Source: an uncultured virus (IMG/VR IMGVR_UViG_3300048930_001385)
Lineage: Duplodnaviria > Heunggongvirae > Uroviricota > Caudoviricetes
Reading direction: 5' to 3' (one strand)
DNA: 64,000 nt
IMG/VR virus record: IMGVR_UViG_3300048930_001385
Shown here: piece after piece, positions 1 through 64,000 of the stretch
How the letters are laid out: every line of letters begins with the position of its first letter
Numbering within the stretch: the stretch's first letter is position 1
The notes under the pieces: model-generated
The model's input: only the letters and a program-made list of their open reading frames with translations
What the model was told of the DNA's origin: nothing
The model's database searches: none
Program-made: the position numbers and the translations under genes

Positions 1-93
1 TCACCGGCCGCTCGCACCGAGGCCGAGCATCCTTCGGAACCCAATGATGATGACGATGATGACGATGCCTTGTCCGAGTAGTTCTGCGGCCAT
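1..93 (-). CDS. 30-aa hydrophobic peptide, leaderless
   Basis: MAAELLGQGIVVIIVIIGFRRMLGLGASGR*; ATG is 8 nt after CGATA. Confidence 0.45.
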   Translation of the reverse strand: MAAELLGQGIVIIVIIIGFRRMLGLGASGR

Positions 94-122
94 GGTAATA
101 TTATCGGCACCGCCGCCCCTTG

Positions 123-524
123 TCAGGAGGACAACCCTTCGGCCGCCTCCCATTCCCAGTCCTGGATCCACCATTCACGCAATGCTCTGACGGTGTGGAC
201 ACTGGGCGACTGCCAGGAGTTGAGGCGGGCGATATGTTGCCAGTGAGCGTAGAACTCGTCGCAGTGGTGGACGATCATCCTGCCGGGATCTTTCTCTTCG
301 GCTAGCAGTTTCATTATCACGAGGGCTACGCGATGACCCCGCTTCTTGCCGATCCCGGGCACCTCTTGCAGCGTCCGGGCGATGTGCTGAGTGAGACCGT
401 ATCCCTCAATGAGTGCTAACCGTTTCCAACTCCCCCCTCCTTTGCCGTTTATGGCCTGGGAATTGGCCTGGGGCCTCATGCTGGGTGGTAGACTAGCGAT
501 CAACACCTCATGCCAACTACTCAT
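123..524 (-). CDS. HhH (PGxG...REWW) family protein
   Basis: LPPSMR, LQEVPGIGKKRG, VRALREWW. Confidence 0.8.
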   Translation of the reverse strand: MSSWHEVLIASLPPSMRPQANSQAINGKGGGSWKRLALIEGYGLTQHIARTLQEVPGIGKKRGHRVALVIMKLLAEEKDPGRMIVHHCDEFYAHWQHIARLNSWQSPSVHTVRALREWWIQDWEWEAAEGLSS

Positions 525-528
525 ACTC

Positions 529-993
529 TCACCCTTGCCCACCCCCGCTTTCAAGCCACCATTGACGGATGAGGCGGAGTTGCTTGCGGGTGAGGGGCCG
601 ACGGTGGGGGAGCGAGGTCCCAGTCGGATAGTGCTTGGTCATCTTGCTCATCAGGCGGTTCCAGACTGTGCAGTCGGCTTGAGAGAATTTGAGAATCTTC
701 TCAGGGTCATGTTGTAAGACGTCTCCCGGTAGGGATCGACTAGCTACCTCATGAAGCAGGTAATCGGTGAAGGTTATCGCTGTGCGCTTGCCGAGCCCTG
801 GGGCCCCTGACCAAGCTTGCTCTAGGGCCGTGATAATCTCTTGGCGCTGGTGGCTGAGGTGTAGGGCTATCTGGAGAGCGTCCATATCCCCTTCCCCAAT
901 CACTGTTTCTGGGTAGGTCATGCACTCGCGTAGGCATGGCGGCAGGTCTGGTAGGTATTCGGTCTCAAACCATACTTCTTTCGCAGCCCTCAT
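529..993 (-). CDS. HhH (PGxG...REWW) family protein
   Basis: LPPCLRE, APGLGKRTA, QLRLIRQWW; ATGA overlap with the upstream paralogue. Confidence 0.8.
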   Translation of the reverse strand: MRAAKEVWFETEYLPDLPPCLRECMTYPETVIGEGDMDALQIALHLSHQRQEIITALEQAWSGAPGLGKRTAITFTDYLLHEVASRSLPGDVLQHDPEKILKFSQADCTVWNRLMSKMTKHYPTGTSLPHRRPLTRKQLRLIRQWWLESGGGQG

Positions 994-1400
994 CCTTGCC
1001 CTCCCCCGTGCTCTATCCACCATTGGCGGATGAGGCGGAGTTGTTTGCGAGTGATGGGACGTAGTGTCTTGGTGGCGAAGGGATCAAGGTCGTTGTGTCG
1101 CTCAGTCCGGAGCCTGCTAATAACTATGAGTCGTTCTGGCTCGTTATGGAGCGGGGCGCTGGGAAGCTCCGCACGAGCAGCCTGGCGGAGTAGGTAATAT
1201 GTAAAAGTGTCAGCAGCTCGGTTGCCGAGTCCTGGGATCTTGGCCCATTGAACCAGGAGTGCTGTTCTCAGGCCGCAGTAGTCGTCTATGGTCCAGACTC
1301 CTGTTCTGGACAGGGCCGGGAAGAGCTCTCTCATGGACAGGGGCAAGTCTCGCCTATAGTCCTCGTCGAGCCACTGCTGATAATTTTCAAGCCTTCCCAC
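990..1400 (-). CDS. HhH (PGxG...REWW) family protein
   Basis: LPLSMRE, KIPGLGNRAA, QLRLIRQWW. Confidence 0.8.
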   Translation of the reverse strand: MGRLENYQQWLDEDYRRDLPLSMRELFPALSRTGVWTIDDYCGLRTALLVQWAKIPGLGNRAADTFTYYLLRQAARAELPSAPLHNEPERLIVISRLRTERHNDLDPFATKTLRPITRKQLRLIRQWWIEHGGGQG

Positions 1401-1442
1401 CCTCTCAGCATAGCTCTTGATTTGACAGTGTTCAACCTATCC

Positions 1443-1853
1443 TCAAGAACGAGCCAGCCACTCGCGTACTAGCCGGGCCCTCATTACCCCACCTTCAGGC
1501 GGGATTAGCAACTCTGGAATATCATATACGATTTCACCGAGGGAGTGTCCTTCGCAGAGGCGGTGGATGATGAGATTGGTGAATACACGGCTCCAGTGGG
1601 GGCCGATACCAGGGAGGGTCTCCAAGCCGCTGAGGAGGGCGTGGTAAATGTTCGTGTCAGAGTGGAGAATGAATTCACGGTAGTCCCAGTCGCGCTCGCG
1701 CAGTATGAGATTAATGTTGTGCGTGTAGACCAAGTCTTGGATCCTGGGGTTTGGTTCATTGATGAGACCGGGGATCGCCAATCGGTCCGTTAGGGCCCGG
1801 TGCAACTCTCCCCGGAGGCGAGTGATCCGCTCCTGCTCCGATCCCCCTCTCAC
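1443..1853 (-). CDS. HhH (PGxG...REWW) family protein
   Basis: ETLPGIGPHWS, DIPELL, RLVREWL. Confidence 0.75.
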   Translation of the reverse strand: MRGGSEQERITRLRGELHRALTDRLAIPGLINEPNPRIQDLVYTHNINLILRERDWDYREFILHSDTNIYHALLSGLETLPGIGPHWSRVFTNLIIHRLCEGHSLGEIVYDIPELLIPPEGGVMRARLVREWLARS

Positions 1854-2287
1854 TCGTTCTCACCCCGCTCCGCTGTCGCCTGTACCCACCACTCGCGTAG
1901 AGCACGTACACTAGCTCGTGAGGGTGGTCGGTATTGGGTCGGGTAGTGTCCGCTGCAGACGAGGTGGTGTAGTCGCTCGGGGTCTTTGGTAATTAAAGAA
2001 TTAATGTCCTCTCCCCTGGCGATCAGGCCTCGGATCACCCAGGTGTATTCCAGACCCCAGGTCTCGCCAACCCCTGGCACCTGCTCCCAGACCTCGGCCA
2101 GGGCAATCGCCAGGTCTGAGCGATCAAGGAGGACCCTCTTCCATGTGACAAGATCACGCTGTCCTTGCATCAGTTCAAGAACAAGGTTGACCTCACTCTC
2201 GCTGAGCCTGACCACCCGAACAGGGAAAGGTAGTTGAGCCAGGGAGGCTTGCAGCTCGTTCATCGCCTGGGTGTAGTCAGCGTTCAC
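1850..2287 (-). CDS. HhH (PGxG...REWW) family protein
   Basis: EQVPGVGETWG, KDPERL, RPPSRASVRALREWW; start uncertain (ORF open to 2365). Confidence 0.75.
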   Translation of the reverse strand: MNADYTQAMNELQASLAQLPFPVRVVRLSESEVNLVLELMQGQRDLVTWKRVLLDRSDLAIALAEVWEQVPGVGETWGLEYTWVIRGLIARGEDINSLITKDPERLHHLVCSGHYPTQYRPPSRASVRALREWWVQATAERGENE

Positions 2288-2389
2288 AGGCTCACACACC
2301 TCTCCAGAGGTCGCAAATCTCACGCTGACGCAATAATCCCTGTTCCCGTGACCGCATGTTCTCACTGTAGCGCAGGAGAAAGCAGATAT

Positions 2390-2749
2390 CTAGGCCTGTG
2401 GGTCCTCATGGAGTTGTCCGCCCTCCATCGCCCCTTGCGCGAAAGCCGAGGCCCAGGTGGGGTGGTGTCCAGTGTAATTCTCGTCCTCTGCCTGGATGAC
2501 GTCATAGCCACCCTCGCAATCATCACGGACGTAGAAACCAGGGCGCTCGTCAATAGCCTGCTGTGATGCCCAGGCAATCGCTGCCAGGAGAGCATGTTCG
2601 CGGTAAGCATTGAGTGCGCGATCCAGCCCCTCCACCGTCGCCTCCAGGTGTTCACGGGTCAGCCCCAGGGCCTCCAGGTGATGGAGGATCTCATCGTCAG
2701 TGTAGTTGACGGCGATCCCGAGGAGCTGGGTGTCAAGAATCTCGGCCAT
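2390..2749 (-). CDS. hypothetical protein, paralogue of 56468-56800
   Basis: leaderless; shares ERP.F...GYDV...W..AF..GA.EGGQL. Confidence 0.8.
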   Translation of the reverse strand: MAEILDTQLLGIAVNYTDDEILHHLEALGLTREHLEATVEGLDRALNAYREHALLAAIAWASQQAIDERPGFYVRDDCEGGYDVIQAEDENYTGHHPTWASAFAQGAMEGGQLHEDPQA

Positions 2750-2831
2750 AATAAGATTATCGGCACCTGGACCAGTTTCTCGAGGCCAGCTTGGTGTCCG
2801 TTTTATAATAGACCGGGCGTGTAGGTGTCTG

Positions 2832-3161
2832 TTAGCTGAGGATGGCTTCGCGCTCGCTGTCGTTGACCTTCTGGCGAGTGAGGAACATTTTGATCGGGCG
2901 CAGTGCCGCCTTCAGCTCAGCTGCGGTAATGTCTTCGTACTCCATGCGACTATGCTCGGGGTTTGCCTTGCTTTCGATCAGGTCGATGGCTCGCGCGGCA
3001 GCGCGGCGCGGCTTGTCCCAGTATGCCCAGCCATCCGAGTTACGATTAGTCCAATCGCGCAGCTGGGCGACAGTAAGGGTTAGCGTCAGTCGGTTCGGGG
3101 TGTCACTCTGGCTGAAGCGTCGGAGTGCTTGCTGGAGATCGTAATCGTTCATGTAGCTCAT
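2832..3161 (-). CDS. hypothetical protein
   Basis: ORF between two element copies; WTNRNSDGWAYW. Confidence 0.75.
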   Translation of the reverse strand: MSYMNDYDLQQALRRFSQSDTPNRLTLTLTVAQLRDWTNRNSDGWAYWDKPRRAAARAIDLIESKANPEHSRMEYEDITAAELKAALRPIKMFLTRQKVNDSEREAILS

Positions 3162-3279
3162 ACTGTACCCTTTCGTCTGCTCTTCCTTATTATTATCGGC
3201 ACCGCGCCCGGGAGTCGGAGGACAACGGGGTGGCCACCTTACGAAGACTACGAGCAAGTACCCATGGGCTGTTGCTCAG

Positions 3280-3492
3280 TTACCGCCAGCGCCAGCCATC
3301 CCATATTAGCTCGGTGCCGTCAGCGAGGATGATTCCCTCCCAGCCATCGTCTGCCCTCTCATTATCTCGGCGAGCGAAAGTCGCATCCCAGTCAACAAGC
3401 TTCTGCTCTCGACTGAGCTCAAGCCGAGCCATCATCTGATCAGCCTCGTTCTTATCAGCACTGGCTAGGTTTAAGGCGATAGCGTAATCCAT
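3280..3492 (-). CDS. hypothetical protein, leaderless
   Basis: CGATA-N8-ATG. Confidence 0.7.
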   Translation of the reverse strand: MDYAIALNLASADKNEADQMMARLELSREQKLVDWDATFARRDNERADDGWEGIILADGTELIWDGWRWR

Positions 3493-3626
3493 AATATTGT
3501 TATCGTCACCCGCCCCAGTTCTCTCGAGGCCAGGATGGCGTCCTTCCCTGCGCGACATGAGACTCGGTGATCTACAGTTCAGCGATGTCTAGTTTTGAAA
3601 CAGCGTAATATAGTAAGTTCAATATC

Positions 3627-4136
3627 ATGGAAGAAGAAGAACTGCTCTCGTATCTGCCGCCCTTGACTCGGGATCACGCCCGAAAGCTGTACGCTCATTA
3701 TGAGCATATCATGACTGAGAATCAAGACCTGATCCCCTTCTCTTCTCGTCGCACAACGCCCAACCAACTGACATTTGATTGGCTGTTAGTTCACGAAGAT
3801 ACGCTGGTGGATGAGATCTACCATGAAGTTTTGTCTGTCAAGGGACTGGGGCCTCAACGCACTCGGGCGTTGCTGTGGGGTGATCGCGGGCTCTCATTGG
3901 AGAAGTGGATCTTCAGTGTGCGTTTGCTTCTCGTCTCCCCTGAGGCGCTATCCCATGCCGAATCTTGGGCACGAGCTCAGCGGAGAGAACACGTGAACTG
4001 GATGCGGAACAGCTATGAGATCGTGTGGCAGACATACCGGAGAGAAGACCTCATGTTTCCACCGCATCATCCGCTGTTCACCCGTCGGATGACTAAAGAG
4101 TTGCGCGACTGGGTAGCTGGTTGGCACTATGGATAA
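3627..4136 (+). CDS. divergent HhH family protein
   Basis: YLPPLTR, SVKGLGPQRT, SPEAL, ELRDW. Confidence 0.7.
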   Translation: MEEEELLSYLPPLTRDHARKLYAHYEHIMTENQDLIPFSSRRTTPNQLTFDWLLVHEDTLVDEIYHEVLSVKGLGPQRTRALLWGDRGLSLEKWIFSVRLLLVSPEALSHAESWARAQRREHVNWMRNSYEIVWQTYRREDLMFPPHHPLFTRRMTKELRDWVAGWHYG

Positions 4137-4233
4137 TTCTTGTAAAGAAAAGGCCAGTTACGCATAAGGAGAGTTGGCTTTTAACCACAACCCGTGCAAG
4201 GGGTCAACGACACACCAGCCAGTATCATTTTCC

Positions 4234-4290
4234 TGTACGATATCAGTTTGTACATAAAACTTGTACGTATTTGTACACAAAAATTGTACA
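4234..4290. repeat. five TGTAC[AG] motifs in an AT-rich intergenic stretch
   Basis: motifs at ~4234, 4249, 4262, 4272, 4285. Confidence 0.6.
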
Positions 4291-4624
4291 TAGCCTAGCC
4301 AAGATCAGCTTTGTGGGCAAGCAATGTCATACGTGATCAGAGTTCATACCCCTAGACAGCGTGGTCTTCATTGTGACTGGGCTCCGAGCAAAAAATAGCC
4401 ATCATCCTGGACCACCATTCATGCACAATCATCCATTGATGGAGAGCGAAGGGATGCATATTGGGGCTATCTTCTTTGCTATGTATTTATCGGTAACATC
4501 AACCGGATCAGGAGGACAGTCTGATGGCCTGTCATCAGGAGGTTCAGTGGATTGTGTGCACTCCAGCACAATCGCGGGCCCAAACCCACAGGTCAAACAG
4601 GCGGGTCACGCTGAACCAGTCTAC

Positions 4625-4825
4625 CTATGCCCGCACTGGCCCGTGAGCGTAGAGGCGGGTAGTGTCAATCACGCGATGGATGGCAGCTTCACAGGCAGCA
4701 GCGCGGGCCTTGCGCACGTCAGTGGCGGTGACGGTGAACATTCCAACGGTTTCGCCATGCTTCGTGTCACTGACACGGACATTGTAGGTGCGGCCACCCT
4801 TGCGCTGGTTTGAGAACTTCGCCAT
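4625..4825 (-). CDS. hypothetical protein, paralogue of 14671-14871
   Basis: MAKF.NQRKGG.TYNV.V.DTKHGE; near-identical proteins. Confidence 0.8.
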   Translation of the reverse strand: MAKFSNQRKGGRTYNVRVSDTKHGETVGMFTVTATDVRKARAAACEAAIHRVIDTTRLYAHGPVRA

Positions 4826-4934
4826 CGTGAACCTCTGCTGCCGGGGGAGGCTCTTCCTCCCTTGCTATATATTTATCGGCAGCAGAACGCGGATCCTCAA
4901 GGCCAGGTGAGTGGCCCAGCCGGATCGTCCTAGA

Positions 4935-5720
4935 TCACGAGTATATAAATTCCCGAGAATCCGACTCTATTAAGTGCCACGGCGGCTGCTCAAAGCGTCC
5001 CTCATGAACACGGTGATGAAATACATCCTCGGCAGTCATCGCACTGAGCGTGGTAAGCTGCACTCCCTCGGGGCTGTGCTCTACCCCGTGCTCGTAGTAC
5101 AGCGCTCGGGTGCAGTTGCCATGCTCGTCCCACTCTTGGTGTGCGGGCCCCTCATGGATAGGCCGATGACGCTTGCCAGCAATGCAATACTTCATGAGCG
5201 CGAGCTGACCATTCGGGTGCCACCGCTCCTGGGCAGGCCCTTCGCTCGGATCGCGGCTCAGGGTCATGAGTATATTCTTGTAGCTGATGCTGATGATCTG
5301 TTCGTCCGGTGAAAACACGGCCCTACACATCGGCCCCGGTCCATCCCAGATTCGGACGGTGTTGCCGTTCTCTGTATATTGGCGATGGACAAGGATCCGG
5401 TGAACGGGGTGTAGTTGATTGAGATGGTCAAGGTCGTGCTGGGTTTGGGAGAGGTCAGTGCCTCGGAAACTTGTCCAATCAATCCGGGCACTCGTCAAGT
5501 CGGCGCCGTCGAGCTTGGCCCCATCGAGCTTGGCTCCGCAAAGATTCGCGCCATATAGGTCAGCGCCGGTGAGATCAGCTCCCGTGAGATCCAGAGCCGA
5601 AAGGTCAGCGTGTACGAGGTCTCTCGGCCAGACGTAAGCCTGTCGCGCTTCCCCACTCCCTTCACGCCAGAGGCGGTGAAAGCTCACCGGGTCTAAGCGA
5701 GGGTGTGGAAGGATCGTCAT
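4935..5720 (-). CDS. pentapeptide-repeat plus HRxxGPA-repeat protein
   Basis: ADLSA LDLTG ADLTG ADLYG ANLCG; HRPIHEGPA; N-terminus shared with 62183-63319. Confidence 0.8.
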   Translation of the reverse strand: MTILPHPRLDPVSFHRLWREGSGEARQAYVWPRDLVHADLSALDLTGADLTGADLYGANLCGAKLDGAKLDGADLTSARIDWTSFRGTDLSQTQHDLDHLNQLHPVHRILVHRQYTENGNTVRIWDGPGPMCRAVFSPDEQIISISYKNILMTLSRDPSEGPAQERWHPNGQLALMKYCIAGKRHRPIHEGPAHQEWDEHGNCTRALYYEHGVEHSPEGVQLTTLSAMTAEDVFHHRVHEGRFEQPPWHLIESDSREFIYS

Positions 5721-5757
5721 AGTGATAGTATCGGCAGAGCGAACCTTTACTTGAGTA

Positions 5758-5839
5758 TGCGGATGGAGGGACTCGAACCCTCACATCTTGCGATACAGGA
5801 TCCTAAATCCTGCGCGTCTACCAATTCCGCCACATCCGC
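5758..5839 (-). tRNA. tRNA-Leu(TAG)
   Basis: GCGGATG acceptor, CAGGA-TTTAGGA-TCCTG anticodon arm, long variable arm, GTTCGAGTC; no encoded CCA. Confidence 0.95.
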
Positions 5840-5961
5840 TTGCCCTATTATTAACGGCACAAACACGCGAGACTAGAGGCCAATCTCTGGCCCTACTGGA
5901 ACTTCTTCTCCAGCAAGTATTTATTGAGGACAGGTAGTTGGCCTCTGGGACCTAGCCCCGC

Positions 5962-6207
5962 CTAGGCATCCCTGAGCGCTGCGGCGATGTGCTCGGCCAC
6001 GTGGGCATCGGCATCGGCCTGAGCGCTCTCACGGTTGGCATCGGCCTGCCCGCTGTTAAGGTGCTTGCCCTTACCCTCGCCCTTGAAACCACACGAGCAA
6101 GAAGCGTGGAAGCCCTCACCGTAACGAGCGCCACCCGGCGATGCCATGATTGCGGGACGAACGCGGTGGGCGGCGACAACCTCTGCGATTACTGCGATCT
6201 CGGTCAT
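5962..6207 (-). CDS. small CxCG...HxxxH putative metal-binding protein
   Basis: SCSCG, AHVAEH; related to 19964-20236 and 15282-15527. Confidence 0.7.
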   Translation of the reverse strand: MTEIAVIAEVVAAHRVRPAIMASPGGARYGEGFHASCSCGFKGEGKGKHLNSGQADANRESAQADADAHVAEHIAAALRDA

Positions 6208-6601
6208 GGTGGCATCTCCCGGTAAGATATCTACGTGTCAGGCTCTAGCCCTTGCCCTTGCCTAATATATATCGGCACGGCAAGTATTTTATTGAGGACA
6301 GATGATTGGCCTTCTGCCCCGTCGGAGATTAGGCTGTCAGCGGTGGCAATGCACGCAGGGCTTGTCGTCCTCTGTGGCCGGGCGATCAACACTCAACAGG
6401 AGGGACCCACAACGAGCCTTCCAGCTATTGGGCACAGGAGAGTCAGCAGGCTTGGCAGCGACATGTGCGACGGTGCCCGGGAGGGTCACGATGCGATCAC
6501 TAGCCTTGATATTCTGTTCTCTCCAAACTATTGGTATTCGCCCTTGCCTAGTATATATCGGCAGCGGGATGCGCTGCCAGGAGGCCAATGTCCTGACCGC
6601 C

Positions 6602-6802
6602 CTAATCCTGCCGCTTGTTCTGTCGCCAGCTGAAGCCGAATGCACCCGGCGCGTCAATGGTCGTCGTCTGACGGTTCCGGCCCCAAGTGCGACTGAAGGG
6701 ACCGAGGCGGAGCGTCCAGCTGACACCCGTCTTCGTGAAATTGACGTAGAACAGCCCGGGGATGATTGGGAAGCTCTTACGGAATCGGAGTCGGTACTTC
6801 AT
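6602..6802 (-). CDS. DUF4236-like protein
   Basis: RFRKSFPIIPG...NFTKTGVSW...G...PG.FGFSWR; paralogue at 19247. Confidence 0.75.
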   Translation of the reverse strand: MKYRLRFRKSFPIIPGLFYVNFTKTGVSWTLRLGPFSRTWGRNRQTTTIDAPGAFGFSWRQNKRQD

Positions 6803-6811
6803 GTTCTGACC

Positions 6812-6922
6812 TCAGTAGTTGGCGAGGTAGGCGGTGATCTCGCCCATGAGCCGGCGCATGAGGTCGTTGATGATTGCCTCCTGCTGCTGGGCCGTCATCG
6901 TGAAGCCAGTGAAATCAATCAT
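6812..6922 (-). CDS. 36-aa peptide, paralogue of 19772-19879
   Basis: MIDFTGFTMTAQQQEAIINDLMRRLMGEITAYLANY. Confidence 0.7.
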   Translation of the reverse strand: MIDFTGFTMTAQQQEAIINDLMRRLMGEITAYLANY

Positions 6923-7009
6923 CCTCGCGCCTTCCCTTGCTTTGCCGTAATATTATTATCGGCAACTAACGAGGAGACTGGAGGCCAAGTTGGTGGCCGA
7001 CCTATTCAA

Positions 7010-7083
7010 TCGGGCATGCAAGATTCGAACTTGCGACCCCTCGCTCCCAAAGCGAGTGCGCTACCAGACTGCGCCAATGCCCG
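7010..7083 (-). tRNA. tRNA-Pro(TGG)
   Basis: CGGGCAT acceptor, CTCGC-TTTGGGA-GCGAG, GTTCGAATC. Confidence 0.95.
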
Positions 7084-7214
7084 TGGTGTATCTACATAGA
7101 GTGTATCGGAACATCTACCGGATATCTTGAGGCCTTCGCATCGGCCGCTTGTGCTCTATTGACCTGAACGAGCACCTGGTACCAGCCACACGACCAGCCT
7201 TAGCCTCTGGTCCC

Positions 7215-7733
7215 TCAACCACTTCCTCCATTCTCCAACCACCACTCCCGTATTAGTCTTAGTTGAGCCCTTGTAAGCGGATTATTTTGATTGGGTGCAA
7301 ACACGTTCTGTCTGAGTTGCTTATTGTATTCATACAGCTCTTGCGGTGCATGGAGCAATCGCGTTCCGGGCAGGCGGTTCTCGTTATTATCAAGTTGAAC
7401 CGGAGCAAAGGTCCAGTCAACTTCGCCTGGCGCACACGCCTGTAGCTCGTAGAGAAGGATGTCGTATAGGTTCTCCGCGCAGCGCGTGCCGAGGCCAGTC
7501 ACCGATTCAAACTCAGCCTCTAGGATTGGGCGCAAGGGTAGAGTTAGCCCGTACCAATGAGATAGAGTGGGTTTGTAATGATGATCCTTCGAGTGAATCC
7601 ATATAGGAGGCTGAAGGGCACTGTAAAACCAGTCGGGCAGTGAGGTGAAGTTTTCACGGAGAGGATGTGGAAGGCTCTCCGTTACCGGCCCTTGTAGCCA
7701 TTGGATCAGCATCGAGCCCTTGTCAGTGGTCAC
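7215..7733 (-). CDS. HhH (PGxG...REWW) family protein
   Basis: LPHPLRE, SVTGLGTRCA, QLRLIREWW; start uncertain. Confidence 0.75.
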   Translation of the reverse strand: MTTDKGSMLIQWLQGPVTESLPHPLRENFTSLPDWFYSALQPPIWIHSKDHHYKPTLSHWYGLTLPLRPILEAEFESVTGLGTRCAENLYDILLYELQACAPGEVDWTFAPVQLDNNENRLPGTRLLHAPQELYEYNKQLRQNVFAPNQNNPLTRAQLRLIREWWLENGGSG

Positions 7734-8133
7734 ACCAACCCCCGTTTTTGATCCACCACTCCCGCACCAGCCGAAGCTGAGCACGGGTCAGGGCCCGATA
7801 CTCACGGCCACGAAAGATCTTGACAGTGTTGCCGACATTCATATCCTTAACCCAGTCTTGCAGGTGTGCCAATGCTCGCTCAGGTTCATGGATTAGCATG
7901 TGACCGGGCAACTGGTTAACCAGGATGTCTGCTTTAATAAGGATTGCGACCTGGCCTGCAGCGGCGGGTCCTAGGCCCGGGGCTGATTGGAACAACTCAC
8001 TGAGTAGGTCTGCAAGACCTTGAGGGTGCAGAAAAGTATATTGCTCTAACCACACAGAAGTAATAGTCTCGCGAAGTGGCAGGGGAAAGCTCTCAATCGA
8101 TTCATCCCACTCTTTAGCCGGTATCCTACTCAT
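7723..8133 (-). CDS. HhH (PGxG...REWW) family protein
   Basis: FPLPLRE, SAPGLGPAAA, HEPER, QLRLVREWW; TGCTAGACT -10 upstream. Confidence 0.8.
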   Translation of the reverse strand: MSRIPAKEWDESIESFPLPLRETITSVWLEQYTFLHPQGLADLLSELFQSAPGLGPAAAGQVAILIKADILVNQLPGHMLIHEPERALAHLQDWVKDMNVGNTVKIFRGREYRALTRAQLRLVREWWIKNGGWCDH

Positions 8134-8250
8134 CCTGTCCTAGTCTAGCACGCTCTGCCCTATCCACCATGGACGGAATACTCAGTCTGAGCAGGCCGGT
8201 CTTGACCAAACTCTGTGATTAAGCTCTCCGCAGCCTGTTGGCAAGCCGAT

Positions 8251-8826
8251 TCATTGCTCACGGTTAAGCCACCTTTGCCTCTCCCTGGCCTGGCGTGTAA
8301 GCTTTTGGATCATCTGGCCCTGCGTGGCCATGTAAGTCTTGTCTAGAGAGCTCCACTTACCACTCTTCATATATAGGGGCACCGCGACCTTGTTGAGGAT
8401 AATGTGATATGGCGAGAAAGCGATGCTCTCTGTGCCCTGGTGATGCCAATGGCTGACATTTGCAAACTCACCTGGCTCCATCGCCCGAATGCGTTCTACC
8501 ATTAATCCAATTGTTCTAATTTCAGCTGCCGCATCACGATAGTAGCCAGGCCATGCCTCGTAGTAGACCGCATCAATCATGTCGCCGTCCCTGTTCCAAT
8601 ATGAGCGAGCGGGCCCCTCGTCTACACGACGACTCAACTTGAATCCACCGCTAGCTGGGTAAGAGTGAGACCTCAGGCTATACTGCTCGGTTTCCAACGA
8701 CTGATCATCTTGGTGGTAGCGGCACTTGATCTCGTAATCGCCGTCATGGATAAGGAGTAGCTCACCCCTCTGTTCGCGCACGATACCGTGCTTCCAGCGA
8801 TCCCTGTCCTCATCAAACGTTCTCAT
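8251..8826 (-). CDS. hypothetical protein, paralogue of 25919-26500
   Basis: EGPA, YYE.WPGYY.DAA.EI, SPYH, VPLYMK shared. Confidence 0.8.
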   Translation of the reverse strand: MRTFDEDRDRWKHGIVREQRGELLLIHDGDYEIKCRYHQDDQSLETEQYSLRSHSYPASGGFKLSRRVDEGPARSYWNRDGDMIDAVYYEAWPGYYRDAAAEIRTIGLMVERIRAMEPGEFANVSHWHHQGTESIAFSPYHIILNKVAVPLYMKSGKWSSLDKTYMATQGQMIQKLTRQARERQRWLNREQ

Positions 8827-8829
8827 CGG

Positions 8830-8949
8830 CTACCTTGTAATCCCTCTGGCGTCGTCTTCAGCCTTGTTATAAGGCATCCGCTCTCGTAGAGCCAGAGGTG
8901 TGCTAGGATAGTAATCCGTTGTTATCCAGGTGTAATACTCCTCGAGCAT
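8830..8949 (-). pseudogene. N-terminal fragment of the HhH family
   Basis: MLEEYYTWITTDYYPSTPLALRERMP...* resembles the N-terminus of 27493-27960. Confidence 0.55.
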
Positions 8950-8996
8950 GTACTCATTGTAGCACACGGCCCCAGCTAATCTTTAATTGCCACCTG

Positions 8997-9818
8997 TCAA
9001 CAGATCTGGGCTGCCTGCCGACGGCTTAGCTCTCGCTGTCGTAATCGTATCTGCCGGGTAAGGTGTGCGAGCATATCTTGATGTCGCTTGACACCGTTCC
9101 AAGCAAGGCGACTATAATCAGAAGCGATGATTACAGGCACATGTCGTCCATCATTGTATGATAGACACTCAGGAGTCAGCGCCCAGTCAGTGCCAAGATA
9201 AACCCAGGTATATACTACCTCTGGATCAAGCGCTGCAGCATATTGTTCACGAGCAGCGATTAACAGATGAGTTTGCTCCACAATCTGGTCAGTGGTCCAG
9301 GCGCTTAGGTCTCGCGGCCTTTTTCCGTTCTGACGATACTCTGCTTCAACAACGCGCTTGGTGCCGTCAGCCAGGTATGCTATGTATGCCGGTCCTTCCT
9401 TGTAAGGTCGATGTTCTACTCCTTCCCGCATCCACTTTAACTTGATCGGGGTCTCCTGATGATAATATGTCTCAGCAGGCCCATCTTCGCGGTGTATCAA
9501 CCCTCGCTGAAGGTAGCGCTCCACTTTTAGCTCACCGTTCTGATCCCAAGAGACGAAGGCAGGTCCCACATCGCGGTGGTTTAAGCCATCAACATAGTAT
9601 GAAACTACTGATTGAACACCAGTGGAGTACCAAGACGTGTAAGCTGGGCCATCGGTGCAGTGAAAGAGCATATCCGAGTTGCCCAGGATCTCAACAGAAA
9701 GGGCCCCGTTTTCATGGTAAGACCGATACCGGCAGCTGCCATCCGGCAGCCAATGGATCGTTTTGGTAGCGCCGAACCCGGGGCTGCCATCGAGGAGGCT
9801 TTTGATACTAGCTGTCAC
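8997..9818 (-). CDS. HRxDGPA-repeat (MORN/YwqK-like) protein, paralogue of 26505-27323
   Basis: HCTDGPA, HRDVGPA, HREDGPA, HRPYKEGPA; C-terminal LAHLTRQIRLRQ. Confidence 0.8.
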   Translation of the reverse strand: MTASIKSLLDGSPGFGATKTIHWLPDGSCRYRSYHENGALSVEILGNSDMLFHCTDGPAYTSWYSTGVQSVVSYYVDGLNHRDVGPAFVSWDQNGELKVERYLQRGLIHREDGPAETYYHQETPIKLKWMREGVEHRPYKEGPAYIAYLADGTKRVVEAEYRQNGKRPRDLSAWTTDQIVEQTHLLIAAREQYAAALDPEVVYTWVYLGTDWALTPECLSYNDGRHVPVIIASDYSRLAWNGVKRHQDMLAHLTRQIRLRQRELSRRQAAQIC

Positions 9819-9838
9819 TCTCTTAGTCTAGCACGATC

Positions 9839-10258
9839 TTAACTGGTCTCACGTACCCACCACTCACGGAGGGCTTGAATAGCTTGCCGAGAGGGCGGCT
9901 GCGAATCTTTTCCATCGTAGAGCAGCAGGTTCTTTCTCATATTGAGCCCGATATGATTCTTGAATACCTCGGCATGGTTCATGATGATTTCATCGGGGTA
10001 CATACCCGTCTCCTCCATTACCTCAACTATGACCCTGCGCAGATCGTAAGCCCAAGCGTACCCGATGCCATCAATCTCGAGGATGGCGAGGTACAGCGCA
10101 GTGAGGAAGTAACCGTCGTAGAGTATGCGACGGCGGAGCTGAGCGGCATCATCAACACCAGCATAGCGTGAATAATCAAGGGGCAAGAGCATTCTGCTAA
10201 TCGAGGGTGGGAGCTGCATGCTCTCATACCACTCCTGAATTTCATTCAAACTACTCAC
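9839..10258 (-). CDS. HhH (PGxG...REWW) family protein
   Basis: LPPSISR, EIDGIGYAWA, PPSRQAIQALREWW. Confidence 0.8.
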   Translation of the reverse strand: MSSLNEIQEWYESMQLPPSISRMLLPLDYSRYAGVDDAAQLRRRILYDGYFLTALYLAILEIDGIGYAWAYDLRRVIVEVMEETGMYPDEIIMNHAEVFKNHIGLNMRKNLLLYDGKDSQPPSRQAIQALREWWVRETS

Positions 10259-10721
10259 CCTCCAACTCCTCGATCCACCACTCGCGAAGAGCGATAACGT
10301 TCTTGCGACTGAGTGCGGATCGATGCCTACCCCGCACCTCTTCCTGAGATTCTGTCAACAGCAGACCAGGATGGTTCAGTAGAACGTCCTTCGGGGTCGC
10401 TGGGGATGATGCCAACATTTGATCACATAAAAGCAAGGCGCCCAGTCTGGACCTCTTGATTCCAAACCCTGGGACCCTCTGAAGGCTCAGCGCTAAGGGG
10501 TGACGGAGCTCTCCTAGGGCTTGTTGCATAATGAAGGAGCGACAGACCGATGGGAACAGCTCTTGCGAGCCCACTCGGGAGTTGTGAGCGAGGATGGTTG
10601 TTTCTCTCTGTAGCTGATCATCAGTGTATCGGCGTAATCGTGAGCGCACACCCGAGGGCAAGCTCTGGTAGAGCGGGCCCCAGCACCACTCGTAATACTC
10701 CCTCACCTCTGCATCGGTCAT
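10251..10721 (-). CDS. HhH (PGxG...REWW) family protein
   Basis: LPSGVR, RVPGFGIKRS, VIALREWW. Confidence 0.8.
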   Translation of the reverse strand: MTDAEVREYYEWCWGPLYQSLPSGVRSRLRRYTDDQLQRETTILAHNSRVGSQELFPSVCRSFIMQQALGELRHPLALSLQRVPGFGIKRSRLGALLLCDQMLASSPATPKDVLLNHPGLLLTESQEEVRGRHRSALSRKNVIALREWWIEELEGE

Positions 10722-10741
10722 GGGCACGTATCCGCGCGGTC

Positions 10742-11197
10742 TCACAGTCGATCTCGCTCCCACTCGCTCTCCCACCATTCACGCACCGCCTGAACTATAC
10801 GCCAGGGCGTGCGCGCGTCGCTGTAAGGCCGATGTCCATTGACCAGCTCTTCTGAGTGCTTATCTAAAACCTGATCGACGCTGAGTGCAAAGTTGGCCAT
10901 AAGCATTGTTATGTGCCGCGCTAAAACACGAGAGCGCCTATAACCAACCCCTGGCACCTCTTGAAGGCGCGCCTTAAGTAAATTATTAAGACCACTATTA
11001 TTAAGAGCAGACCTTCGTACCATATAAGGCGAAGTGGAGTAATCATAGCCAACAGACTGGACTATCGACATGCTCTCCCGTATTGACGGGGGCAAAGGAA
11101 TCGTGTTGATCCACTCGCAAGCAAGCTCAGGCGTCCACTGAAGGCTGCGATCTGTCCAGCTGCGACTAAAGCCTTTGTTCTCATCGGACGGGCTCAT
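10742..11197 (-). CDS. HhH (PGxG...REWW) family protein
   Basis: LPPSIRE, QEVPGVGYRRS, VQAVREWW; TGTCATACT -10 upstream. Confidence 0.8.
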   Translation of the reverse strand: MSPSDENKGFSRSWTDRSLQWTPELACEWINTIPLPPSIRESMSIVQSVGYDYSTSPYMVRRSALNNSGLNNLLKARLQEVPGVGYRRSRVLARHITMLMANFALSVDQVLDKHSEELVNGHRPYSDARTPWRIVQAVREWWESEWERDRL

Positions 11198-11267
11198 GTG
11201 CTGAGTATGACATGGCCCTGGCAAGTGCGCTAGTCTCCGATGTACATGCCACCCTCGGAGGCATTAG

Positions 11268-11597
11268 TCAAGCATATCGCGCCCGACGCTCGGATCGCTT
11301 GACAAGGTACGCGCGGGTGAGGTCATCGTCCCTGTCTCGCATGGGCAGAGAAAGATTACTATCGAGCTCACTTACCATGTCGCTGAGAACTGCATAGTGC
11401 CGCGCGACGTGCACGACCTTGCTGTAGTGAGTAAGCTGCCATTCAAGGTCATAGACCTGCTGGAGTAGGTGATCCTTCTCAGCCCGCAACACCATGTTCT
11501 CACGCTGGATACACTCAATGCTGCGCTCGCCAGGAGTTGATCCACACCCGTAGCCCGTGGCCGTCTTGTCACTCACGCAGAAAGGGCAATAGTCCAT
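11268..11597 (-). CDS. hypothetical protein (CxxC, coiled coil)
   Basis: ORF behind an element copy with RBS. Confidence 0.65.
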   Translation of the reverse strand: MDYCPFCVSDKTATGYGCGSTPGERSIECIQRENMVLRAEKDHLLQQVYDLEWQLTHYSKVVHVARHYAVLSDMVSELDSNLSLPMRDRDDDLTRAYLVKRSERRARYA

Positions 11598-11698
11598 GGC
11601 AGCTTCTCCGTATCTGATGAGGTCTGTCTTAATATTATCGGCAACCGCTCCGGTCTCCGGAGGTCAAGTGTTTGGCCATACTGTAAAATTGCCGTGTG

Positions 11699-12091
11699 TC
11701 AACAATTCTGCAGCGACTCGATTACCCTATCCATGAGGACACGGGCGCGCCGAGAGGGCGGCTGGCCAGGAATTGGTGTAGAGAGCCCCTTGCCCTTGCC
11801 GGCGGTGTAATCGACCGCGCGCCGAAACTGCTCAGCAGTTAGATCAATGACCTCGCCATCCGGGCCCTGGATATACCAGTGGCTCTCACCCTCGTGATTG
11901 ACCTGCATCGTCTTGTAACGGCTCTGCTTGCTGCCCCCAAGAAGCTGCCACAGGCACTCGCTAGCGACATAGCAGTGACCGACGAAACGGTTCTTGCGCG
12001 GTCGGTCACGGTACTCTTTCTTCAACAGGTCATCACTCAGGTTATCACGGATGAGCTCGGCAAGAACAGGTATGTCGTCGGTAGTAAACAT
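11699..12091 (-). CDS. putative papain/transglutaminase-fold protein
   Basis: GHCYVASE...SHWY...VIDLTAEQF (Cys-His-Asp order). Confidence 0.6.
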   Translation of the reverse strand: MFTTDDIPVLAELIRDNLSDDLLKKEYRDRPRKNRFVGHCYVASECLWQLLGGSKQSRYKTMQVNHEGESHWYIQGPDGEVIDLTAEQFRRAVDYTAGKGKGLSTPIPGQPPSRRARVLMDRVIESLQNC

Positions 12092-12153
12092 TCTAGTGTT
12101 ATTATCGGCACCACTCACTAGTTCAAGAGGACAATCACCTGGCCCACACAGAA

Positions 12154-12181
12154 GGGAGGGCCAGCCTAAGCCAGCCCTCCC
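12154..12181 (-). terminator. GC-rich hairpin downstream of 12209-12628
   Basis: GGGAGGG(C)...(G)CCCTCCC stem, T-rich tail on the minus strand; related copies at 40021, 52954, 15623, 23309. Confidence 0.65.
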
Positions 12182-12208
12182 CGGTGTCTAGTTTGATCCG
12201 TCCGTGGG

Positions 12209-12628
12209 TCAGAGCGAGTATGCCCCGTCCACAGCAGTCACCCCAGCGCGCTTGAGGGCGGCGCGGACGGCGTCGGCCTTGTCCTTCGCAGTGAACGCAG
12301 TCAGTTCACGCATCGTGATCTGCGCCGCGATCTGCTTGCTCGTCAGCGGCACACGAGCGGCCTTGAGAACCGCGAGAGCTGCCTCGCCGGTCTTTGAGAC
12401 CTTGCCACCGTCATGACGCGGGCGACCCCGGCCCACCACCGGGAGGCCAGCAGCGATCTTTGCCGCGTTCAGCGAACCAAAGGCCGTGATGTACGCCTGA
12501 GCCGAGGGGAGGCCACTACCCTTGACATTGATGTGCTTCGTGCCGATATTCTCACCCTCGTGAGCGGCCGCGAGCCACTGAAGGTTGAGGACCAGCATCT
12601 CATTCGTGAACTTGCGCTTGCGAGTCAT
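12209..12628 (-). CDS. basic DNA-binding-like protein (homing-endonuclease-associated repeat-like plus AT-hook), copy 1
   Basis: LPSAQAYITAFGSLNAAKIAAGL, GRGRPR. Confidence 0.75.
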   Translation of the reverse strand: MTRKRKFTNEMLVLNLQWLAAAHEGENIGTKHINVKGSGLPSAQAYITAFGSLNAAKIAAGLPVVGRGRPRHDGGKVSKTGEAALAVLKAARVPLTSKQIAAQITMRELTAFTAKDKADAVRAALKRAGVTAVDGAYSL

Positions 12629-12728
12629 CGTGTTCTCCTTGTGTGGCGGGAGGCCCATCCTCCCTTGCCCTATTGTTATCGGCCCCGTATGAATTTATCT
12701 TGAGGCCAGGTGTATGGCCCATCCTGCA

Positions 12729-12971
12729 TTAGTGGATACTGACAAGCGTCCACTCGACCTGCTGACCATCGCGAGTAGTGAGCTCCTCGGCAGCTAGATC
12801 AGTTTGCTTGCCGTCTACGGTATAGACCCAAGCGGTATCGGGGCCAGCGGTGCGGCCGTCGATAGCAACCACTTTCTCTCCGAGTCCTGAGTGAACCTCT
12901 GTTTGCACTGTGCTGCTCTCGTGGAGAAGCTCGAGGACCGTCTTGCCATCTTGCCCGGTGTACTTGGTCAT
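12729..12971 (-). CDS. DUF4430-like beta-grasp protein
   Basis: GKTVLELL...VVAIDG...WVYTVDG...A.E....DGQQVEW. Confidence 0.7.
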   Translation of the reverse strand: MTKYTGQDGKTVLELLHESSTVQTEVHSGLGEKVVAIDGRTAGPDTAWVYTVDGKQTDLAAEELTTRDGQQVEWTLVSIH

Positions 12972-13102
12972 TCGCTGACCTTTCATGCAATGGGCGGGTC
13001 ATTTACCCGCCGCGCCAAGGTTTCCCTTGCCCTACTATTATCGGCCCCATGTGAATTTATCTTGAGGCCAGGTGGATGGCCTCCTGGCAGTTAAGTGATT
13101 CT

Positions 13103-13381
13103 TTAAGCGGTGACAGCACGAATAGTAGTTGTTTCAACGTAGACGGTGCACTTGCCATCGAACGTGACGATGTACTGGTACCGAGAGGGCTTGACCTCTA
13201 GCTTATTCCATGCCTTATGGCACTCAGTAGGAAGGCTACGATCCGTTGTCGTCAAGATTGACGAATCGCTGGCGGGCAGAACGGCTGTCACACGGTCGGC
13301 TGGAGAGAACACCACTGAAAAGCTCCAGAAAGTTGCAACCACCAGTCCGGTGAGCACGAGGTATCCAAGAAGCTGCTTCAT
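13103..13381 (-). CDS. secreted or membrane-anchored hypothetical protein
   Basis: N-terminal hydrophobic helix. Confidence 0.65.
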   Translation of the reverse strand: MKQLLGYLVLTGLVVATFWSFSVVFSPADRVTAVLPASDSSILTTTDRSLPTECHKAWNKLEVKPSRYQYIVTFDGKCTVYVETTTIRAVTA

Positions 13382-13520
13382 GACTTTACCCCTCCGTCGA
13401 TTACTCTACTACTATCGGCAGCAAACAACTTATCCAAGAGGACATCTATTGGCCGCCAGGGCAAGTGCGTGAGTCCATAAGTTGGTTGTGAGTGCACTAA
13501 AGTGGCGAGGCCACACTAAC

Positions 13521-13823
13521 CTACTGGTTGTCGCCGCGATGTCGCAATCGTTCAACGGTCAGAAGAAACTTCACGGCGCTAGAGAATATAAAAAGAAAGC
13601 CTAATACGACGAAGAGAGTATGTTCACGAGCCTGATAGGTGTAAATGGTCGCGCCTGTCAACATTGCCAGGGCCCCCATGACCTGCCAATGCTCATCACT
13701 AAAGTAGTGAATCGTCACTTTGCGCATATGAGTCTTGACGCGATCCCAGACGGGATCAATATAACGTATACCTATGTAGGTCAAAGATGCGATCAGTGCG
13801 ATAGCGATAACCCAAGACAACAT
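13521..13823 (-). CDS. membrane protein
   Basis: three hydrophobic segments. Confidence 0.7.
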   Translation of the reverse strand: MLSWVIAIALIASLTYIGIRYIDPVWDRVKTHMRKVTIHYFSDEHWQVMGALAMLTGATIYTYQAREHTLFVVLGFLFIFSSAVKFLLTVERLRHRGDNQ

Positions 13824-13976
13824 GGTGTGTCCTCAATTTATTTTTGCCCTTGCCCTATCACTATCGGTCCATTGTGAATTTATCTTGAGGCCAGCTGGAC
13901 GGCCTCCTGGCAACTACATGCATAGACCAAGATCTAGGCCGTATCGCGCACTGGCAACTAAGCGCCGCTGAGAAGC

Positions 13977-14237
13977 CTAGTAGGCGTAGAGTGCGCCGAC
14001 CCTGAGTGCCTCGGCGATGTTCGACTCTGCATTGAGGAACGTCACATCGTCGGGATATGCGGTCTCAGTGTCGTCGATCTCATGCAGGATGTTCCACCGC
14101 TCTGCGGACTCTGCATCGTACCAGAAATGCTTACTAGAGCGCATAAGGCCGCCGGCGAGAGCGACGAAGCACTCTGCTCCACCGTCCTCAGCTGCGAGGG
14201 TCTTGAGCTCGTCCAGTGTGTTAATCTTCGTTGCCAT
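13977..14237 (-). CDS. hypothetical protein, paralogue of 58599-58871
   Basis: CF.ALAGGL.RSSKH...W.I.HEIDD...EALRVGAL. Confidence 0.8.
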   Translation of the reverse strand: MATKINTLDELKTLAAEDGGAECFVALAGGLMRSSKHFWYDAESAERWNILHEIDDTETAYPDDVTFLNAESNIAEALRVGALYAY

Positions 14238-14312
14238 GATCCGTTCTCCTTTGCCGTCTATTATATTATCGGCATCGACGGCGGTATCCTAAAGGCCAAA
14301 CTCTGGCCTCAA

Positions 14313-14385
14313 TGCCCTCGGCAGGATTCGAACCTGCGACACCAGGTTTAGGAAACCTGTGCTCTATCCCCTGAGCTACGAGGGC
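14313..14385 (-). tRNA. tRNA-Arg(CCT)
   Basis: GCCCTCG acceptor, CAGGT-TTCCTAA-ACCTG, GTTCGAATC. Confidence 0.95.
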
Positions 14386-14394
14386 GGGAGAGAT

Positions 14395-14544
14395 CTAAAC
14401 GGCGGGCTTGCCCATCACGTAGAGGTTGTACGGGCCATCGGGTCCGCTGGTGGTGCGAATGATCTTGACGAGCACCCAACCGCTCTTAAGCAGTTCGTTT
14501 GCGGCGTCAACGCCACGGGCTTCTGCGAGTTCGGTATAGTTCAT
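14395..14544 (-). CDS. 49-aa leaderless hypothetical protein
   Basis: MNYTELAEARGVDAANELLKSGWVLV...; CGATA-N8-ATG. Confidence 0.65.
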   Translation of the reverse strand: MNYTELAEARGVDAANELLKSGWVLVKIIRTTSGPDGPYNLYVMGKPAV

Positions 14545-14670
14545 GATCCAAGTATCGGCATCGGGGGGAATTATCTTAAGGCCGAGGCAGTGGCCTAGTC
14601 GGATTGTGGAGTGGGATTATGAATAATTACCACACCACGTGTTTATGTGTGGGGGAGATCTATCGCCTGT

Positions 14671-14871
14671 TCAGGCTCGGCGCGGAGCGTGAGCGTAGAG
14701 ACGGGTGGGGTCAAGCACACGGTACGCGGCTGCCTCACGTGCGAGCGAACGGGCCTTGCGCACGTCAGTGGCGGTGACGGTGAAGGTGCCGACACTCTCG
14801 CCGTGCTTGGTGTCAGTCACGAGCACGTTGTAGGTCTTGCCGCCCTTGCGCTGATTCGCAAACTTTGCCAT
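14671..14871 (-). CDS. hypothetical protein, paralogue of 4625-4825
   Basis: near-identical protein, hairpin leader. Confidence 0.8.
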   Translation of the reverse strand: MAKFANQRKGGKTYNVLVTDTKHGESVGTFTVTATDVRKARSLAREAAAYRVLDPTRLYAHAPRRA

Positions 14872-14967
14872 GAGAACCTCCTCAGCGGGAGGCCCTTCCT
14901 CCCTTGTCCTATATGTATCGGCACGCTTCACCCAAACCTTTAGCAGAAATAACAAATGGGTTCTTTG

Positions 14968-15201
14968 TCAGTCAATCATCGGGGTGTCTTTGCCGTCGTT
15001 GTGCATCGGTGTCTCGCGCAGCATTCGTTCGGGACAGCCCTGCTCAATCTGTTTGTCGTCTCGAATGAGATCATATAGCGGCTGCTTGTCACGCTTGCGA
15101 ATCGTCTTGGCAGTACGAACGACGAAAGGGTCAATGAAACCCAGCTGGAAAACGCGGTCACCTACTGCAAACTTGTGCTGAATGTCGGAAGCTGACTGCA
15201 T
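14968..15201 (-). CDS. small SH3-like hypothetical protein
   Basis: KFAVGDRV motif. Confidence 0.6.
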   Translation of the reverse strand: MQSASDIQHKFAVGDRVFQLGFIDPFVVRTAKTIRKRDKQPLYDLIRDDKQIEQGCPERMLRETPMHNDGKDTPMID

Positions 15202-15281
15202 TTGTATCTCTTTCTTGTGTGGTGACCCTTACCCTATATGTATCGGCACGATTCGCCAAACCTTGAGCGGTAACTTGCGAA

Positions 15282-15527
15282 TTAAATAACAGAATCAGAC
15301 TGAGCTGACCGAGAATAATGCTCGTTCTCCCATGCGTGTTCAGCATCGGTGCACTCTTCGTACGCGACATCCTTGCCCGGATGCCAACCGCAGGTGCAGC
15401 GGACCGTGTACATAAGGCGACCAGGAAGAAGCGATCCGTGCAGACTGGTCGTTTCGACGATGGCAGTATCCTGCATGGTACAAGCTCGCTGAGTGCTCTT
15501 ATTAGCCTTTGCATTGCGCTTGAACAT
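15282..15527 (-). CDS. small CxCG...HxxxxH protein
   Basis: VRCTCGW, EHAWENEH. Confidence 0.6.
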   Translation of the reverse strand: MFKRNAKANKSTQRACTMQDTAIVETTSLHGSLLPGRLMYTVRCTCGWHPGKDVAYEECTDAEHAWENEHYSRSAQSDSVI

Positions 15528-15679
15528 TATAGCTCCTTTATATATTCCGTTACTGCGTCGTGCCCTATATGTATCGGCTAGGTATGATAATATCTTGAGG
15601 CCAGGTGCGTGGCCTTCGAATAGGGAAGAGCCAGCCGAAGCCAGCCCTTCCCAGTGTCTTACGTCTTACGTCTTCCGCG

Positions 15680-15931
15680 CTACTTCGCCGTGTAGCCGAT
15701 CAGCTTCGCGTCGGCGTTGAAGAAGCGGGCGCCCTGCTCGCGGATCGTCACCTGCTGGTCACCCGTGAGCATGTCCTCACCTCGGAACACGATCTGGCGC
15801 TTCTCGCCATCGACCATCACGACCGGCTTGATTCCAGCCTTGACAACCTTGACGATGCGGCTCTGGCCGGCACGCTTGCCCTTGCCAGTGATCTTGAGCG
15901 AGTAGACGTTGCCGATCTTGACCTTGCTCAT
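15680..15931 (-). CDS. basic hypothetical protein
   Basis: hairpin leader, RBS, terminator at 15623-15652. Confidence 0.7.
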   Translation of the reverse strand: MSKVKIGNVYSLKITGKGKRAGQSRIVKVVKAGIKPVVMVDGEKRQIVFRGEDMLTGDQQVTIREQGARFFNADAKLIGYTAK

Positions 15932-16058
15932 GTGCATCTCCTTGGGTTCTGTCTGGGAGACCCTTTCTCCCTTGCCCCATATGTATCGGCAATGTATTAA
16001 CTTAACGAGAGGACAAATGGGTGGCCTACGCTCTAACGGCGACAGGACCAGGCGATGC

Positions 16059-16364
16059 TCAGCGGGCGAGCTCTCGCTGATCACGTTCAGCCAGTGAGAG
16101 CTGCATGCTGTGCTGGATGGCATTCATCAACACGCGTCCACGCTTGGACCGCAGCATCAGCACCTGCGGCCAGACTAGCAGGTCTCCGTTTACCCCCGGA
16201 TGCCCGAAGCCGATACGATCCCAGTCAGTAAGTAGCGTCATACGACGATCACAGTCGTTGCAGACGATCTCGCCCACTGCCGCGAGACTCCAGCGGATCG
16301 TGCGCGATTCGGTCAGCTCAATCAACTCTGCGATTGCCTTCTCGTCCCTGGTAAAAGGTCGCAT
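16059..16364 (-). CDS. hypothetical protein
   Basis: ORF between element copies. Confidence 0.6.
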   Translation of the reverse strand: MRPFTRDEKAIAELIELTESRTIRWSLAAVGEIVCNDCDRRMTLLTDWDRIGFGHPGVNGDLLVWPQVLMLRSKRGRVLMNAIQHSMQLSLAERDQRELAR

Positions 16365-16486
16365 TGCTTGCTCCCGAATCGTGGTAGTGAACAACAGTTT
16401 CCTGGCTGATAACATCATCGGCTGAAGGCGGAGATGTCTTGAGGACGGGCGAGTGGCCTTTATTGGGTCGGGCCACATCTCACCTC

Positions 16487-16792
16487 TTAGAAGTGCGGGT
16501 CTCTGTAGTAGCGGCGGACACCGACGCTGACAACGGTGCCGCGCTTGCCGCCGACCATCCAGCGCTGGCGGCTCTCATTCCAGCGAGCGACAATGGTGCT
16601 GCCCTCGGTGTCAGGCAGGAACACGCAATCCTGCTCTTCGATGTAGCTGCCGCGAGTGACCATGACCTCGTCGGCCTGGATCGTGATCTGCTTGCCGGAG
16701 GTAGACACGGCGATCACCGTGTAGGGGTTACGATCCGAACCGTACCCGAACGTTGCGCCCTCACCGATCTTAACCTGCTCTGCAATCATCAT
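16487..16792 (-). CDS. hypothetical phage protein
   Basis: GEGAT...SDRNPYTVI...G.RRYYRDPHF; remnant copy at 29751. Confidence 0.75.
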   Translation of the reverse strand: MMIAEQVKIGEGATFGYGSDRNPYTVIAVSTSGKQITIQADEVMVTRGSYIEEQDCVFLPDTEGSTIVARWNESRQRWMVGGKRGTVVSVGVRRYYRDPHF

Positions 16793-17012
16793 TCGCTCCT
16801 GCCGCCAGAAGAGAGGTTGCTCCTCCCTTGCCCTGTATGTATCGGCACGGAATTAATTTATCTGGAGGACATTCGCGTGGCCCATGATCAGCGCCAGTGC
16901 GGGCCACCATTAATTACGCAACACTCTGGATAGCGCGATGAATGAGCTAATCGTACTATTCGTCGTCACCCTGGCCTAGAGTTACTCAGACTCGAGAGTG
17001 GAAGAATGATCT

Positions 17013-17201
17013 TCACTTACTCCGCAAGGTGAGGTCATGCCGCTTACCGCATGGACAGTTGAAATCGGTAGTGATCTCAACCTCACTATCAAACTCCCAG
17101 TCGGTGACGGAAGCATACAGGTACAGATCGTAAAAGTCAATGACGACCGTGCCGGCGACCGGGCACTCAACTGTAAGACTCTTGATGGTGATGTCCGCCA
17201 T
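17013..17201 (-). CDS. small Cys-containing protein, similar to 28379-28612
   Basis: VECP...CPCG. Confidence 0.6.
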   Translation of the reverse strand: MADITIKSLTVECPVAGTVVIDFYDLYLYASVTDWEFDSEVEITTDFNCPCGKRHDLTLRSK

Positions 17202-17334
17202 GATCGCTACCGCCTTTACTGGGTAAGAGTCCGTCTCTCCCTTGCCCTATATGTATCGGCACGTAATGAACTTATCAGGAGGACAGTCTATTGGCCGCCA
17301 GGGTAATACATGATTAGGTCAGTTGAGCGGCCAC

Positions 17335-17775
17335 TTACACCGAGAAATGCTTCTTAATTGCCTCGCGCTCCGCCTGTGCCCGCCACCCTCGTGCGAGCAT
17401 GAAGCGACCCAGCCACGTTCGCTCGCTCTCGATGCGTGAATATTCTCGCATAACATCCACGGCAAGCGTATAGAAAGGTCGTGGCATGCGAAAGTTCGGA
17501 ACAAATGCATACCGAGAGAATCGATAGGTGAGAAAGTTGCCCGGGCCAGTATCCTCGCTGACAGGAACAGGGATCTTGACATACAGCGGGTCAAGAAAGG
17601 GCATATCGTCCTCGAATCGCATAACCTCTTCGCCAGCCTTGGAAACGATAATCAGCGAGCAGCGAACACGATGGATGACTTCGCAATCGTACTCACCCAC
17701 AGTGAACGAGTAATCACTGCGGCGGCGCATCTTGAGATTGAAGGGATCTGTTTCGTGACGAATCTTGAAGCGCAT
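17335..17775 (-). CDS. hypothetical protein
   Basis: element, hairpin leader and AGGAG RBS. Confidence 0.7.
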   Translation of the reverse strand: MRFKIRHETDPFNLKMRRRSDYSFTVGEYDCEVIHRVRCSLIIVSKAGEEVMRFEDDMPFLDPLYVKIPVPVSEDTGPGNFLTYRFSRYAFVPNFRMPRPFYTLAVDVMREYSRIESERTWLGRFMLARGWRAQAEREAIKKHFSV

Positions 17776-17867
17776 GAACGACTCCTTCTGGCAGGGAGGC
17801 CGCTCTCCCCTTGCCCTATATATCGGCTACAAAAGAAATTATCTTGAGGCCAAATGCCTGACCCCGT

Positions 17868-18137
17868 CTATGCGCGGGGCTGGCCCTGCGGCTCATTGAA
17901 CCGGCGCATGAACTTTGCGATGCGCTGTACGATCTTACCCTGTCGTCGCGGAATCGGATTGACGACGAAATTGAGGTGCGGGTTTTCTTCGTTCAGGCGC
18001 TTTGCCCATGCCTCGGCGATGTGAGAGAAGGGAGAACTGCCGTAGTACATGGTCACGCCGTTACCGATGTTGACGACCTCGTACTCATCGACGTCTCGGA
18101 TGTGAATGTATTCGCGTTCCGCTGCATCCTTGATCAT
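17868..18137 (-). CDS. hypothetical protein
   Basis: element, hairpin leader and AGGAG RBS. Confidence 0.7.
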   Translation of the reverse strand: MIKDAAEREYIHIRDVDEYEVVNIGNGVTMYYGSSPFSHIAEAWAKRLNEENPHLNFVVNPIPRRQGKIVQRIAKFMRRFNEPQGQPRA

Positions 18138-18439
18138 CGTTCACTCCTTCTGGCGGGGAGGCCATTCCTCCCTTGCCCTATATGTATCGGCTGGGAAGTA
18201 ACTTACCAAGAGGACGGACTATTGGCCCGATTTATGACAGGTACACGGCGGTGGTTACGAGACCGATGATGACGAGGGTACACACTATCCAGCAAAACCA
18301 GATCAGGCTATCCGGGCAATCGTCGGGCTCTGGCTCTACAGGGGGCTGCACGCCTTGCTCGGACGAGAGCACGTGCAGCGCAGCAATTTCGCTTACATCC
18401 ATATGATCACCTCATGCTACTACTCGGTTATTGTACACG

Positions 18440-18803
18440 TATCGGCAGGGAATGAAATTATCCGAAGGACAGGTGACTGGCCTGTCACTCCTTGCCGATA
18501 ACTTCGCACTTGCCCACGGGCGCCCAGACGTCGCCCTCACGACCGTGGACACCGTCGCGCATACCCACGTACTCGCGCCCGTCCTTTGTCGTCTTGAGCT
18601 GACGGGGCCACAGCCGCGCCACCGGGCCACTTGCGATTGCAGTCTCTCCGACGACCCAGACCTCACCGTTGTACTTGACGATGTCGCTGGCCTGCACGCT
18701 GTTGCTGGATCGGATCATGGTGAGCTCCTGCTCGTTCATCGGGTTCCTTGCCCTACTGTTATCGGCAGGGAATGAAATTATCCGGAGGACAGGTGACTGG
18801 CCT
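18440..18803. repeat. 44-bp near-perfect direct repeats (18440-18483, 18760-18803) flanking one ORF
   Basis: one mismatch in 44 bp. Confidence 0.9.
18485..18739 (-). CDS. hypothetical protein
   Basis: lies between the 44-bp repeats. Confidence 0.7.
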   Translation of the reverse strand: MNEQELTMIRSSNSVQASDIVKYNGEVWVVGETAIASGPVARLWPRQLKTTKDGREYVGMRDGVHGREGDVWAPVGKCEVIGKE

Positions 18804-18930
18804 AGCGATCCTTCGTTGCGATACGGGCGATGATCATGCAGATGATTATTGCCACCCACGGAGCTGCAATGACCATCATGACCTGTATACTGTTCATTTG
18901 TTCAACCAGCATAGCTAGCTCCTTAAGCAC

Positions 18931-19170
18931 TCAAGCGACTTTGACAAACAGCTGCGCCGGGTGCACCCCGAACGTATTCAGCTGCAGCCTTCCATCGCTG
19001 CTGATGGTCAGAAACTCTTGCTCGTCACCCTCGTACACGAACGGCCCCTGCCCGGCAACGCACCGAACGGTATCGCCAGTACGAAGCAGCATCTTGCCAT
19101 CTGCGCCTTGCACGGTAACTCCGTTCGGATAGACCGTCTCGCCGTGCTCGCGTGCCTTGATTTCGTTCAT
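18931..19170 (-). CDS. hypothetical protein
   Basis: GGAGG RBS behind an element copy. Confidence 0.65.
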   Translation of the reverse strand: MNEIKAREHGETVYPNGVTVQGADGKMLLRTGDTVRCVAGQGPFVYEGDEQEFLTISSDGRLQLNTFGVHPAQLFVKVA

Positions 19171-19246
19171 GCCGAACCTCCACAGTTTCCCTTGCCCTAA
19201 CTGTATCGGCCGGGAAAGAAAATATGGTAAGGACAAATAGCTGACC

Positions 19247-19444
19247 CTAGCTATTGTCAGTCTTGCGCCAGCTGAATCCGAACCGGCCGGGAGCGTCAAT
19301 GGTTGTCGTCGTTCCCCTGCTTCCCCACGTTCGACTGAACGGACCCAGACGCAAAGTCCAGCTCACGCCGGTCTTTGTGAAATTGACATAAAAGACCCGA
19401 GGAATGATCGGAAAGCTCTTGCGAAATCGCATCCTGTAGCGCAT
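19247..19444 (-). CDS. DUF4236-like protein
   Basis: paralogue of 6602-6802. Confidence 0.75.
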   Translation of the reverse strand: MRYRMRFRKSFPIIPRVFYVNFTKTGVSWTLRLGPFSRTWGSRGTTTTIDAPGRFGFSWRKTDNS

Positions 19445-19522
19445 GGCGTGCCCTTCTCAAGCCTCTTTGCATTAATGTTATCGGCAGGTACAGAAGCGAT
19501 ACGAGGACAAATACCTGGCCGG

Positions 19523-19762
19523 TCAGACGATCTCAGTCTCCAGCGACCGCTCGTACTGGACTTGAAGGCTCACCGTCAGCGACGGGAAGTGAATGTAACG
19601 GCGCTGCATGCGCTCCAGAGCGTCCTTGACTTCGGCCTCGGTGCCGCGAAGGCAGAGGACCGATCCACGTCGCCCGACTACGAGCACGGGCATGCGCTCA
19701 ATCATTGCCCATGCTGCCATGGCTCGCTCGGTGGTCTGGAGATCAAACGCGACCTGCATCAT
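19523..19762 (-). CDS. hypothetical protein
   Basis: AGGAG RBS. Confidence 0.6.
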   Translation of the reverse strand: MMQVAFDLQTTERAMAAWAMIERMPVLVVGRRGSVLCLRGTEAEVKDALERMQRRYIHFPSLTVSLQVQYERSLETEIV

Positions 19763-19771
19763 GGCGATCTC

Positions 19772-19879
19772 CTAGTAGTTGCCGAGGAACAGAGCGATCT
19801 CGGACATGAGCTCTTGCATGAGCACGCGGATCATGGCATCCTCTTGCTCGCGAGTCATCGTGAAGCCGCTGAAGTCCAT
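19772..19879 (-). CDS. 35-aa peptide, paralogue of 6812-6922
   Basis: MDFSGFTMTREQEDAMIRVLMQELMSEIALFLGNY. Confidence 0.7.
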   Translation of the reverse strand: MDFSGFTMTREQEDAMIRVLMQELMSEIALFLGNY

Positions 19880-19963
19880 GTCGCTCTCCTTGATCGCTTG
19901 CCCTTGCCCTAGTATTATCGGCAGGTATCAAAATAAAGAGAGGACAATGGTGTGGCCCCCTAG

Positions 19964-20236
19964 TTATTCCCAAACGACCCGGAGCTTGTCCTCGTCCACT
20001 TGCTCCAGCCCATGCACCTCGGCAACGTGTTCCGCGTGCTCGTCCCTGATGAAATCGGTATCGTGTGCGCTCATCGTGTGTTGTCCACACGAGCACCAGG
20101 AGCGATGCACCGGGCCGTCGCAGCAAGACACGTCGCCACAGCCGCCGCTACTCTCAGGCGCTTCGACAGTGAGTACATGGGAGACGTAGTCAACGACTGG
20201 TCCAGTTGCAACTACTTCATTTGAGATCACGGTCAT
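19964..20236 (-). CDS. small CxCG...HxxxH protein
   Basis: WCSCG, EHVAEVH. Confidence 0.65.
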   Translation of the reverse strand: MTVISNEVVATGPVVDYVSHVLTVEAPESSGGCGDVSCCDGPVHRSWCSCGQHTMSAHDTDFIRDEHAEHVAEVHGLEQVDEDKLRVVWE

Positions 20237-20262
20237 GGCTGTCTCCTTTGAAAAGCTTACTT

Positions 20263-20379
20263 TCAACTCTTGGGCGCGCAGTCTTCACAAACCCAAACTC
20301 CTGGCAGGAGCTGTGTCAGCGTCTTGATGAAGCGACTATCCTTGCGGCAGCGAGCGCAAATGATCGTGATCCAGCCCAT
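20263..20379 (-). CDS. 38-aa zinc-ribbon peptide
   Basis: CARC...CEDC; same leader as 19772-19879. Confidence 0.6.
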   Translation of the reverse strand: MGWITIICARCRKDSRFIKTLTQLLPGVWVCEDCAPKS

Positions 20380-20467
20380 GTCGCTCTCCTTGGTCGCTTG
20401 CCTTTGCCATATATGTATCGGCTCGGGAAGAAAGTATCAAGAGGACAACGCTTTGGCCCACCCGCCT

Positions 20468-20701
20468 CTAGCGAGTTGCGCGCCGTGGAACCGGATAGCC
20501 GAGTTCTGTCATCAACTGGCCGCGCTCAGGCTCGGTGAGTGCATCCGAGTATCCGGACATGTATGCTGTGCGCAGGAGAAGGCCGAAAAATTCGGCGGTC
20601 ATATTCTCCAGACCGTATTCAAACGCCATTGCCCACAGCTGAGCGATTCGCATGTCCACGGCGTCGCCGATGCGATCAATCGTTTCGGGGCGCTGGCTCA
20701 T
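20468..20701 (-). CDS. hypothetical protein
   Basis: cassette ORF with RBS. Confidence 0.65.
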   Translation of the reverse strand: MSQRPETIDRIGDAVDMRIAQLWAMAFEYGLENMTAEFFGLLLRTAYMSGYSDALTEPERGQLMTELGYPVPRRATR

Positions 20702-20782
20702 GACTGACCTCTTTGCTCGGTGGCTTGCCCTACATGTATCGGCTAGGCAAGAAAGTATCTTGAGGCCGAGCCGCTGGCCATT

Positions 20783-21157
20783 CTAGTTGATGGGATCGGG
20801 AAAGCGGTTGCCCTTCGCGTCGATCTTGTCCATGGCCTTGATGACCAGGTCGAGTGCGCGGTGAATGGCCGGGCTCACGAACCGCTTGCGAGCGCGGTCA
20901 GCGAGGGAAGGCTCGAGCCGGTTGATGGTCACACCCCACGAAAGCTTGTTGCTCAGGCCCAACAGCACCAGCAGCGGTGCGCCGCCCGGACACGGCTCGG
21001 TATCCGAATCCTTGCAGCGGTAGTACCACTGGGTCTGCGCGTTGGTCCGCGCGACCTTGATCGCATCTCGGCGGTTAGCCCACTGATAACCCTTGCTCCG
21101 GTTCGGCCCCTGCGACCCGATGACCTTGCCGTTGATGCGCACCTCGTAAATAGCCAT
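20783..21157 (-). CDS. hypothetical protein
   Basis: cassette ORF with RBS. Confidence 0.7.
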   Translation of the reverse strand: MAIYEVRINGKVIGSQGPNRSKGYQWANRRDAIKVARTNAQTQWYYRCKDSDTEPCPGGAPLLVLLGLSNKLSWGVTINRLEPSLADRARKRFVSPAIHRALDLVIKAMDKIDAKGNRFPDPIN

Positions 21158-21239
21158 GGTACTCTCCTGCGTTCACTTGCCCTTGCTTACCTGTATCGGC
21201 ATGCAATTTAAATACCTTGAGGAAAACTCTCTGGCCAGG

Positions 21240-21410
21240 TCACTTGACCTCGCGCACCACCGGGCTTTCCACGACATACATCCAGTCGCTAGGGCGCTCC
21301 TTGATCGAGACAGGGTTGATGCTGACGACCATCGCCAATGCACAGAGCGAAGAGAAGGCAGCGAAGACGAGAAGAAACACTGTGAACAGAACCGGAATGA
21401 CGATACTCAT
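21240..21410 (-). CDS. 56-aa membrane peptide
   Basis: MSIVIPVLFTVFLLVFAAF... Confidence 0.55.
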   Translation of the reverse strand: MSIVIPVLFTVFLLVFAAFSSLCALAMVVSINPVSIKERPSDWMYVVESPVVREVK

Positions 21411-21476
21411 TGCAACCCCTTGTTTAGAACCTATCTCTTTTATCGGCAGGTACGGCGCTTAACCTAAGGCCAACTT

Positions 21477-21758
21477 TCAGACAGCAGCGGACTGCTTGCG
21501 AGAGGGCGCGAGGAGCGAGAGGTGATTGAGGTGGTGTCCGGCCATGACCCCATTAACGAAGGCGCGCGACTGCTCGATGTAGGCGAGAACAGATTCGTCG
21601 GCGTTAGAGAGGACGAGGTTGCCTGCCTTCTGCTGGTGTCGTATGGTGGAGACGCGCAGGCACAGGTGCTGCCAGTGATGCCCGGCCATGATCGGATCTG
21701 CGGCATCAGACTGGGCGCGACGCAGATCGTTGTAGAAACTGTCAATGATAGCCTGCAT
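21477..21758 (-). CDS. hypothetical protein
   Basis: cassette ORF with AAGGAG RBS. Confidence 0.65.
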   Translation of the reverse strand: MQAIIDSFYNDLRRAQSDAADPIMAGHHWQHLCLRVSTIRHQQKAGNLVLSNADESVLAYIEQSRAFVNGVMAGHHLNHLSLLAPSRKQSAAV

Positions 21759-21821
21759 GAGATCTCCTTGGTGAGTTGCGCCTGTTCTCCTCTGCCTTAT
21801 CTTTATCGGCAACGATAATAA

Positions 21822-22136
21822 TTATACTGAGGCCAACTGAGTGGCCGTTGTGCGAAGATCGAGCACCCGCTGCACCGCCCTCACCAGCTCGTCCTCCTGA
21901 CTCCACTCGTAACCCATCACTGGCGGGTAGAACCAGTCACCAACACGGTGCATTACATTGATCATGGCGAGCACGTGTTCATCCTCGGTCTCAATCTTGC
22001 CGTACAACTTCACAGCATAGCCGTATGCACGATATGAATCGCGCATCGCTCGGTCTGCACCTGCCGAGTTGGTCTTGGTCCAGATGATCGCACGATTGCA
22101 AGCGCGAGTGAGAGGTCCGATAACGTCTTCGTACAT
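21822..22136 (-). CDS. hypothetical protein
   Basis: cassette ORF that runs into the next element. Confidence 0.6.
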   Translation of the reverse strand: MYEDVIGPLTRACNRAIIWTKTNSAGADRAMRDSYRAYGYAVKLYGKIETEDEHVLAMINVMHRVGDWFYPPVMGYEWSQEDELVRAVQRVLDLRTTATQLASV

Positions 22137-22243
22137 GCTGAGATCCTCTGTTTGCTTCGGGTGACACCTGAGAGACCGTGCCCGTGTCATTGTTATTAAC
22201 GGCAGAAGGCCGGATTATCTTGAGGCCTCCCTTCCGGCCTCTT

Positions 22244-22516
22244 TCAACACTGGCCGCGCGGGTCACGGTGATCAATGACTTCGAGCTCATGCTCGCGGAA
22301 CCAGCCACCGGTTCGGCGCTCACCGTCGATTACGACAGGGGTGAGGTAGTGCACCCAGAGCTCACGCGGGTAACCCTTGGACTGAGACTCGCTGTTCTCC
22401 TTCGTGACCGCGCCCTCAATGTAGACGGTGTTGCCATGACGACGAGCTTCAGGGCGCTGTGACAGCCCACTTACCCAGCTCCCCAGTGTAATCTGCTTGT
22501 CTGCAATTGCGCTCAT
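22244..22516 (-). CDS. hypothetical protein
   Basis: cassette ORF. Confidence 0.65.
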   Translation of the reverse strand: MSAIADKQITLGSWVSGLSQRPEARRHGNTVYIEGAVTKENSESQSKGYPRELWVHYLTPVVIDGERRTGGWFREHELEVIDHRDPRGQC

Positions 22517-22633
22517 GAATGTGCCCCTCGGTTGCCGCTTTCTAATCTAGATATCGGCACGGGAATAATTTATCTTGAGGACAGTGCGGTGGCCGCCTTG
22601 CGGACTCTGCACGATTAAGCCAATGTGACAACC

Positions 22634-22984
22634 CTAGTAGCGGCCATCGAGAATACTGATTCGGAGGTGCTCGGGCAATCGTTCTGCCCAAGCATAGGCT
22701 TCTTCCATGATGTCAGTAGTGAAAAAGCAGACTTCGTCGCCGGTGACCTGCCAGCGCTCGTAGACAGCCTGCAAGAGCTTCTGGGCATGACCTTGCCCTC
22801 TCTCATGGGCCTCGATCCAGTGAATGCAGACACCTTCACCGCTACGATACTCCATATGGAGTTCGGCCAGGAGTTTCTGACCCCGCAGAAGCCGAACACA
22901 GTAGCCGTCACCGTTGGGCTCGACATAGTCATCTGCCCCTGGTGACCAGGCTTCGTAGTTGACGACTGGTTCTGGACCTGACAT
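22634..22984 (-). CDS. GNAT-like acetyltransferase
   Basis: IHWIEAHERGQGHAQKLL resembles GNAT motif A (R/QxxGxA). Confidence 0.55.
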   Translation of the reverse strand: MSGPEPVVNYEAWSPGADDYVEPNGDGYCVRLLRGQKLLAELHMEYRSGEGVCIHWIEAHERGQGHAQKLLQAVYERWQVTGDEVCFFTTDIMEEAYAWAERLPEHLRISILDGRY

Positions 22985-23358
22985 TTCGCCCCTCCTATAA
23001 CCTTAATCGGCAGCCGCCCGAATAATCACGAGGACAGTGTGATGGCCACATTACCAATTACTTGATCTCGCGTACAACCGCATTGTTCACGGCAAACAGC
23101 TCTCCGGTGCGACGGTGGCGGTAATAACGAGTACCGTCAGCCTCTTCAATTGGGTTGTAGTCGTTCTCGCGCATCACTCGGTCAGTCGCGCGGTTGATGC
23201 TGTCAACCAGAGTCTTTTCCACGAGATCCCATTCTCCTGTCGTTTGCTCTATGCTATTATCGGCACCACTCTCTAGACCATGAGGCCAAAGACTGTCCCC
23301 ATGCAAATAGGGAGGGCCGACCCGCAGGCCAGTCCTCCCTATTCAGCGCTTAACCTTG

Positions 23359-23907
23359 CTACTGCTTTAGATCAGCAAGCTCGGCCTCAATCTTGGCCCG
23401 CTCGGCCTCAAGCTTGGCGACCTTGGCATTGCTATCCTCCTCGGGACGGATCACATCAGGCTTGCTCGTGTCAGGCTCCGAGGCTGCCTTGTCGTCCTCG
23501 CCACCGACGCGCAGGTCGATGTCCGGCACGATGACAGAGGGCTTGAACGTGACGCGATAGCGGTAGACGCTGACCTTTTCTGCTTCCATCTGCTCCACGA
23601 AGTAGCTCACGTTGTCAGACAGGCCTACGAAGTGCTTCTTGTACTCGTCCTTGCCGACCTTGCAAGTCACCGTGCGCAGGTGCTTCGGATCGTCATTGCC
23701 GAGCGAGCAGCGACCCTCGATGACCAGCAGGTACTTGTCGGTGATACCGTTGAAAAACACGACCCGGCGCTGGATCTCGAAGTTGTCAGCGGCCTTGGAC
23801 AGGTTGCGCGAAGCAACATCTGCATCCTCGCCACATCCGGCGAACACCACGGCTGATCCGATGATTGCGACTCCGAGCATTACCGTCTGGAAAATCTTGC
23901 TCTTCAT
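23359..23907 (-). CDS. conserved phage lipoprotein
   Basis: lipobox FAGC; DADVASRNLSKAADNFEIQRRVVFFNGITD. Confidence 0.75.
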   Translation of the reverse strand: MKSKIFQTVMLGVAIIGSAVVFAGCGEDADVASRNLSKAADNFEIQRRVVFFNGITDKYLLVIEGRCSLGNDDPKHLRTVTCKVGKDEYKKHFVGLSDNVSYFVEQMEAEKVSVYRYRVTFKPSVIVPDIDLRVGGEDDKAASEPDTSKPDVIRPEEDSNAKVAKLEAERAKIEAELADLKQ

Positions 23908-24016
23908 GGTGACTCCTTGTTGTTTTGCCTTGCCCTACTAATATCGGGCTAGGATGAAGTTATCTTGAGGCCAGTGTCATGGCCTCAGGACCAGTGCGGG
24001 GTCAAGCGTGGTGTGA

Positions 24017-24346
24017 CTATGCTCGGTAGTTCTGCACGGCTCGCATGGCCCGGTGGAAACTCGTCCAGACCTGTTCGGTGACCTCACCCTGACGCTTCTG
24101 ATGCTCGACCCAAGAGCCAGCAACCCACAGGGCTGTATGGAGACTGTTGCGCTGCTCATCATCGGTGGGCACAGCACCGAATGGCCTGTGATTTTGCACG
24201 GCACGCATAGCGCGATGAAACCGCTCCCAGACCTGCTCGGTGATCTCCCCAGCTCGCTTCTGATGCTCGATCCACGAACCCGCAATCCACAGGTCTCGAT
24301 GCAGCGTGTGCAGCTTCTCGTCGGCGACTGTTGCGGTGGCGGTCAT
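24017..24346 (-). CDS. protein made of two tandem ~54-aa repeats
   Basis: LH..LW.AGSW.EHQKR.GE.TEQVW..FHRAMRAVQN twice. Confidence 0.75.
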   Translation of the reverse strand: MTATATVADEKLHTLHRDLWIAGSWIEHQKRAGEITEQVWERFHRAMRAVQNHRPFGAVPTDDEQRNSLHTALWVAGSWVEHQKRQGEVTEQVWTSFHRAMRAVQNYRA

Positions 24347-24462
24347 GGTTTCTCCTTGAATGGCCTGACGAAAGTATCGGTACTAATTGGCTGAGACAAG
24401 AGGACAACAGCCTGGCCGGCTACACCCCTTGACCGTCTTCAGCGCGTAAGCGTCTCGCCCCG

Positions 24463-24678
24463 TTAGACCCTCCGACTCAACTTCACGCTCACGTCGTCCA
24501 CGATAGCCGCAGCGCTCTTATAATTTCGCGGATCGTAAGCGCTCTTGACGTACGCGCGGTACTCGGCGACTGCCTCTGCCTGAGCAGTATCCACGTCGGC
24601 GGCCTCAACCGTGCCCTGCCAAAGCGTATCTCCCCACTTCGCATCGGTGACGATAGCGGTAAAGGTGAGAATCTGCAT
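24463..24678 (-). CDS. hypothetical protein
   Basis: hairpin leader, GGAGG RBS. Confidence 0.65.
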   Translation of the reverse strand: MQILTFTAIVTDAKWGDTLWQGTVEAADVDTAQAEAVAEYRAYVKSAYDPRNYKSAAAIVDDVSVKLSRRV

Positions 24679-24773
24679 GGCGAACCTCCGACTTAGCAAG
24701 GAGGCTTTTCCTCCCTTGCTATTATATTATCGGCAGCGCATCCGGAAACCTTGAGGCCAATTTCAAGGTTGGA

Positions 24774-25094
24774 TTAGATCCAACTGAGCAAGTCTTCTCG
24801 AATCACGCGGACACGAATGATGGCGTCCAGGAGGTGATGGTGCAGGGTGCGGTCGTGATCGTTGTAGATCAGCGACTCGCTGGACAGTGCCTCACTGATG
24901 CACCACACGCGGAAAAAGCCGGTCGCCTTGCCGTCCTTGATCTTATACGGCTGGAACGCCCACATGAGCGTGTCCTCACCGAACGCCGGGTCAAGGCAAA
25001 GCTCGGTGAGCATATCAGCCAGCTCGCCCTCAGTCTTTGCTGCGAGGCTGATGCGCTCGAGGCTGGTCTCGTTCTCGCAGATGAGCTTATTCAT
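24774..25094 (-). CDS. hypothetical protein
   Basis: cassette ORF. Confidence 0.65.
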   Translation of the reverse strand: MNKLICENETSLERISLAAKTEGELADMLTELCLDPAFGEDTLMWAFQPYKIKDGKATGFFRVWCISEALSSESLIYNDHDRTLHHHLLDAIIRVRVIREDLLSWI

Positions 25095-25187
25095 GCTATC
25101 CTCTTTCCGGTTTCCCTTTGCCCTCTATATCGGTTGGCTTTCAGAGAACCCTTAGGCCATAGTTTGGCCGGACTTCTGGCCCGATGA

Positions 25188-25814
25188 TCATGGCTGAAGG
25201 TCGTAGCGAGCAGCAACCTTCTGGTAGCGCACCTCAAACGCTTGCTCGCTACCTGCACTCGGGCACTCGTTCTTGACCTTCTCTCCGGGATTATATTCAC
25301 ACCATTCACCCAGCGCTTGGTCACTCTTCCGACTGTTAACCGACTGCTGAACCGCCATCAAGTTATTCGGATCGTTCGCGAACGCAATTCGCTGTGAGCG
25401 CGTCCAATCACTTGCGCCCTGCCGCCATGCATGCGCGAGAGCGTACACATGGTCGACATCCACGTTAGAGGGGTTAGACTCAACAGCGCCCGTGTATGGA
25501 TCAACCCACTTGCCGGCGACTACACGACAGCCCTCGACTCGCACATTCTCACCATCGCGAACCAGTATCTCTGCGCGAGTATCCAAGCAGTCGCGATCCG
25601 CATCGATCCATCCGCTGCCGTATGCTGTGCGGTCGTAGTCAGCCATGGCCGGATCGTGCAGCGTAACCTTACCGGTTGCTCGGTCGATGGAGTATCCGCC
25701 CGACGGGTAGACAGGGTCGCCTCCCACGCTGTTCGGATGTGGAATTGCCATTGCGGAGAGAGAGGCAACCACGACGAGAAGGATGACGGCGAGGGTATAG
25801 TGATTATTCTTCAT
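25188..25814 (-). CDS. secreted HNH endonuclease (DUF1524-like)
   Basis: signal peptide; YDR..YG.GW.D.D.DC.DTR; DVDHVYAL..AW..GA; FAND..NL.AV...N..KSD. Confidence 0.85.
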   Translation of the reverse strand: MKNNHYTLAVILLVVVASLSAMAIPHPNSVGGDPVYPSGGYSIDRATGKVTLHDPAMADYDRTAYGSGWIDADRDCLDTRAEILVRDGENVRVEGCRVVAGKWVDPYTGAVESNPSNVDVDHVYALAHAWRQGASDWTRSQRIAFANDPNNLMAVQQSVNSRKSDQALGEWCEYNPGEKVKNECPSAGSEQAFEVRYQKVAARYDLQP

Positions 25815-25918
25815 AAGGTACGTATCGTCCCCCTGGTCAAAATACTTGAGGCCAACTTCTCAATCATGACAGGGTTTAATTGGCAGGAGGGAGAAAATTC
25901 CACAGCCAGGAACGATGC

Positions 25919-26500
25919 CTAGGCCGGTCGTCCATCCTGCTGTTCGCGCAACCATCGGTGTCGAGCAGCAGCTTGTTGTCTGAGGCGAGTAATCATCCTC
26001 TGGCGAGTTAGTGGCTTGCATACATGGTAAACACTCGGCACTCCTGTTTTCATGTATAGTGGCACCGCCAGTCCCCGGTAGATCATGTGGTACGGTGAGA
26101 TACTGAACTCTCTAGAGCCTATCCATGTGGACTTGTTACCAAATTCCGCATCGCAAATACCCTCCAGGTAATGGATGAATTTATCAAGACTCACAATCTC
26201 CCCGGCCGCGTCATGGTAATAGCCAGGCCATGTCTCGTAATACTTTTCCCAGAACAGATTACCGTCAGCATCCCATTGACTGACACACGGCCCCTCTTTA
26301 ACAGGCCGACTGAATACTCCTCCTCCGAGACAGTAAACTTCTTGATAGATAGATCCGTTCCCATGATACCAACACTTAACCTTGCGTTCGCCATCCATCG
26401 CCCTCAAGTAGTAGCCTTCCTCATCACCAGCTTCATAGAGTCCAATATGGAATACGCTATCACCGAAAGCCTTAAGATCATCCTCGTATGTTCGGCTCAC
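25919..26500 (-). CDS. hypothetical protein, paralogue of 8251-8826
   Basis: shared motifs WPGYY.DAA.EI, SPYH, VPLYMK. Confidence 0.8.
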   Translation of the reverse strand: MSRTYEDDLKAFGDSVFHIGLYEAGDEEGYYLRAMDGERKVKCWYHGNGSIYQEVYCLGGGVFSRPVKEGPCVSQWDADGNLFWEKYYETWPGYYHDAAGEIVSLDKFIHYLEGICDAEFGNKSTWIGSREFSISPYHMIYRGLAVPLYMKTGVPSVYHVCKPLTRQRMITRLRQQAAARHRWLREQQDGRPA

Positions 26501-26504
26501 GACA

Positions 26505-27323
26505 TCACCTGTGGCCTTGTCCTAATGTTTGGCGATGACTCAGCTCTTGCTGGCGTAGGCGAATCTGGCGCGTGAGGTGTGCGAGAGTCACGGATCGCTT
26601 ACTTGTGTTAGTAAAACCCATAACTCCTGAATAAGCTAGCCGGTTCGTGTTCGTGCGACTAATCGTTGGCGCGTACGTAGTCCCGTCCCATACGGCATCA
26701 GCAGTGAGGCCCTTAAAGGAGGTTGTTGTAAAACCCGTCTTGCAATATTCGTGTGCACTCATGAGTAGATACACCTGCCGAGTAATTTCCTCATCGGTCC
26801 AAGGACTGAGATCCTGAGGACGCAGGCCATGCTCGCGGAATTCGATAATAGTGGGTTCAGCTTCGCCATTCCACAGCCACTGCTCTAGTGCGGGCCCTTC
26901 TGCGTAGGGTCGGTGTAGTTCGCCTTGGTGACGATATTCCCTCCGCATCGGCTGTCCGCTATCAAACCAACTCTCTAGTGCCGGACCGTCACCACGATGC
27001 AATATGTTCTCCTGATACCATTCGATTGCCTGGTCCAGACCATCTGGGTAGTACGAACGATGTGCGGGTCCATCGTCGCGGTGTAGCTTGCCGTACTGGT
27101 AATAACCTTCGCTAGCCACACTCCCATCCTCACGGTAGCTAATCATTGCTGGGCCGTGATCGTGATGAACTTCTAAGTCGGAGTTTGAGTGGATCTCATT
27201 ACACAACGAGCCGTCTTTGTGATAGTCACGAATGATCAGGCTCCCATCGGGTAGTGTTTCAATTTGACGAGTTGCACCAAAAAGCATCCCTCCACTGATC
27301 ACGTTTCTTACGCTACTCCCCAT
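26505..27323 (-). CDS. HRxDGPA-repeat protein, paralogue of 8997-9818
   Basis: LHRDDGPA, LHRGDGPA, HRPYAEGPA; TGTTATATT -10 upstream. Confidence 0.8.
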   Translation of the reverse strand: MGSSVRNVISGGMLFGATRQIETLPDGSLIIRDYHKDGSLCNEIHSNSDLEVHHDHGPAMISYREDGSVASEGYYQYGKLHRDDGPAHRSYYPDGLDQAIEWYQENILHRGDGPALESWFDSGQPMRREYRHQGELHRPYAEGPALEQWLWNGEAEPTIIEFREHGLRPQDLSPWTDEEITRQVYLLMSAHEYCKTGFTTTSFKGLTADAVWDGTTYAPTISRTNTNRLAYSGVMGFTNTSKRSVTLAHLTRQIRLRQQELSHRQTLGQGHR

Positions 27324-27348
27324 ATGCTTAATATAACACGCGTAGGTC

Positions 27349-27488
27349 TTAGCCGGTGCCGTCGTTCTCAATCCACCACTCACGCACTAACCGAAGCTGT
27401 CCACGAGTTAGGGTTCGGCCAGTATATAGTTTGTTCAGCTCTCCCGCGCCGGCCCATCCATCCACTGGGGCCATTCTTTAGTGTTCAT
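27349..27488 (-). pseudogene. internally deleted HhH-family paralogue
   Basis: MNTKEWPQWMDGPARES* joined out of frame to TLTRGQLRLVREWWIEND. Confidence 0.65.
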
Positions 27489-27492
27489 GCTC

Positions 27493-27960
27493 TTACTCAT
27501 GCTCGTCCATGTTCTCAAGCCACCACGCGCGGAAGCGATTGTAATCTCGCCGTGAAGGTGTTTGTAGGGCAAGCATTTTTCGACCGGGTTCTTGAAGCGG
27601 TGTGACAGCGATGACAGCATTACGATTCTTTTTGACGTATTCTCGGATCATGCTATACAGCGACTCGGGATCATCCCGGACAAGGTCGCCAATAACTTTT
27701 TTCTTGAGTGCACAGTGAAGCATCACGCTCTCATAGAGTCCGGCATACTTTTTGCCGATACCAGGGACTGTCTTGAGACAATCGTCGAGATGAAAGAAGC
27801 CTAGGACACGATAAGCGATAACCACCGTGTCAATCAGGTCGTCCGGGGTCATGCTATCGCGCAGTGCATGGCGCGAGCCCCGATGAAAAGGGGTGACCGC
27901 TCGCAAGGGTGCAGGGAGACTCGGATAGTAGTGCGTCGTTAGCCATTCGTAGTAATCCAT
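27493..27960 (-). CDS. HhH (PGxG...REWW) family protein
   Basis: LPAPLR, KTVPGIGKKYA, IGDLVRDDPESL, RFRAWW; TGCTATGAT -10. Confidence 0.8.
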   Translation of the reverse strand: MDYYEWLTTHYYPSLPAPLRAVTPFHRGSRHALRDSMTPDDLIDTVVIAYRVLGFFHLDDCLKTVPGIGKKYAGLYESVMLHCALKKKVIGDLVRDDPESLYSMIREYVKKNRNAVIAVTPLQEPGRKMLALQTPSRRDYNRFRAWWLENMDEHE

Positions 27961-28024
27961 GCTAGCCACATCATAGCATGGCAAAAAACTGCCCTGTCTC
28001 CGGAAGTCTTATAATTGCCGCGTG

Positions 28025-28242
28025 TCAATAAGACTGCAAAGAGGTCAGGATCCTATACATCATCACTCGAGCGCGGCGGGCCGGAGAGAGGGGTGCTGAG
28101 ATCCTTACCCTTGCCCTGTGCGCAGTCGGGAAGGCTATTGAACTGCTCAACGGTGAGATCAATAATCTCTCTACTTGGCCCCTGCAAGCACCAGCTGCTC
28201 ATTCGTGAACTTGCGCTTGCGGGCCTTCGCCGTCGCAGTCAT
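28025..28242 (-). pseudogene. chimeric remnant of the 12209 and 11699 genes
   Basis: RKRKFTNEQLVL followed by EIIDLTVEQF...GKGKDLSTP. Confidence 0.7.
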
Positions 28243-28378
28243 TTCAGGTCTCCCTGGTAGCTGTGAATTGGGCCGGTCGCCCTTTGCCCTGTTGTTATCG
28301 GGGCACTAATGTTTTATCTTGAGGCCATTGTGCTGACCGCAGTGAAAGTATACGACTAGCCCAGGCGAGTAAGGAGGC

Positions 28379-28612
28379 TCAAGGATAACTTTCCTTAAGC
28401 TCCTCCCAATCTCCATCAAGGATAAGAATGATCCGGTCTCCCGGAGTGTCCGGACAAGTCACCTCACCTTCCACCCAAACACCGTCATCGGGCTGTGAAT
28501 CATATCCCACAGCAGCAACCGTCTTCTGAGTATGCTCGCTGCCACATGACGGGCAGAGAAACGTGACCTCGGTCTTTACTGCTACATTCTTTGCGATGCG
28601 ATAGTAAGGCAT
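28379..28612 (-). CDS. small Cys-containing protein, leaderless
   Basis: CPSCG...VTCP; CGATA-N8-ATG. Confidence 0.7.
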   Translation of the reverse strand: MPYYRIAKNVAVKTEVTFLCPSCGSEHTQKTVAAVGYDSQPDDGVWVEGEVTCPDTPGDRIILILDGDWEELKESYP

Positions 28613-28777
28613 GTGATTAATATCGGCAGCTAGATCTAATCGTTGAGGACAGTTAATGGCCTTCGTCCAGGGCCAGAGTCCCCATCGATGACTGCCCTAT
28701 ATGTATCGGCTAGGAATGAATTTTTCTAAAGACAATCTACTGATCTCAGGAAGCGCGAGCGAGTATGGCCGCCGCCG

Positions 28778-29278
28778 TCAAGGCGAAGTTATCCACCATT
28801 CTCTGAAGTTTTTGGCAACGGAAGGGTGTTTACTGGCGTGCGTAGAACTTCCCGCAGTATACTCTCGACGATTGAATATCTCCAGCAAGTCATCCGGGCT
28901 ATTGTGCAAAATTTCACTAGGAAGTTTTTGTTCGTAGACCATTTTCAACATGCCGACCGCAGCGCGACCTGACCACGCGCTTCCAATCCCGGGCACCTCG
29001 AGTGATCCGGCCTGGAGGGCGCGTCCCAGGCCACAGTCGTAGAATTTCTGCGTATTGAGGCGCGGTAGGCCTATTGCAGGCGTTAGTGATTCTTTGACCA
29101 GTGCATATTGCCAGCTGACAACTGGACCGTAGTCCTGCTGTACGCGAAAATTCTCAACGACCAAACGGGAGCGCACAGAGTCGGGAAGGTCGCCTAGTAG
29201 CTCCGCAGTAAGCCAGTCGTAGTATTGACGCTGTACCCAGCGGTTACATCTTATCTGCTTGGGTATCCATATCCTCAC
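28778..29278 (-). CDS. HhH (PGxG...REWW) family protein
   Basis: LPDSVR, EVPGIGSAWS, NSPDDLL, KNFREWW. Confidence 0.8.
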   Translation of the reverse strand: MRIWIPKQIRCNRWVQRQYYDWLTAELLGDLPDSVRSRLVVENFRVQQDYGPVVSWQYALVKESLTPAIGLPRLNTQKFYDCGLGRALQAGSLEVPGIGSAWSGRAAVGMLKMVYEQKLPSEILHNSPDDLLEIFNRREYTAGSSTHASKHPSVAKNFREWWITSP

Positions 29279-29359
29279 TGCCTCAATATAGCGCAGTGAG
29301 GCCAGTGTGGGGCTGCTAGGGCAATGCGCGACGAAGCCGTTTATGCGCGGTCCTGCTGC

Positions 29360-29659
29360 TCACTGCGGCGGCGCAGGGCCATCGGGAAACGAGCACTGCA
29401 TTTGGAGAGAGGCAGGATGGTCCATATTTGACTCAGCGGTGGCAATCACGCATGTTGAGCCATCATTGTAAGTGACCCGATGCACATCAATATCGTTGTA
29501 CTTGCCCTTCTTGCCGTTATAAAAGTTGCGGCTGTGCTCAGCAACCTTGTGATTTTCAGCGAAGACACTCTTGACACCGGCAATGGCCTGGGGCATCGAG
29601 ATGGCAAGGACTAGTAGCGCGAAGGTGGTGCAAAACATTACCCGGTAGAAGCTGCTCAT
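29360..29659 (-). CDS. secreted hypothetical protein
   Basis: signal-peptide-like N-terminus. Confidence 0.65.
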   Translation of the reverse strand: MSSFYRVMFCTTFALLVLAISMPQAIAGVKSVFAENHKVAEHSRNFYNGKKGKYNDIDVHRVTYNDGSTCVIATAESNMDHPASLQMQCSFPDGPAPPQ

Positions 29660-29750
29660 GATGGACCCTTTCTTTAGAATCGGCGGTCCTTCCGCCTCCT
29701 ATTAACTATATCGGCAAGCGGCTAACAAAACTAGAGGCCAGGTTAGTGGC

Positions 29751-29828
29751 CTAAAGGTGCGGGTCGCAGTAGTAGCGACGGACGCCGATACTGATAGCGT
29801 GCCGCTCTTGCCGCCGTCCATCCAGTAG
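29751..29828 (-). pseudogene. 3' remnant of the 16487-16792 gene
   Basis: WMDGGKSGT(frameshift)ISIGVRRYYCDPHL*. Confidence 0.65.
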
Positions 29829-29871
29829 CCACTGTTTCAGCCCTCTTAGATTAGGGATCAGTGGGTATTAA

Positions 29872-30108
29872 TTAAAGCGCTGGCCCTAGATAAGCGACCA
29901 ACGCTTCTAATCTCCTACACCTAGTCGGAGGGTCAGTAGCTCTACTCTCGTAGCATCCCTCTTCTTTCATCCACTGCTCGGCCTCTGCTTCAGTGTCGAA
30001 GTATCCGAGAATATCTTCATCGTCCAGCATATCAAGCGGTGCGATGGGCGCGTCGTCGGCAACGACAACAAAGCCGTTGATGCTGCAATGAATAATACGA
30101 ACCTGCAT
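29872..30108 (-). CDS. hypothetical protein
   Basis: cassette ORF. Confidence 0.55.
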   Translation of the reverse strand: MQVRIIHCSINGFVVVADDAPIAPLDMLDDEDILGYFDTEAEAEQWMKEEGCYESRATDPPTRCRRLEALVAYLGPAL

Positions 30109-30225
30109 GAGAGTCCCTTTGGCGGCTGACCCTATATGTATCGGTTCGGGATGAATTTATCTTGAGGACAATCGGTGGCCCCTGAGTGAACGTGAGCATG
30201 GTGCGCTGGCTAGCCATCAGGATTG

Positions 30226-30609
30226 TTACTCTACCGTATAAACGTAAGCATCCAGCTCGGTGATCCCCAAAGACAGGGCGATGGTTATACGGTGTGCACC
30301 GTCGAGCCAGCGCAAGCGACCATTCTTGAGACGCTTTAGCACCAGGGGCGGCACGTCGTCCCCGCGACGCAGGGCCCTCTCAAGACCATAATAGCCGGGT
30401 TCGAACTCTTCGGCCCAATCATCGGCGCTCATCGCTTGATAATACTCTGGATTCGGATCGTTGTCTGGACACCACATGGCGATGATCCCGTTAATCGAGA
30501 CCTTCTCTAGCTCGAGCTGCTCTTGAGGTAAAAGCCCGTGCAAGCACTGACCGCCGATAAGGTCGGCTAGGTCGCGAGCTTGGATCGTCTCAGGATAGGT
30601 CTTTCTCAT
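30226..30609 (-). CDS. ParB/Srx-like domain protein, leaderless
   Basis: VPPLVL...WLDGAHRI..A..LG. Confidence 0.7.
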   Translation of the reverse strand: MRKTYPETIQARDLADLIGGQCLHGLLPQEQLELEKVSINGIIAMWCPDNDPNPEYYQAMSADDWAEEFEPGYYGLERALRRGDDVPPLVLKRLKNGRLRWLDGAHRITIALSLGITELDAYVYTVE

Positions 30610-30678
30610 GCTTTCTATATCGGCCAGGGATGAATTTATACTGAGGACAATTGAGTGGCCGCTCGGCCAAACCTGGCC

Positions 30679-30915
30679 CTAGATCAGGCCGATGCGCGAG
30701 GCTCGGACGCTGGCCTTGATCCATGCCTGTGCTTCGATCCAGCCGATGGGGCCTGAATTCATCATCTGCGAGTGGGCACGAGCAAAACCGTCCTTCTCGA
30801 TCTTGCGGGCGATGCGATCCGTGTGCTTGGAGCGGATCGTGGCCTTCGTCTGCTTGACCTCAGCGTCGATCTCGCGCTCGTTCTTGGCGACAATGTCCTC
30901 GCGGATACCAGTCAT
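30679..30915 (-). CDS. hypothetical protein, paralogue of 41909-42133
   Basis: GIRE..V.KN..EIDAEV.QTKATIR...GPIGWIEAQAWI. Confidence 0.8.
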   Translation of the reverse strand: MTGIREDIVAKNEREIDAEVKQTKATIRSKHTDRIARKIEKDGFARAHSQMMNSGPIGWIEAQAWIKASVRASRIGLI

Positions 30916-31469
30916 AGCAGACTCCTAGATTTGGGGAAGACCGTTTCTCCCTCGCCCTAATATTATCGGCACAACATGAAAATATCTTGAGGCCAAGTCT
31001 ATGGCCAGTTGGAATATGACCTTAGAAAGGGCACGGGCCGCATCGTTGAGAGGCGGCTTCCGTATAGTCCCCGACATGCTGCTTCTATGGCGAGGCTGGA
31101 CATGTCTAATAAGTTGACCCAGTTTGGGCTCTAATCTATCTATCGGCCCGAGACGATTTATCTTGAGGCCAGTATCGTGGCCAACCTGGACAGCGCGTTA
31201 TCGGCTGCTGATCCCCAGCCATACTCCACCGACAGCGGCGAGACCGATACCTCCGCCACCAAGCGCCGCATTGAAAACTGTTGCCGCGATAACTAGGACG
31301 AGTGTCTTGAGAAATAACATTGCGACAGCCTTTCTGTGGCGGGAGCGCTTCTCCCTTGCCCTATATGTATCGGCTAGAGATTAACATATCGTGAGGACAG
31401 TGCATTGGCCGCCTTGCGGACTCTGCACGAGTAGGCCGGGTGAGCCCTGTTGAAGGTAGTTGCCCTTGG

Positions 31470-31865
31470 CTAGGCCTTATTCAGAGCCAGCGCCGCCCGC
31501 TCACCCAACTCTACCAGCACTCGCTCAGCCATAAAATTGCCGAAGGCTGAACACATGAAGCTTGTTGCGCTGCGCTCCATGACGTCGCCGAAGCTGTCGT
31601 CGAACATGCTCCCATTCATCTCGTCTGCGAGCCACTCGGCATAACGTGGAGTCTGGCGCGCGGCATTGAACGCAGCCTTGGAGACAGGGTCCTTCTGGGG
31701 GTCAGGACCGCCGAAAATAGCCTCCCAGACGTTGGTGCCGGGGTGGTCATTCTCGCCGAGGTGCGCACCGTCAGCGATAAGCGCATCCCGATAAGTATCG
31801 ATGGCGCGGTGTCCCTCATCGGTAAGGGCGTGGTAGCGGCTTGCGTAGCTGGTGGAGTAGCTCAT
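31470..31865 (-). CDS. hypothetical protein
   Basis: cassette ORF with RBS. Confidence 0.7.
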   Translation of the reverse strand: MSYSTSYASRYHALTDEGHRAIDTYRDALIADGAHLGENDHPGTNVWEAIFGGPDPQKDPVSKAAFNAARQTPRYAEWLADEMNGSMFDDSFGDVMERSATSFMCSAFGNFMAERVLVELGERAALALNKA

Positions 31866-31965
31866 CGTAATCCTCTCGTCGGCCTGCCCTAACTGTATCG
31901 GCTCGGGAGAAAAGTATCAGGAGGACAACTGATTGGCCAGACACCTAGCTAGTAAGCGATGTTGA

Positions 31966-32484
31966 CTACTCGCTGAGGGCGAACACGGCTATATGGTATA
32001 GGCCATCCACCCCCTGCAGAGACACCATGCCATCGTGAGCAGTCTCTACTCTATACTCCTGACCACGATCCAAACCCTCGTGTCCCTTGACAGCGTGCTT
32101 ATAGATCAATGTGTCCCCAGCACTGATACCGTCAGTTGACGTGAGCAACTGAGTGTTATCGGGTAGTATGTTTGCAACTCCGACCGGAGCTTCTCCATCA
32201 ATAAGCGTTAAAAGGTAGATACGCTCAAGCGCAGTGAGCGGATTAGGGTCAACAATCTCAAGCAGAGTACTCTCGAGCTCATCGAGTCGTCCTTGCATGG
32301 CAAGAATATCGTTGCGCAGCTGCCTGTTCTCGCCGACCGGGAGACCATTGTTATTACGCTGGCCCCAGACACGCCCGTCTCCGTGCTGGATAATATCATC
32401 CTCTACACGAGTCAGTAAAACAGTCAGAAGATACCGGACCTGCTTATAATCATTTAACGTCATTTCCGCCTTACTATTATTCAC
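31966..32484 (-). CDS. hypothetical protein
   Basis: 172-aa ORF. Confidence 0.65.
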   Translation of the reverse strand: MNNSKAEMTLNDYKQVRYLLTVLLTRVEDDIIQHGDGRVWGQRNNNGLPVGENRQLRNDILAMQGRLDELESTLLEIVDPNPLTALERIYLLTLIDGEAPVGVANILPDNTQLLTSTDGISAGDTLIYKHAVKGHEGLDRGQEYRVETAHDGMVSLQGVDGLYHIAVFALSE

Positions 32485-32619
32485 ACTTGCTCCACTTCAT
32501 CTATTCTCATTGTGCCCGAAGCCGTAGTAAACGCAAGTTCAGGACAATTCATAGAGAACAAAAGTTCGCTATTAGCGAGAAATGGGTTGTCTTATAGTAA
32601 GGATGGAGAGTCCCGTGTC

Positions 32620-32880
32620 TCACATGCTCTTCTGGTGCGCGAGCAGCTCTCCAGCAACCTTCTCGCCAAACACTCCGAATGATGCTGGTGATCCCCACCT
32701 GTCCATGAAGTGGCGACCATAACGAGAGTCCGCCCAATCGGATACAACCTCGAGAGGGATGGAGAGCATGTCAGCAGCGTTTGCGAGCACCCGATCATGT
32801 GCTCGGGTGCGCAGACTGTGGCCAAGGTAGCCGAAGCCGCTAGAAGGGAGCTCCTGGATGTCAGCACTGGTGATTTCCAT
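32620..32880 (-). CDS. hypothetical protein, leaderless
   Basis: CGACA-N8-ATG; WADSRYGRHF. Confidence 0.65.
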   Translation of the reverse strand: MEITSADIQELPSSGFGYLGHSLRTRAHDRVLANAADMLSIPLEVVSDWADSRYGRHFMDRWGSPASFGVFGEKVAGELLAHQKSM

Positions 32881-32965
32881 ACCCTTTGTGTCGGCAGGGT
32901 ATGAATTTATCTAGAGGACAGAATCCTGGCCGCGTGTGCTAAGTACACACCGAGAGCGGAGGTTA

Positions 32966-33529
32966 TCACCTCTTGCGCTTGAAAAACCGCAGGAGACGAG
33001 CAAGGCGTCCCCGCGCTGGTTCATTTGCCTCAGCATTGCCGCACATAGCATCGATAGCGATCTGGGCTTCCCGCGCGAATTCCTGCCGCTCTGCCTGTTC
33101 CCGGAGCCACTGTTGGCGAGCGATCATGCTCTCCGATGGATCCTCCGTGAGGCTGTTTGCAGTCAGCTGGGAGATTGTGCTCTGGGCCTCACGAGCAAAC
33201 TGCTTGCGCTCTCGGACACGCTGGCGCTCGGCCTCGACCGGATCAGTTGATACGGCAATCAGTCGATCTACAGCCTGTGCGATCTCGACCTGCTCGCGAA
33301 TCTTTGCCTGATTCTCGTCTTCAGCCAGTTGCGCAGCAGCAAGGTAGCCGTTGCGCCAGAGCTTGAAACCATACTCGGTAAGGCCTTGATCCTGTGGAGG
33401 CTCACATTTGCGACCTGTGCGGTAGGCGTTGTATCCCCAGTTAAAAATTTGGCAGTTGATGCAATGAGTCTCACTAGCACGCCACGAAATAAACTCAATA
33501 TCACACATTGCGCAGTATGCTTCCATCAC
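32966..33529 (-). CDS. hypothetical protein (CxxC pairs, coiled coil)
   Basis: ER.QFAREAQ-like repeat twice. Confidence 0.65.
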   Translation of the reverse strand: MMEAYCAMCDIEFISWRASETHCINCQIFNWGYNAYRTGRKCEPPQDQGLTEYGFKLWRNGYLAAAQLAEDENQAKIREQVEIAQAVDRLIAVSTDPVEAERQRVRERKQFAREAQSTISQLTANSLTEDPSESMIARQQWLREQAERQEFAREAQIAIDAMCGNAEANEPARGRLARLLRFFKRKR

Positions 33530-33634
33530 TCACTCCCCGGTGGTTCTTTACTCCATGTTATTAACGTCATCAGTCCAGCAAGACAAGAGGACAGGTTAGT
33601 GGCCGCTTGACACCATCGCTCTACACCGATGGTG

Positions 33635-34396
33635 TCAAGCGACTCCCCTAAGGATAATGCAAGCCAGCAGGATAACAATCATGAGGTTGTGCATGAGGTG
33701 CCAGACAGTGGCTCGCCAAATCGGGTCGTGCTGAGGCCCTTGGTTCACGATAGCCCTGTATGCACGCTTGTAGACGAAGGTGAACATCAGCGCGGGCCAA
33801 ACAAGCGCGAGCGCGGCCCCGAGCGGGATTCCTACCAGCATGTGAGCAAGGCCGAAGAGGATAGAAGCAGGTGCCCACTGGCGAATACGAGTACGGCCAT
33901 CGCGAAAGATCTGCTCCTCAACATGAACAAGTCGGGGCATATACCATGCAAGCACGAGTGCGAAGCCAATGCCAAGGACAATGGGAAACTGCACTACTCC
34001 CGCGACATTCACGTTGGTCGACTGACCGCCCGAACCTTGAAGGAGAGCGCTCCAGCCCCAGCCCATAGGCCCACCCAGGTGGATGAGAACCGTGGCAAGA
34101 GCCATCGTTGGAATCGTCACGAGCAGTGGTACCGCAATAAAGTCATGCCAACGTAGGGCGCGACCGCAGTTCTGCCATGCGGTGACAGTCTCTCCTCGCT
34201 CACGAATAGAATCGATTACAATAACCCCTGCGAAGATTGCTGCTACCGTAAGCATGACATTAAGATCAAGTGCCCAAATGACCCCGATTACGGCCCCGAT
34301 CACCCCGAGCCGCCCCCAGCGAATACAACTAGCCAGAGCGACGAGGAGGTGGTAGGCGAAGAGCGAGAGCATGTGGATTCGGGAGACAAGGATCAT
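33635..34396 (-). CDS. CPBP/Abi (CAAX protease-like) intramembrane metalloprotease
   Basis: EEQIFR, FGLAH, HLMHN motifs; multiple TM helices. Confidence 0.8.
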   Translation of the reverse strand: MILVSRIHMLSLFAYHLLVALASCIRWGRLGVIGAVIGVIWALDLNVMLTVAAIFAGVIVIDSIRERGETVTAWQNCGRALRWHDFIAVPLLVTIPTMALATVLIHLGGPMGWGWSALLQGSGGQSTNVNVAGVVQFPIVLGIGFALVLAWYMPRLVHVEEQIFRDGRTRIRQWAPASILFGLAHMLVGIPLGAALALVWPALMFTFVYKRAYRAIVNQGPQHDPIWRATVWHLMHNLMIVILLACIILRGVA

Positions 34397-34483
34397 CGCG
34401 GTCGCTTTCTATTCAGGATTATCGGCACTCTCATTATCGGTATCCTGGGTCAGGAGAGGAGGACAATATTTGTCCTTTCGCTA

Positions 34484-34660
34484 TTACACCTCAGAAAGAT
34501 ACATGCTGACGGCGTTTGTCGCCGTCCCCTCCACGTCCTGCCAGTTGATAAGCTCGGAGTGAACCCCGAGCGCCTCCACGTCCTGCTGGGTATAGATCAC
34601 CGCGACCCTGCAGTCGGGGTGCTCGCGAAGCTCACTGATAATTTCATGCAATTCCCTCAT
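34484..34660 (-). CDS. 58-aa leaderless hypothetical protein
   Basis: CGATA-N8-ATG; MRELHEIISELREHPD... Confidence 0.6.
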   Translation of the reverse strand: MRELHEIISELREHPDCRVAVIYTQQDVEALGVHSELINWQDVEGTATNAVSMYLSEV

Positions 34661-34754
34661 ACCTCAATTATCGGCTGGGCAAGATCTTATCGGGAGGACA
34701 ACATCGTGGCCCGTTCTGTAAATTGCCACCTGTCAACAAAGAGGCCGGCACCCG

Positions 34755-35066
34755 TCAGCGCTGGTAGAGGTAACTGCCGTACCGGTCGGATGCTGCAACG
34801 CAAGCTGCGAATCCCTCAACGGTGCTTAGATCATATCGGTAGGCAAGGGATCCATCCGCCTTTTTCTGAGGCTGGTTATAGCTAGCTGGCTTGATAACCT
34901 TACCGTTACTTCGCTCAAGGAAAGCGTGCACACTCAGCTGACCGTATGAGATTAATTCAACCTTCGTATATTTGCGGCCGCGTAGATTTAACTGAAAGTA
35001 GTAGTCCTTGTTGCCATGCCGATTGTTCAGCTCAATAACAAATTGCTCGAACACACTTTCGTACAT
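34755..35066 (-). CDS. conserved phage hypothetical protein, leaderless
   Basis: GRKYTK...SVHAFL...G.V.KPAS...P.K...GSYLY. Confidence 0.75.
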   Translation of the reverse strand: MYESVFEQFVIELNNRHGNKDYYFQLNLRGRKYTKVELISYGQLSVHAFLERSNGKVIKPASYNQPQKKADGSLAYRYDLSTVEGFAACVAASDRYGSYLYQR

Positions 35067-35482
35067 AGCTACACTATCGGAGCTGCCGCCCTAACCTTTA
35101 GGCCGGCTACGGAGCTTGACACCAATGATGTCTGGCTCAGCATCATCAAGAAAGGGCCTCAGCCATGCCGCCTGGGCCGCCATCCGTACGACCTGGCCCT
35201 CTCGCAGAGCATCACGCTCGCTCTCCGTGAGTAGGTCCTCGAACCGAAGCCAGCACTGAAGTCCGGGCCCAACGTATGAGATCGTGAGGCTGCCGTTTTT
35301 CTCTAGAGACTCCAGCTCCTTCTGCTCTAGAGTAATAGCGGCTTCATATCCTTCATCATTACCTCCTGTTCTAGGTATCGGCACACTCGTGCGAGGCCGG
35401 AGGACAGTATCTTTGCCGCTCAGGGTACTTGACAAGCAGCTTGGATTGTGCAGCGGCGTTAATCAAGGGCTATACTGAGACC

Positions 35483-35941
35483 GTGGAGCGAGCCGAGTTA
35501 CATCCTTACTTGAGAGTTTTACCTCCCTATGCTCTAGATTATGTTCTTATGAGGTGGCCGCATATCAATACCCTGACCCCGGACTGGCAGGTGACGATTT
35601 TGAAAGAGTGGCTGGCTAAGGAAAAATTAACACACGAGCTCAAGACCTTGCCGGGCGTCGGTGATCGTCGGAGCCATGCTGTACTATCCTTGCGCAAGAC
35701 GGTTACCAATCCAGATGATTCGGTGGTAACTAATTACGATCTTTGGGTGCAGTTTTTGTGCAGATTATGGACAGATCCGGATGCGCTATTAGATGAAAAA
35801 TTCCGGCATGAAAACAGATGGGGTGGCAAGCCAACTATCCAACTATTCACGAAGCCAGTCTTGATTGAGATACGCACCTGGTCGTCGTCCTGGCTTGACG
35901 AGAATGATTTGGAGCTTGTTTGCTCAGCGCTCTATAGTTGA
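35483..35941 (+). CDS. divergent HhH family protein
   Basis: VLPP, KTLPGVGDRRS, TDPDALL, EIRTW; TATACT 6 nt before GTG. Confidence 0.7.
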   Translation: MERAELHPYLRVLPPYALDYVLMRWPHINTLTPDWQVTILKEWLAKEKLTHELKTLPGVGDRRSHAVLSLRKTVTNPDDSVVTNYDLWVQFLCRLWTDPDALLDEKFRHENRWGGKPTIQLFTKPVLIEIRTWSSSWLDENDLELVCSALYS

Positions 35942-35970
35942 AAGGAGGGCGCAAATACTCGCGCAGGCCT

Positions 35971-36267
35971 TTAGCAGCGAGCATCCTTCTCGCTAACAAG
36001 CGCGGCGACGCTATCAGGCAGCTTCACCCAACCACTATCCTGAAGCAGCATAAGAGTGAAGACGGAGATCATGCCCAGCGCAATAATCAGAAGTACAGTG
36101 TTGCCGAGCGTCCGAATGCCCGGGATTCGAGGCATCCGCTTCTTAATATGGTAGCTCATGTCCGTTAGCTCCCACACGGCCATCGGGATCATAACCGCAG
36201 CCATACTAACAACGAGCACAACAATACCTACGACGCCTGCTCCGACGAACCAAATAACCTGTTCCAT
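35971..36267 (-). CDS. membrane protein
   Basis: two hydrophobic segments. Confidence 0.65.
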   Translation of the reverse strand: MEQVIWFVGAGVVGIVVLVVSMAAVMIPMAVWELTDMSYHIKKRMPRIPGIRTLGNTVLLIIALGMISVFTLMLLQDSGWVKLPDSVAALVSEKDARC

Positions 36268-36419
36268 GACGATCTCCTTCTAGCCTTGGGATGTCTAAGT
36301 GTTCCTCGCTCTATATAATTAACGACACATGAGGACGCTTTCATAAGGACAGCGTAGTGGCCGCCTTGTGGACACCGCGTAAATGGAATAGTAAGGCGAC
36401 CTTCCAATCGCTCAGGCCT

Positions 36420-36761
36420 TTATACGGGCTCACAGTCCTTGACCACCGGAAAGTTGGCAGGCGGATAAGAAATCACGTCGTGCACCACGCACTCGTATGT
36501 CTGACCTTCCTTCAGCTTCCGATATAGCTCGGAACGACCGAGAGGATCTAGCTCAACAAAGCCGTAGTACGGGACGTACTTCTCACCGTCCTCAGCTACG
36601 AACATCCAATCCGTGTGGTCCTCGGAATTGCCGAGCAAGTTGGGCTTCTTGTTCTCGAGAGTGAACGTAACCGTCTCTGCCCTCTCGGAAAAGCGGGCCG
36701 AGGTGTTGTTGCACCCGGTCAGCAGCACCATGGCTACCATGAGAATAATGATCAGCTTCAT
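36420..36761 (-). CDS. lipoprotein
   Basis: lipobox LTGC. Confidence 0.7.
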   Translation of the reverse strand: MKLIIILMVAMVLLTGCNNTSARFSERAETVTFTLENKKPNLLGNSEDHTDWMFVAEDGEKYVPYYGFVELDPLGRSELYRKLKEGQTYECVVHDVISYPPANFPVVKDCEPV

Positions 36762-36776
36762 GCTGGTCTCCTACAG

Positions 36777-36986
36777 TTAAACGTTCTTGATGCGCCAGCG
36801 CCCGTCGTGCTGGTAGACGAGGTATCCGATAAGCACGAAGCTGTCCGCACCCTCGGTCACAGGGCCGCCTGTGCTTGATTCGGCTCCTGCGGTGTTCAGC
36901 TTTTCACAAACGGATGCGGTCATGCCCTCGGCATCAACAAGCTGACAGATCTTTGTGAAGTCACTGATGTTCATGGAAGTAGCCAT
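36777..36986 (-). CDS. hypothetical protein
   Basis: starts directly after an element copy. Confidence 0.6.
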   Translation of the reverse strand: MATSMNISDFTKICQLVDAEGMTASVCEKLNTAGAESSTGGPVTEGADSFVLIGYLVYQHDGRWRIKNV

Positions 36987-37327
36987 GTGTTAATTATCGT
37001 CTCCTTCAGGAATTCCTTGAGGACAGGACCGTGGCCGCACGGGCAGACAGGGTCTATGCCGCTCGCCAGTTAAGACGCGACGCGATCTCGTGAACGCGCC
37101 GGATCTCCTCCTGAACCGGCTGGCGCTGTTCGTGTACCCAAAAGCTCCGCATCACCTGATTGTAAGCGCGCAGCTCCTCTACCGCTCGCACCTCAGCGTG
37201 GCCTCGTCGGCGCATGCGCTCGCTGTGCAGGTCGATGATCTCCATCACTAGCTCCTCTGGTGTCTGTTGCCGTGCTAGTAGTATTAACGGTCCACCATCA
37301 GGATCTTGAGAGGACAACTAGCTGGCC

Positions 37328-37843
37328 CTACATCTCCAAGCGGGTTAAACGCTCTGCCTCTGCCTGTGCGAGTGCAAGAGAGGGGAAGTGAGGCGCTGAT
37401 GTGACCTTGCCGAGCTCACGGGCGCGGCGGGCATTGCGCTTCATTGCGATCCACTCACGGATTCCCATTTGCTCGATCTTGCTGTAGACCTCCTCGCTGT
37501 ACGGGGCCAGAAGGGTGCACTCTCCCTCACTGACGACGTTCTTTAGTGTGAGGTCGAGGGACCTGACTCCAAACGACCGCTGCGAAGACTGGTGGGGAAC
37601 CGCAATGTTCCGCATCAGGGCAGGAAATTGTGACTGGAGGCAATCAGTGAACATGGTCACGGCGTCGCTCTCAGTCATGGCCACCGTGATCTCGTTCTTG
37701 ACCCGGTAGACGTAACCAGGATCGATGACATCGTAGCGGTAGCCCTTGCCCTTGAGAATTGTCTCCACGGCCTCGGCATCGCCCGCGAGCGTGTCACGGA
37801 TTTCGATGGTTGCGCTAACCCGGTAGATGTTGAAGTCGGACAT
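37328..37843 (-). CDS. hypothetical protein
   Basis: cassette ORF; stop abuts the palindrome. Confidence 0.7.
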   Translation of the reverse strand: MSDFNIYRVSATIEIRDTLAGDAEAVETILKGKGYRYDVIDPGYVYRVKNEITVAMTESDAVTMFTDCLQSQFPALMRNIAVPHQSSQRSFGVRSLDLTLKNVVSEGECTLLAPYSEEVYSKIEQMGIREWIAMKRNARRARELGKVTSAPHFPSLALAQAEAERLTRLEM

Positions 37844-37920
37844 AGTAGAACCTTTCCTAGTGGACTGTCACTCTAAGTATCGGCTCGGGATGACCATGCC
37901 TTGAGGCCAAGCAGTTAGTT

Positions 37921-38436
37921 TTACGCAGCCTTGATTGGCTTGATCAAACCGTCCTCAACGGCCAGCTCCAGCTCTCGCATCGTGAACAGCTTGCCAGCGA
38001 CATTGATTACATGATCCATGCGCGTGCCGATCCAGTGCTCTGGACCGATCTGGATGCAGGAGTATTCAACCCCATCGGCGTTGAGCGTCTTGCGAAGAAT
38101 CTCGCTATTACGTCGCTGAACGAGATCCCTGATCACTCGGTAGAAGGGGCGACGTGACTGCCAGCGCACGTTCTTATCAGGGGCCGAGCCCACGACATTG
38201 ATCAGGACGAGATTGCCAAGGCCATCCAGCTCGTAGACGTTGCCCGTGCTGACGTTGCGGAAGCAATCCATGCCCGAGTAGAACTCTACCTGCTTCCCCT
38301 TCTTATGTCCGGGAAGGTATCCACGAGAGTAAAGCCACATGAACGGCATGAACATATGCCGTGTACGAATTTCGGCGTAGAAGGTGTTCTCGGTGCCGAT
38401 GAAGCTTCCCCACGGTCGCGTGAACTGCTGAATCAT
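37921..38436 (-). CDS. hypothetical protein
   Basis: cassette ORF. Confidence 0.7.
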   Translation of the reverse strand: MIQQFTRPWGSFIGTENTFYAEIRTRHMFMPFMWLYSRGYLPGHKKGKQVEFYSGMDCFRNVSTGNVYELDGLGNLVLINVVGSAPDKNVRWQSRRPFYRVIRDLVQRRNSEILRKTLNADGVEYSCIQIGPEHWIGTRMDHVINVAGKLFTMRELELAVEDGLIKPIKAA

Positions 38437-38538
38437 GATAGTCCCTCGGGCTTGAAGTTTGAGCGTTTCTTCATTGCCCTAATATTATCGGCTACTGGTC
38501 CCTGGTCTAGAGGACAAGCTATTGGCCTGTACAGTAAT

Positions 38539-38811
38539 TTACTCCACTACCTCAACGATATAGCGGTCAAGCCAATTCGCAGGGACAACACTGACCGAGT
38601 AATCATTGCGCGGTGTGCGAAGCCAGACTCGGTAAGGCTGCTCCCACCACATCGCTGAGTTGCCAGTCTTGAACATTCCGTGCGGAGCACAGTCGCCCTC
38701 CGCGCCGTGCTCACACCACTGCTCAAGATCAACGAATCCCTCAGGCTTGTCTCCACCCACCTGGGCATAGGGCTGGCCACTCTTGTCGGCGTACTCTCGC
38801 AGGTCGCTCAT
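38539..38811 (-). CDS. hypothetical protein
   Basis: cassette ORF with AGGAG RBS. Confidence 0.65.
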   Translation of the reverse strand: MSDLREYADKSGQPYAQVGGDKPEGFVDLEQWCEHGAEGDCAPHGMFKTGNSAMWWEQPYRVWLRTPRNDYSVSVVPANWLDRYIVEVVE

Positions 38812-38914
38812 TATAACTTCTCCTAGTCAGCTCGCAAGAGGATCTTCCCTCCGCCCTATTATTAACGGAACGAGAGCTGGTATTCTTGAGGCCAGGGCTG
38901 TGGCCCTCCTGTTC

Positions 38915-39181
38915 TCATCCGGGAACGACAGTATTTTCAGTATTGATGATTCGGACAGGTATCCCGAGATACTGCGCTGGCAATCCCGCTCGCCCATCCC
39001 TAGGTGGCGATGTGTGGTGATGGAGCGTAACACGGATATACCATCGACCTGATCCATCCCGCCGGATCGAGCTTGCGTGATAAGTAACGTCTACGGGAGG
39101 GTGCTGTCGGGCAAACTCCCTGACAATCTCCATTCGCTCGTCCTCAGACAAGTCGGAGAGAAGGCTCTGGTCCCAGAACAT
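38915..39181 (-). CDS. hypothetical protein
   Basis: cassette ORF. Confidence 0.6.
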   Translation of the reverse strand: MFWDQSLLSDLSEDERMEIVREFARQHPPVDVTYHASSIRRDGSGRWYIRVTLHHHTSPPRDGRAGLPAQYLGIPVRIINTENTVVPG

Positions 39182-39279
39182 TCATGCAGCCTTACTTCTG
39201 TGACAGCGGTGTTAGCTCGGCCCCGCCATCGGTGTAATCTTCTTATCGGTCACTCGGGCGCTAGACCTGAGGACAATGC

Positions 39280-39495
39280 TTAGGCCGCTCGGGCGAGGAG
39301 TGCGAAGCGACGCAGCACCTCGTTATTGAGAGCATTCGGGTCCAGACCATATCCGTAGATCAAGCACTCGCGCTCGACCTGGTGACGAAGGTACTGGAGC
39401 CACTGGTTGCGGAGAGTCAGCTGAGAATAGCCCATGCCCAGCGGCTGACCGGGGCGGCGAAGATAGCGCTGGCTGGCGAAGTCAATAACCATCAT
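39280..39495 (-). CDS. hypothetical protein
   Basis: cassette ORF with AAGGAG RBS. Confidence 0.6.
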   Translation of the reverse strand: MMVIDFASQRYLRRPGQPLGMGYSQLTLRNQWLQYLRHQVERECLIYGYGLDPNALNNEVLRRFALLARAA

Positions 39496-39583
39496 TTTCT
39501 CCTTCTCGGAGGTTTGCTTCTGTAGTACTATTATCGGTCTCTAAGGTGTCATCCCGGAGGACAATCTCGTGGCCTACGCCCGG

Positions 39584-39961
39584 TCAGTCGACTGCGGCTG
39601 TCACAGCATGGGCCCGACCGGTCTCGAATCCAGCCCAGAGAGCGCCATAGTCGGTTAGGTAATCGGAGTGATGAACGGTGACCCCTGTTCCGGCCTTGTC
39701 GAGAGCTCGCTGCATGGCATCCTTAAGAACCTTGCCAATGCGCCGGCGTCGCATTTTCTTTGGCACCTCAATGTAATCGATCTCGCCAGAAGGCTTGATA
39801 TAGAGAACCCCGACCGTGTAGCCGTCCATGCGAGCGCAAGCCCGGTAAAGTCCGTCCTGAATCGGCTCACAAACGATTTCCATCGTCGCCGGGGCCGGGC
39901 CACGCGAACCCACGTATGCCTCACCCGTAAACTGCTTGCCGATGTAGGTGATCCGCTTCAT
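39584..39961 (-). CDS. GNAT-like acetyltransferase, leaderless
   Basis: IDYIEVPKKMRRRRIGKVL; LTDYGALW. Confidence 0.65.
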   Translation of the reverse strand: MKRITYIGKQFTGEAYVGSRGPAPATMEIVCEPIQDGLYRACARMDGYTVGVLYIKPSGEIDYIEVPKKMRRRRIGKVLKDAMQRALDKAGTGVTVHHSDYLTDYGALWAGFETGRAHAVTAAVD

Positions 39962-40080
39962 ATTGTTACTATCGGGTCCTTCTGCTCTTGACGAGAGGAC
40001 AATTACCTGGCCCACACAAAAGAGAGGGCTAGCCTAAGCTAGCCCTCCCCGGTGTCTAGTTTGATCCTGCTGCTGTGAGG

Positions 40081-40500
40081 TCAGAGCGAGTATGCCCCGT
40101 CCACAGCAGTCACGCCAGCGCGCTTGAGCGCGGCGCGGACGGCATCCGCCTTGTCCTTGGCAGTGAAAGCGGTCAGCTCACGCATCGTGATCTGCTCCGC
40201 GATCTGCTTACTCGTGAGCGGCACCCGAGCTGCCTTGAGAACCGCGAGAGCTGCCTCGCCGGTCTTTGAGACCTTGCCACCGTCATGACGCGGGCGACCC
40301 CGGCCCACGACCGGAAGACCAGCAGCGATCTTCGCCGCGTTCAGGCTTCCGAACGCCGTGATGTAAGCCTGAGCACTCGGCAGGCCACTGCCCTTGACGT
40401 TGATGTGCTTCGTGCCGATGTTCTCACCCGGATTCGCGTCCGCGATCCGCTGGAGGTTCGCGACGAGCTGCTCCTGGGTGTACTTGCGCTTACGAGCCAT
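40081..40500 (-). CDS. homing-endonuclease-associated repeat-like/AT-hook protein, copy 2
   Basis: near-identical to 12209-12628. Confidence 0.8.
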   Translation of the reverse strand: MARKRKYTQEQLVANLQRIADANPGENIGTKHINVKGSGLPSAQAYITAFGSLNAAKIAAGLPVVGRGRPRHDGGKVSKTGEAALAVLKAARVPLTSKQIAEQITMRELTAFTAKDKADAVRAALKRAGVTAVDGAYSL

Positions 40501-40706
40501 GATGGTTCTCCTGTTTGGATTGCGGGAGGCCTACCCTCCCTTGCCGTACTATTATCGTTACCAAGCGGCTAGACCTTGAGGCCAGGTTGATGGCCCTAGA
40601 GCCAGTATTTCTCGTGTGCAGTAGGCCAGTCAGAGGCATATTCTACCATCCAGGCTGCATGGAGACCTTCAATCCATGTCACTGCCTAATAATTCGGTCG
40701 TCAGCT

Positions 40707-40928
40707 TCAGTTTACCCTATCCCAGAGCTGATCAAGATTGCTATCTAGCTCATTCACGCGGACCAGCAGATTGACGACACACTCTCGCAACGTGTGCGGC
40801 TTCGTCTCAGCATTGTCGACTCGACCAATGTCACTATTACACGTCTCGCACTGAAGAACTTCATGCGAACCATCGGACGGTCGGTAGTGATTGTCAGGCC
40901 TATTAATAATCCGGGCTGGTTCAGTCAT
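40707..40928 (-). CDS. hypothetical protein (CxxC...HxxxxC)
   Basis: cassette ORF. Confidence 0.6.
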   Translation of the reverse strand: MTEPARIINRPDNHYRPSDGSHEVLQCETCNSDIGRVDNAETKPHTLRECVVNLLVRVNELDSNLDQLWDRVN

Positions 40929-41197
40929 TGTCTATTCCCTTCTCGAATATCTCTACTACGCTGGGCCGGCTGCCCGTTTATTGTGCTGTTATCGGCAGCC
41001 TCGTCCTAGCCAGGAAGATACCGCCTGGTCTACGGATAAAGCTGGCGAACCTGCTCCCACGCTGCACGAGAGAGTTCAGCCATGCTCATATGAGGTCGGC
41101 TCAGCACCCAGTGCTCGCAATTGAGCAGGCGGTAGTAGTATCGGCGACGCTCTTGGGTCTGGTGCCAATTGGTGGTAGCAGACATATTATTACTCCT

Positions 41198-41410
41198 TTA
41201 AAGAAGGCGGCCCATACTGCGAACAGCGTCGGCAAAAGTCTGGCCACCGACGATATATATGCCCGCTCGTACCTGCTCGGGGTAAGTGGCGTCCAGTGTT
41301 GAGTCCCATCGGCACAGTGCCCATTCCCCGCCCTGGCGACGGATATGGAACGACGTCCGGGTGAAGCGAATTACCTCACACTCTACCTTGCGCTTCGTCT
41401 TCGTGACCAT
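41198..41410 (-). CDS. hypothetical protein
   Basis: cassette ORF with AAGGAG RBS. Confidence 0.6.
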   Translation of the reverse strand: MVTKTKRKVECEVIRFTRTSFHIRRQGGEWALCRWDSTLDATYPEQVRAGIYIVGGQTFADAVRSMGRLL

Positions 41411-41519
41411 CGTCCGCTCCTTTAGCTTCTTACCCTTGCCATATTATTAACGGCACTGGCAGTCAGTATCTTGAGGCCAGCATGGTGGCCTTATCCAGGA
41501 CAGCGAATGTCCCTCAAGC

Positions 41520-41858
41520 CTATTGGCTGAGGGTGATTTTGTACCCCGCTACCCTAGCTTTCTCGCAAAGCGCCGTGTAGTCTAAACTCGTATAGTTATC
41601 CAGAAAGGCATCGGGGAAGGGGTATTCATAACTAAACTCGTTATCGCCATCACAGATATCGGGCGGTAGGGTAAGTGCATAGAGTCGGTCCAGGACTTCC
41701 GTGAATAGTTCAGCCTCAGAGCTCGTGAGAGTCTCCACATCAAAGCCCTCCATCTCCATGAATGCTTCTTGAACCTCTGTGGAGAAACTTGCCTCATCGG
41801 AACACTGAAGTTTCAGCGTAAGAAGTGGTCCGTTAGGGTTGATCTCGGAATATTCCAT
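41520..41858 (-). CDS. acidic hypothetical protein, leaderless
   Basis: CGATA-N8-ATG. Confidence 0.7.
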   Translation of the reverse strand: MEYSEINPNGPLLTLKLQCSDEASFSTEVQEAFMEMEGFDVETLTSSEAELFTEVLDRLYALTLPPDICDGDNEFSYEYPFPDAFLDNYTSLDYTALCEKARVAGYKITLSQ

Positions 41859-41908
41859 ACTCTACTTATCGGCGGTTATAAAAATAACTTGAGGCCAAGC
41901 TTACCGCT

Positions 41909-42133
41909 CTAGCGTGTAGCCCGGACGGTTGCCCGGATCCACGCCTGTGCCTCGATCCAGCCGATAGGGCCACCACTCATCATGGCGCCGTGAGCGCGGT
42001 GGAAGCCATCCTTGTTGATCTTGTGGGCGATCCGCTCCACGTGCTTAGTGCGAATCGTCGCCTTGGTCTGATTGACCTCTGCATCGATCTCGTTCGCATT
42101 CTTGACGACAACACTCTCGCGAATACCGGCCAT
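41909..42133 (-). CDS. hypothetical protein, paralogue of 30679-30915
   Basis: highly similar protein. Confidence 0.8.
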   Translation of the reverse strand: MAGIRESVVVKNANEIDAEVNQTKATIRTKHVERIAHKINKDGFHRAHGAMMSGGPIGWIEAQAWIRATVRATR

Positions 42134-42314
42134 GATAGGCTCCTTGGTATGGGTTAGTAGATCGCCTTGCCCTAATACTATCGGCAACAGAACAGGATTC
42201 TAGAGGCCAAATGACTGGCCTGTACAGGTGCAAGGGCAAGGAAAGCCGCAAATAGCGGAGGTCCGATGTTGTCTTTACTACCTCGCCTGTTCGGCTCTCC
42301 AGTAATACCCTCAG

Positions 42315-42401
42315 CTGGCTTGGCGGGATTCGAACCCGCTATCTTCGTAGTATCGGGTTAACCCCCATACCACGACGCTTTTCCTATTCAGCTTCTAGCC
42401 A
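42315..42401 (-). ncRNA. tRNA-like RNA with an elongated anticodon arm
   Basis: TGGCTAG/CAAGCCA acceptor, D-arm, GCGGG-TTCGAAT-CCCGC T-arm; anticodon arm TCGTGGTAT-GGGGGTTAACCCG-ATACTACGA; own element copy at ~42420. Confidence 0.7.
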
Positions 42402-42550
42402 ATGTTGATCTACTGTTAGTATCGGTATATCTGAGACCTGCCTTGAGGCCAATAGGGTGTTCGCTCGTATTTAAAGACATCATGACCTCTTCTTGTGTCC
42501 GAGCAGCAGACATTCGCACCGCCGTTTCCACGAACTGAGTGGCTTATCAC

Positions 42551-42775
42551 TCAGCGCATAGAATAGCGCAGCATGAGTGGAAACATAACGAAGTGTATAA
42601 ACAGGACAACACTGAGCATAAGCGGCAACAGCGTCGCAACACTAGCCAGCGTCTCGAATACACTCTTGGTCGTTGCCGCTGCGACGAGCGTCCAAGTCAT
42701 GAGGCTCAATGCCGCAAAAATAACCAGTGTGCAGCGCGTCAGGAACATACGATCTGCCTTATCCTGTGAATTCAT
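42551..42775 (-). CDS. membrane protein
   Basis: two hydrophobic segments. Confidence 0.55.
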   Translation of the reverse strand: MNSQDKADRMFLTRCTLVIFAALSLMTWTLVAAATTKSVFETLASVATLLPLMLSVVLFIHFVMFPLMLRYSMR

Positions 42776-43434
42776 TGTCTAGCTCCCGAGTTTAGGTCTC
42801 ATTGTAGCGCCCGTACGCTTTTCGTATGTAGCATCTATCGGCATTCGTGTATCGGTTGCTGAGGCCAATTCAGTGGCCTAGTAGTGCTATCGGTGCAGAC
42901 CAGGCATCAAGGATCTCATGAGAGACCACATTATTCGCCTTATGCCGATGAAGCTTTCATTTCGACCCACGGAATCCATCGCGCCCAGATTGGATCCAGA
43001 TCATTCATTACGGCTCCTCAATTCTCTACGCGGTTACAACATCTTTATCGGCCCAAGCAGCCCACACTTGAGGCCAGCCTCTTGGCCCTTCGCACACTCA
43101 AGCCAAAGCCGTAACTATTAACGAAAGATACTTGTAGCAACCATTGCAATAAAACCGATCACCATGATAATGATCATAATAGTGGTCGTCATACTGACCA
43201 TACGAGTGGTCTCGGGTGAGGGAGGCCGCTCGGGTGCATTTGAGCCTCTTACTTGACGATAATATCCCGACACGTCCCAGGTCATAATTACGCTCCTTGC
43301 GTCGGATCTGCTGTATGAATTAATAACGAGCCAACTAGGTGAACATTTTGCACATTAGTGCGCTGTGAGATAGATCGGCAACTGCGGCCGATACCTTTAG
43401 GACACTTATTGGCCTAAATCTACCCACTCACGGG

Positions 43435-43680
43435 TTACGCGACATGAGAAATTGCTGGCCCGTCAGGCGTCCAGTTGATCAAGAGACCATCCTCAGTCAG
43501 CGCAACCTCGTCAACGAAGACAATCCCGGATTCAGCGTCTCCTACCGCATAAGCTCGCGCCGGAACCTCGTGCATCGGCTTGCCGGCGAATGCGGGGTGC
43601 AAAGAAAGCTCTAGCTGCTCTCGAGCTACTCGTGCCTGGAAATCAGTTGAGAGCGGATTCTCAAATGGTAAGAAATTCAC
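43435..43680 (-). CDS. hypothetical protein
   Basis: GGAG RBS, cassette ORF. Confidence 0.55.
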   Translation of the reverse strand: MNFLPFENPLSTDFQARVAREQLELSLHPAFAGKPMHEVPARAYAVGDAESGIVFVDEVALTEDGLLINWTPDGPAISHVA

Positions 43681-43775
43681 ATCTACTCCCTTTGATCATA
43701 TTCTTATATTCTTTGTATAACATATCGGCCTGATCTAGCGCTCCTAGAGGACAACAGGCTGGCCTACGGGAAAAT

Positions 43776-43820
43776 AACAAGAGGCCAGGCGAGTAATCTT
43801 TACCCACCTGGCCTCTTGTT
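43776..43820. terminator. inverted-repeat hairpin
   Basis: AACAAGAGGCCAGG...CCTGGCCTCTTGTT directly after the 43820 stop. Confidence 0.7.
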
Positions 43821-44158
43821 TAGACCTCTAGCTCCTTGACAGTGAGCTTGCTCTGTCGCTTGCGGTTCTCTGCCACCAGCTCGTCGGCGCGGTCAGCAAT
43901 CTCGGGGTATTCCTCCTTAAGCTGCTGGAGGATACGACCGTAGGGAACACTGACGTTTACCTGCTCGCGCACCACACGCACAGCCTTCGCGGTAGCCTGC
44001 TCCATGCCCTTGACTGCGCCAGCCTGCTCAAGCTGAGCCATATGCTCAACGCGCTTCTCCTTCGCGGTCTCGTAAGTGGCCTTGGCCGCCTGCTCCGTCT
44101 TAACGAGCTTCGCGCCGGTCTGGATCAGCTTGAGAATCTTGGGGTTAACCTTGCTCAT
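43820..44158 (-). CDS. helical hypothetical protein
   Basis: cassette ORF. Confidence 0.7.
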   Translation of the reverse strand: MSKVNPKILKLIQTGAKLVKTEQAAKATYETAKEKRVEHMAQLEQAGAVKGMEQATAKAVRVVREQVNVSVPYGRILQQLKEEYPEIADRADELVAENRKRQSKLTVKELEV

Positions 44159-44238
44159 GTGTTCTGCCTTTCGCTGTTTTCCCTTGCCCTAATATTATCG
44201 GCGGCGTCAAGCTTACTCTCGAGGCCAAGGTCTTGGCC

Positions 44239-44457
44239 CTACTGGCCCTCGCCCTTCTGGTCGCGGAGGCTCCAGCGAATCTGCTGGTGTGCCCGATAAG
44301 CCGAGCTCATGTGATCATACGGCCCCTTGTCACGGTCGTTGAGCGCATCTAGGATCGCGTTGCACTCATCAACGGTTAGGGCTATGAGAACATGATCGCC
44401 GCCTTCTTTGGTGGTGAGGTCCCAGACGTCGGCCTTGCTCCTAGACATCGGACTCAC
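44239..44457 (-). CDS. hypothetical protein
   Basis: overlaps the end of 44441-44713. Confidence 0.55.
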   Translation of the reverse strand: MSPMSRSKADVWDLTTKEGGDHVLIALTVDECNAILDALNDRDKGPYDHMSSAYRAHQQIRWSLRDQKGEGQ

Positions 44458-44713
44458 CAGCGGGGATTAGACCCTCATTATGCGCGTTGCGTGCGGTACC
44501 GACAGCGGAAACGAGTCCCCACTCAATATTGCTGGGGACGTGACCCACACTGGCTGCTACTGACCATTCACCGGCCTGCTCCCAATCCTTGATTACGAAG
44601 CCGCAGACATCGTGACCATGCTCAGTGAACAAGAGCAGAAGCTGGTCTGCTTCGTCACGAGTGGCGTGTGCGACGTAAGGGCCAACTGGGATAGGAAAAG
44701 TATTCTTAACCAT
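44441..44713 (-). CDS. hypothetical protein (intact copy of the 46736 pseudogene)
   Basis: PVGPYVAHATRDE...VIKDWEQAGEW. Confidence 0.75.
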   Translation of the reverse strand: MVKNTFPIPVGPYVAHATRDEADQLLLLFTEHGHDVCGFVIKDWEQAGEWSVAASVGHVPSNIEWGLVSAVGTARNAHNEGLIPAGESDV

Positions 44714-44804
44714 AGAGGGTGCCTGCTTTCGGATGCTGTATAGGTACTATCGGCAACGGCAAACTTCGTCCGAGGCCAAGGTCTTGGCCCATCCACCCCT
44801 GCAT

Positions 44805-45095
44805 TTACAGCGTTACTACCTCTCCGCCGCGCGTAACCACTGCGCTCTGCCTGTCCTCGTTGACCACGACCGTCACTGGTGTCGGGTCCCAGACAACGGC
44901 CTCAATCTGCTCGGGAGTGATATGCAGGGCTTGCTTCAGGTCGCAGACACCGTTCATTTCCCAGCCTGTAATCTCGCCGCTAGAGGTGCTTGCCTTGATG
45001 TTCAGCGAGTCACCAACGATCTCGATCTTATTACCGCTCTTCATGTAGAAGGTTGCGGTGCCGCTGTACAGGGTGGTATTCTCATCTGCACTCAT
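44805..45095 (-). CDS. hypothetical protein
   Basis: cassette ORF. Confidence 0.65.
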   Translation of the reverse strand: MSADENTTLYSGTATFYMKSGNKIEIVGDSLNIKASTSSGEITGWEMNGVCDLKQALHITPEQIEAVVWDPTPVTVVVNEDRQSAVVTRGGEVVTL

Positions 45096-45172
45096 GATTT
45101 CTCCCTGGTTTCAGGTGGTGTTCTATACGTATCGGTATCGATTGTGACTTGCTGAGGCCAACAGGCCGGCCT

Positions 45173-45412
45173 TCACTCAGTTGGCATAAAATGAGCGTAC
45201 TGCTCCTGAGTGTTATCGTCTGTGAAGCGCCAGCCACCCGAGTAGTCCATGCGGCCAAGTCCAATGACCTGCCCATCGACCGTGACCTCGGCGCAGGGAG
45301 CATAAGCGTCAAGGTTGAGCCAGCAGCTTGCCTCGACCACGTCACCAGCCTTGAGGCCCGCACGGTCGTTGTCCTTGAGTAGCGTCACTGAGCGCATTCC
45401 GAGGTTAGCCAT
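45173..45412 (-). CDS. hypothetical protein
   Basis: cassette ORF. Confidence 0.65.
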   Translation of the reverse strand: MANLGMRSVTLLKDNDRAGLKAGDVVEASCWLNLDAYAPCAEVTVDGQVIGLGRMDYSGGWRFTDDNTQEQYAHFMPTE

Positions 45413-45508
45413 GGTATCTATCCTTTAAGTCTGGGGCGGCATTTCCGCCCGTATATATTTTATCGGCTCCTGAGCAATGTTCTTGAGGCCAATGCCGTGG
45501 CCAACTGG

Positions 45509-45856
45509 TTATCGCATTCTCAACGAGGCTCCAACAGTGAAGTAATTATTCAGCGCTACCCCCTGCGCATCCGAAAGCTTGCCATCCTCGCCAACTAGAT
45601 TAGCGTTCAGTTCGGCAGAAACGAAGTCAAGGACAGAGAACATATCACGTCCGGGGTGAACGAGCATATAGACGGTCTCATTATCCCCTACTGCGAGAGG
45701 AATGAGCTTTGCACTCTTGCTTGCCTTGAGACTAAGCACGTCTGCGAACTGTTCCTCAATGGGATTAGCACTAGCAGGGCGACTGAGGAGGGCGATTTGC
45801 GCCGACCCCTTGTTCCAGACCCGAACCATAACCGTATTGGTCTTTGATGTGCTCAT
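45509..45856 (-). CDS. hypothetical protein
   Basis: flanked by near-identical element copies at 45461 and 45889. Confidence 0.7.
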   Translation of the reverse strand: MSTSKTNTVMVRVWNKGSAQIALLSRPASANPIEEQFADVLSLKASKSAKLIPLAVGDNETVYMLVHPGRDMFSVLDFVSAELNANLVGEDGKLSDAQGVALNNYFTVGASLRMR

Positions 45857-46198
45857 GTCACGCTCCTAATTCCCGCTGCCAAGATACCTATCGGCTCCTG
45901 AGCTATGTTCTTGAGGCCAGCGCCGTGGCCGCTTGCGGAGACTATATGGTTAGGAGAGTCGGGCCAGGTCGAGAGCGCACGTTCTTGAGATATTAGCCGC
46001 GACAGGCCACAACTGGTTCGCGCTGAAGCTGACAAACCATCGCGTATCGCCCATCATCAAGAATCTTGATCGTCTCCACATACCCGCCGACTACCCCTAT
46101 GAACCTGATCATGTCCAGCAGAGTATCAATATTGTACTGATTGACAATCGTGCGCGTGAGCGGCGTTGCCAACGGCTGGGAAGCAGGCTCAGGTTTCC

Positions 46199-46447
46199 TC
46201 ACTGTCCGTGAGCCTCAAGCTCGTCAGCGAGTGCGCGAAGGGTATCAGCATCCCAGTACACATGATGGAGGAAACCCTTGTCGGGAACGCGCAGGTAGGC
46301 TTTGCCGTCGTCATCGACGCGGAGACAAGAACGAAGTTCGATAGACTGAGGTTCGGAGATGTTCATGTGCTCGCTAGCGATTGCCCTGACAGAGCAGGGG
46401 CCAAACTCGCCGGGCTGAATATTGGTCTTGATCGCGGTGTCGTTCAT
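46199..46447 (-). CDS. hypothetical protein, leaderless
   Basis: CGATA-N8-ATG; GTGA overlap with ORF 45993-46202. Confidence 0.65.
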   Translation of the reverse strand: MNDTAIKTNIQPGEFGPCSVRAIASEHMNISEPQSIELRSCLRVDDDGKAYLRVPDKGFLHHVYWDADTLRALADELEAHGQ

Positions 46448-46735
46448 AATACCTTTATCGCTCTGGTTGAAGGGTTACTTGAGGCCAGTTTCTGGGCCTC
46501 CTCCGCTGTCAGCGGAATACCATAGTTTTGCGAACTACTCGGGAGTGTTCATCGGGTAATAGTTGAAGGCTTCGATGTCGTCCCCATCAACCTGGGTGTA
46601 GAGGGAGTCCTCATCGCAAGTAAACGAGGTTCCGTCCGTAAAAATAATCTCAACCATGACCTTCTCCTATCTGCTTGACCTTCTCTGATTTATTTATCGG
46701 CCCCTGGCTCTGCAGCAAGAGGACAATTGCTGGCC

Positions 46736-46999
46736 TCAAGCAGGAGGGATGAGACCCTCTCGGTGTGCCCGGCGAGCGGTACCGACAGCAGAGGTAAGCC
46801 CCCACTCAATATTGCTGGGGATGTGACCGACGCTGGCTACCACTGACCACTCACCGGCCTGCTCCTAATCCTTGATCACGAAGCCGCAGACATCATGCCC
46901 GTGCTCAGTCAGAAGCAGGAGAAGCTGGTTAGTCTCGTCACGAGTGGCGTGTGCGACGTAAGGGCCGACTGGGATCTGAAATGCTGTGAGAGTGCTCAT
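46736..46999 (-). pseudogene. copy of 44441-44713 with a TGG>TAG nonsense change
   Basis: in-frame TAG at 46865-46867; homology continues past it. Confidence 0.8.
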
Positions 47000-47092
47000 A
47001 TTCTTGGCGTCCTTTCTGGGTGCTGTACAGGTTGTATCGTCAGCGGGTATTTATTACTAGAGGCCAGGCACCTGGCCCTGACTAGGCCCAGC

Positions 47093-47464
47093 CTATCGGA
47101 CCTTGAACTGAGCCTCGGCCACGCGCTTGATTAGAACATCCATGAGGCGGCGGCTATCCTTACGACTCATGCGCGAGTAGCCTGCGTCCTTGAGCACGAG
47201 CTGAATGAGCCGATGCGCCGCGCCCACATTACCAAGCTCGTGACGGCGAACAGTCCAGGTCTCAACGCCCCGGACCCATGCTTTACCCCCGTAATTCCAA
47301 GAGCAAATCTCTACCCCGAGAGCAGGTGCGAACACTCGATCTCGGTAATACACCTCGCGGTACGGTGAACAGGGATAAGCTCGCTCGCTCTTTACTGTAA
47401 GAGAGTTGAGAACGTCCTGAAATAGCTCGGCGGGAATCGGATTCTTCTGAGTGAACAATGCCAT
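47093..47464 (-). CDS. hypothetical protein
   Basis: cassette ORF. Confidence 0.65.
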   Translation of the reverse strand: MALFTQKNPIPAELFQDVLNSLTVKSERAYPCSPYREVYYRDRVFAPALGVEICSWNYGGKAWVRGVETWTVRRHELGNVGAAHRLIQLVLKDAGYSRMSRKDSRRLMDVLIKRVAEAQFKVR

Positions 47465-47535
47465 GATGATCCTTACGCTTGATTACATAATCAATATCGG
47501 CTGATCCGTCGGATCCCGTGAGGCCAGATATTGTC

Positions 47536-47733
47536 CTACTGAACAATGATAAGGGCATTGACGTGTACACTGCTACGCCAGGTCGCAGGATGTTGAGGTG
47601 AGGGCGGCCATTCAATTAAGTAGTAATCGGGCAGCTCTTCATTCTCATCATCGCGGACAACAAGCCCCAGACCTCGCTCAGGCTTGCCGAGCCGCCTGAC
47701 TGGTGTTCCTGGCTTCAGCTTCTCTTGTATCAT
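47536..47733 (-). CDS. small SH3-like protein
   Basis: LKPGTPVR...G.VV...Y.IEW. Confidence 0.6.
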   Translation of the reverse strand: MIQEKLKPGTPVRRLGKPERGLGLVVRDDENEELPDYYLIEWPPSPQHPATWRSSVHVNALIIVQ

Positions 47734-47800
47734 TTACTCCCTCACTTTTATATAGATGCTATCGGCACCGGCAGCGATGCAGGAGAGGACAAGGCGTGGC

Positions 47801-48181
47801 CTATCCGAGATTTTCTCGCTCTGACTTGAGCTTCTCGGCCACCGGAACCATAATCTTTTTGGAATAGAAGCGAAGGATATTGCCGATCACGAAGGGGACC
47901 ACGAGTCCAGTAACCGCAAGAACACTGGGAGCGTACACGAGGACGCCGATAATGACAGACAGTGAGAAGAGGCGATAGAGGAGCGCTGAGGTTCGGCTCT
48001 TTTCGTCCTTGCCTCGCAGTGATGCGGTGACGATGAACAGGGCAATGCTGCCTGCGACAATCCAGTTGCCAGTGACTATCGCCAGTGCAAGTGATCCGAA
48101 CGCACTCACGAGCGCTACCCCGGCGAGCACGAAGGCGAACGCAGTGGTCTTGAGAAACTTCTTTTCAGCGGGAGTGTTCAT
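47801..48181 (-). CDS. membrane protein, leaderless
   Basis: four hydrophobic segments; CGATG-N8-ATG. Confidence 0.7.
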   Translation of the reverse strand: MNTPAEKKFLKTTAFAFVLAGVALVSAFGSLALAIVTGNWIVAGSIALFIVTASLRGKDEKSRTSALLYRLFSLSVIIGVLVYAPSVLAVTGLVVPFVIGNILRFYSKKIMVPVAEKLKSERENLG

Positions 48182-48577
48182 ACTACTATCATCGGCTCCG
48201 CGAGCATTAGTCTCAAGGACATTGCAATGGCCGCTCTGTGAGCTCCGTGCGAAGGACAGGATCATCCCTAGCGCGGAGAGCATGATCCCGAATTATATAT
48301 CCAGGGTCTGGATAATATTATAGGTTAATTACTGGATGCAGGCTTTCCTGTTTCGACATATGACCAGTCCACAAAATCGTAGCCCTCCCAGTTGTCTACG
48401 CCGGCCCCTTCTAGTGAGCGAAGTGCTCGCCTGTCGCGCTGTAGGGACTCGTGCTCAGATACTGTGATCGTGATTGTCTTTTCGTCACTCATGTTAGGGC
48501 CTCTCTGCTGTTCAATAGATTGCTTCGCTCTAATATTATCGGCAAATAAGCCGGATACTAGAGGCCAGACCTATGGC

Positions 48578-49051
48578 CTAGAGCTCGCTCTCGATCTTGT
48601 CCACGAGCTGCTGAAAATCCTGCGGAGCCTTGTCAAACATTACGATGCCCGGATCAAAACTATGGGTAGTAACCATAAGCTTATCGGGCCAGACAGTGAA
48701 CCGCATGCCAAGAAGAATTGAAGTATAGCCGCCCTCACCATTATCCTCCCATGGCGCGCCGATGGAATTATGGTTGGAGAGAGCAGCCGCTACTGCTGCT
48801 GCCGCTCCGGGATCCGTGACGACAAAGTTCTCAAGGTCACTGGCGACATCGTAGCCATGCGCTACGGCGAGGCGATCCCGAACCTCCTCCATTTGATCCT
48901 CCGTGGGATTCAGACTCACGACCTCATGAGCAACATTGAGCAGCTCGAGAATCTCATCATCGCTCATATTGGCGCCGAATCCGTCACCAAACTGCTGATC
49001 TAGGCCGGTGCGAATCTGTGTGAACAGCTCTGCCTGAATTGAATCGCTCAT
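48578..49051 (-). CDS. acidic hypothetical protein
   Basis: GAGG RBS; stop overlaps the palindrome. Confidence 0.7.
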   Translation of the reverse strand: MSDSIQAELFTQIRTGLDQQFGDGFGANMSDDEILELLNVAHEVVSLNPTEDQMEEVRDRLAVAHGYDVASDLENFVVTDPGAAAAVAAALSNHNSIGAPWEDNGEGGYTSILLGMRFTVWPDKLMVTTHSFDPGIVMFDKAPQDFQQLVDKIESEL

Positions 49052-49146
49052 TTTTAACCTCTCGTTATATGAATCTCTGGGCTAGGACTATTATCGGTAT
49101 CTTAGACAACACCTGGAGGCCAATAAGCGGCCGCGCCATTGCCACA

Positions 49147-49389
49147 TTAGAGCCAGCTGAGCCACTCAACAAAGCGGAACAGTGGGCGGCGCCAGGCAGG
49201 GACAGTGCGGGAATCGATAGCTCGCTTGATTGATAAGGCGCATTCATCACACATCCGCCACTCCGTAGGACCAAATGCCCCACGCCCATACAGGAGAGTG
49301 ATTGAAGCCTCACCTGTACCATGGACACACTGGCGCTGCATTACCGGAGTGGCTGGGTTCGTATCCATCATTGCGACCTCGTCTCTCAT
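49147..49389 (-). CDS. hypothetical protein
   Basis: cassette ORF; CVH...CDEC. Confidence 0.55.
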   Translation of the reverse strand: MRDEVAMMDTNPATPVMQRQCVHGTGEASITLLYGRGAFGPTEWRMCDECALSIKRAIDSRTVPAWRRPLFRFVEWLSWL

Positions 49390-49423
49390 TTTTACTCTCT
49401 CTGCCTATCGGAGAGAAGGCTAG

Positions 49424-50047
49424 TTACCTTGAGGCCAAGTGGGTGGCCAGTCGCTTCTGAATCTCGTGCTGAACATGAGTAACGTTCTCGACGATACGCA
49501 GGTCAAGATCCTCAACTACCAAGACCCTGTCTCTCACATTTTCACTGAGGATCCAATCTTCATATAATTCATGTAACTCACAGAGTAGGTCAAGCGGAAT
49601 ACCGCTCTCGTAGCCGCGTGCCCGAGAGTTGATTTGCGATAAAGCACACTCAGGGGTCGTGCGAACGTACACATAGAGGTCAGGAAAGGGTGACTCCTTC
49701 AGTGTCAGCTCAACCGTATCTCGTAGTAAGGCAGCCTCCTCAGCACGGAGGATTCCGTGCCGCTCGCGATAGCGAATAAATACAGCAAGCTGGTCATGGG
49801 CGGTTCGGTCTTGCAGACCTACGCCTGGGCGGGAACGGATGTTGAGCTGATGTTCACACGCGCGATTGAGAAAAAAGAGGGCCGATGCCAGCGCCCACCG
49901 ATGCGGGTCGCGATAGAAGTCCTCCATGAAAGGATTCAGGTCTTCGCCTTCGGTGTAGGTCCGAGCGTCAGTAAGAGTGGCGAGACCACTCATTAGTGTG
50001 GTCTTCCCCGCACCAATGTTACCAACAATTCCTACGTGAGTGCCCAT
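49424..50047 (-). CDS. deoxynucleoside kinase (dNK family), leaderless
   Basis: GNIGAGKTT P-loop, FY.DP.RWA, QDR, PDLYVY, I.SRARGYE lid, L..LYEDW. Confidence 0.9.
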   Translation of the reverse strand: MGTHVGIVGNIGAGKTTLMSGLATLTDARTYTEGEDLNPFMEDFYRDPHRWALASALFFLNRACEHQLNIRSRPGVGLQDRTAHDQLAVFIRYRERHGILRAEEAALLRDTVELTLKESPFPDLYVYVRTTPECALSQINSRARGYESGIPLDLLCELHELYEDWILSENVRDRVLVVEDLDLRIVENVTHVQHEIQKRLATHLASR

Positions 50048-50101
50048 AGTAAACATATCGGTCCACGGCTGCCAAGTCATAAGGCCAAATCACTGGCCAG
50101 G

Positions 50102-50470
50102 TTAATGGACAGCCGTGTGCTTGACGAATGGCGCGTAGCCGGGAACTGTCATGCCCGCACGAGTGCAGGTAGAGCTATCACAGTCCGTGTGATCGTAGTG
50201 CCAGCATGCTCCACTCTGATGCTCTTCGCTCTGACGATGCTCCAGTGCCTCGATTTCCTGTTCGTGCGAGTGACCGCAACCCCATGAGAGACGACGATTA
50301 CATGCCTCACAGTAGTCTGGGTCCAGCCCTAGTTCGGCTCGCGTCGGCCAGAATTGATCCTCCTCGGCCTCGTGTCCGCAGTCCAGGCACTCCATGATCG
50401 CGTAAGCGCCCGAACCATCCTCATCCGAGATTCGGGTTTCATTTGAACGGCATACTGGACAACGATCCAT
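50102..50470 (-). CDS. Cys/His-rich zinc-finger protein
   Basis: CPVC, CLDC, CEAC. Confidence 0.65.
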   Translation of the reverse strand: MDRCPVCRSNETRISDEDGSGAYAIMECLDCGHEAEEDQFWPTRAELGLDPDYCEACNRRLSWGCGHSHEQEIEALEHRQSEEHQSGACWHYDHTDCDSSTCTRAGMTVPGYAPFVKHTAVH

Positions 50471-50552
50471 GGTGTCTCCTCTGACTAGACATTTGTTCTA
50501 CTATATTTATCGGCACCACTCGCTATATCAAGAGGCCATGCGAATGGCCTGA

Positions 50553-51089
50553 TTAAACAGTGGCAAGGGCCGCGCTGACGAGAGGAGCAAGAAGATTGCC
50601 GGCGGGCGAGAGCTGCATATTCTCGCCATGGATCTGCTTGTCGAACTTGCAGGCAATAAGGCCAAATCGCTCGAGCTGAGTAATTCCATTGCCCTCGTCG
50701 TAACGGAAGACATTCGCCTGCTGGCCTGCGCACTGGGCAGCGTAGATATCGGAGAGAAGCTTCCCACAGTGCCGCGAATAATCGGTGCCGTCAAGCAGCT
50801 GCTGGAAGGTATGGTCAATGATCTCGTCCCATCCGTCCTCATGCAGTAGCAGCGCATCCTTATCGATACCCGCGTGCTGGTGGCGAATAATCATACCCTC
50901 GGTGATCATACCCTCCAGCTCGTTCTTAGAGAGACCACCACCATACAGGATCAGGCTTGTTGATGAGCCGTAGACATCATGGCGTCCGTACGAGAGTAGT
51001 GTCCCACTCATGATATTGTTGACTGAACCGCTCCGCGTGAACAGGGCCACTTCACATGCGATTTTGAGCTGCATCGGGTTCATTCTCAC
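50553..51089 (-). CDS. hypothetical protein
   Basis: AAGGAG RBS. Confidence 0.65.
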   Translation of the reverse strand: MRMNPMQLKIACEVALFTRSGSVNNIMSGTLLSYGRHDVYGSSTSLILYGGGLSKNELEGMITEGMIIRHQHAGIDKDALLLHEDGWDEIIDHTFQQLLDGTDYSRHCGKLLSDIYAAQCAGQQANVFRYDEGNGITQLERFGLIACKFDKQIHGENMQLSPAGNLLAPLVSAALATV

Positions 51090-51155
51090 TCCTTTGTAGA
51101 ACGCCTCTTAGTGTATATCGGCAAAATAAATACAGCCCCAAGGCCAGTCTTTGGC

Positions 51156-51482
51156 CTAGAAGAAGTCGATGTGTTCTATTGGCTTGACGTACCAGTGGTA
51201 ATCGGGCCTGAGTGGGTCTATTACCTTCATATCCTTGGCGATGTCAATAAAGTTAACATACACAGGAACCGGATCGTTCAGGGGCAAGGGGGCCTTGCGG
51301 CGACGATTACGGGTATGCCAGAGACTGAGGAGATAGTCTGTCGCCGCGCCCTGCCCGGGGAAACAGTTCTTACCCTCAATGCATTCGCCACAGGGAACGT
51401 TCTCGTTATACTGACCGGGTGAATCGGTCGCCTGTCCATCGGGACCGATGTATTCGATATGGAACCTCATGAAACTTGTCAT
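51156..51482 (-). CDS. hypothetical protein
   Basis: RBS; stop overlaps the palindrome. Confidence 0.6.
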   Translation of the reverse strand: MTSFMRFHIEYIGPDGQATDSPGQYNENVPCGECIEGKNCFPGQGAATDYLLSLWHTRNRRRKAPLPLNDPVPVYVNFIDIAKDMKVIDPLRPDYHWYVKPIEHIDFF

Positions 51483-51509
51483 CCTTAGCCTCCTTGGCTA
51501 ATTATAGCG

Positions 51510-51683
51510 CTACCAGTCGCCCCGGTTTAGCGCCTGCTTCGCGTTCTTACGATCCTGTCGCTTACGATCCCGGACACTAGCCGAGTAAGTAGCACCCTTC
51601 TGGGCGTTGTACGAGAGAGCGTAGACACCAGTATTGGTCTGTCCTGCCTTCTTGCGCTTCTTTGCCGCCTTGGAAAGTGCCAT
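51510..51683 (-). CDS. 57-aa highly basic peptide
   Basis: MALSKAAKKRKK...RDRKRQDRKNAKQAL; AGGAG RBS behind an element copy. Confidence 0.6.
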   Translation of the reverse strand: MALSKAAKKRKKAGQTNTGVYALSYNAQKGATYSASVRDRKRQDRKNAKQALNRGDW

Positions 51684-51805
51684 GATCGTCTCCTGTTCTT
51701 GCCTGCCCTAATATTATCGGCAACACGGGAGAGGAATGGAGGACAAGTGTTTGGCCCTGCCGAAAGCCCCATCACCCTACTTCTTACAGACATTAGAATA
51801 AAGTT

Positions 51806-52954
51806 ATGTCTCACCCAGAGAACAACACTCCTAAGCGCGAGCTCACGATTTCGACTGCCACTACTGTAAAGACAGTACTCGCCGCTGCTGCCACCTTGGT
51901 TCTCGTTCGTGAGTTAATGGATATGGCCTACATATTTCTTTGGATCGCACTCGCCTTGTTTCTGGCTCTTGTGCTTGATCCATGGGTGCACCGCCTACAG
52001 GATCGTGGACTCAGCCACACTTTGTCGGTGTTGACCACTGTTGGCACCGTCGTTGTCTTCATCGGCCTAGCTAGTTTCTTTTTCATTCAGCCACTTGCTG
52101 CTCAGGGTGATGCCCTCTTGGATACATCCCGCGATATTGTTTATGAAATGCAGCAATCCGACCGTTTAAAAGCCTGGGATCGGGAATACCAGATTGTTGA
52201 ACGAGTCGCTGACGGGGTTGAGTCCAGCCTACAACGGGTACCCGAGTACACGGGCAAAATCCTGGGCGCTGTCCTCTATACATTTTTTGGCAGTATCACC
52301 GTAATCGTGCTCGCAAGTATGTTCTTATTGACCGGTCCACGTCTTGTTCATGATGCACTCATTCTTTGGCCGGCCTTGGCTGAAGATAAGCGATGGCGTG
52401 TACTGGCGTCAGTCTATGATAACATTTCTCGTTATATCTCCGGCACACTACTCGTCGCCTTGATCGCTGGAGTCTATGGATATATTGTTCTTAGCTTACT
52501 TGGAATTCCGTATGCGTTGCCGCTTGCTCTCTGGATTATGCTTTTTGCGGTGGTTCCGACGTTCGGGGCGATGATTGGAACAGCCCCGGCACTCATTGTA
52601 GGACTGTTTATATCACCATGGGTCGCGCTAGGTGTGTTCGTAGCGTTCCTCGCGTACCAGCAAGTAGAGAGCATGTTTTTAACTCCACGTATTGTCGGCA
52701 GCGTGATCCGGATGCCTGCCTTGTTCGTATTCCTGGCCGGTCTCGTTGGTTATGGCCTTGCGGGTGTGATCGGGGTATTGATGGCTACCCCGTTAGTAGC
52801 GACAGTGCAGGCGCTTGTCGGTGAGGCCGTAGCATTGCGCAAACAACAGAACCCGGAGGTTGCGGAGATTGCCGAAGATAGAGCTTCGCGCAAGCCTCGG
52901 CGGCGCAAGGACGACTTGCCTGACAATGATCCTCCTCCCCCTCAAAAAGACTAG
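51806..52954 (+). CDS. AI-2E (UPF0118/PerM) family transporter
   Basis: multi-TM; LA.VL.P.V..L, Y..G.L, P.FG..IG..P, QQVE..L.P...G, G..G.L.A.P. Confidence 0.9.
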   Translation: MSHPENNTPKRELTISTATTVKTVLAAAATLVLVRELMDMAYIFLWIALALFLALVLDPWVHRLQDRGLSHTLSVLTTVGTVVVFIGLASFFFIQPLAAQGDALLDTSRDIVYEMQQSDRLKAWDREYQIVERVADGVESSLQRVPEYTGKILGAVLYTFFGSITVIVLASMFLLTGPRLVHDALILWPALAEDKRWRVLASVYDNISRYISGTLLVALIAGVYGYIVLSLLGIPYALPLALWIMLFAVVPTFGAMIGTAPALIVGLFISPWVALGVFVAFLAYQQVESMFLTPRIVGSVIRMPALFVFLAGLVGYGLAGVIGVLMATPLVATVQALVGEAVALRKQQNPEVAEIAEDRASRKPRRRKDDLPDNDPPPPQKD

Positions 52955-53008
52955 GGAGGGCCAGCCTAAGCCAGCCCTCCCCGGTGTCTAGTTTGATCCG
53001 TCCGTGGG

Positions 53009-53428
53009 TCAGAGCGAGTATGCCCCGTCCACAGCGGTCACGCCAGCGCGCTTGAGGGCGGCGCGGACAGCGTCGGCCTTGTCCTTCGCAGTGAACGCGG
53101 TCAGCTCACGCATCGTGATCTGCGCAGCGATCTGCTTGGATGTGAGCGGCACGCGCGCCGCCTTGAGAACCGCGAGGGCTGCCTCGCCGGTCTTGCCGAC
53201 CTTGCCGCCGTCACGACGCGGGCGACCTCGGCCCACCACCGGGAGACCAGCCTCAACCTTCGCAGCGTTCAGGCTGCCGAAGGCCGTAATGTACGCCTGC
53301 GCCGAGGGAAGACCACTACCCTTGACGTTGATGTGCTTCGTACCGATGTTCTCACCCGGATTAGCCGCCGCGATCCACTGCAGATTCAGCGTCAGCATTT
53401 CGTTCGTGTACTTGCGCTTACGAGGCAT
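53009..53428 (-). CDS. homing-endonuclease-associated repeat-like/AT-hook protein, copy 3
   Basis: near-identical to 12209 and 40081. Confidence 0.8.
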   Translation of the reverse strand: MPRKRKYTNEMLTLNLQWIAAANPGENIGTKHINVKGSGLPSAQAYITAFGSLNAAKVEAGLPVVGRGRPRRDGGKVGKTGEAALAVLKAARVPLTSKQIAAQITMRELTAFTAKDKADAVRAALKRAGVTAVDGAYSL

Positions 53429-53525
53429 TGTCTTCTCCTGTTTGGATTGCGGGAGGCCCATCCTCCCTTGCCGTACTATTATCGTTACCGAGTGGCTAGA
53501 CCTTGAGGCCAGACTGGTGGCCCTG

Positions 53526-53756
53526 TTAAAGCTTTTGCCATTCCATGAGCTCACCCATGCCGACAACCTTCTGAAGCCCTCGCCCCTCAGGGTCATTGGG
53601 ATCATCGGGAAGGCCGACGTACACTGCCAGGTTCGCAATGACCTCTGGGGCCATGAACGCAATATCATTAGGGTGCGGGCAGCGGTATACTCTCCAGCCG
53701 CTCTCCACTACACCGCTGGTGCGCTTAACCTTCACGATCTCACCTGGCTCAAACAT
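53526..53756 (-). CDS. small SH3-like protein
   Basis: FEPGEIVKVKRTSGVVESGW. Confidence 0.65.
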   Translation of the reverse strand: MFEPGEIVKVKRTSGVVESGWRVYRCPHPNDIAFMAPEVIANLAVYVGLPDDPNDPEGRGLQKVVGMGELMEWQKL

Positions 53757-53827
53757 AGGACTACCCTTCTTTGGCGATAGCTCTTTATCGGCATGGCTAA
53801 GATTAATCTAGAGGCCAGGACGTGGCC

Positions 53828-54034
53828 TCAACTCAGACCGTACTGGCCCGCGAGCCAGTCGCGCGTATCCATCTCACGGTCACAGGCAATCTCGGCAAGA
53901 TCTCGCGACAGGTATGGTCCACCAGCGCTCACGATGTCATTCGCATTCTCCGGCACGAAAAACCACTGGCCGTTGGACTCGTAAGTGGTAAAAGCAATGC
54001 CGTGAGCATTGATGTAACGACGCTTGTTATTCAT
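53828..54034 (-). CDS. hypothetical protein
   Basis: AGGAG RBS; stop abuts the palindrome. Confidence 0.55.
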   Translation of the reverse strand: MNNKRRYINAHGIAFTTYESNGQWFFVPENANDIVSAGGPYLSRDLAEIACDREMDTRDWLAGQYGLS

Positions 54035-54119
54035 GATCTCTCCTGATTGTTCTCCGTAGTGTTGCATCATAGATATCGGCGTCCAGAGCAGGATCAAGAG
54101 GCCAGACGCTTGGCCTGTT

Positions 54120-54356
54120 TCAGCGGGGGCCGATAATAGTGATGTAATGGCTCGCGACCTCACACAGGTTCTCGTAGTCGCTGCTCATCATCCGTGCCAT
54201 CACTTCATCAACTGTGGTCGGAGCACCACCCTCGTCAGACAAAGTGTGGCCTTCTCGTTCAACCTGCTTAAAGATATTCTCAATGACACCCATGATGGCA
54301 TAGGCGTTGCCCTCGGGGCGGTCAGTATGGATGATAATGCGAGGAAACAGTGGCAT
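54120..54356 (-). CDS. conserved phage hypothetical protein
   Basis: PEGNAYAIMG...MMSSDYENL. Confidence 0.65.
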   Translation of the reverse strand: MPLFPRIIIHTDRPEGNAYAIMGVIENIFKQVEREGHTLSDEGGAPTTVDEVMARMMSSDYENLCEVASHYITIIGPR

Positions 54357-54381
54357 TGAATTACTTCTTTCTGTGGTCGGG

Positions 54382-54606
54382 TCAGAACGCGAGACGAGTG
54401 TCACGATCCTCGTGCAACTTACGGAGACACATGCGGATGTAGCGAGCGTCCTCTGCTGACGTGGCCATATCGCGTACGAGTTCATTTGCTCGTGCTGCGG
54501 TAAGAGGATACTTAAAACGATTGAGCCTCCGCTCGAGACGATCACGAGCATCAGCCTCCTTCGCAAGAGACTCATCGATCATTCGTGCTGCCCAGTGCTT
54601 CATCAT
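54382..54606 (-). CDS. hypothetical protein
   Basis: GAGG RBS. Confidence 0.55.
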   Translation of the reverse strand: MMKHWAARMIDESLAKEADARDRLERRLNRFKYPLTAARANELVRDMATSAEDARYIRMCLRKLHEDRDTRLAF

Positions 54607-54691
54607 AATACCTCAGTTTAGGATCTTACCCTGTACTTATCGGCAGGCACTAAGGACTGTTGAGGACAGTTTGGTGGCCGTCACCAAGGCC

Positions 54692-54991
54692 CTACTCTAC
54701 AGGCTCAACCTCATAAGTGTCTTTCGGGCAGCATAGGCAGAACCTAACCCTAGCGACCTTGACATCAATATCCGGCTCGGAGTTACGGATTTTCCGTGCG
54801 TGCGCATGAGCCGCCTCGCGGGCCTGCTCTTGAGTATACTTCAGTTTGGCGTCAGATCGGTCATAAGCGTAAGTGAAGCTCTCGTCAGGATCAAGACCCT
54901 GATTACACATCACGCTCTCCCTGTCTTCAACCTCCTGATCGCTCAGGCCCTCGGGGAAGGTGCATCTAACTTCATATTGGTAAATTCCCAT
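54692..54991 (-). CDS. hypothetical protein
   Basis: ATG 3 nt downstream of the tRNA-Leu 3' end. Confidence 0.6.
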   Translation of the reverse strand: MGIYQYEVRCTFPEGLSDQEVEDRESVMCNQGLDPDESFTYAYDRSDAKLKYTQEQAREAAHAHARKIRNSEPDIDVKVARVRFCLCCPKDTYEVEPVE

Positions 54992-54994
54992 AAG

Positions 54995-55068
54995 TGCCCC
55001 TGGTGGGAGTCGAACCCACAAACCCCGGATTTTAAGTCCAGTCCATATGCCAATTCTGGTACAGGGGC
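54995..55068 (-). tRNA. tRNA-Leu(TAA), short variable region
   Basis: GCCCCTG acceptor, CTGGA-CTTAAAA-TCCGG, GTTCGACTC. Confidence 0.9.
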
Positions 55069-55419
55069 ATGCTGTTCTGAGTATAACACTCAGTCTTCTA
55101 GTTTGTTATCGTCATTACAGTCAATGTTCTTGAGGCCAGCCGCGTGGCCCTGATCCTGAGATCAATGACATTGAATCCAGTTTGTGACTAGACCTCACGA
55201 AGAAGATCCGACGCAACAGCACGAAGAGACGAAAGGTGGTCCCACTGAACACAGACCTCGTCGGGGTGAAGGTCTGCTGAGGCTGGTGCTTTTACAACGG
55301 TGCCAGTGCTGCTCTCGTCATTGTCCCAGAGTTGCACTCGAGTTCCTGGCTTGATATGTCCGCTCACTGTAGTATCTTTCTGTTGTATTTTTACCTGGTG
55401 ACGATTGTTCGCACCTGGT

Positions 55420-55611
55420 CTAGTCCTTGAAAAAGCACCGTCGGATATCACGCTTACGCACATCATCCCCGGTCACGTAGACGGCGTACGTCATCCCAAG
55501 GTAAAATACCACTGTCCCCATTACTACGTATAAGTCGCCACTGATGCCGCTGGCAATGAAGAGACTAATGACGAACGTAATAAAGTACTTGCCACTATCT
55601 GAGAGCTTCAT
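55420..55611 (-). CDS. membrane protein
   Basis: two TM segments, AAGGAGG RBS. Confidence 0.6.
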   Translation of the reverse strand: MKLSDSGKYFITFVISLFIASGISGDLYVVMGTVVFYLGMTYAVYVTGDDVRKRDIRRCFFKD

Positions 55612-55728
55612 GTTTTCAGTACCTCCTTAGATGATTATCGGCTTCAGCGCCACTGTGTTGAGGTCAATCGCTGGCCTAGCAGTATCACGATGCTCTTCCA
55701 GTGGGTAGCGACGTGGTTTACGGGAAGC

Positions 55729-55947
55729 CTAGCCAATAATAATATCAGCCACGCTCGAGAGAACCATTTGAGCCTCATGAGAGTTCTCACAACCCTCGGC
55801 AACGTAGGCTGCGAAGTCCTGCATTGCCTCGTTTTCGGCGTCCTCACGGCCACAGTCGATATCTACAACAACTACGTCAGTATGAAGCTCGTAGCCGTAA
55901 ATATCACGGACAGCATAGTTAACGGTCTTGTAATCCTGGTTCATCAT
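55729..55947 (-). CDS. acidic hypothetical protein, leaderless
   Basis: CGATA-N8-ATG. Confidence 0.6.
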   Translation of the reverse strand: MMNQDYKTVNYAVRDIYGYELHTDVVVVDIDCGREDAENEAMQDFAAYVAEGCENSHEAQMVLSSVADIIIG

Positions 55948-55982
55948 AGTATCTTTATCGTCATCCTAACCGATTATCTTGA

Positions 55983-56057
55983 GGACAGTGCGGTGGCCAC
56001 CTTGCGGATGCTGCACGAGTGGGACAGTGCGGTGGCCGCCTTGCGGATGCTGCATGA
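55983..56057. repeat. 39-bp tandem duplication of the palindrome and its upstream extension
   Basis: GGACAGTGCGGTGGCC[AG]CCTTGCGGATGCTGCA twice. Confidence 0.85.
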
Positions 56058-56061
56058 TGTC

Positions 56062-56388
56062 TTAACTGCGCTCAGCGTCTAGGCGTGCAATGCCGGCAAT
56101 GATACTGTCAATATTGCGGCGATGGTCAGCGATGCGACTGGCTGCCGAGTAGATCCGACCAGACTTTGACGGGTTCAGATCGACCCATTGTCGACGACCC
56201 TGGTACGTGAAGTTGATGCGAGAACAGAGCAGGTCTCCGCTAACTGCGACTCGGGTGCCACAGTAGACACCGATGATAGAGCCGTTGGGACCATACTTCC
56301 AATCGATATTGTTAGCGCTCGCGATCACCCGATCAGCAAATTGCGCGAATCGTCGTCGCTGTGACTGTGCCCTGGTCTGAGTAAACAT
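56062..56388 (-). CDS. hypothetical protein
   Basis: AGGAGG RBS. Confidence 0.65.
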   Translation of the reverse strand: MFTQTRAQSQRRRFAQFADRVIASANNIDWKYGPNGSIIGVYCGTRVAVSGDLLCSRINFTYQGRRQWVDLNPSKSGRIYSAASRIADHRRNIDSIIAGIARLDAERS

Positions 56389-56467
56389 TATTCTTTTCCT
56401 CCTGTTCAACTCTATCATCGGCGATTCATACCCTTATCTTAAGGCCATAAATTGCCACGGATAAATT

Positions 56468-56800
56468 CTAGGCTTCCCCGAGTTGACCGCCCTCAGTGGC
56501 GCCATGCACAAATGCGTCGTCCCAACTGGTAAAACCCCGTTCACGATGTTCTGTATCTGGCCAGTACACGTCGTAACCATCCGCATACTGCTGAATCAGA
56601 AATTCAGGCCTCTCTTGATCCTGCTTCTCTTGAGCTAGGATCAGGGCATCAAGGAGAATGCGCTCGCGATGATTGCGGGCTGCCTGCTGTAGGCTCTGCA
56701 CAAGCAACTCAAGATTTTCCGGATGGATATTAAACTGCTTGAGTTGCGTCAATAGCTCACTGATCGCGTAATCGGTGGGGATATGTACATGAGTCGTCAT
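56468..56800 (-). CDS. hypothetical protein, paralogue of 2390-2749
   Basis: leaderless; shared C-terminal motifs. Confidence 0.8.
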   Translation of the reverse strand: MTTHVHIPTDYAISELLTQLKQFNIHPENLELLVQSLQQAARNHRERILLDALILAQEKQDQERPEFLIQQYADGYDVYWPDTEHRERGFTSWDDAFVHGATEGGQLGEA

Positions 56801-56875
56801 GCTAATATTATCGGCAATGCCCAGTTAGAACTAGAGGACAAGCACCTGGCCCCGGCTGGCAAGCCAGTGGTCTGA

Positions 56876-57490
56876 TTAGACCTTCTTTGGCCGCACGCGC
56901 GGGCCGACAGGAAGGTAACTCCATTCGCGCAAAACCTGGGCATAGAGCCTACCCAATCCAGTCACGCGGATAGGAGAGCCAGTCCACTTCTTCGCATACT
57001 CTGGTTCGTTCTTGACCAGATCCATATCTACGAGATTCTTGATACTACCAACATACTCGTCACCGAAGAGAACCTGTGGATTGTCCCATGGCCCCCAGTA
57101 GGCGGCAAACGTAAGATCGCGAAGCTCATAAGTCTGCATCTGCTGGGTCAGAACACCAAAAGTATGATTAGCGAGGTATCCTGCATTGGACTCCATATCC
57201 TTAATTTCAGCCAGACTCCAGGTGCAGGTCTTGCCTGAAAACGGCTCAGGCTGGGTGAGAATAATCTCCCCATCGGCTTCCATCACTAGAATGACTTCTT
57301 TCATATTTTGCCAGTTGAGCACTGGCGACAGCCAGTAAAACAGGCGATCCAGAAGTTCACGATCAGTCCACTCGCGAGGATCAGGGCTAAACTGATTCTG
57401 CTCCAGCTCCATGACAAACCGCACGAGACGCCGACAATCGTCCTCAGTGACGGTATCACGATTCCACTTTGTTGTCTGCATGGTGATCAT
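56876..57490 (-). CDS. hypothetical protein, leaderless
   Basis: CGATA-N8-ATG. Confidence 0.7.
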   Translation of the reverse strand: MITMQTTKWNRDTVTEDDCRRLVRFVMELEQNQFSPDPREWTDRELLDRLFYWLSPVLNWQNMKEVILVMEADGEIILTQPEPFSGKTCTWSLAEIKDMESNAGYLANHTFGVLTQQMQTYELRDLTFAAYWGPWDNPQVLFGDEYVGSIKNLVDMDLVKNEPEYAKKWTGSPIRVTGLGRLYAQVLREWSYLPVGPRVRPKKV

Positions 57491-57592
57491 AGATATTCTA
57501 TCGGTCTCGTTAAGTGATGCCGAGAGGACAATGTTATGGCCGCGTTGGATGCACTCTGTGGTAGAAATAACAATTGAGATAGGTGCAGCGAA

Positions 57593-58051
57593 CTAGATGT
57601 GGGCCATGGGATGGAGTTTCATATGTGGATCCTGATGTCGCCAGACCTGGGCCTCAATTTCCATGCCAAGCAGGCGGTAAGCGAAAAGCTCCGCATGACC
57701 ACCGTGGAGGTGCCAGTGCTCATACCCCTCCGCAAGTTCTACGGACGGCTTCTCTCCATCAAGGATCATGTCAAGCGCCTTATGGATCAGGTTGACACGA
57801 ATATCTTCATCCTTGTCCCGTATCAGGACGACATCATCCATTGTTAATCGCACGGTCTCGTTACTCTTATACCATCCTGGCGGCAGAGTCCTTTGCGTGA
57901 GACCGATACCGAGGGATCTCCTTGCTACTGAAATGTACGACCATGGATCCGCGACAAGACGGAAACGAAACTGACCACTGAGGTCTGGTTGAAACGTTAC
58001 CTCCACTGGTCCCATTTGAAAATTACGATATGTTTGTGATGGCGTGTGCAT
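57593..58051 (-). CDS. possible ParB-like domain protein
   Basis: P.V......W.L.GGH..L.AYRLLG..I. Confidence 0.5.
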   Translation of the reverse strand: MHTPSQTYRNFQMGPVEVTFQPDLSGQFRFRLVADPWSYISVARRSLGIGLTQRTLPPGWYKSNETVRLTMDDVVLIRDKDEDIRVNLIHKALDMILDGEKPSVELAEGYEHWHLHGGHAELFAYRLLGMEIEAQVWRHQDPHMKLHPMAHI

Positions 58052-58053
58052 AA

Positions 58054-58275
58054 TTAGGCGCCGTAGACCAGCTCGTGATCATCCCCGCTGAACGGGCTGT
58101 ACCAGACCTGCTCGTTCGGGGTGTAGCCGCTGATCGTGTTCTCAACAGCGCATTCACACTCGTGGAGCTGTTCGGCGAGAATCTCACGACGCAGGTGGTC
58201 GGCTTCGCTAGCCACGGCATCGCGCAGGTGGTCACGGTAACGACTGAAAGTTACAAGCTGCTTAAGCTGGTTCAT
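58054..58275 (-). CDS. hypothetical protein
   Basis: AGGAGG RBS. Confidence 0.55.
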   Translation of the reverse strand: MNQLKQLVTFSRYRDHLRDAVASEADHLRREILAEQLHECECAVENTISGYTPNEQVWYSPFSGDDHELVYGA

Positions 58276-58598
58276 CCTAACCTCCTGAGGTACTATCGGC
58301 ACCAGGCCACACTGTCTTGAGGCCAATATCGCGGGCCAGCACCTGATCTCGATGATCAATTACAGTCTTCACGCGCCGGTCACGAGTGCGTGGATCTGCT
58401 CGGGCGTATCCTTGATCACCTTGTAATCACTGACACAAAACTTTGGGCGACTTGGCACCTTAGGAATATCAATCTCCAGCTGAAGCTGGTTCGGATCCAT
58501 TGCGGTCTCTCCTGCGTTTGCTTACTTGCTGTATCGGCAGATATGGCGGTAACTAATAGGCCAACAACTTGACCCTTACGCGTGCAATTAAATTTACC

Positions 58599-58871
58599 CT
58601 AGTACGACCACAAGGCACCGACTCGCAAAGCCTCAACGAGATTCTTCTCATGACGCAACATTTCCTCACAGCTCACGTATTCGTACCCCTGATCGTCGAT
58701 CTCGTGGTAGATATGCCAGCTGCCGTCAGCAGGCGAGTAGGTAATGTGCTTGGATGACCGCACGAGCCCACCTGCGAGAGCGATGAAGCAGTCGCACCCG
58801 TCCTCATCAATGTCGATATTCGCTCGGCTTTGTAGGTCGGCGAGATCGGCAATCTTAGTATAGGTGCTCAT
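58599..58871 (-). CDS. hypothetical protein, paralogue of 13977-14237
   Basis: shared motifs. Confidence 0.8.
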   Translation of the reverse strand: MSTYTKIADLADLQSRANIDIDEDGCDCFIALAGGLVRSSKHITYSPADGSWHIYHEIDDQGYEYVSCEEMLRHEKNLVEALRVGALWSY

Positions 58872-58942
58872 GGGTAACTCCTCGGGTGCGGGATTTCTCT
58901 TTGTCTTAATATTATCGGCACCGATGATACAGGCCTTGAGGC

Positions 58943-59425
58943 CTAATGGCTGGCCCACACGCCGCCACCATTGTCAATCCACCACTCGCGTAAATTCTTA
59001 ATAGCTACTCGGGAGGGCGGGCGAGATAGGGCAGGATCTACGGCGGCTCGACAACGATCTAGTAGGTATTCTGGATCACACAGCACGAGTTCACTCGGAT
59101 GGTAGCAGTCGGCTAGCCCCTGAGCGAGGGCGGTACGAATATCGTTGGACCAGAGATTTCCCAGTCCGGCTACCTGAGATAATATAGTGTCCGCTGAGGT
59201 GCTCGGCATCCACAGGGCGTGCATTATTCGGGCCATGCCTCTCTGATGGTCGCCCTCGAATCCAGCTAGCCATTGCCGACAGCTACGCAGTGCATGATTC
59301 AGCCCCTTAGAGGGGGCATAGCATTCGCGCAGAGAACAAGGGACTAGTTCGATGCCTTCTGATACGGCCCAGTCCACATAGTCGCGGGGGCTGGTAAACA
59401 CAGAATCTAGGCACCACCTTGTCAT
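58943..59425 (-). CDS. HhH (PGxG...REWW) family protein
   Basis: VPCSLRE, QVAGLGNLWS, CDPEYL, RPPSR..IKNLREWW; TGCTATATT -10. Confidence 0.8.
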   Translation of the reverse strand: MTRWCLDSVFTSPRDYVDWAVSEGIELVPCSLRECYAPSKGLNHALRSCRQWLAGFEGDHQRGMARIMHALWMPSTSADTILSQVAGLGNLWSNDIRTALAQGLADCYHPSELVLCDPEYLLDRCRAAVDPALSRPPSRVAIKNLREWWIDNGGGVWASH

Positions 59426-59473
59426 GCTGTAAATATAGCATGACAAGGGAAACCTGCCCTCAACAGCGACAAC

Positions 59474-59878
59474 TCAACCAGTCGCTGCCTTCAACTCCGC
59501 CAGCCGCGCCTTTACCTGCTTCTCCGCGTCCAGCAACAGGCGCTTTGCCTGCTTGATGCGCTCAAGCTCCTTCTTAGCGGTCTCAACGCTATCCTGCGCC
59601 CGCCACTCACAATAAGTAGGACTCAGCTGGAAGAAATTTGTATGCTCGTTCATGAACAGGCACGACTGCGAGGAGTGGTGATAAACGCCGACCTTGACAC
59701 CATTACGACCGCTGAGAGCACGGCCAGCCCCAGGGCCAGCGCCGTAGTAGTCTTCACGCAAGAAGCTACCTTCACGACTACGACCGTGGTGGAGAGTGCG
59801 GATATCCTCTAGCAGCTGCTTACCATCCAGCTCATGCAGGCAATCGGTATTAATAAGAACAGGGATAACATTACCCAT
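59474..59878 (-). CDS. hypothetical protein
   Basis: AAGGAG RBS. Confidence 0.7.
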   Translation of the reverse strand: MGNVIPVLINTDCLHELDGKQLLEDIRTLHHGRSREGSFLREDYYGAGPGAGRALSGRNGVKVGVYHHSSQSCLFMNEHTNFFQLSPTYCEWRAQDSVETAKKELERIKQAKRLLLDAEKQVKARLAELKAATG

Positions 59879-59961
59879 GGTAGCTCCTTATTTGCTTACT
59901 GAGCACTGTATCGGCGTGACTGGGTAGGGCCAGGAGGACAATCAGGTGGCCTCTGGACTAA

Positions 59962-60366
59962 CTAGCTATGCGACGCAGCATGCGCTGCTTCTCGCGCACG
60001 TTGGTCGTGTTCCGCATTACTGATTCCATCGCCCATCGGATGTGAGTCAAAATCGATCTCATGATCATTACGATCCGCGCCGGTGATTGCCCAGTTGATC
60101 CGTGCTGATGCGTCCTCGAACATCTGCCCAGCGTTCATATGTCCGGCTTCCACAGAGATATCGCGTGCCAGCTTGACAGCCTCGTGAGCCACAACAAGGA
60201 CTGATCGCCGCACGAGCACCATCTCCTCAAGGTGATCATCACGATCCAGCTGCGAAGCGCGCTGTCGGAGGTTACGAACCGCGTTCTCAATGCGATTACG
60301 GAGGTGCCATCGGGACTTCTCCTCGGCCTTCTCGCGAGCAATTTGTGCGTGAGTGTAAGTATCCAT
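59962..60366 (-). CDS. hypothetical protein, leaderless
   Basis: CGATA-N8-ATG. Confidence 0.7.
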   Translation of the reverse strand: MDTYTHAQIAREKAEEKSRWHLRNRIENAVRNLRQRASQLDRDDHLEEMVLVRRSVLVVAHEAVKLARDISVEAGHMNAGQMFEDASARINWAITGADRNDHEIDFDSHPMGDGISNAEHDQRAREAAHAASHS

Positions 60367-60609
60367 ACAGCTAGTATCGTCACCGTCGCTGACTTGAGGA
60401 GGACAACATCCTGGCCGTCAACAACTCATGTCGCATGGAGCCCAGCCGCATGTATCACACTCTGAACTGCTGTGGGCGCACTGATCAAGAGCCTCGCCAG
60501 CGCTATCGATCTCAACGCCACAGTCTACGCACTCAGCGGCTGCCTCGCCACCCTCGTTCATATTGTCACAGCACATCGTCGCTCCTTGTCAGCATCCTCT
60601 ACACTAATG

Positions 60610-61083
60610 TCATCGGTCAAGATACGTCGAACGTGAGGCCATCTTCTGGTCTGTTTCAAGTTCGGCTACCCACCACTCGCGAAGGGCGCGCACTTGTCTC
60701 CTGGTCGGAGGGCGTAAGTTGTTTTCATGCCCTTGCGCTACCAGCGCAGAGAATGTAGCCTCTAAGATCCCCGCAGTATCTGTTAACAGTTGATCTGGTT
60801 CGTTCATGAGCATATGGGCAAAATCTTGACCATGTTCGATATAGTAGCAAAAAGTTTTTGTCAGGTCCAACGCTGCCGCGTCACCAATACCAGGTACTTG
60901 AGCAAACTCCTGCTGGATGTGTCTATCGGAGAAAAACTCAACTCGGATGAAGACTCCCATATCTGGTTTGCGGCAGGATGATCCCCCGTGCAACCCTGTG
61001 TTAAGGCTCTGGGGCAGATTAGGGAGAATGGTATTTCTTATCCACGCTCGTCTCTCGTCGCAGTCCTTGCACACTAATACCAC
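60610..61083 (-). CDS. HhH (PGxG...REWW) family protein
   Basis: LPQSL, QVPGIGDAAA, NEPDQL, RPPTRRQVRALREWW. Confidence 0.8.
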   Translation of the reverse strand: MVLVCKDCDERRAWIRNTILPNLPQSLNTGLHGGSSCRKPDMGVFIRVEFFSDRHIQQEFAQVPGIGDAAALDLTKTFCYYIEHGQDFAHMLMNEPDQLLTDTAGILEATFSALVAQGHENNLRPPTRRQVRALREWWVAELETDQKMASRSTYLDR

Positions 61084-61721
61084 CGCCCGTGCCCGTAATA
61101 ACTAGCGCAGTCAAGACATTGTCTGAGGACGACGCTGCCCATGGGGTTGCCAGCGTTATCGGCGGGGTAGAAATAACTGGTGCGCAGATACTCTTCACCT
61201 GCTTTGATTATATGTTGATCCAGTCGGTAGCCGGTGTCGTGCTCGTAGTAGCCGGTGCACTCATGGTCTTTGCGGGCTCGGTGTTTGGAGCCATTCCAGT
61301 TATAGAACTCTCCAGGCTTGTGGACAATGCGAGGCACTCCACCGTGAGGAACAGACCACCACTCACGCAAGCTCTGAAAGCCCTTACGCTGGATCTTACC
61401 TCTTGAGTGGACATATGCTTGTTGCAGGTCAGGGTGACCCAGCGCAGTGCTAATCAAAAAACCAGTCTGGAGATCCTTGCGCATACACTCGGTGTAATGA
61501 CTCTGCAGTCGCGGCCCGATACCCTCAAGTTTGCCAAGCTCTTGGTAGATGACGCTTATTAAGCCATTGCGACCACGGCCCATGAACGTCTCGGCCAAGA
61601 TCCACCGCCATCCTCGGCTTCCACCATAAGGCATGATTGTCAATCTCTCACGGACACTATCTGGCAGGTCATCATAGACATCACTGATTAACCAGTTGTA
61701 ATATGCCTGATCTTGATCCAC
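61074..61721 (-). CDS. HhH family protein with a C-terminal Cys-containing extension
   Basis: LPDSVRE, KLEGIGPR, QSLREWW, then ARKDHEC...IKAGEEY...CLDC. Confidence 0.75.
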   Translation of the reverse strand: MDQDQAYYNWLISDVYDDLPDSVRERLTIMPYGGSRGWRWILAETFMGRGRNGLISVIYQELGKLEGIGPRLQSHYTECMRKDLQTGFLISTALGHPDLQQAYVHSRGKIQRKGFQSLREWWSVPHGGVPRIVHKPGEFYNWNGSKHRARKDHECTGYYEHDTGYRLDQHIIKAGEEYLRTSYFYPADNAGNPMGSVVLRQCLDCASYYGHGRWY

Positions 61722-61753
61722 GGTCTTAGTGTAGTCTATGCTTATGCCGCTGT

Positions 61754-62110
61754 CTAGCCAAGGTCCAGGGTTCGTTGGTGGTAGACAGCATGATAGAAAT
61801 TCATCGTCTCACCCTTCCGGCTCCACCGCATCCCCTTCTCCTCGCGCCAACCATTTTTAAGAAGGTACACCTTCATGTCTTTGCGACTCAGGAGTCGGAA
61901 TCGTGTACCCCGCGCGCAGACACTGCATTGACCCGAACTGTTTGTATGAAGGCTGTGACAGCACGAGCACAGGGATAAATCGTCCGATAACGAGACCTGG
62001 TTGCAAGCGCGGTAAGGAGCTCCATGCTCGCAGCATCCTTCTAGGTTTCGAACGCGCTCTTTGTAGTCGGTACTGATTTTGCCCTCAAGAATCTCTCGCT
62101 TAGTATACAT
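61754..62110 (-). CDS. Cys-rich hypothetical protein
   Basis: CEHG, CSCC, CSVC. Confidence 0.6.
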   Translation of the reverse strand: MYTKREILEGKISTDYKERVRNLEGCCEHGAPYRACNQVSLSDDLSLCSCCHSLHTNSSGQCSVCARGTRFRLLSRKDMKVYLLKNGWREEKGMRWSRKGETMNFYHAVYHQRTLDLG

Positions 62111-62182
62111 ATTTGTATCATGACGTTACCCAGAGGCGCTGTCAAGACTCAATCCAGCTCGCACACCCCATATAATTAGGAC

Positions 62183-63319
62183 ATGAGCAGAGGCAGAGGA
62201 CAAGGCGGTGATAGGATCGGTCTGCGTTATGACCCTGTCGGGTTTCGTGCGTGGTGGGAAACCGCAGATAGGGCCCAACGCAGAGAATATGTCTGGCCGC
62301 GTGATCTGTCCGGATCCGACTTGGGCGGACTAGATCTGTCTGGCATAGACTTATCCGGTGTGGATCTGAGTAGTGCCGATCTGCGTGATACTAATCTGAG
62401 CGGAGCCAAATTAGACCCTAACCGCACGCAAGGGGTTCTTTGGAACCATGCAACTCGTTTTGATAATAGCTACCTCCTACACGATCAGTGTCCGATTAAT
62501 CTTGCTGATTATCGTTTAGCACAATCAACTCCGACTGAAATTTTTACTGACGACAACGGCGACTATGTTAAAAGGTGGCTTGACCGCAACGGACTCATGC
62601 ACCGTATTGATGGACCGGCAGAAATCATTGAGGAAACGAATACTCATGACAAGCGCATACATTACACCTGGTATCGTCATGGCCAGTGTCATCGTGACAA
62701 CGACGAACCTGCTGATATTGTTGAAAAGGATGGGGTGGTTATTGAGAGACATTGGTTTACTGATGACGTACACCACCGTGAAGTCGGCCCTGCAGAGATA
62801 GTTGAGGACGAGGAAGGGGTACTTGAGTCCTGGATGTATCATGGCGTAGCGCATCGTCCAGACGGCGGCCCAACCCTGATTAACCGCACGCGAGCAGGTC
62901 AGCTGCTCAATAGATCATATTCTCATCAAGGCGGAACACACCGTGACGAGGGGCCTGCTCGTGAAGAATGGAATGAGCAGGGAGTGAAAATCAAGGAGGA
63001 GTGGTGGCAGCATCGCCAGCTCCACCGTGAGGATGCTCCCGCGAGAACTCTCTGGAATGACCAGGGGGAGATTGAGCGCGAGATCTGGTGCTGTCAGGGC
63101 AGAGTGTCAAGAGACGATGGGCCTGCTGAAATTCATTACTACCCGAACGGTATTGTTAAGAGTGAGGTGTGGCGTCGGGGTGGGGTATACCATCGGGAGA
63201 ATGGTCCGGCGGAGATTCTCTACACACCTGAAGGAAATAAGCAATCCGAACGATGGGCTCTGAATGGTGAGTATTATGCTGGAGGACCAAACGGTGAACT
63301 CAGGCGAGATTATTATTAA
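62183..63319 (+). CDS. pentapeptide-repeat plus HRxDGPA-repeat protein
   Basis: SDLGG LDLSG IDLSG VDLSS ADLRD; about eight HRxxGPA-like units; TATAAT 6 nt before ATG. Confidence 0.85.
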   Translation: MSRGRGQGGDRIGLRYDPVGFRAWWETADRAQRREYVWPRDLSGSDLGGLDLSGIDLSGVDLSSADLRDTNLSGAKLDPNRTQGVLWNHATRFDNSYLLHDQCPINLADYRLAQSTPTEIFTDDNGDYVKRWLDRNGLMHRIDGPAEIIEETNTHDKRIHYTWYRHGQCHRDNDEPADIVEKDGVVIERHWFTDDVHHREVGPAEIVEDEEGVLESWMYHGVAHRPDGGPTLINRTRAGQLLNRSYSHQGGTHRDEGPAREEWNEQGVKIKEEWWQHRQLHREDAPARTLWNDQGEIEREIWCCQGRVSRDDGPAEIHYYPNGIVKSEVWRRGGVYHRENGPAEILYTPEGNKQSERWALNGEYYAGGPNGELRRDYY

Positions 63320-63330
63320 CACTGACTAGT

Positions 63331-63627
63331 TCAGTCAATCACCCAGTGACGACACCACTTACTGTTGATCTCTTCAAACGGATAAGAGAGCAATTCGGGG
63401 GCCTCGGGGTCAAACTGACGTGCGGTGCCGTCATACACGATTCCATCAACCAGGGTTACGTAGTGACTAATACACCGGCTCAGTCCCTTCTCAAAGAACT
63501 CTTGCCACCTCTCATCGACTCGTTCGGGGTCAACGTCAACAGGGTCAGCGACCTGTACCAGCTGACCGCCATTCGCATCGGCCCAAGCTCTTGCCCAATC
63601 GTAGCACCTGTCAAAACCATTATCCAT
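63331..63627 (-). CDS. putative papain/transglutaminase-fold protein, leaderless
   Basis: RCYDWA...SHYV...VYDGTARQF. Confidence 0.55.
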   Translation of the reverse strand: MDNGFDRCYDWARAWADANGGQLVQVADPVDVDPERVDERWQEFFEKGLSRCISHYVTLVDGIVYDGTARQFDPEAPELLSYPFEEINSKWCRHWVID

Positions 63628-63668
63628 AACGTAGATATCGGCCTCTGCGAGAATGTTCTTGAGGCCAA

Positions 63669-63929
63669 CTACTCGCTTGCAAGAAGCTGGAGTCGCTCGC
63701 CGAGTGCGATAATGCTCTGCCGGATCGGCTCCTTGTCAGTGATACCATGCGCTAAGAGGTCGTGCTTCTCTAGCCATTCTAGGAATGGATCAACAAGGGG
63801 CAGATATTTTGTCGCCAGTCGCTTCGCACGCGGCATATTCTCGTCTGGTGTCCAGTGGAGGCTTCCAGCATTATCAATATAGTCCACGAGTTTTACAAGG
63901 TAGGTGCCACTGTCAGAAGCGATCTTCAC
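63669..63929 (-). CDS. 3' part of an ORF, possibly HD/RelA-like hydrolase C-terminus
   Basis: LVKL.D.IDN...KY.PL; start may lie beyond the window. Confidence 0.4.
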   Translation of the reverse strand: MKIASDSGTYLVKLVDYIDNAGSLHWTPDENMPRAKRLATKYLPLVDPFLEWLEKHDLLAHGITDKEPIRQSIIALGERLQLLASE

Positions 63930-64000
63930 GACTACTCGGCGACAATATTCAGCGAAGGACTATTTATGATAAATTCACACATATTTGCGCTGAAAAAACG

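What the first reader, a model, noticed from the sequence alone, without database searches (positions are those of the whole stretch)
101..63667. About 115-120 co-oriented copies of one sigma28-like promoter element divide the window into single-gene cassettes
Seen: minus-strand consensus TG[GT]CC-TCAAG-N15-GCCGATA[AT] precedes most small ORFs and the tRNA cassettes, on average about every 500 bp, and I found none on the other strand. Known: GCCGATA[AT] -10 with a TAAA/TCAAG -35 at 15-16 nt is the FliA/SigD/WhiG (sigma28) consensus, and T4-like phages have repeated promoter/stem-loop elements implicated in modular shuffling. Inference: a large phage region is wired gene-by-gene to a flagellar/developmental-type sigma factor (host- or phage-encoded) instead of to sigma70 operons. 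The same repeat would also be the recombination substrate for gaining, losing and re-ordering genes, like an integron array without a visible integrase.
Basis: partly seen in the sequence, partly recalled or inferred. Interest (0 to 1): 0.92.

Follow-up and report, generated by a model that had tools for sequence, protein, structure and literature searches.

The report
WhiG/sigma-28-type promoter array in huge phage
About 116 same-strand copies of one promoter, built like those read by the flagellar/developmental sigma factor (sigma-28, WhiG) of actinobacteria, each drive a tiny gene or a tRNA in what looks like the accessory region of a very large uncultured phage.

Summary
A two-block weight matrix finds 116 copies on the minus strand and 4 on the plus strand at 10 bits or more (115 and 0 at 14 bits); shuffles give 0-2.

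The start site is pinned indirectly. In 21 of 116 copies an ATG with no ribosome-binding site lies exactly 8 nt after CCGATA, and that position is a purine in 112 of 116.

Core and spacing (CTCA-N16/17-GCCGA, or TCAA-N15/16-GCCGATA) equal the published actinobacterial WhiG consensus. One actinobacterial genome that encodes WhiG/FliA has the same core and the same 8-nt leaderless spacing.

The upstream GGCCA/TGKCC boxes are phage-specific. They do not co-vary, so they are not a hairpin, and they look like a regulator site centred near -43.

Three metagenome fragments share only this promoter with the window. One unrelated 68%-GC viral contig shares the core and the transcript start but has a different upstream box.

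The window lies on a 552,685-bp contig that I could not read, so whether the sigma factor is the host's or the phage's own stays open. About 90 of 114 units are single-gene cassettes. One cassette is present in three copies whose homology starts exactly at the GGCCA box.

The parts
93..63678 (-). Array of 116 co-oriented promoter copies: GGCCA-N6-TGKCCTC(AAG)-N14/15-GCCGATA-N8-purine(+1). There are 76 copies with the longer spacer, 38 with the shorter and 2 outliers.
   Evidence: Weight-matrix scan and listing; logos; spacing statistics.
12668..12719 (-). Typical leadered copy. GGCCA 12719-12715, TGGCCTCAAG from 12708, GCCGATA 12683-12677, predicted +1 at 12668 (G of GCAAGGGAGG...). A 5' hairpin GGGAGG-N5-CCTCCC and an AAGGAG ribosome-binding site follow.
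2749..2799 (-). Typical leaderless copy. The predicted +1 at 2749 is the A of the ATG of ORF 2390-2749 (119 aa). There is no ribosome-binding site.
56800..56851 (-). Leaderless copy. +1 at 56800 is the first ATG of ORF 56468-56800 (110 aa).
5843..5893 (-). Promoter copy whose +1 lies 4 nt before tRNA-Leu(tag), 5839-5758.
7095..7146 (-). Promoter copy 12 nt before tRNA-Pro(tgg), 7083-7010.
55098..55149 (-). Promoter copy 30 nt before tRNA-Leu(taa), 55068-54994.
12154..12719 (-). Cassette copy 1 of a three-copy paralogous unit: promoter, 5' hairpin, ~140-aa ORF and terminator hairpin at 12181-12154.
   Evidence: Repeat families D3 and D10; alignment; hairpin.
40022..40595 (-). Cassette copy 2. 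Its terminator hairpin (40049-40022) carries a compensatory G-C to A-T change.
52954..53522 (-). Cassette copy 3. Its hairpin (52981-52954) abuts the 3' end of the plus-strand AI-2E transporter gene.
51806..52954 (+). Opposite-strand AI-2E-family transporter gene (382 aa) without the repeat. A TAGAAT box lies 6 nt before its ATG.
   Evidence: Pfam hit; upstream sequence; contig length.
62183..63319 (+). Opposite-strand pentapeptide-repeat gene (378 aa) without the repeat. A TATAAT box lies 6 nt before its ATG.

Best explanation
Each copy is a promoter for RNA polymerase carrying a sigma-28-family sigma factor of the actinobacterial WhiG/FliA type, most likely the host's own.

Anatomy, counted from the inferred start site:
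- GCCGATA at -15 to -9 is the extended -10 box, with its A at -11.
- CTCA / TCAA at about -36 to -32 is the -35 box.
- Transcription starts at a purine 9 nt after CCGATA.
- About a fifth of the messages begin at the ATG itself (leaderless).
- About a quarter begin GCAAGGG..., often with a 5' hairpin and then a ribosome-binding site.

The two extra boxes, GGCCA (-51 to -47) and TGKCC (-40 to -36), are specific to this phage family. They most likely form a 5-N6-5 dyad for a dimeric regulator centred near -43. Such a regulator could switch the whole set of more than 100 small accessory genes and tRNAs on or off together.

Most cassettes have no terminator, so read-through should give nested transcripts. 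The repeated promoter also marks where cassettes are duplicated.

Shown: the repeat, its strand bias, its intergenic position, the fixed distance to start codons, the match to the WhiG consensus, and the same geometry in a WhiG-encoding actinobacterium.

Inferred: the start site, which sigma factor reads the element, the regulator, and that this is a phage of Actinomycetota.
For: 1. Promoter function and start site. ATG lies exactly 8 nt after CCGATA in 21 of 116 copies, against 0-6 at every other offset from 0 to 30. These ATGs have no ribosome-binding site and are mostly the first ATG of their ORF. The same position is a purine in 112 of 116 copies.

2. Family match. CTC of the -35 box is nearly invariant (115, 116 and 100 of 116). 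CGA of the -10 box is present in 108 of 116, GCCGA in 77 and CTCA in 49. The spacing is CTCA-N17 in 76 copies and N16 in 38. The published forms are WhiG1 CTCA-N16-17-GCCGAACT and WhiG2 T(A/C)AA-N16-GCCGATAA (passages read), and the flagellar consensus -35 TAAA, -10 GCCGATAA (passage of PMC8325347).

3. Host-type precedent. In 121 sampled Actinomycetota genomes CTCAAG-N14/15-GCCGATA has 86 matches (counted from the listing), against 33 for the reversed control (my sum of the control columns). By my count of the listed coordinates, 58 are N15 and 28 are N14. Genome G497 has 6 matches, all N15. Three of them have ATG or GTG exactly 8 nt after CCGATA. G497 encodes a FliA/WhiG-family sigma factor at 270 bits, over the 189.6-bit cut-off. 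90 of the 121 sampled genomes have such a sigma factor.

4. Conservation beyond the window. Fragments L173, L112 and L136 carry 6, 4 and 3 full copies, with no convincing protein similarity to the window (three weak tblastn rows at E 8e-5 to 1e-3 over 16-39 residues). Viral record G001 (41.9 kb, 68% GC) carries 5 copies of CGCTCAAG-N14/15-GCCGATA (four of them followed by a GGCAAGG-type start) plus one reverse-strand copy with CGCTAAC, and a different upstream box. No sigma gene turned up among the 33 ORFs I scanned there.

5. No alternative promoter type. Sigma-70-type sites in 12-32 kb number 11 against 12.3 expected.

6. The dyad is not a hairpin. GGCCA pairs with TGTCC 42 times and with TGGCC 33 times, while compensating GGACA+TGTCC occurs once. 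A perfect 5-bp inverted repeat is present in 34 of 105 copies.

7. Gram-positive or actinophage affinities. The tRNA-Arg is 90% identical to those of Streptomyces phages. A VG64/RDF-like gene is 77-81% identical in DNA to mycobacteriophage genes.
Against: - No transcript data exist; no sequencing run could be listed.
- The -35 word T(A/C)AA is exact in only 42 of 116 copies. The best-conserved upstream bases (TGKCC) lie outside the published -35 box, so recognition may differ from that of WhiG.
- CTCAAG-N14-GCCGATA is also common in Pseudomonadota: 200 of 401 sampled genomes have at least one match. Three of 14 examples I fetched have ATG 7-8 nt after CCGATA. The core alone therefore does not name the host phylum.
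- WhiG/FliA is normally a low-abundance sigma factor held by an anti-sigma factor. That makes it an odd choice for more than 100 genes unless the phage frees or replaces it.
- The window is 64 kb of a 552,685-bp contig. A phage-encoded sigma factor could lie in the unread part.
- The VG64-like gene is equally similar to Paenibacillus and Bacillus phage genes.
- That this is a phage at all rests on gene content and relatives. No virion gene lies in the window.
Confidence: 0.5

Rival explanations
1. The promoter is the same sigma-28-type element, but it is read by a WhiG/FliA-like sigma factor encoded elsewhere on the 552-kb element or carried in the virion. The array would then be a phage-autonomous regulon, and the match to the host consensus would reflect common ancestry of the sigma factor.
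For: - The contig is 552,685 bp and only 64 kb was readable.
- The upstream TGKCC block is better conserved than the canonical -35 word, which would fit a sigma factor with altered region 4.
- More than 100 strong copies could out-compete a scarce host sigma factor.
- An earlier unchecked note (e1-5785242) describes a 149-kb soil phage that has its own FliA/WhiG-like sigma factor and matching boxes.
Against: - No sigma gene lies in the window.
- No sigma gene turned up among the 33 scanned ORFs of the 41.9-kb record G001, which uses the same core. That record is only 43% complete.
- tblastn with an actinobacterial WhiG found no close homologue in 50,697 phage records. The best hits were unannotated faecal fragments at 37-46% identity.
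- The only IMG/VR hit was unrelated.
- Small fast-changing genes of this kind are usually early genes, which need a polymerase already present at infection.
Confidence: 0.3
2. The resemblance to sigma-28 promoters is superficial. The element would be read by an unrelated phage-specific system, either a single-subunit or non-canonical multisubunit polymerase or a sigma factor of another group. The conserved GGCCA...TGKCCTC...GCCGATA...GCAAGGG would be one long recognition sequence.
For: - Conservation extends over about 60 nt, including the initial transcribed GCAAGGG in about 25 of 116 copies, as in long phage-polymerase promoters.
- Huge phages can encode their own polymerases (recalled, not tested here).
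Against: - The element is bipartite with a 1-nt variable spacer (76 against 38 copies), which is typical of sigma-factor promoters.
- Information is concentrated in two boxes at -35 and -10, with A at -11.
- The identical core and spacing, with leaderless starts, occur in bacterial chromosomes.
- G001 keeps the core but has different flanking boxes.
Confidence: 0.08
3. The repeat exists mainly as a recombination or mobility site, with cassette capture like integron attC sites or a miniature mobile element. Any promoter activity would be secondary.
For: - A three-copy cassette has homology that begins exactly at the GGCCA box and ends at a terminator hairpin next to the following GGCCA box.
- Four further dispersed two-copy repeats exist: D11, D12, D13 and D17.
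- Relatives share the repeat but no genes.
Against: - The fixed 8-nt distance to start codons and the purine at +1 are promoter properties.
- No integrase or transposase lies in the window.
- The dyad arms do not co-vary, so no folded attC-like structure is maintained.
- All copies share one orientation with their genes.
Confidence: 0.05

Closest known systems
WhiG/FliA (sigma-28 family) promoters of Actinomycetota. WhiG2: T(A/C)AA-N16-GCCGATAA. WhiG1: CTCA-N16-17-GCCGAACT. Source: bioRxiv 10.64898/2026.01.14.699351, abstract and passages read. Rubrobacter WhiG targets with mapped start sites: PMC8325347, passages read.
   Same: Same -35 word (CTCA/TCAA), same spacer length, same -10 core (GCCGA, CGA nearly invariant). 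The same short distance to start codons is seen in a WhiG-encoding actinobacterial genome.
   Different: - 116 copies lie in 64 kb of a mobile element, where reported host regulons have about a dozen to a few dozen sites.
- There is an extra invariant TGKCC directly upstream of the -35 box, and a GGCCA box 6 nt further upstream.
- Many copies share the conserved transcript start GCAAGGG.
- No paper found by my searches mentions phage targets. Searches were judged from their listings, apart from passages opened in PMC7286023, PMC3247240 and PMC5300878. The word 'phage' occurs 0 times in the preprint.
Class 3 flagellar promoters of Proteobacteria and Firmicutes (FliA/SigD), TAAAGTTT-N11-GCCGATAA (passage of PMC7286023); TAAAAG-N15-GCCGATA (passage of PMC3247240).
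   Same: Same -10 box and overall two-box geometry. A CTCAAG-N14-GCCGATA variant is frequent in sampled Pseudomonadota.
   Different: The window's dominant spacer is 1 nt longer: 76 of 116 copies. In the three proteobacterial genomes with many listed matches (G355, G033, G322), 19 of 21 matches have the shorter spacer. The -35 word is CTCA rather than TAAA.
PeSL cassettes (promoter-early stem-loops) of T4-type phages (PMC2839356, abstract read).
   Same: Small regulatory cassettes are repeated through a region rich in non-essential ORFan genes. The repeats coincide with duplication and exchange boundaries. Some units end in a terminator hairpin.
   Different: - PeSL promoters are sigma-70-like; these are sigma-28-like.
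- Only about 5-8 of 45 tested intergenic spacers here hold a strong hairpin, and spacers as a group are no more structured than coding DNA (p = 0.42).
- Mini-circles and exchanges between relatives could not be tested.
Class II activator-dependent promoters with a 5-N6-5 dyad overlapping the -35 box (CRP-type architecture; recalled, not from a call).
   Same: GGCCA-N6-TGGCC has the 5-N6-5 layout and is centred near -43 or -42.5, overlapping the -35 region.
   Different: The half-site sequence is unlike CRP sites. The right arm is TGTCC in nearly half of the copies. No binding protein is identified. The centre is 1-2 bp further upstream than the textbook -41.5.

Membership tests
Sigma-28 (FliA/SigD/WhiG)-dependent promoter | -10 box GCCGATAA with an invariant central CGA | tested here: met
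   CGA in 108 of 116 copies, GCCGA in 77, CCGATA nearly invariant; the next base is A in 59 of 116.
Sigma-28 (FliA/SigD/WhiG)-dependent promoter | -35 box TAAA / T(A/C)AA / CTCA | tested here: met
   CTC present in 115, 116 and 100 of 116 copies. Exact CTCA in 49, T(A/C)AA in 42. This meets the WhiG1-type word. The match to TAAA is weak.
Sigma-28 (FliA/SigD/WhiG)-dependent promoter | Spacer of 15-17 nt between the -35 word and GCCGA | tested here: met
   CTCA-N17 in 76 copies, N16 in 38, other spacings in 2 of 116.
Sigma-28 (FliA/SigD/WhiG)-dependent promoter | Transcription start a few nt downstream of the -10 box | tested here: inconclusive
   Only indirect evidence: 21 leaderless ATGs at one fixed offset and a purine in 112 of 116 copies. 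No RNA data.
Sigma-28 (FliA/SigD/WhiG)-dependent promoter | Transcription depends on a sigma-28-family sigma factor | not testable with these tools
   No genome is held for the window. The host is unknown. No sigma gene lies in the window.
PeSL-type mobile regulatory cassette | Strong early promoter coupled to a terminator stem-loop | tested here: not met
   The promoter is present. A strong hairpin is seen in only about 5-8 of 45 spacers, with no overall excess of structure. Terminator-like sites number 11 against 14.3 expected.
PeSL-type mobile regulatory cassette | Gene gain, loss or exchange breakpoints at the repeats | tested here: inconclusive
   Within the window, the three-copy cassette starts at the GGCCA box. 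No related genome was available for comparing gene order.
Integron gene-cassette array | Integrase gene and attC sites with a folded imperfect dyad | tested here: not met
   No integrase lies in the window. The dyad arms do not co-vary.
Single-subunit (T7-like) polymerase promoter | One contiguous ~20-nt recognition sequence at a fixed distance from +1 | tested here: not met
   Two boxes are separated by a weakly conserved spacer of variable length, 13 or 14 nt between the matrix blocks.
Hairpin promoter or RNA stem-loop formed by GGCCA-N6-TGKCC | Base pairing kept by compensatory change | tested here: not met
   GGCCA+TGTCC 42, GGCCA+TGGCC 33, GGACA+TGTCC 1. A perfect repeat in 34 of 105 copies.

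The most novel reading that the evidence does not exclude
A phage with a genome of at least half a megabase has tied more than 100 accessory genes and its tRNAs to the host's c-di-GMP-controlled lifestyle sigma factor (WhiG/FliA). Its programme would then fire only in cells that are in the motile or piliated state, the state that also displays the likely receptor. It adds its own master regulator through a phage-specific dyad at about -43, so one protein can switch the whole array. The promoter doubles as the joint at which cassettes are copied and exchanged among phages of these hosts.
Probability: 0.25. Interest if true: 0.8.

Novelty: new variant of a known kind. Interest (0 to 1): 0.66.

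Why it matters
Phage early and accessory genes are normally described as read by the host's housekeeping sigma factor or by phage-made polymerases and sigma factors.

An array of more than 100 promoters of the sigma-28/WhiG type would mean one of two things. Either infection is gated by the host's motility, pilus or developmental state, or huge phages carry their own version of this sigma factor.

It also gives a simple sequence signature, CTCA-N16/17-GCCGATA-N8-purine plus family-specific upstream boxes. That signature could be used to annotate transcription units, leaderless genes and host phylum in uncultured phages.

Finally, it provides about 116 natural variants of one promoter for testing how WhiG-type sigma factors read DNA.

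The searches I ran found no paper describing such an array. Searches were judged from their listings, apart from passages opened in three of the papers listed.

Tried and rejected
- Whole genome: none is held.
- Cultured relatives: megablast of 8 kb found only a ~300-nt gene match to mycobacteriophages. Sensitive blastn of 8 kb found only tRNA-Arg matches. tblastn of a 292-aa ORFan found nothing. The dNK gene reached at most 34% identity.
- IMG/VR: a protein scan found nothing. The 19-mer found nothing. GGCCA-N6-TGGCCTCAAG gave 111 loci, each of the 80 tabulated rows a single match; none of the stored loci held more than one weight-matrix hit at 12 bits. The full pattern had 0 matches.
- GTDB genomes: 102 loci, each of the 80 tabulated rows a single match; the printed matches looked like coding sequence to me, and no array was found.
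- Streptomyces phage JustBecause, which has the tRNA-Arg match: no motif enrichment in 40 kb.
- Host inference from the AI-2E transporter: best homologues are at most 30% identical and uninformative.
- Terminase of G001: at most 38% identity to phages of many phyla, so no host call.
- Search for phage-encoded WhiG-like sigma factors: no cultured actinophage hit. The one IMG/VR locus is an unrelated 40%-GC contig without the motif.
- Presence of WhiG against motif count across 121 Actinomycetota: the exact pattern is too rare per genome to correlate.
- GGCC restriction-site avoidance outside the promoters: none.
- A sigma-54 reading of GGCCA...TGKCC: rejected by eye because the GG/GC spacing does not fit (no call).
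- A TCAAG -35 word reported for Pseudomonas putida FliA: recalled, not found in the paper I opened.
- Earlier notes of this scan for this genome or for look-alike sequence: none.

Full report
**1. The observation**

The repeat is real, strongly strand-specific and far above chance.
- TCAAG-N13-17-GCCGATA occurs 20 times, all on the minus strand, against 0.05 expected.
- GCCGATAW occurs 54 times, 49 minus and 5 plus, against 3.99 expected.
- CCGATA occurs 111 times on the minus strand and 23 on the plus strand.

I built a two-block weight matrix from the window (nnTGKCCTCAA, gap, nnGCCGATAnn). It finds 116 minus-strand and 4 plus-strand sites at 10 bits or more, 115 and 0 at 14 bits, and 104 and 0 at 20 bits. 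Ten shuffles gave 0-2. The matrix was trained on the window, so only the strand contrast and the shuffle contrast count as tests. The nine plus-strand hits at 8 bits or more (four of them at 10 bits or more) are weak, at most 13 bits, and lack the upstream box.

The median spacing is 418 nt and the mean is 552 nt.

**2. Anatomy**

Aligned copies give this consensus: GGCCA, then 5-6 unconserved bases and a T/C, then T-G-K-C-C-T-C (108, 115, [G 63 / T 51], 116, 115, 116 and 100 of 116), then A-A-G (59, 64, 94). A weakly conserved spacer follows, often ATAA. Then come (T)GCCGATA (G 89, C 103, C 116, G 115, A 109, T 115, A 109) and usually an A (59).

The gap between the two blocks is 14 nt in 76 copies, 13 nt in 38, and 12 or 15 nt in one each.

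Nine bases after CCGATA the base is a purine in 112 of 116 copies (A 54, G 58).

**3. The start site, inferred**

In 21 of 116 copies an ATG lies exactly 8 nt after CCGATA. At every other offset from 0 to 30 the count is 0-6. These ATGs have no ribosome-binding site upstream. They are mostly the first ATG of the ORF listed mechanically, for example 2749, 25814, 28612, 30609, 56800, 57490, 60366 and 63627.

Allowing offsets of -2 to +3 and GTG, 25 units are leaderless, 76 have a ribosome-binding-site match of 4 or more bases, 13 have none and 2 have no ORF.

A fixed distance to start codons is what a promoter for leaderless messages predicts. It places +1 at the purine. With that numbering:
- GCCGATA is -15 to -9, with its A at -11.
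- CTCA is -36 to -33 in the long-spacer class.
- TGKCC is -40 to -36.
- GGCCA is -51 to -47.

About 25 copies start the transcript with GCAAGGG. Several of these have a 5' hairpin GGGAGG-N5-CCTCCC before the ribosome-binding site.

**4. Context**

The window is almost entirely small minus-strand ORFs with a median length of 81 aa. Of 137 ORFs scanned against Pfam, 13 had a hit: pentapeptide repeats, YunG, DUF4430, DUF4236, a VG64/RDF-like protein, GmrSD_C, a GNAT, an HNH repeat, a deoxynucleoside kinase and an AI-2E transporter. Of 107 scanned against PHROGs, 6 had a hit. None is a sigma factor, polymerase, integrase or virion protein.

There are four tRNAs. Three have their own promoter copy, with leaders of 4, 12 and 30 nt.

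In 12-32 kb there is no excess of sigma-70-type promoters (11 against 12.3 expected) or of canonical terminators (11 against 14.3 expected).

The first ORF ends within 40 nt of the next GGCCA box, or overlaps it by at most 20 nt, in 61 of 114 units. It ends within 41-150 nt in 25 more. 24 units are longer than that, and 4 overlap by more than 20 nt.

Intergenic spacers as a group are no more structured than coding DNA (p = 0.42). About 5-8 of 45 spacers do hold a strong hairpin. Most units should therefore be read through.

Two plus-strand genes lack the repeat: the AI-2E transporter at 51806-52954 and a pentapeptide protein at 62183-63319. Each has a TAGAAT or TATAAT box 6 nt before its ATG.

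A protein of the window lies on a contig of 552,685 bp. With its tRNAs, phage-family genes and ORFan density, I read the element as a huge phage. No virion gene is in view, so this remains an inference.

**5. What kind of promoter**

The -10 box is the sigma-28 box. The flagellar consensus is quoted as TAAAGTTT-N11-GCCGATAA (passage of PMC7286023) and as -35 TAAA, -10 GCCGATAA (passage of PMC8325347).

A 2026 preprint on WhiG in Actinomycetota (abstract and passages read) gives two forms: T(A/C)AA-N16-GCCGATAA for WhiG2 and CTCA-N16-17-GCCGAACT for WhiG1. It notes that the -35 box and the central CGA are the conserved parts.

The window's element reads CTCA-N17 (76 copies) or CTCA-N16 (38 copies) followed by GCCGATA. 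This is the same as TCAA-N16 or N15 followed by GCCGATA. CGA is present in 108 of 116 copies, GCCGA in 77, CTCA in 49 and T(A/C)AA in 42.

So the element combines the WhiG1-type -35 word and spacing with the classical -10 box.

**6. Test in genomes**

I searched for CTCAAG-N14/15-GCCGATA in sampled genomes.

Actinomycetota:
- In 121 genomes there were 86 matches in 53 genomes, against 33 for the reversed control pattern.
- By my count of the listed coordinates, 58 matches have N15 and 28 have N14.
- Genome G497 has 6 matches, all N15. Three are followed by ATG or GTG exactly 8 nt after CCGATA, the same leaderless geometry as in the window.
- The downstream genes include an HD-GYP-type phosphodiesterase and a sugar transferase.
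- G497 encodes a FliA/WhiG-family sigma factor over the curated cut-off. So do 90 of the 121 sampled genomes.

Pseudomonadota:
- 200 of 401 sampled genomes have at least one match.
- In the three genomes with many listed matches (G355, G033, G322), 19 of 21 matches have the shorter N14 spacer.
- Of 14 sites fetched, 3 have ATG 7-8 nt after CCGATA.

The core is therefore a genuine bacterial sigma-28 promoter form in both phyla. The window's dominant spacing, the published WhiG consensus and the actinophage-like tRNA-Arg (90% identity) lean towards Actinomycetota. The VG64-like gene also fits: 77-81% DNA identity to mycobacteriophage genes. However, it is also 68% identical in protein to a Paenibacillus phage gene. 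The host call is a lean, not a result.

**7. The upstream boxes**

GGCCA and TGKCC look like an inverted repeat, but the arms do not co-vary. GGCCA goes with TGTCC 42 times and with TGGCC 33 times. The compensating GGACA+TGTCC occurs once. Only 34 of 105 copies form a perfect 5-bp repeat. A DNA or RNA hairpin is therefore not what is conserved.

The six G497 promoters show no such boxes.

The layout is 5-N6-5, with half-sites one helical turn apart, centred near -43. That is the layout of a site for a dimeric regulator overlapping the -35 region. This is inference, and no protein is identified.

**8. Relatives**

No cultured phage, IMG/VR contig or GTDB genome holds the full element.

The metagenome scan found three short contigs with 6, 4 and 3 complete copies: L173, L112 and L136. 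They include the GGCCA box, the GCAAGG start and one leaderless case. They share no convincing protein or gene-level DNA similarity with the window. Only three weak tblastn rows appeared, at E 8e-5 to 1e-3 over 16-39 residues, and the DNA matches were confined to the promoter copies.

A search for the -10 box plus transcript start found IMG/VR record G001 (41.9 kb, 68% GC, 43% complete). It has five copies of CGCTCAAG-N14/15-GCCGATA on one strand and one CGCTAAC variant on the other. Four of the five forward copies and the reverse copy are followed by a GGCAAGG-type start after 5-6 variable bases. All six have a different conserved upstream box in place of GGCCA/TGKCC, roughly CCTGAATAGGAGACGG at four forward copies and the reverse one.

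G001 has a terminase, tail genes and methylases. No sigma gene turned up among the 33 ORFs scanned.

A shared core with family-specific upstream boxes is what one expects if the core is read by a common, probably cellular, sigma factor and each phage adds its own regulator.

**9. Cassette dynamics**

One unit occurs three times, at 12.2, 40.0 and 53.0 kb. It consists of the promoter, a 5' hairpin, a ~140-aa ORF and a terminator hairpin. Identity is 83-93% over the 300-nt core repeat D3.

In the alignment the flanks are unrelated. Homology begins exactly at the GGCCA box. It ends after the hairpin, directly before the next GGCCA box in two of the three copies. The hairpin carries one compensatory G-C to A-T change.

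Four more dispersed two-copy repeats exist.

This fits duplication by recombination at or near the promoter repeat, as described for T4-type PeSL cassettes (abstract of PMC2839356). I could not compare gene order in a related genome.

**10. Verdict**

- The sigma-28/WhiG-type reading is supported by sequence, spacing, inferred start site and bacterial precedent.
- The source of the sigma factor, host or phage, is open because most of the contig could not be read.
- Earlier notes of this scan (unchecked AI notes) describe similar sigma-28-type arrays in other uncultured phages, one of which has its own FliA/WhiG-like sigma factor. I used them only to weight the rivals.
- My literature searches found no paper describing such arrays in phages. 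Searches were judged from their listings, apart from passages opened in PMC7286023, PMC3247240 and PMC5300878.
- The tallies include genomes flagged as unpublished (G407, G424, G454, G494, G526).

Noticed in passing
window 51690-51806 and 62065-62183 (+): The two long plus-strand genes (AI-2E transporter, pentapeptide protein) lack the repeat. Each has a TAGAAT or TATAAT box 6 nt before its ATG. They may be leaderless genes read by the housekeeping sigma factor, under separate control from the array.
   Followed up: partly
window about 42310-42411 (-): The promoter copy at 42453 is followed by no ORF. About 50-90 nt downstream there is a perfect tRNA T-arm-like stretch (GCGGGTTCGAATCCCGC). Neither ARAGORN nor Rfam calls it. 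It could be a degenerate or unusual tRNA or another small RNA.
   Followed up: partly
window 12154-12181, 40022-40049, 52954-52981 (-); similar hairpins after the genes at 23975, 16017 and 34467: A family of 12-bp GC-rich terminator-type hairpins, one with a compensatory change. The copy at 52954-52981 abuts the 3' end of the opposite-strand transporter gene and could terminate both directions.
   Followed up: partly
window 55956-56064, 22552-22621, 31368-31437, 36320-36389 (repeat family D6): A further ~30-nt conserved stretch (…GGCCGCCTTGCGGA.TCTGCACGA… on the plus strand) lies just upstream of the GGCCA box in 9 copies. Two overlapping copies start 39 nt apart within 55956-56064. It may be a conserved C-terminal coding segment or another site.
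   Followed up: no
window 12-32 kb: Promoter copies here form a subfamily with a conserved spacer (AAGATAAATTCAT) and the GCAAGGG(AGG…CCTCCC) leader. This suggests recent spread of a promoter-plus-5'UTR module.
   Followed up: partly
G001 = IMGVR_UViG_3300048581_000047, 7.4-10.3 kb and 21.9 kb: An unrelated 68%-GC viral contig uses the same CTCAAG…GCCGATA core (most copies also the GGCAAGG start), with its own 16-nt upstream box. One divergent promoter pair lies at 7462/7624.
   Followed up: partly
Sample of 121 Actinomycetota genomes: 90 of 121 carry a FliA/WhiG-family sigma factor above the NCBIfam cut-off, many in small (1.3-3 Mb) genomes. The sigma factor is far more widespread in the phylum than the Streptomyces sporulation literature suggests, as the 2026 preprint also reports.
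   Followed up: no
window 25188-25814 (-), 40081-40500 (-): A GmrSD_C-like nuclease-domain protein (leaderless cassette) and an HNH-repeat protein sit among the ORFans. They may be homing or anti-defence nucleases.
   Followed up: no

Follow-up and report, generated by a model that had tools for sequence, protein, structure and literature searches.

The window, by which we mean the whole 64,000-nucleotide stretch of an uncultured virus (IMG/VR IMGVR_UViG_3300048930_001385) analysed here, carries seventeen genes for small helix-hairpin-helix (HhH) proteins of one family, together with two gene remnants. All 17 loci had been pointed out by a sequence-only reading, and each is an open reading frame (ORF) at the coordinates given there, with the motifs named there (W...LP..LR, hPGhG, PE.L, R[EQ]WW) in the translations. 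The longest ORFs encode 136-189 aa, except for a single one with 215 aa; with likelier starts the proteins have about 133-170 aa. E values of the members listed here are from a leave-one-out profile search (see below).

123..524, minus strand: w123, E 1.4e-21; longest ORF to 554, likely ATG at 524; basic KR-type hairpin, PGIGKKRG
529..993, minus strand: w529 (P0005), E 6.5e-25; longest ORF to 1023; ATG at 993 overlaps the w990 stop as ATGA
990..1400, minus strand: w990 (P0008, a modelled member), E 1.6e-23; TTGAAC-17-TATGCT-6-GTG upstream
1443..1853, minus strand: w1443, E 1.7e-07; divergent, C-terminus REWLARS; GTGA overlap with w1850
1850..2365, minus strand: w1850 (P0006), E 3.4e-19; gene caller's start at 2287
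3627..4136, plus strand: w3627, E 5.3e-4; plus-strand subfamily, ...FTR..LRDWVAGW
7215..7712, minus strand: w7215 (P0009), E 3.1e-16; longest ORF to 7784
7723..8133, minus strand: w7723, E 1.3e-20
8833..8982, minus strand: N-terminal remnant, E 1.6e-6 with the full profile; MLEEYYTWITTDYYPSTPLALRERM..., only the W..YP..LALR part present
9839..10258, minus strand: w9839, E 4.6e-17; W-type hairpin, DGIGYAWA
10251..10721, minus strand: w10251 (P0007), E 7e-20; longest ORF to 10778
10742..11224, minus strand: w10742, E 3.8e-13; ATG start possible at 11197
27349..27471, minus strand: C-terminal remnant, 41-aa ORF with only the C-terminal ...LTRGQLRLVREWWIENDGTG; in frame behind w27493
27493..27960, minus strand: w27493 (P0010), E 3.6e-18; longest ORF to 27984; C-terminus RAWW
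28778..29278, minus strand: w28778, E 2.1e-20; TATATT-6-GTG upstream
35483..35941, plus strand: w35429, E 2.3e-05; plus-strand subfamily; longest ORF from 35429, likely start the GTG at 35483, as read before, with TATACT-6-GTG there
58943..59425, minus strand: w58943 (P0001), E 6.4e-15; longest ORF to 59446; TATATT-6-ATG upstream
60610..61083, minus strand: w60610, E 9.4e-21; start overlaps the end of w61074
61074..61721, minus strand: w61074, E 6.3e-12; 215 aa; TAGACA-17-TACACT-6-GTG upstream

When each of the 17 members was removed in turn and a profile of the other 16 was run against 644 six-frame ORFs of at least 50 aa, all were recovered (17/17, E 5e-4 to 6.5e-25). The weakest were w3627 (E 5.3e-4), w35429 (2.3e-5) and w1443 (1.7e-7), the remaining 14 falling between 6.3e-12 and 6.5e-25. 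With the full profile, no further ORF of the window came below E 0.4, bar the fragment at 8833-8982. This fragment and that at 27349, both noticed before (the former as 8830), are real remnants, corresponding to the N- and C-terminal parts of the protein, respectively. Across all six frames of the window, the motif R[EQ]WW was counted 14 times; 20 shuffles gave 0.1 on average. The proposal of one diversified paralogue family is thus upheld by profile homology.

The expansion extends beyond the window, with at least 27 full-length copies on its 552,685-bp contig, a number to be taken as a lower bound. Among 1.84e9 representatives, full-length relatives comprised 16 of the 17 window members, 10 more proteins from the same contig and a single one from a 179,550-bp contig. 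In the 28-member set used below, 161 of 378 all-against-all pairs had BLASTP E values of 1e-3 or lower. The two plus-strand members of the window fall into a four-row clade with P0059 and P0024 (support 99/95). Many diverged paralogues in one phage genome and few or none elsewhere are the mark of a lineage-specific multigene expansion, and this is the pattern found here. The highest pairwise identity is only 38.5% (the neighbours w529 and w990) and the median tip length 1.85 changes per site; judged by their sequences, the copies are very old and very diverged. That the motifs were kept despite such divergence implies selection. This is a real gene-family expansion, of the sort that giant phages are known for.

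Judging from the genes of the window, the 552,685-bp contig as a whole probably belongs to a giant phage. The window contains a VG64/RDF-type gene, to which 938 phage records match, as well as a dNK gene, a GmrSD_C/HNH-type nuclease and four tRNAs; 9 of its 106 ORFs have PHROG matches. The family genes lie among about 100 small genes, each behind a promoter-like unit that recurs 100 times. Six of the 17 members have a TANNNT element 5-7 nt upstream of the start codon, as against 3.0% of all ATG/GTG codons. It had also been noted that many members overlap stop to start, which is true of half of the eight tandem junctions: 990/529 (ATGA), 1850/1443 (GTGA), 10251/9839 (8 nt) and 61074/60610 (up to 10 nt), whereas the other four have gaps of 4-42 nt. 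The family genes would thus be expressed from their own -10-type promoters, apparently as leaderless mRNAs, or through translational coupling in short arrays. Their location among promoter-led small genes fits an early, host-directed role.

Column counts in the 28-row alignment delineate a small invariant core, around which the surface and two loops are highly variable. The N-terminal motif comprises W10 (18/28), L19 (21/28), P20 (26/28) and R24 (19/28). In the hairpin, P56 is found in 19, G57 in 26 and G59 in 27 of the 28 rows, with hydrophobic residues at positions 55 (26/28) and 58 (27/28) and a small one at 63 (26/28). The PE.L motif follows with P88 (21/28), E89 (15/28; D/E/N/Q in 24/28) and L91 (20/28). 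At the C-terminus, R125 and W127 are invariant (28/28 each) and W128 is nearly so (27/28); the last helix also carries an arginine ladder, formed by R118 (20/28), K/R/H at position 122 (19/28) and R125, with an S/T-type residue (A/G/S/T) at position 117 in 23/28. Among polar features of the alignment, conservation is highest at the glycines of the hairpin and at the last-helix arginines. About half of the members, when read by eye, have W rather than K/R three residues past the hairpin (GxGxxW). The isoelectric points range from 4.9 to 9.6, being below 7 in 15 of 28 members, and net charges from -6 to +7. The 215-aa member has, in addition, a C-terminal extension of about 90 aa with Cys/His residues that matches no known family.

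The central hPGhG had been taken for an HhH hairpin, and it is a genuine one: the pattern h-x-x-h-x-G-h-G-x-x-x-small-x-x-h is present in the alignment columns, the motif lies between two helices in both structural models, and the family profile and HHH_3/HHH repeats match reciprocally. Positions 66-93 of the profile match multi-HhH proteins, 13 of 14 of which, when checked, carry Pfam HHH_3/HHH, the 14th being a DUF6273 protein. Weak PDB sequence matches (E 0.04-1.6) include RecR, UvrC, XPF, PolX, DisA, ComEA, RuvA and ERCC1, and in the same range chains that are unrelated, haemoglobins and an exoribonuclease among them. None of the 17 members reached the gathering score of a Pfam HhH family, the best being HHH_5 (14 bits vs 27) and RecR_HhH (12.5 vs 27). 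A suggested likeness to DUF4332 (PF14229) and Cdd1 (PF11731) was not supported, as hmmscan, run on the 17 members with matches up to E 1 listed, reported neither. For the RadA/Rad51 N-terminal domain, likewise suggested, neither hmmscan of the 17 members nor the PDB sequence search gave a match, and the yeast structure (3lda_A) aligned at Z 3.2 over 63 residues. A language-model feature match to the C-terminal domain of RNA polymerase alpha (PF03118; 0.87, rank 12) is rated as a lead; in Pfam, none of the 17 members matched this family. PHROGs matched a single member (1/17, E 3.4e-4) and offered no common family, NCBIfam none of 28, and PADLOC one of 28 (E 5.8e-4). No family in these four collections claims the proteins, and the profile maps to no well-characterised family. 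The family is small, all-helical and previously uncatalogued.

AlphaFold models of P0008 (pLDDT 90.0, pTM 0.83) and P0017 (pLDDT 86.8, pTM 0.78) are both all-helical and have an identical helix order, so that no difference in fold was seen between the two modelled members. Foldseek found no match at E<=1e-3 in PDB or BFVD. In an independent structural neighbour search of 48,161 chains, the best neighbours were weak (Z 4.3-4.8), and even the top scores of 4.5-4.8 lie below the range that the search tool rates as meaningful for helical proteins. Nonetheless, (HhH)2 or SAM-like domains come up repeatedly in the leading rows at Z 3.5-4.7 and account for about 19 of 50 rows in one neighbour list, judged from entry titles. 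They include the ERCC1 C-terminal domain (Z 4.3, rmsd 3.2, 75 residues aligned; also Z 4.6 with 74 aligned), Mus81-Eme1 (Z 3.9 and 4.7), FAAP24 (4.1), the C-terminal half of UvrC (3.8) and RuvA (3.8); LigA and many SAM domains were also found. An (HhH)2 domain consists of five helices, with two HhH motifs in pseudo-twofold symmetry and a connector helix between them. In the family the second hairpin is without a GhG signature, and the fold is therefore not a textbook (HhH)2; the models suggest a fold of the (HhH)2-like or SAM-like class.

We tentatively read the family as a lineage-specific expansion of small (HhH)2-like proteins that are putative nucleic-acid binders, or binders that use this scaffold. 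In each protein, about 35 residues at the N-terminus would form a helical extension with W...LP..LR, ahead of the five-helix (HhH)2- or SAM-like domain, whose first HhH is canonical ([VIL]PG[ILV]G-x-x-x-small), whereas the place of the second hairpin appears to be taken by a variable loop that finishes with (R)PP[ST]R and would cap the last helix, [ST]R..hR.hREWW. The backbone amides of the hairpin together with R118, R122 and R125 may make sequence-independent contacts with the phosphate backbone of DNA or RNA, while the tryptophans and the LP, PG and PE turns would stabilise the fold. Each paralogue could owe its own partner or preference to the unconserved surface and the two variable loops. 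Nucleic-acid binding is suggested by the motif and favoured by the conservation of the arginine ladder. On the other hand, a pI below 7 in more than half of the members is unusual for plain DNA binders, and the spread of pI values counts against all members being such.

Alternatively, though in our view unlikely, the proteins would be a set of protein binders that share a SAM-like or (HhH)2 scaffold, each paralogue using its variable loops and surface to bind a different host protein, and not nucleic acid, for takeover or anti-defence. Such a role agrees with the strong variation around a small core, with the range of pI values, with the many SAM domains, which are protein-protein modules, among the nearest structures, and with deep and numerous copies in a region of small genes each having its own promoter. 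The tryptophan found after the hairpin in about half of the members, where a basic residue is usual, could likewise make protein rather than DNA contacts. However, a pure scaffold would need neither the hairpin glycines nor the last-helix arginines, PADLOC matched no more than one of 28 members (E 5.8e-4), and anti-defence families were unmatched.

The HhH motif is a sequence-independent binder of the DNA backbone, which would also suit DNA binders that are packaged in the virion or organise the genome, as internal head or nucleoid-like proteins whose copies serve dosage and architecture instead of distinct specificities. For the zinc-ribbon expansion of phage G, structural DNA-binding proteins are raised as one reading in PMC7824862. 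We consider this role improbable for the present family: dosage would favour similar copies, yet no pair exceeds 38.5% identity, many members are acidic, and the neighbours are small promoter-led genes, tRNAs and nucleotide-metabolism genes, with no structural gene recognised nearby. That the copies are decaying or neutral ORFan duplicates without maintained function, as the two remnants (gene death within the arrays) and the near confinement to one contig might suggest, is very improbable in view of 17 intact frames out of 17, the same dozen positions kept across tips of about 1.85 changes per site, two confident models and conserved start signals.

A more daring reading, to which we attach little credence, draws on the (HhH)2 domains of ERCC1-XPF, Mus81-Eme1 and FANCM-FAAP24. 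By analogy with these, the 27 or more paralogues might form a combinatorial set, pairing with one another, often with the coupled neighbour, so that each pair would be a different adaptor specific for a DNA structure or a protein. If true, the giant phage would possess its own binder library on a DNA-repair fold, which would manage or blind host DNA-targeting systems, or manage the phage's own roughly 100 palindrome-bearing promoter units.

Among known systems, (HhH)2 domains of the ERCC1/XPF type turn up repeatedly as the closest solved structures for the two models, all at Z <5. With ERCC1/XPF, Mus81-Eme1/Eme2, FANCM-FAAP24, the UvrC C-terminus and the SAM-like domain II of RuvA, the likeness appears to lie in a five-helix layout with an HhH at the front. 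In contrast to the ERCC1/XPF type, the family has as its second hairpin a variable loop without GhG and with PP[ST]R at its end, nothing in that type corresponds to the N-terminal W...LP..LR helix pair or to the invariant R-x-W-W helix, and the proteins are free-standing (120-190 aa) rather than appended to a nuclease or helicase. ComEA-like HHH_3/HHH repeat proteins (PF12836, PF00633) match the hairpin segment 66-93, with whole-protein E values of 4e-9 to 7e-4, but only this motif of about 28 residues is matched, and each family protein has one canonical hairpin. The C-terminal ...LTRAQLRLIREWW... of two of the 17 members aligns to positions 3-17 of the 37 positions of the Lsr2 C-terminal DNA-binding domain (PF23359; E 0.1, 12.3-12.4 bits). 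We rejected this identity, as the match scores under the cut-off of 26.9 and positions 18-37 are absent, the proteins ending 0 to about 13 residues past the helix (the 215-aa member excepted). Bacillus phage G, according to PMC7824862, has a zinc-ribbon expansion of about 35 copies and a Myb-HTH expansion, which that paper suggests may serve as transcription factors or as structural binders of DNA. Compared with these, the present family is alike in that one small putative DNA-binding module is present in tens of copies in one (here probable) giant phage genome; it differs in its HhH fold as opposed to zinc ribbon or HTH, in belonging to a different, uncultured and probable phage, and in the extreme divergence of its copies.

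The 17 genes assigned to the helix-hairpin-helix (HhH) family by the sequence-only reading are all open reading frames at their coordinates, and their translations carry the claimed order of motifs (members are named by coordinate, e.g. w990). Profiles built from 16 members each and searched against the 644 six-frame ORFs of at least 50 aa in the whole window found the removed member in 17 of 17 cases. The weakest matches were 3627(+) (E 5.3e-4), 35429(+) (2.3e-5) and 1443 (1.7e-7), and the other 14 members ranged from 6.3e-12 to 6.5e-25. The full family profile had a sole extra match at E <0.4, the short ORF 8833-8982 (E 1.6e-6). The six frames of the window contain the C-terminal signature R[EQ]WW 14 times, compared with 0.1 times on average in 20 shuffles. 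Both fragments described along with the family proved to be genuine remnants of family genes in the six-frame check: 8833-8982(-) has kept the N-terminal W..YP..LALR portion alone, and 27349-27471(-), an ORF of 41 aa, the C-terminal LTRGQLRLVREWWIENDGTG alone. The tandem overlap of stop and start codons that had been ascribed to many members applies to four of the eight junctions (ATGA, GTGA, 8 nt and up to 10 nt), whereas the other four are separated by 4-42 nt. The 215-aa member is extended at its C terminus by some 90 aa that include Cys and His residues (61074-61358, minus strand), for which Pfam gave nothing at or above cut-off (best zf-AN1, E 0.16). Likewise, no Pfam family reached its cut-off in the first genes of the arrays.

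The window-encoded proteins are recorded on a single contig of 552,685 bp. Sixteen full-length representatives are window members (the 215-aa member is absent from the matches), ten more copies lie on the same contig outside the window (database proteins P0016-P0020, P0027, P0028, P0032, P0049 and P0059) and one, P0024, is on a separate contig of 179,550 bp. In total, the 552,685-bp contig carries at least 27 full-length copies and two remnants, a lower bound that rests on gene calls and clustering at 50% identity. With 17 copies within 64 kb, the window is a hot spot. The copies are old: the closest pair, the neighbours w529 and w990, are 38.5% identical, and the family tree has a median tip length of 1.85 changes per site, its inner branches being mostly unresolved. 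One clade (99/95 support) groups P0059 and P0024 with the plus-strand genes 3627 and 35483; its members share a distinct C-terminal variant, ...FTR..LR[ED]W.

An all-against-all comparison of the window shows that segmental duplication accounts for part of the growth of the family. A cassette is present in two versions, 11699...7215 and 28238...25919, and comprises a NUDIX-like gene (11699-12118/28056-28238), HhH genes, one HhH remnant in each version, a repeat gene termed HR-DGPA here and a gene for a protein of 191-193 aa without assigned identity (8251-8826/25919-26500). The NUDIX-like and the 191-193-aa gene pairs recur beside family members. The order of remnant and repeat gene is not the same in the two copies, and the duplication (7215-12118, 25919-28238) is old. 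The same comparison yielded four HR-DGPA repeat paralogues:

4935-5720, minus strand, HR-DGPA repeat gene
8997-9818, minus strand, HR-DGPA repeat gene
26505-27383, minus strand, HR-DGPA repeat gene
62183-63319, plus strand, HR-DGPA repeat gene

Their proteins consist of repeated ...G..HR-(D/E)GPA...W..G... units of about 24 residues each, two of the four with an N-terminal pentapeptide-repeat region (PF00805, E 3e-17 and 2.7e-9). No more than about 1.5 kb separates any of these four genes from a gene or remnant of the HhH family.

The window has a G+C content of 52-57% and is crowded with small ORFs, the majority of them on the minus strand. From its genes alone, it looks like a piece of a giant phage. 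It encodes a Phage_VG64/RDF-type protein with matches in 938 phage records, a deoxynucleoside kinase and a GmrSD_C/HNH-type nuclease; hardly anything else is recognisable, with PHROG matches for 9 of the 106 other ORFs. Four tRNA genes are present, beyond which Rfam detected nothing in the window:

5758-5839, minus strand, tRNA Leu-TAG
7010-7083, minus strand, tRNA Pro-TGG
14313-14385, minus strand, tRNA Arg-CCT
54994-55068, minus strand, tRNA Leu-TAA

The Leu-TAA gene matches a Microbacterium phage tRNA-Leu at 83% identity across 77 nt. The clues of the window genes to the host contradict one another: three window proteins have phage relatives that suggest Mycobacterium and Bacillus, Caulobacter and Synechococcus, and Arthrobacter and Microbacterium, respectively. 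A full-length AI-2E family transporter (51806-52954, plus strand; PF01594, E 2.4e-50; phrog_24681) lies inside this phage-like region, with TAGAAT 6 nt ahead of its ATG; as a host clue it led to loci of 21-29% identity only, in two unrelated MAGs. The window also contains a 300-nt direct repeat in three copies of 83-93% identity (12153-12452, 40025-40324 and 52953-53252), which span a set of paralogous ORFs on the minus strand (12209-12658, 40081-40500 and 53009-53668). A weak match to HNH_repeat, which is homing-endonuclease-associated (E 0.0057), was obtained for one ORF of the set, and they may be mobile endonuclease-type genes. Another direct repeat, of 241 nt and in two copies 83% identical (44458-44698 and 46741-46981), is accompanied by small paralogous ORFs on both strands.

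What stands out most around the family is a repeated promoter-like unit, found 100 times within 102-63636 (for example at 12650-12719, 17227-17296 and 31341-31410), always in the same orientation and never on the opposite strand (expectation from shuffles, 1.25). On the minus (coding) strand it reads gGcCa-N6-TgGcCtc.ag.ta ... GCCGATAataata..gcaa or, in another notation, GGCCA-N5/6-TGGCC (or TTGTCC) TCAAGATAA...GCCGATAATA(T)TAGGGCAAGG. An ATG or GTG lies exactly 8 nt past GCCGATA in 17 of the 100 units; were GATAAT the -10 element, this would put the start codon 6 nt downstream of it, which is the geometry of leaderless mRNAs. Most other units have an AGGAG-type site and then a start codon 30-45 nt further on, and some add a GGGAGG-N5-CCTCCC hairpin across the start codon. 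The palindrome upstream may be either a terminator for the preceding gene or a site bound by a regulator. None of the family genes in the window is immediately behind such a unit. Six of the 17 have a TANNNT of their own 5-7 nt ahead of the start codon, the distance being exactly 6 nt in five cases, as in TTGAAC-17-TATGCT-6-GTG upstream of w990; 3.0% of all ATG/GTG codons have a TANNNT at such spacing. Family genes without this element lie close behind, or overlap, a neighbour. We dropped the idea that the arrays are simple operons behind the repeated unit, in view of these own -10-like elements with leaderless spacing.

None of the curated libraries covers the family. Pfam gave sub-threshold matches only for the members (HHH_5, 14 bits; RecR_HhH; Lsr2_DNA-bd, 12 bits over 15 profile positions), and the suggested likeness to DUF4332 and Cdd1 was not upheld, with no Pfam match to either family among the members. 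One of 17 members was matched by PHROGs and one of 28 by PADLOC, neither amounting to a family-wide assignment, and none of 28 by NCBIfam. By these criteria the family stands outside every described HhH family. An exhaustive profile search among 1.84 billion representatives gave 59 proteins at E<=1e-3, and the non-family proteins among them matched approximately profile positions 50-95, in several stretches. Thirteen of 14 such proteins carry HHH_3/HHH repeats according to Pfam, the other being a DUF6273 protein; the central motif is a genuine helix-hairpin-helix. A profile search of PDB sequences listed RecR, UvrC, XPF, PolX, DisA, ComEA, RuvA and ERCC1 at E 0.04-1.6, together with some chains that are unrelated, haemoglobins and an exoribonuclease among them. 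Word-indexed protein searches with two family alignments (A1 and the 28-row A4) returned four proteins each, throughout from the window's contig or P0024. With w990 as sole query, tblastn against 50,697 phage records had zero matches at E<=0.01. Viral contigs queried with P0024 and P0018, and metagenome contigs queried with a further alignment (A3), gave nothing, and in two short metagenome matches to P0018 (L001 and L002) the family profile found no member in six frames. No sequencing runs, RNA included, were listed as containing 1501-11500 of the window. In the ESM Atlas, family features fell into unnamed clusters (0.89-0.91) and an RNA_pol_A_CTD cluster (0.87), and structure rows had TM <0.4.

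Conservation in A4, to which residue numbers refer, is concentrated in an N-terminal extension (W10, L19-P20, R24), the hairpin (columns 55-63, h-P-G-h-G-x-x-x-small), a turn (P88-E89-x-L91) and the last helix ([ST]117-R118-x-x-h-R122-x-h-R125-E-W127-W128), in which R125 and W127 are invariant (28/28) and the arginines share one helix face. The variable remainder includes two loops (residues 25-37 and 101-116 of w990). Read by eye, the sequences are of two types, with either K/R or W (GxGxxW) 2-3 residues past the hairpin; pI varies from 4.9 to 9.6 and net charge from -6 to +7. AlphaFold2 with the 28-row alignment produced all-helical models for w990 (pLDDT 90.0, pTM 0.83) and for P0017, a copy outside the window (pLDDT 86.8, pTM 0.78). 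The helix order is identical in both, at 18% sequence identity, an agreement that is partly non-independent because identical alignment rows were fed to both. Foldseek at E<=1e-3 gave no match in the PDB (two models) or BFVD (one model). In a structure search independent of Foldseek the maximum Z was 4.8, and since Z below 8 can mean a mere common arrangement, we infer the fold class by reasoning rather than take it as a result. (HhH)2 and SAM-like five-helix domains recur among the top rows, making up about 19 of 50 for one model as judged from entry titles: the ERCC1 C-terminal domain (Z 4.3, rmsd 3.2, 75 aligned; Z 4.6, rmsd 3.3, 74 of 84 aligned), Mus81-Eme1 (Z 3.9 and 4.7), Mus81-Eme2, FANCM-FAAP24, the C-terminal half of UvrC, RuvA, LigA and many SAM domains. 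The fold of the family is probably that of an (HhH)2 or SAM-like domain, and its mode of action would be similar. A homodimer prediction for two copies of w990 with A4, run without controls, scored 0.03 and 0.01, values that speak neither for binding nor against it.

Because of the motif, the conservation pattern, the structural neighbours and precedent, we tentatively predict that the proteins are small (HhH)2-type binders of nucleic acids. The phosphate backbone would be gripped by the canonical hairpin together with the last helix, which is N-capped and lined with arginines. The core would be formed by the tryptophans and by the LP, PG and PE turns, and the paralogues would be differentiated by their variable loops and surface. 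Weak Z values, the degeneracy of the second hairpin, the number of acidic members and the W-type hairpin count against this prediction. The main rival, which we regard as rather unlikely, is that the fold is a mere scaffold and the family a panel of protein binders for host takeover or anti-defence; this is compatible with nucleic-acid binding. That the proteins are packaged or architectural DNA-binding proteins is improbable, and neutral decay is more improbable still.

Giant phages devote much extra DNA to expanded orphan families, and to our knowledge a role is known for almost none of these expansions. The phenomenon described here, a lineage-specific multigene expansion in a giant phage, is an already-known pattern. 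The family itself appears to be new at the level of sequence models, as no Pfam, PHROGs or NCBIfam model covers it, and a full-text search of limited scope found no HhH expansion described in a jumbo phage; a new model for the family could be deposited. Overall, the sequence-only reading was confirmed in its observation and supported in part in its interpretation. Among expansions the family is unusual in having a recognisable motif (the HhH hairpin with the arginine-lined helix), confident models and two subtypes. This makes it one of the more testable ones, the question being whether expansions of this sort manage DNA or act as panels of binders; its worth lies in tractability, as a clean example of a known pattern rather than a surprise. 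A comparable case is Bacillus phage G, for which a published account describes an expansion of a zinc ribbon to about 35 copies together with a Myb-HTH expansion (PMC7824862). There, the phage G expansions are interpreted as transcription factors or structural DNA-binding proteins (PMC7824862).

Follow-up and report, generated by a model that had tools for sequence, protein, structure and literature searches.

Minus-strand promoters throughout a 64-kb stretch of uncultured viral DNA (the window, meaning the whole stretch that was analysed) carry a 16-bp dyad of the form GGCCA-N6-TGKCC directly against the -35 box. From sequence and computational analysis, the dyad is read with moderate confidence as an activator-type site with the geometry of Mor/C sites; together with the sigma-28-type promoter to which it is fused, it recurs about 100 times. 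One DNA-binding protein would probably switch on about 100 small genes.

The dyad and its junction with the promoter core

The inverted repeat GG[CA]CA-N5/6-TG[GT]CC occurs 82 times in the window, compared with 0.6 +/- 0.8 copies expected from 200 dinucleotide-preserving shuffles (maximum 4). The repeat claimed by the first-pass annotation is therefore real. Its reported copy (Table 1) is exact, and the further copies quoted near 3219 and 2784 and at 34461 match their description. The spacer is six bases long in 67 matches and five in 15, and the remaining lengths from 0 to 15 together account for five. An exact CCGATA hexamer lies 20 or 21 nucleotides downstream of the dyad in 62 of the 82 copies. 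By reading, the other 20 comprise 15 dyads with a one-mismatch -10, two with a two-mismatch -10, and three extra upstream copies without a -10 of their own. Searched as one composite pattern, GGCCA-N6-TGKCCTC-N18/19-CCGATA is found 46 times, on the minus strand in every case, and not once in 100 shuffles.

In every case the proximal arm directly precedes the TC of the -35 box, with no shift of even one base. Nearly all copies adjoin a minus-strand -35 of the sigma-28 type, which bears out the claim that the dyad is fused to the -35 of most element copies. Lack of enrichment of the distal arm had been named beforehand as grounds for dropping the claim. Among 80 sites set by an exact proximal arm and an exact CCGATA alone, the distal arm matches at all five positions in 62, at four in 13, and at three or fewer in five, and the claim survives. 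Copies with the proximal arm alone lie at 63641, 41872, 37883, 24733, and 21446 (minus strand).

A catalogue of promoter-like elements in the window has about 112 entries, all on the minus strand, or approximately one per 570 bp. Both arms match at at least four of five positions in 107 entries, and about four entries look spurious by eye (-10 at 46248, 17294, 11187, and 60616). The earlier figure of more than 100 genes under one switch is about right as a number for the window, while the single switch stays a proposal.

Position 3 of the arms is variable. It had been described as mirrored, with C or A in one arm answered by G or T in the other. The variation is present, but the mirroring is lopsided: the distal arm has C in 77 of the 82 copies and A in five, and the proximal arm has G (TGGCC) in 36 and T (TGTCC) in 46. 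Paired across the dyad, the combinations are C/T in 44 copies, C/G in 33, A/G in three, and A/T in two. The spacer is free in sequence, as claimed, with 77 distinct sequences among the 82 copies. Its sole constrained position is the last base: of the 67 six-base spacers, 64 end in a pyrimidine. Neither symmetry beyond the 5-bp arms nor an A/T-rich UP-like sequence upstream of the distal arm was found.

Three promoters have a second dyad 22-51 nucleotides upstream of the promoter-linked one (56037/55998, 41512/41490, and 5943/5892, minus strand). The second dyad at 56037/55998 is an exact duplication of about 20 nucleotides.

The full repeated element on the minus strand reads GGCCA-N6-TGKCC, continues without a gap into TCAAGATAAATTCAT, and then has gCCGATA further downstream, often followed by (c/a)atatAGGGCAAGGGAGG. 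Its core is TCAAG-N15/16-CCGATA. The CCGATA hexamer occurs 111 times on the minus strand and 23 times on the plus strand, and GCCGATAA occurs 37 and four times, respectively. G precedes the hexamer in 72% of the 111 minus-strand copies, and none of the 23 plus-strand hexamers has a -35 match. The sigma-28 consensus is TAAAGTTT-n11-GCCGATAA in Table 1 of PMC2859248. In the window, T[CA]AAG sits 20 or 21 nucleotides before CCGATA, which fits this consensus with n of 11 or 12. The sigma-28 -35 element TAAAG(T/G)TT, 11 nucleotides before GCCGATAA, is matched, with a degenerate box in many dyad copies. The -35/-10 pair agrees with the sigma-28 class (FliA/SigD/WhiG), apart from the second -35 base, which is usually C in the window. 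Among 99 copies the boxes include TCAAG (29), TCTAG (10), TCTTG (7), and TCCTG (6), confirming the report of poor -35 boxes beside the palindrome. Sigma-70-like promoters are at chance level in the 10-30 kb part of the window. A sigma-28-type core is well supported by these matches.

Start codons pile up at one distance from the hexamer. Twenty-one lie exactly 8 nucleotides past CCGATA, and distances of 7, 9, and 10 nucleotides have none; 20 of the 21 open ORFs of 40 codons or more. We read these ORFs as leaderless mRNAs; examples have their -10 at 57504, 56814, 50061, 39975, 34674, 30623, 28626, 14558, 5734, and 2763 (minus strand). The spike would therefore place +1 at the ninth nucleotide past CCGATA. 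Given that start, the hexamer would span -14 to -9, the T of the -35 box would fall at -35 or -34, and the proximal and distal arms would occupy -40 to -36 and -51 to -47. The dyad would then extend from -51 to -36. Of 94 copies, 51 have their predicted centre at -43.5, 25 have it at -42.5, and 16 have it at either -43 or -42, the remaining two having odd spacers. The idea that the dyad spacer and the -35/-10 spacer compensate for each other was rejected, as the counts of 51, 25, 8, and 8 show no pattern.

Promoters without a leaderless start carry a short conserved leader. The leader GCAAGGGAGG-N5-CCTCCC folds as a hairpin within the first ~21 nucleotides of the predicted transcript and precedes a separate AGGAG ribosome site. 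By reading, the hairpin is present in about 12 leaders, among them those after the -10 at 4879, 14921, 16845, 18190, 24733, 40558, and 53485. It may stabilise the 5' end. Coordinates of the reported copy, the array, and the promoters lacking the palindrome or distal arm are given in Table 1.

Table 1. Features of the reported promoter copy, of the array, and of promoters lacking the palindrome or distal arm.
Feature	Position	Strand	Remark
Distal arm GGCCA	12715..12719	-	Exact copy; predicted -51 to -47
6-nt spacer tacacc	12709..12714	-	Free sequence
Proximal arm TGGCC	12704..12708	-	Predicted -40 to -36; adjoins -35 box
-35 box TCAAG	12699..12703	-	Matches TAAAG of TAAAGTTT-n11-GCCGATAA; 21 nt before CCGATA, 16 nt between
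-10 hexamer CCGATA within gGCCGATAa	12677..12682	-	Sequence match
Predicted transcript start	12668	-	Ninth nt past hexamer, from the leaderless-start spike
Leader hairpin GGGAGG-N5-CCTCCC in leader GCAAGGGAGG	12648..12664	-	Sequence
Downstream ORF	12209..12658	-	Likely start ATG at 12628 behind AAGGAG; product begins MTRKRK
Promoter array	102..63690	-	~112 copies
Palindrome-less promoter, consensus -35 CTAAAGGTTT	14916..14960 (-10 at 14921)	-	
Palindrome-less promoter, -35 CTCAAGGTTT	15241..15285 (-10 at 15246)	-	Paralogue of the 14921 copy
Leaderless palindrome-less promoter (CTCAAG)	5729..5775 (-10 at 5734)	-	Drives pentapeptide-repeat gene 4935-5720
Leaderless promoter without distal arm, -35 CTAAAGGTT	35075..35120 (-10 at 35080)	-	Drives DUF7717 gene 34755-35066
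tRNA genes behind dyad promoters	5758-5839, 7010-7083, 54994-55068	-	

Dyad presence, -35 quality, and the G/T arm variant

The palindrome-less copies that had been noted near 14917 and 15240 are real, and their -35 boxes, CTAAAGGTTT and CTCAAGGTTT, are near consensus. The first-pass annotation predicted from them that palindrome and -35 scores would be anticorrelated. The relationship was examined in 45 minus-strand exact CCGATA hexamers that are followed by a leaderless ATG or a AGGGCAAGG-type leader, a set in which neither the dyad nor the -35 was used for selection. A dyad was counted as present at nine or more of ten arm matches, and a perfect -35 was T[CA]AAG, which occurs at either allowed offset by chance in 0.7% of cases.

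The predicted anticorrelation holds. A perfect -35 is present in seven of the eight promoters without the dyad, the only eight on which the comparison rests, and in 10 of the 37 with it (Fisher p=0.0026, Spearman rho -0.40). It survives the collapse of paralogues into 29 clusters, where perfect boxes are found in 6/6 promoters without the dyad and 4/23 with it (median p=4e-4, worst 0.0026). These fractions give, in statistical form, the Mor/C-type trait of a -35 that is dispensable where the site is present; the box may be functionally dispensable there as well. Counting against compensation, the metagenomic relatives described below and the contig G001 mostly keep a good -35 in copies with the upstream element.

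The G/T choice in the proximal arm is coupled solely to the two A's of the -35 box, the only positions with a chi-square p<0.002 when positions -18 to +22 relative to the arm and -10 to +30 relative to the -10 are scanned. Both A's are present in 22 of 49 G-class copies and in eight of 45 T-class copies (p=0.007), and the mean -35 match is 4.13 in the G class and 3.22 in the T class (p=7e-6). In the TGTCC class, the two A's are close to random. Twelve promoters of this class are leaderless; without them their genes would be neither transcribed nor translated, and they must fire at the exact base. In the sigma-28 promoter aer of E. coli, replacing one such A of the -35 by T cuts activity from 223 to 26 units (Table 1 of PMC2859248). 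Something besides the -35 must therefore recruit polymerase to the TGTCC-class leaderless promoters that lack these A's, the dyad being the one further feature that is conserved.

Genomic context and relatives

The window holds approximately 100 small ORFs, nearly all on the minus strand, and four tRNA genes. Family matches are rare among the ORFs and comprise an RDF/VG64-like gene, a deoxynucleoside kinase, a GmrSD_C nuclease domain, pentapeptide-repeat proteins, and an AI-2E transporter on the plus strand. The AI-2E protein is recorded on a 552,685-bp contig, and for this reason we take the window to be a stretch of accessory genes from a huge uncultured phage; the alternative would be a large plasmid-like element. 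No close relatives were found in INPHARED, PLSDB, or IMG/VR. The INPHARED DNA search returned a tRNA match only and the PLSDB search no match, while INPHARED protein searches gave few distant homologues, in phages of Actinobacteria and Firmicutes, or none. The 186 kb of Microbacterium phage Pumpernickel contain no dyads.

Dyad promoters stand directly before three of the tRNA genes (-10 at 5857 for a tRNA-Leu, 7109 for a tRNA-Pro, and 55112 for a tRNA-Leu), so the predicted regulon would include tRNAs. Two plus-strand genes, the AI-2E transporter (51806-52954) and a pentapeptide protein (62183-63319), are without the element. Each has a TAGAAT or TATAAT-like hexamer 6 nucleotides before its ATG (51780-51808 and 62150-62185), and these may be leaderless starts from a housekeeping-type promoter.

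The ORF behind the reported copy has a weak HNH_repeat match (E=0.0057). It belongs to a paralogous family with products beginning M(T/A/P)RKRK and a weak HNH_repeat, whose members are 12209-12628, 40081-40500, and the ORF after the -10 at 53485 (minus strand). Each carries a near-identical promoter and leader, which indicates that the genes duplicate together with their promoters. A second family consists of small proteins of 66 and 78 amino acids, 41% identical over 39 residues (14671-14871 and 24463-24699, minus strand), and includes the ORF after the -10 at 4879. Two of its members lie behind promoters without a distal arm, and the family has no family match. Genes behind dyad-less promoters were considered as candidate regulators and rejected; they have no helix-turn-helix match, and the small paralogue family also occurs behind a dyad promoter.

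Three short metagenome contigs (L124, L174, and L234) together carry eight copies of the element with the same arms, junction, -10, and leader. None of the three has a protein in common with the window, and the recurrence of the layout on such unrelated contigs speaks for the activator reading. On L124, two dyad-less promoters (positions 1119 and 1521, minus strand) have the same -10 and leader and share the upstream sequence caactga.taag.gcgcgaagc.ttttggt, which may mark a second regulatory class. Pattern scans of IMG/VR returned 0, 3, and 20 single matches, a chance-like result, and the genome-contig scan gave single matches only, among the matches listed.

The unrelated viral IMG/VR contig G001 (41,932 bp, 68% GC) has six promoters with the same CTCAAG-N15/16-CCGATA core. 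Five of the six have the same type of leader together with a non-palindromic GTTGCC-N6-GGAGAC, placed 8 bp before CTCAAG. This sequence appears twice, as a direct repeat, between two divergent promoters of G001 (L265 7400-10300). The AGGGCAAGG leader is found both in the metagenome relatives and in G001. With the same core and a different upstream element on G001, the upstream site appears to be a module separate from the part read by sigma. The comparison suggests a modular arrangement of a common core and a lineage-specific upstream site.

The activator model and competing readings

In the proposed mechanism, a symmetric oligomer, either a dimer or a dimer of dimers, would bind GGCCA-N6-TGKCC. 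The bound protein would sit directly upstream of the -35 and aid binding of RNA polymerase, like Mor/C at Mu middle and late promoters, and it would make up for weak -35 boxes. The approximately 100 small-gene and tRNA promoters of the window, and probably many more on the 552-kb contig, would form one regulon. The first-pass annotation had proposed a dimeric activator that recruits a sigma28-like polymerase. The sigma-28-type promoter in that proposal is upheld by the consensus match and the 20 leaderless ORFs, and the activator is a candidate backed by statistics and geometry.

A base in one arm and its counterpart in the other are separated by 10 or 11 bp, approximately one helical turn of DNA, and this spacing fits two helix-turn-helix units on one face of the helix. 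A Mor/C-type site is defined as a 16-bp dyad of two 5-bp inverted repeats and a 6-bp spacer (PMC4390567), and Mu C binds a 16-bp imperfect dyad centred at -43.5 in late promoters that lack a typical -35 (PMC2582627). The Mu promoters Pm, Plys, PI, PP, and Pmom share with the window dyad the 5-6-5 geometry (67 of 82 copies have the six-base spacer), and their centre at -43.5 would also be the commonest one in the window if transcription begins at the predicted +1. Mu promoters responding to Mor or C pair a good -10 with a poor or absent -35 (PMC4390567 and PMC2582627). Mor/C tetramers contact alpha-CTD, sigma-70 region 4, and the beta flap-tip helix, according to a 2025 preprint (bioRxiv 10.1101/2025.05.02.651988).

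The two systems differ in several respects. Mu uses sigma-70, whereas the window core is of the sigma-28 type. Mu has one plus four such promoters, compared with about 100 in 64 kb here. The half-site sequence differs from that of Mu, and unlike Mu, 15 of the 82 window copies have a 5-bp spacer and many keep a usable -35. No Mor family (PF08765) gene was found among the approximately 255 window ORFs or on G001, a contig estimated to be 43% complete that also has no Sigma70_r2 match. Since most of the genome is unseen, the absent Mor gene lowers the chance that this is a Mor/C system, not the chance that it works like one. A scan of the approximately 255 window ORFs detected no domain of the sigma, helix-turn-helix, or Mor families, which leaves the proposed protein hypothetical and perhaps host-encoded.

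Direct action of a dimeric activator on sigma-28 holoenzyme is known from E. coli aer and trg, which PMC2859248 gives as the only sigma-28 promoters of that species found to be directly activated by CRP. At aer, CRP acts best from -49.5 and gives no sigma-28 activation from the class II position -41.5, according to the same paper. An activator near -43.5 on a sigma-28 promoter is therefore without tested precedent in that source (PMC2859248). The CRP site is also longer (22 bp) than the window dyad, which has 16 bp centred at about -43. A point of likeness is that aer has TAAAGATA where the commonest window form is TCAAGATA. No description of the element was found among the papers listed on phage sigma factors with inverted repeats, on actinophage promoters, or on FliA and huge phages. 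In a search on CCGATA-type phage promoters, the E. coli aer paper was the only relevant result. We read the composite element as a variant on activator-dependent phage promoters.

Two properties of the dyad count against an activator. The arms are unequal, with the distal arm nearly fixed as GGCCA (77/82) and the proximal arm divided 36:46 between G and T, and a one-base shift of the spacer, as in the 15 copies with N5, is unusual for a rigid dimer. The inequality of the arms would suit a reading in which there is no separate dimer. A specialised sigma, or a phage subunit bound to polymerase, would read TGKCCTC as an extended -35, a second contact would read GGCCA, and the symmetry would be incidental. 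TGKCC-TC..G is better conserved than the canonical -35 A's, and the G/T choice covaries only with these adjacent A's, which fits one reader touching both. However, sites with two perfect 5-bp inverted arms, one turn apart and with a free spacer between them, usually belong to a symmetric oligomer. The arm-less promoters at 14921, 15246, and 5734 keep the -10 (the first two also the leader) and look complete, which implies that the core works without the arms, and G001 joins the same core to a different upstream element. Direct reading by polymerase is considered unlikely, but together with pure repression it is one of the two serious competitors of the activator model.

The dyad could also be an operator bound at every promoter by a protein that only represses, for lysogeny or for temporal shut-off, in the way that phage repressors occupy multiple operators. 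Palindromic operators beside core promoters are common in phages, and a gene like that of a recombination directionality factor (RDF) at 23359-23907 hints at a temperate lifestyle. Actinophage repressors with many operator-like sites, such as the conserved inverted repeat operators of phiC31, offer a comparison that was not used as evidence. The site lies wholly upstream of the -35, at a predicted -51 to -36, which speaks against repression. Furthermore, dyad promoters tolerate -35 boxes that would be crippling for sigma-28, and in 12 cases a leaderless mRNA could come from no other promoter, so something must act positively there. We regard an exclusively repressing protein as improbable; one that both activates and represses was counted under the activator reading.

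Folding of the repeat was considered in the light of the PeSL elements of T4-type phages, which resemble the window in that a plastic region has a composite repeat ahead of almost all of its small orphan genes, a repeat that likely promotes cassette shuffling (PMC4122927). The dyad would then be part of a stem-loop or terminator combined with an early promoter, ending the upstream transcript and providing homology for cassette shuffling. The layout is similar to that of T4-type hyperplastic regions, where small orphan genes are flanked by a composite terminator/promoter motif (PMC4122927). The relatives have the promoter in common and not the cargo genes, the upstream ORF end, where found, is mostly within about 60 nucleotides of the dyad, and paralogous genes have near-identical promoters. 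PeSL is a composite terminator and promoter with a stem-loop (PMC4122927), whereas the window repeat is not a conserved stem and has no T-run after the dyad. The arms show no stem covariation, and the central mismatch C/T is the commonest pairing (44 of 82). Copies with a mismatch fold at -3.9 kcal/mol compared with -3.1 for shuffles, and only the 33 perfect-arm copies reach -9.7. Terminator-like sites number 12, with 13.5 expected, at 10-30 kb. Recombination between promoter repeats may occur, yet it leaves the dyad unexplained. An RNA or DNA hairpin is unlikely, and a PeSL-like role for the dyad very much so.

A site-specific recombinase core, with 5-bp arms around a 6-bp crossover region, had been offered by the first-pass annotation as its alternative and is scarcely credible: the array looks like a cassette set, and an inverted repeat with a 5/6-bp spacer is superficially like a tyrosine recombinase core, but tyrosine recombinases require matching crossover regions and the 77 different spacers among 82 copies therefore argue against a shared one, known recombinases have far longer arms than 5 bp, the register of the site with the -35 box is fixed to the single base, and no integrase or recombinase domain was found among the window ORFs. 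Two further candidates were rejected by reasoning. A sigma-54 promoter would have GG/GC at the right distance only in copies with N5 and proximal G, and its start would fall inside the -35. Mimicry of restriction sites (CCA-N6-TGG and GGCC-type sites) was rejected, as phages avoid, and do not enrich, such sites.

Beyond the activator model for the window, a wider proposal is tentative and, in our judgement, possible but doubtful. One small activator and an alternative sigma would together run most of the accessory genome of a phage of about 550 kb, consisting of hundreds of single-gene and often leaderless units, by means of one composite promoter with a sigma-28 core and a Mor/C-like 16-bp dyad at -43.5. 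The G/T choice would be a dial replacing the -35 A's, and relatives would keep the core and leader and swap the upstream site, as in G001 with GTTGCC-N6-GGAGAC. If the single-switch reading at about 550 kb is true, this would be the largest single-switch viral regulon described. If the activator model is true, the Mor/C style of activation, in which a bound protein replaces the -35, would extend from sigma-70 to a sigma-28-type holoenzyme.

The defined 16-bp site offers a bait for pull-down of the regulator, and the model predicts transcript starts to the base. Two natural allelic series are present, one with and without the dyad and one with G or T in the proximal arm. The compact unit of promoter and site could serve as a portable, switchable expression part. 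The sequence described here gives a testable model of how huge phages seen only in metagenomes may schedule hundreds of orphan genes.
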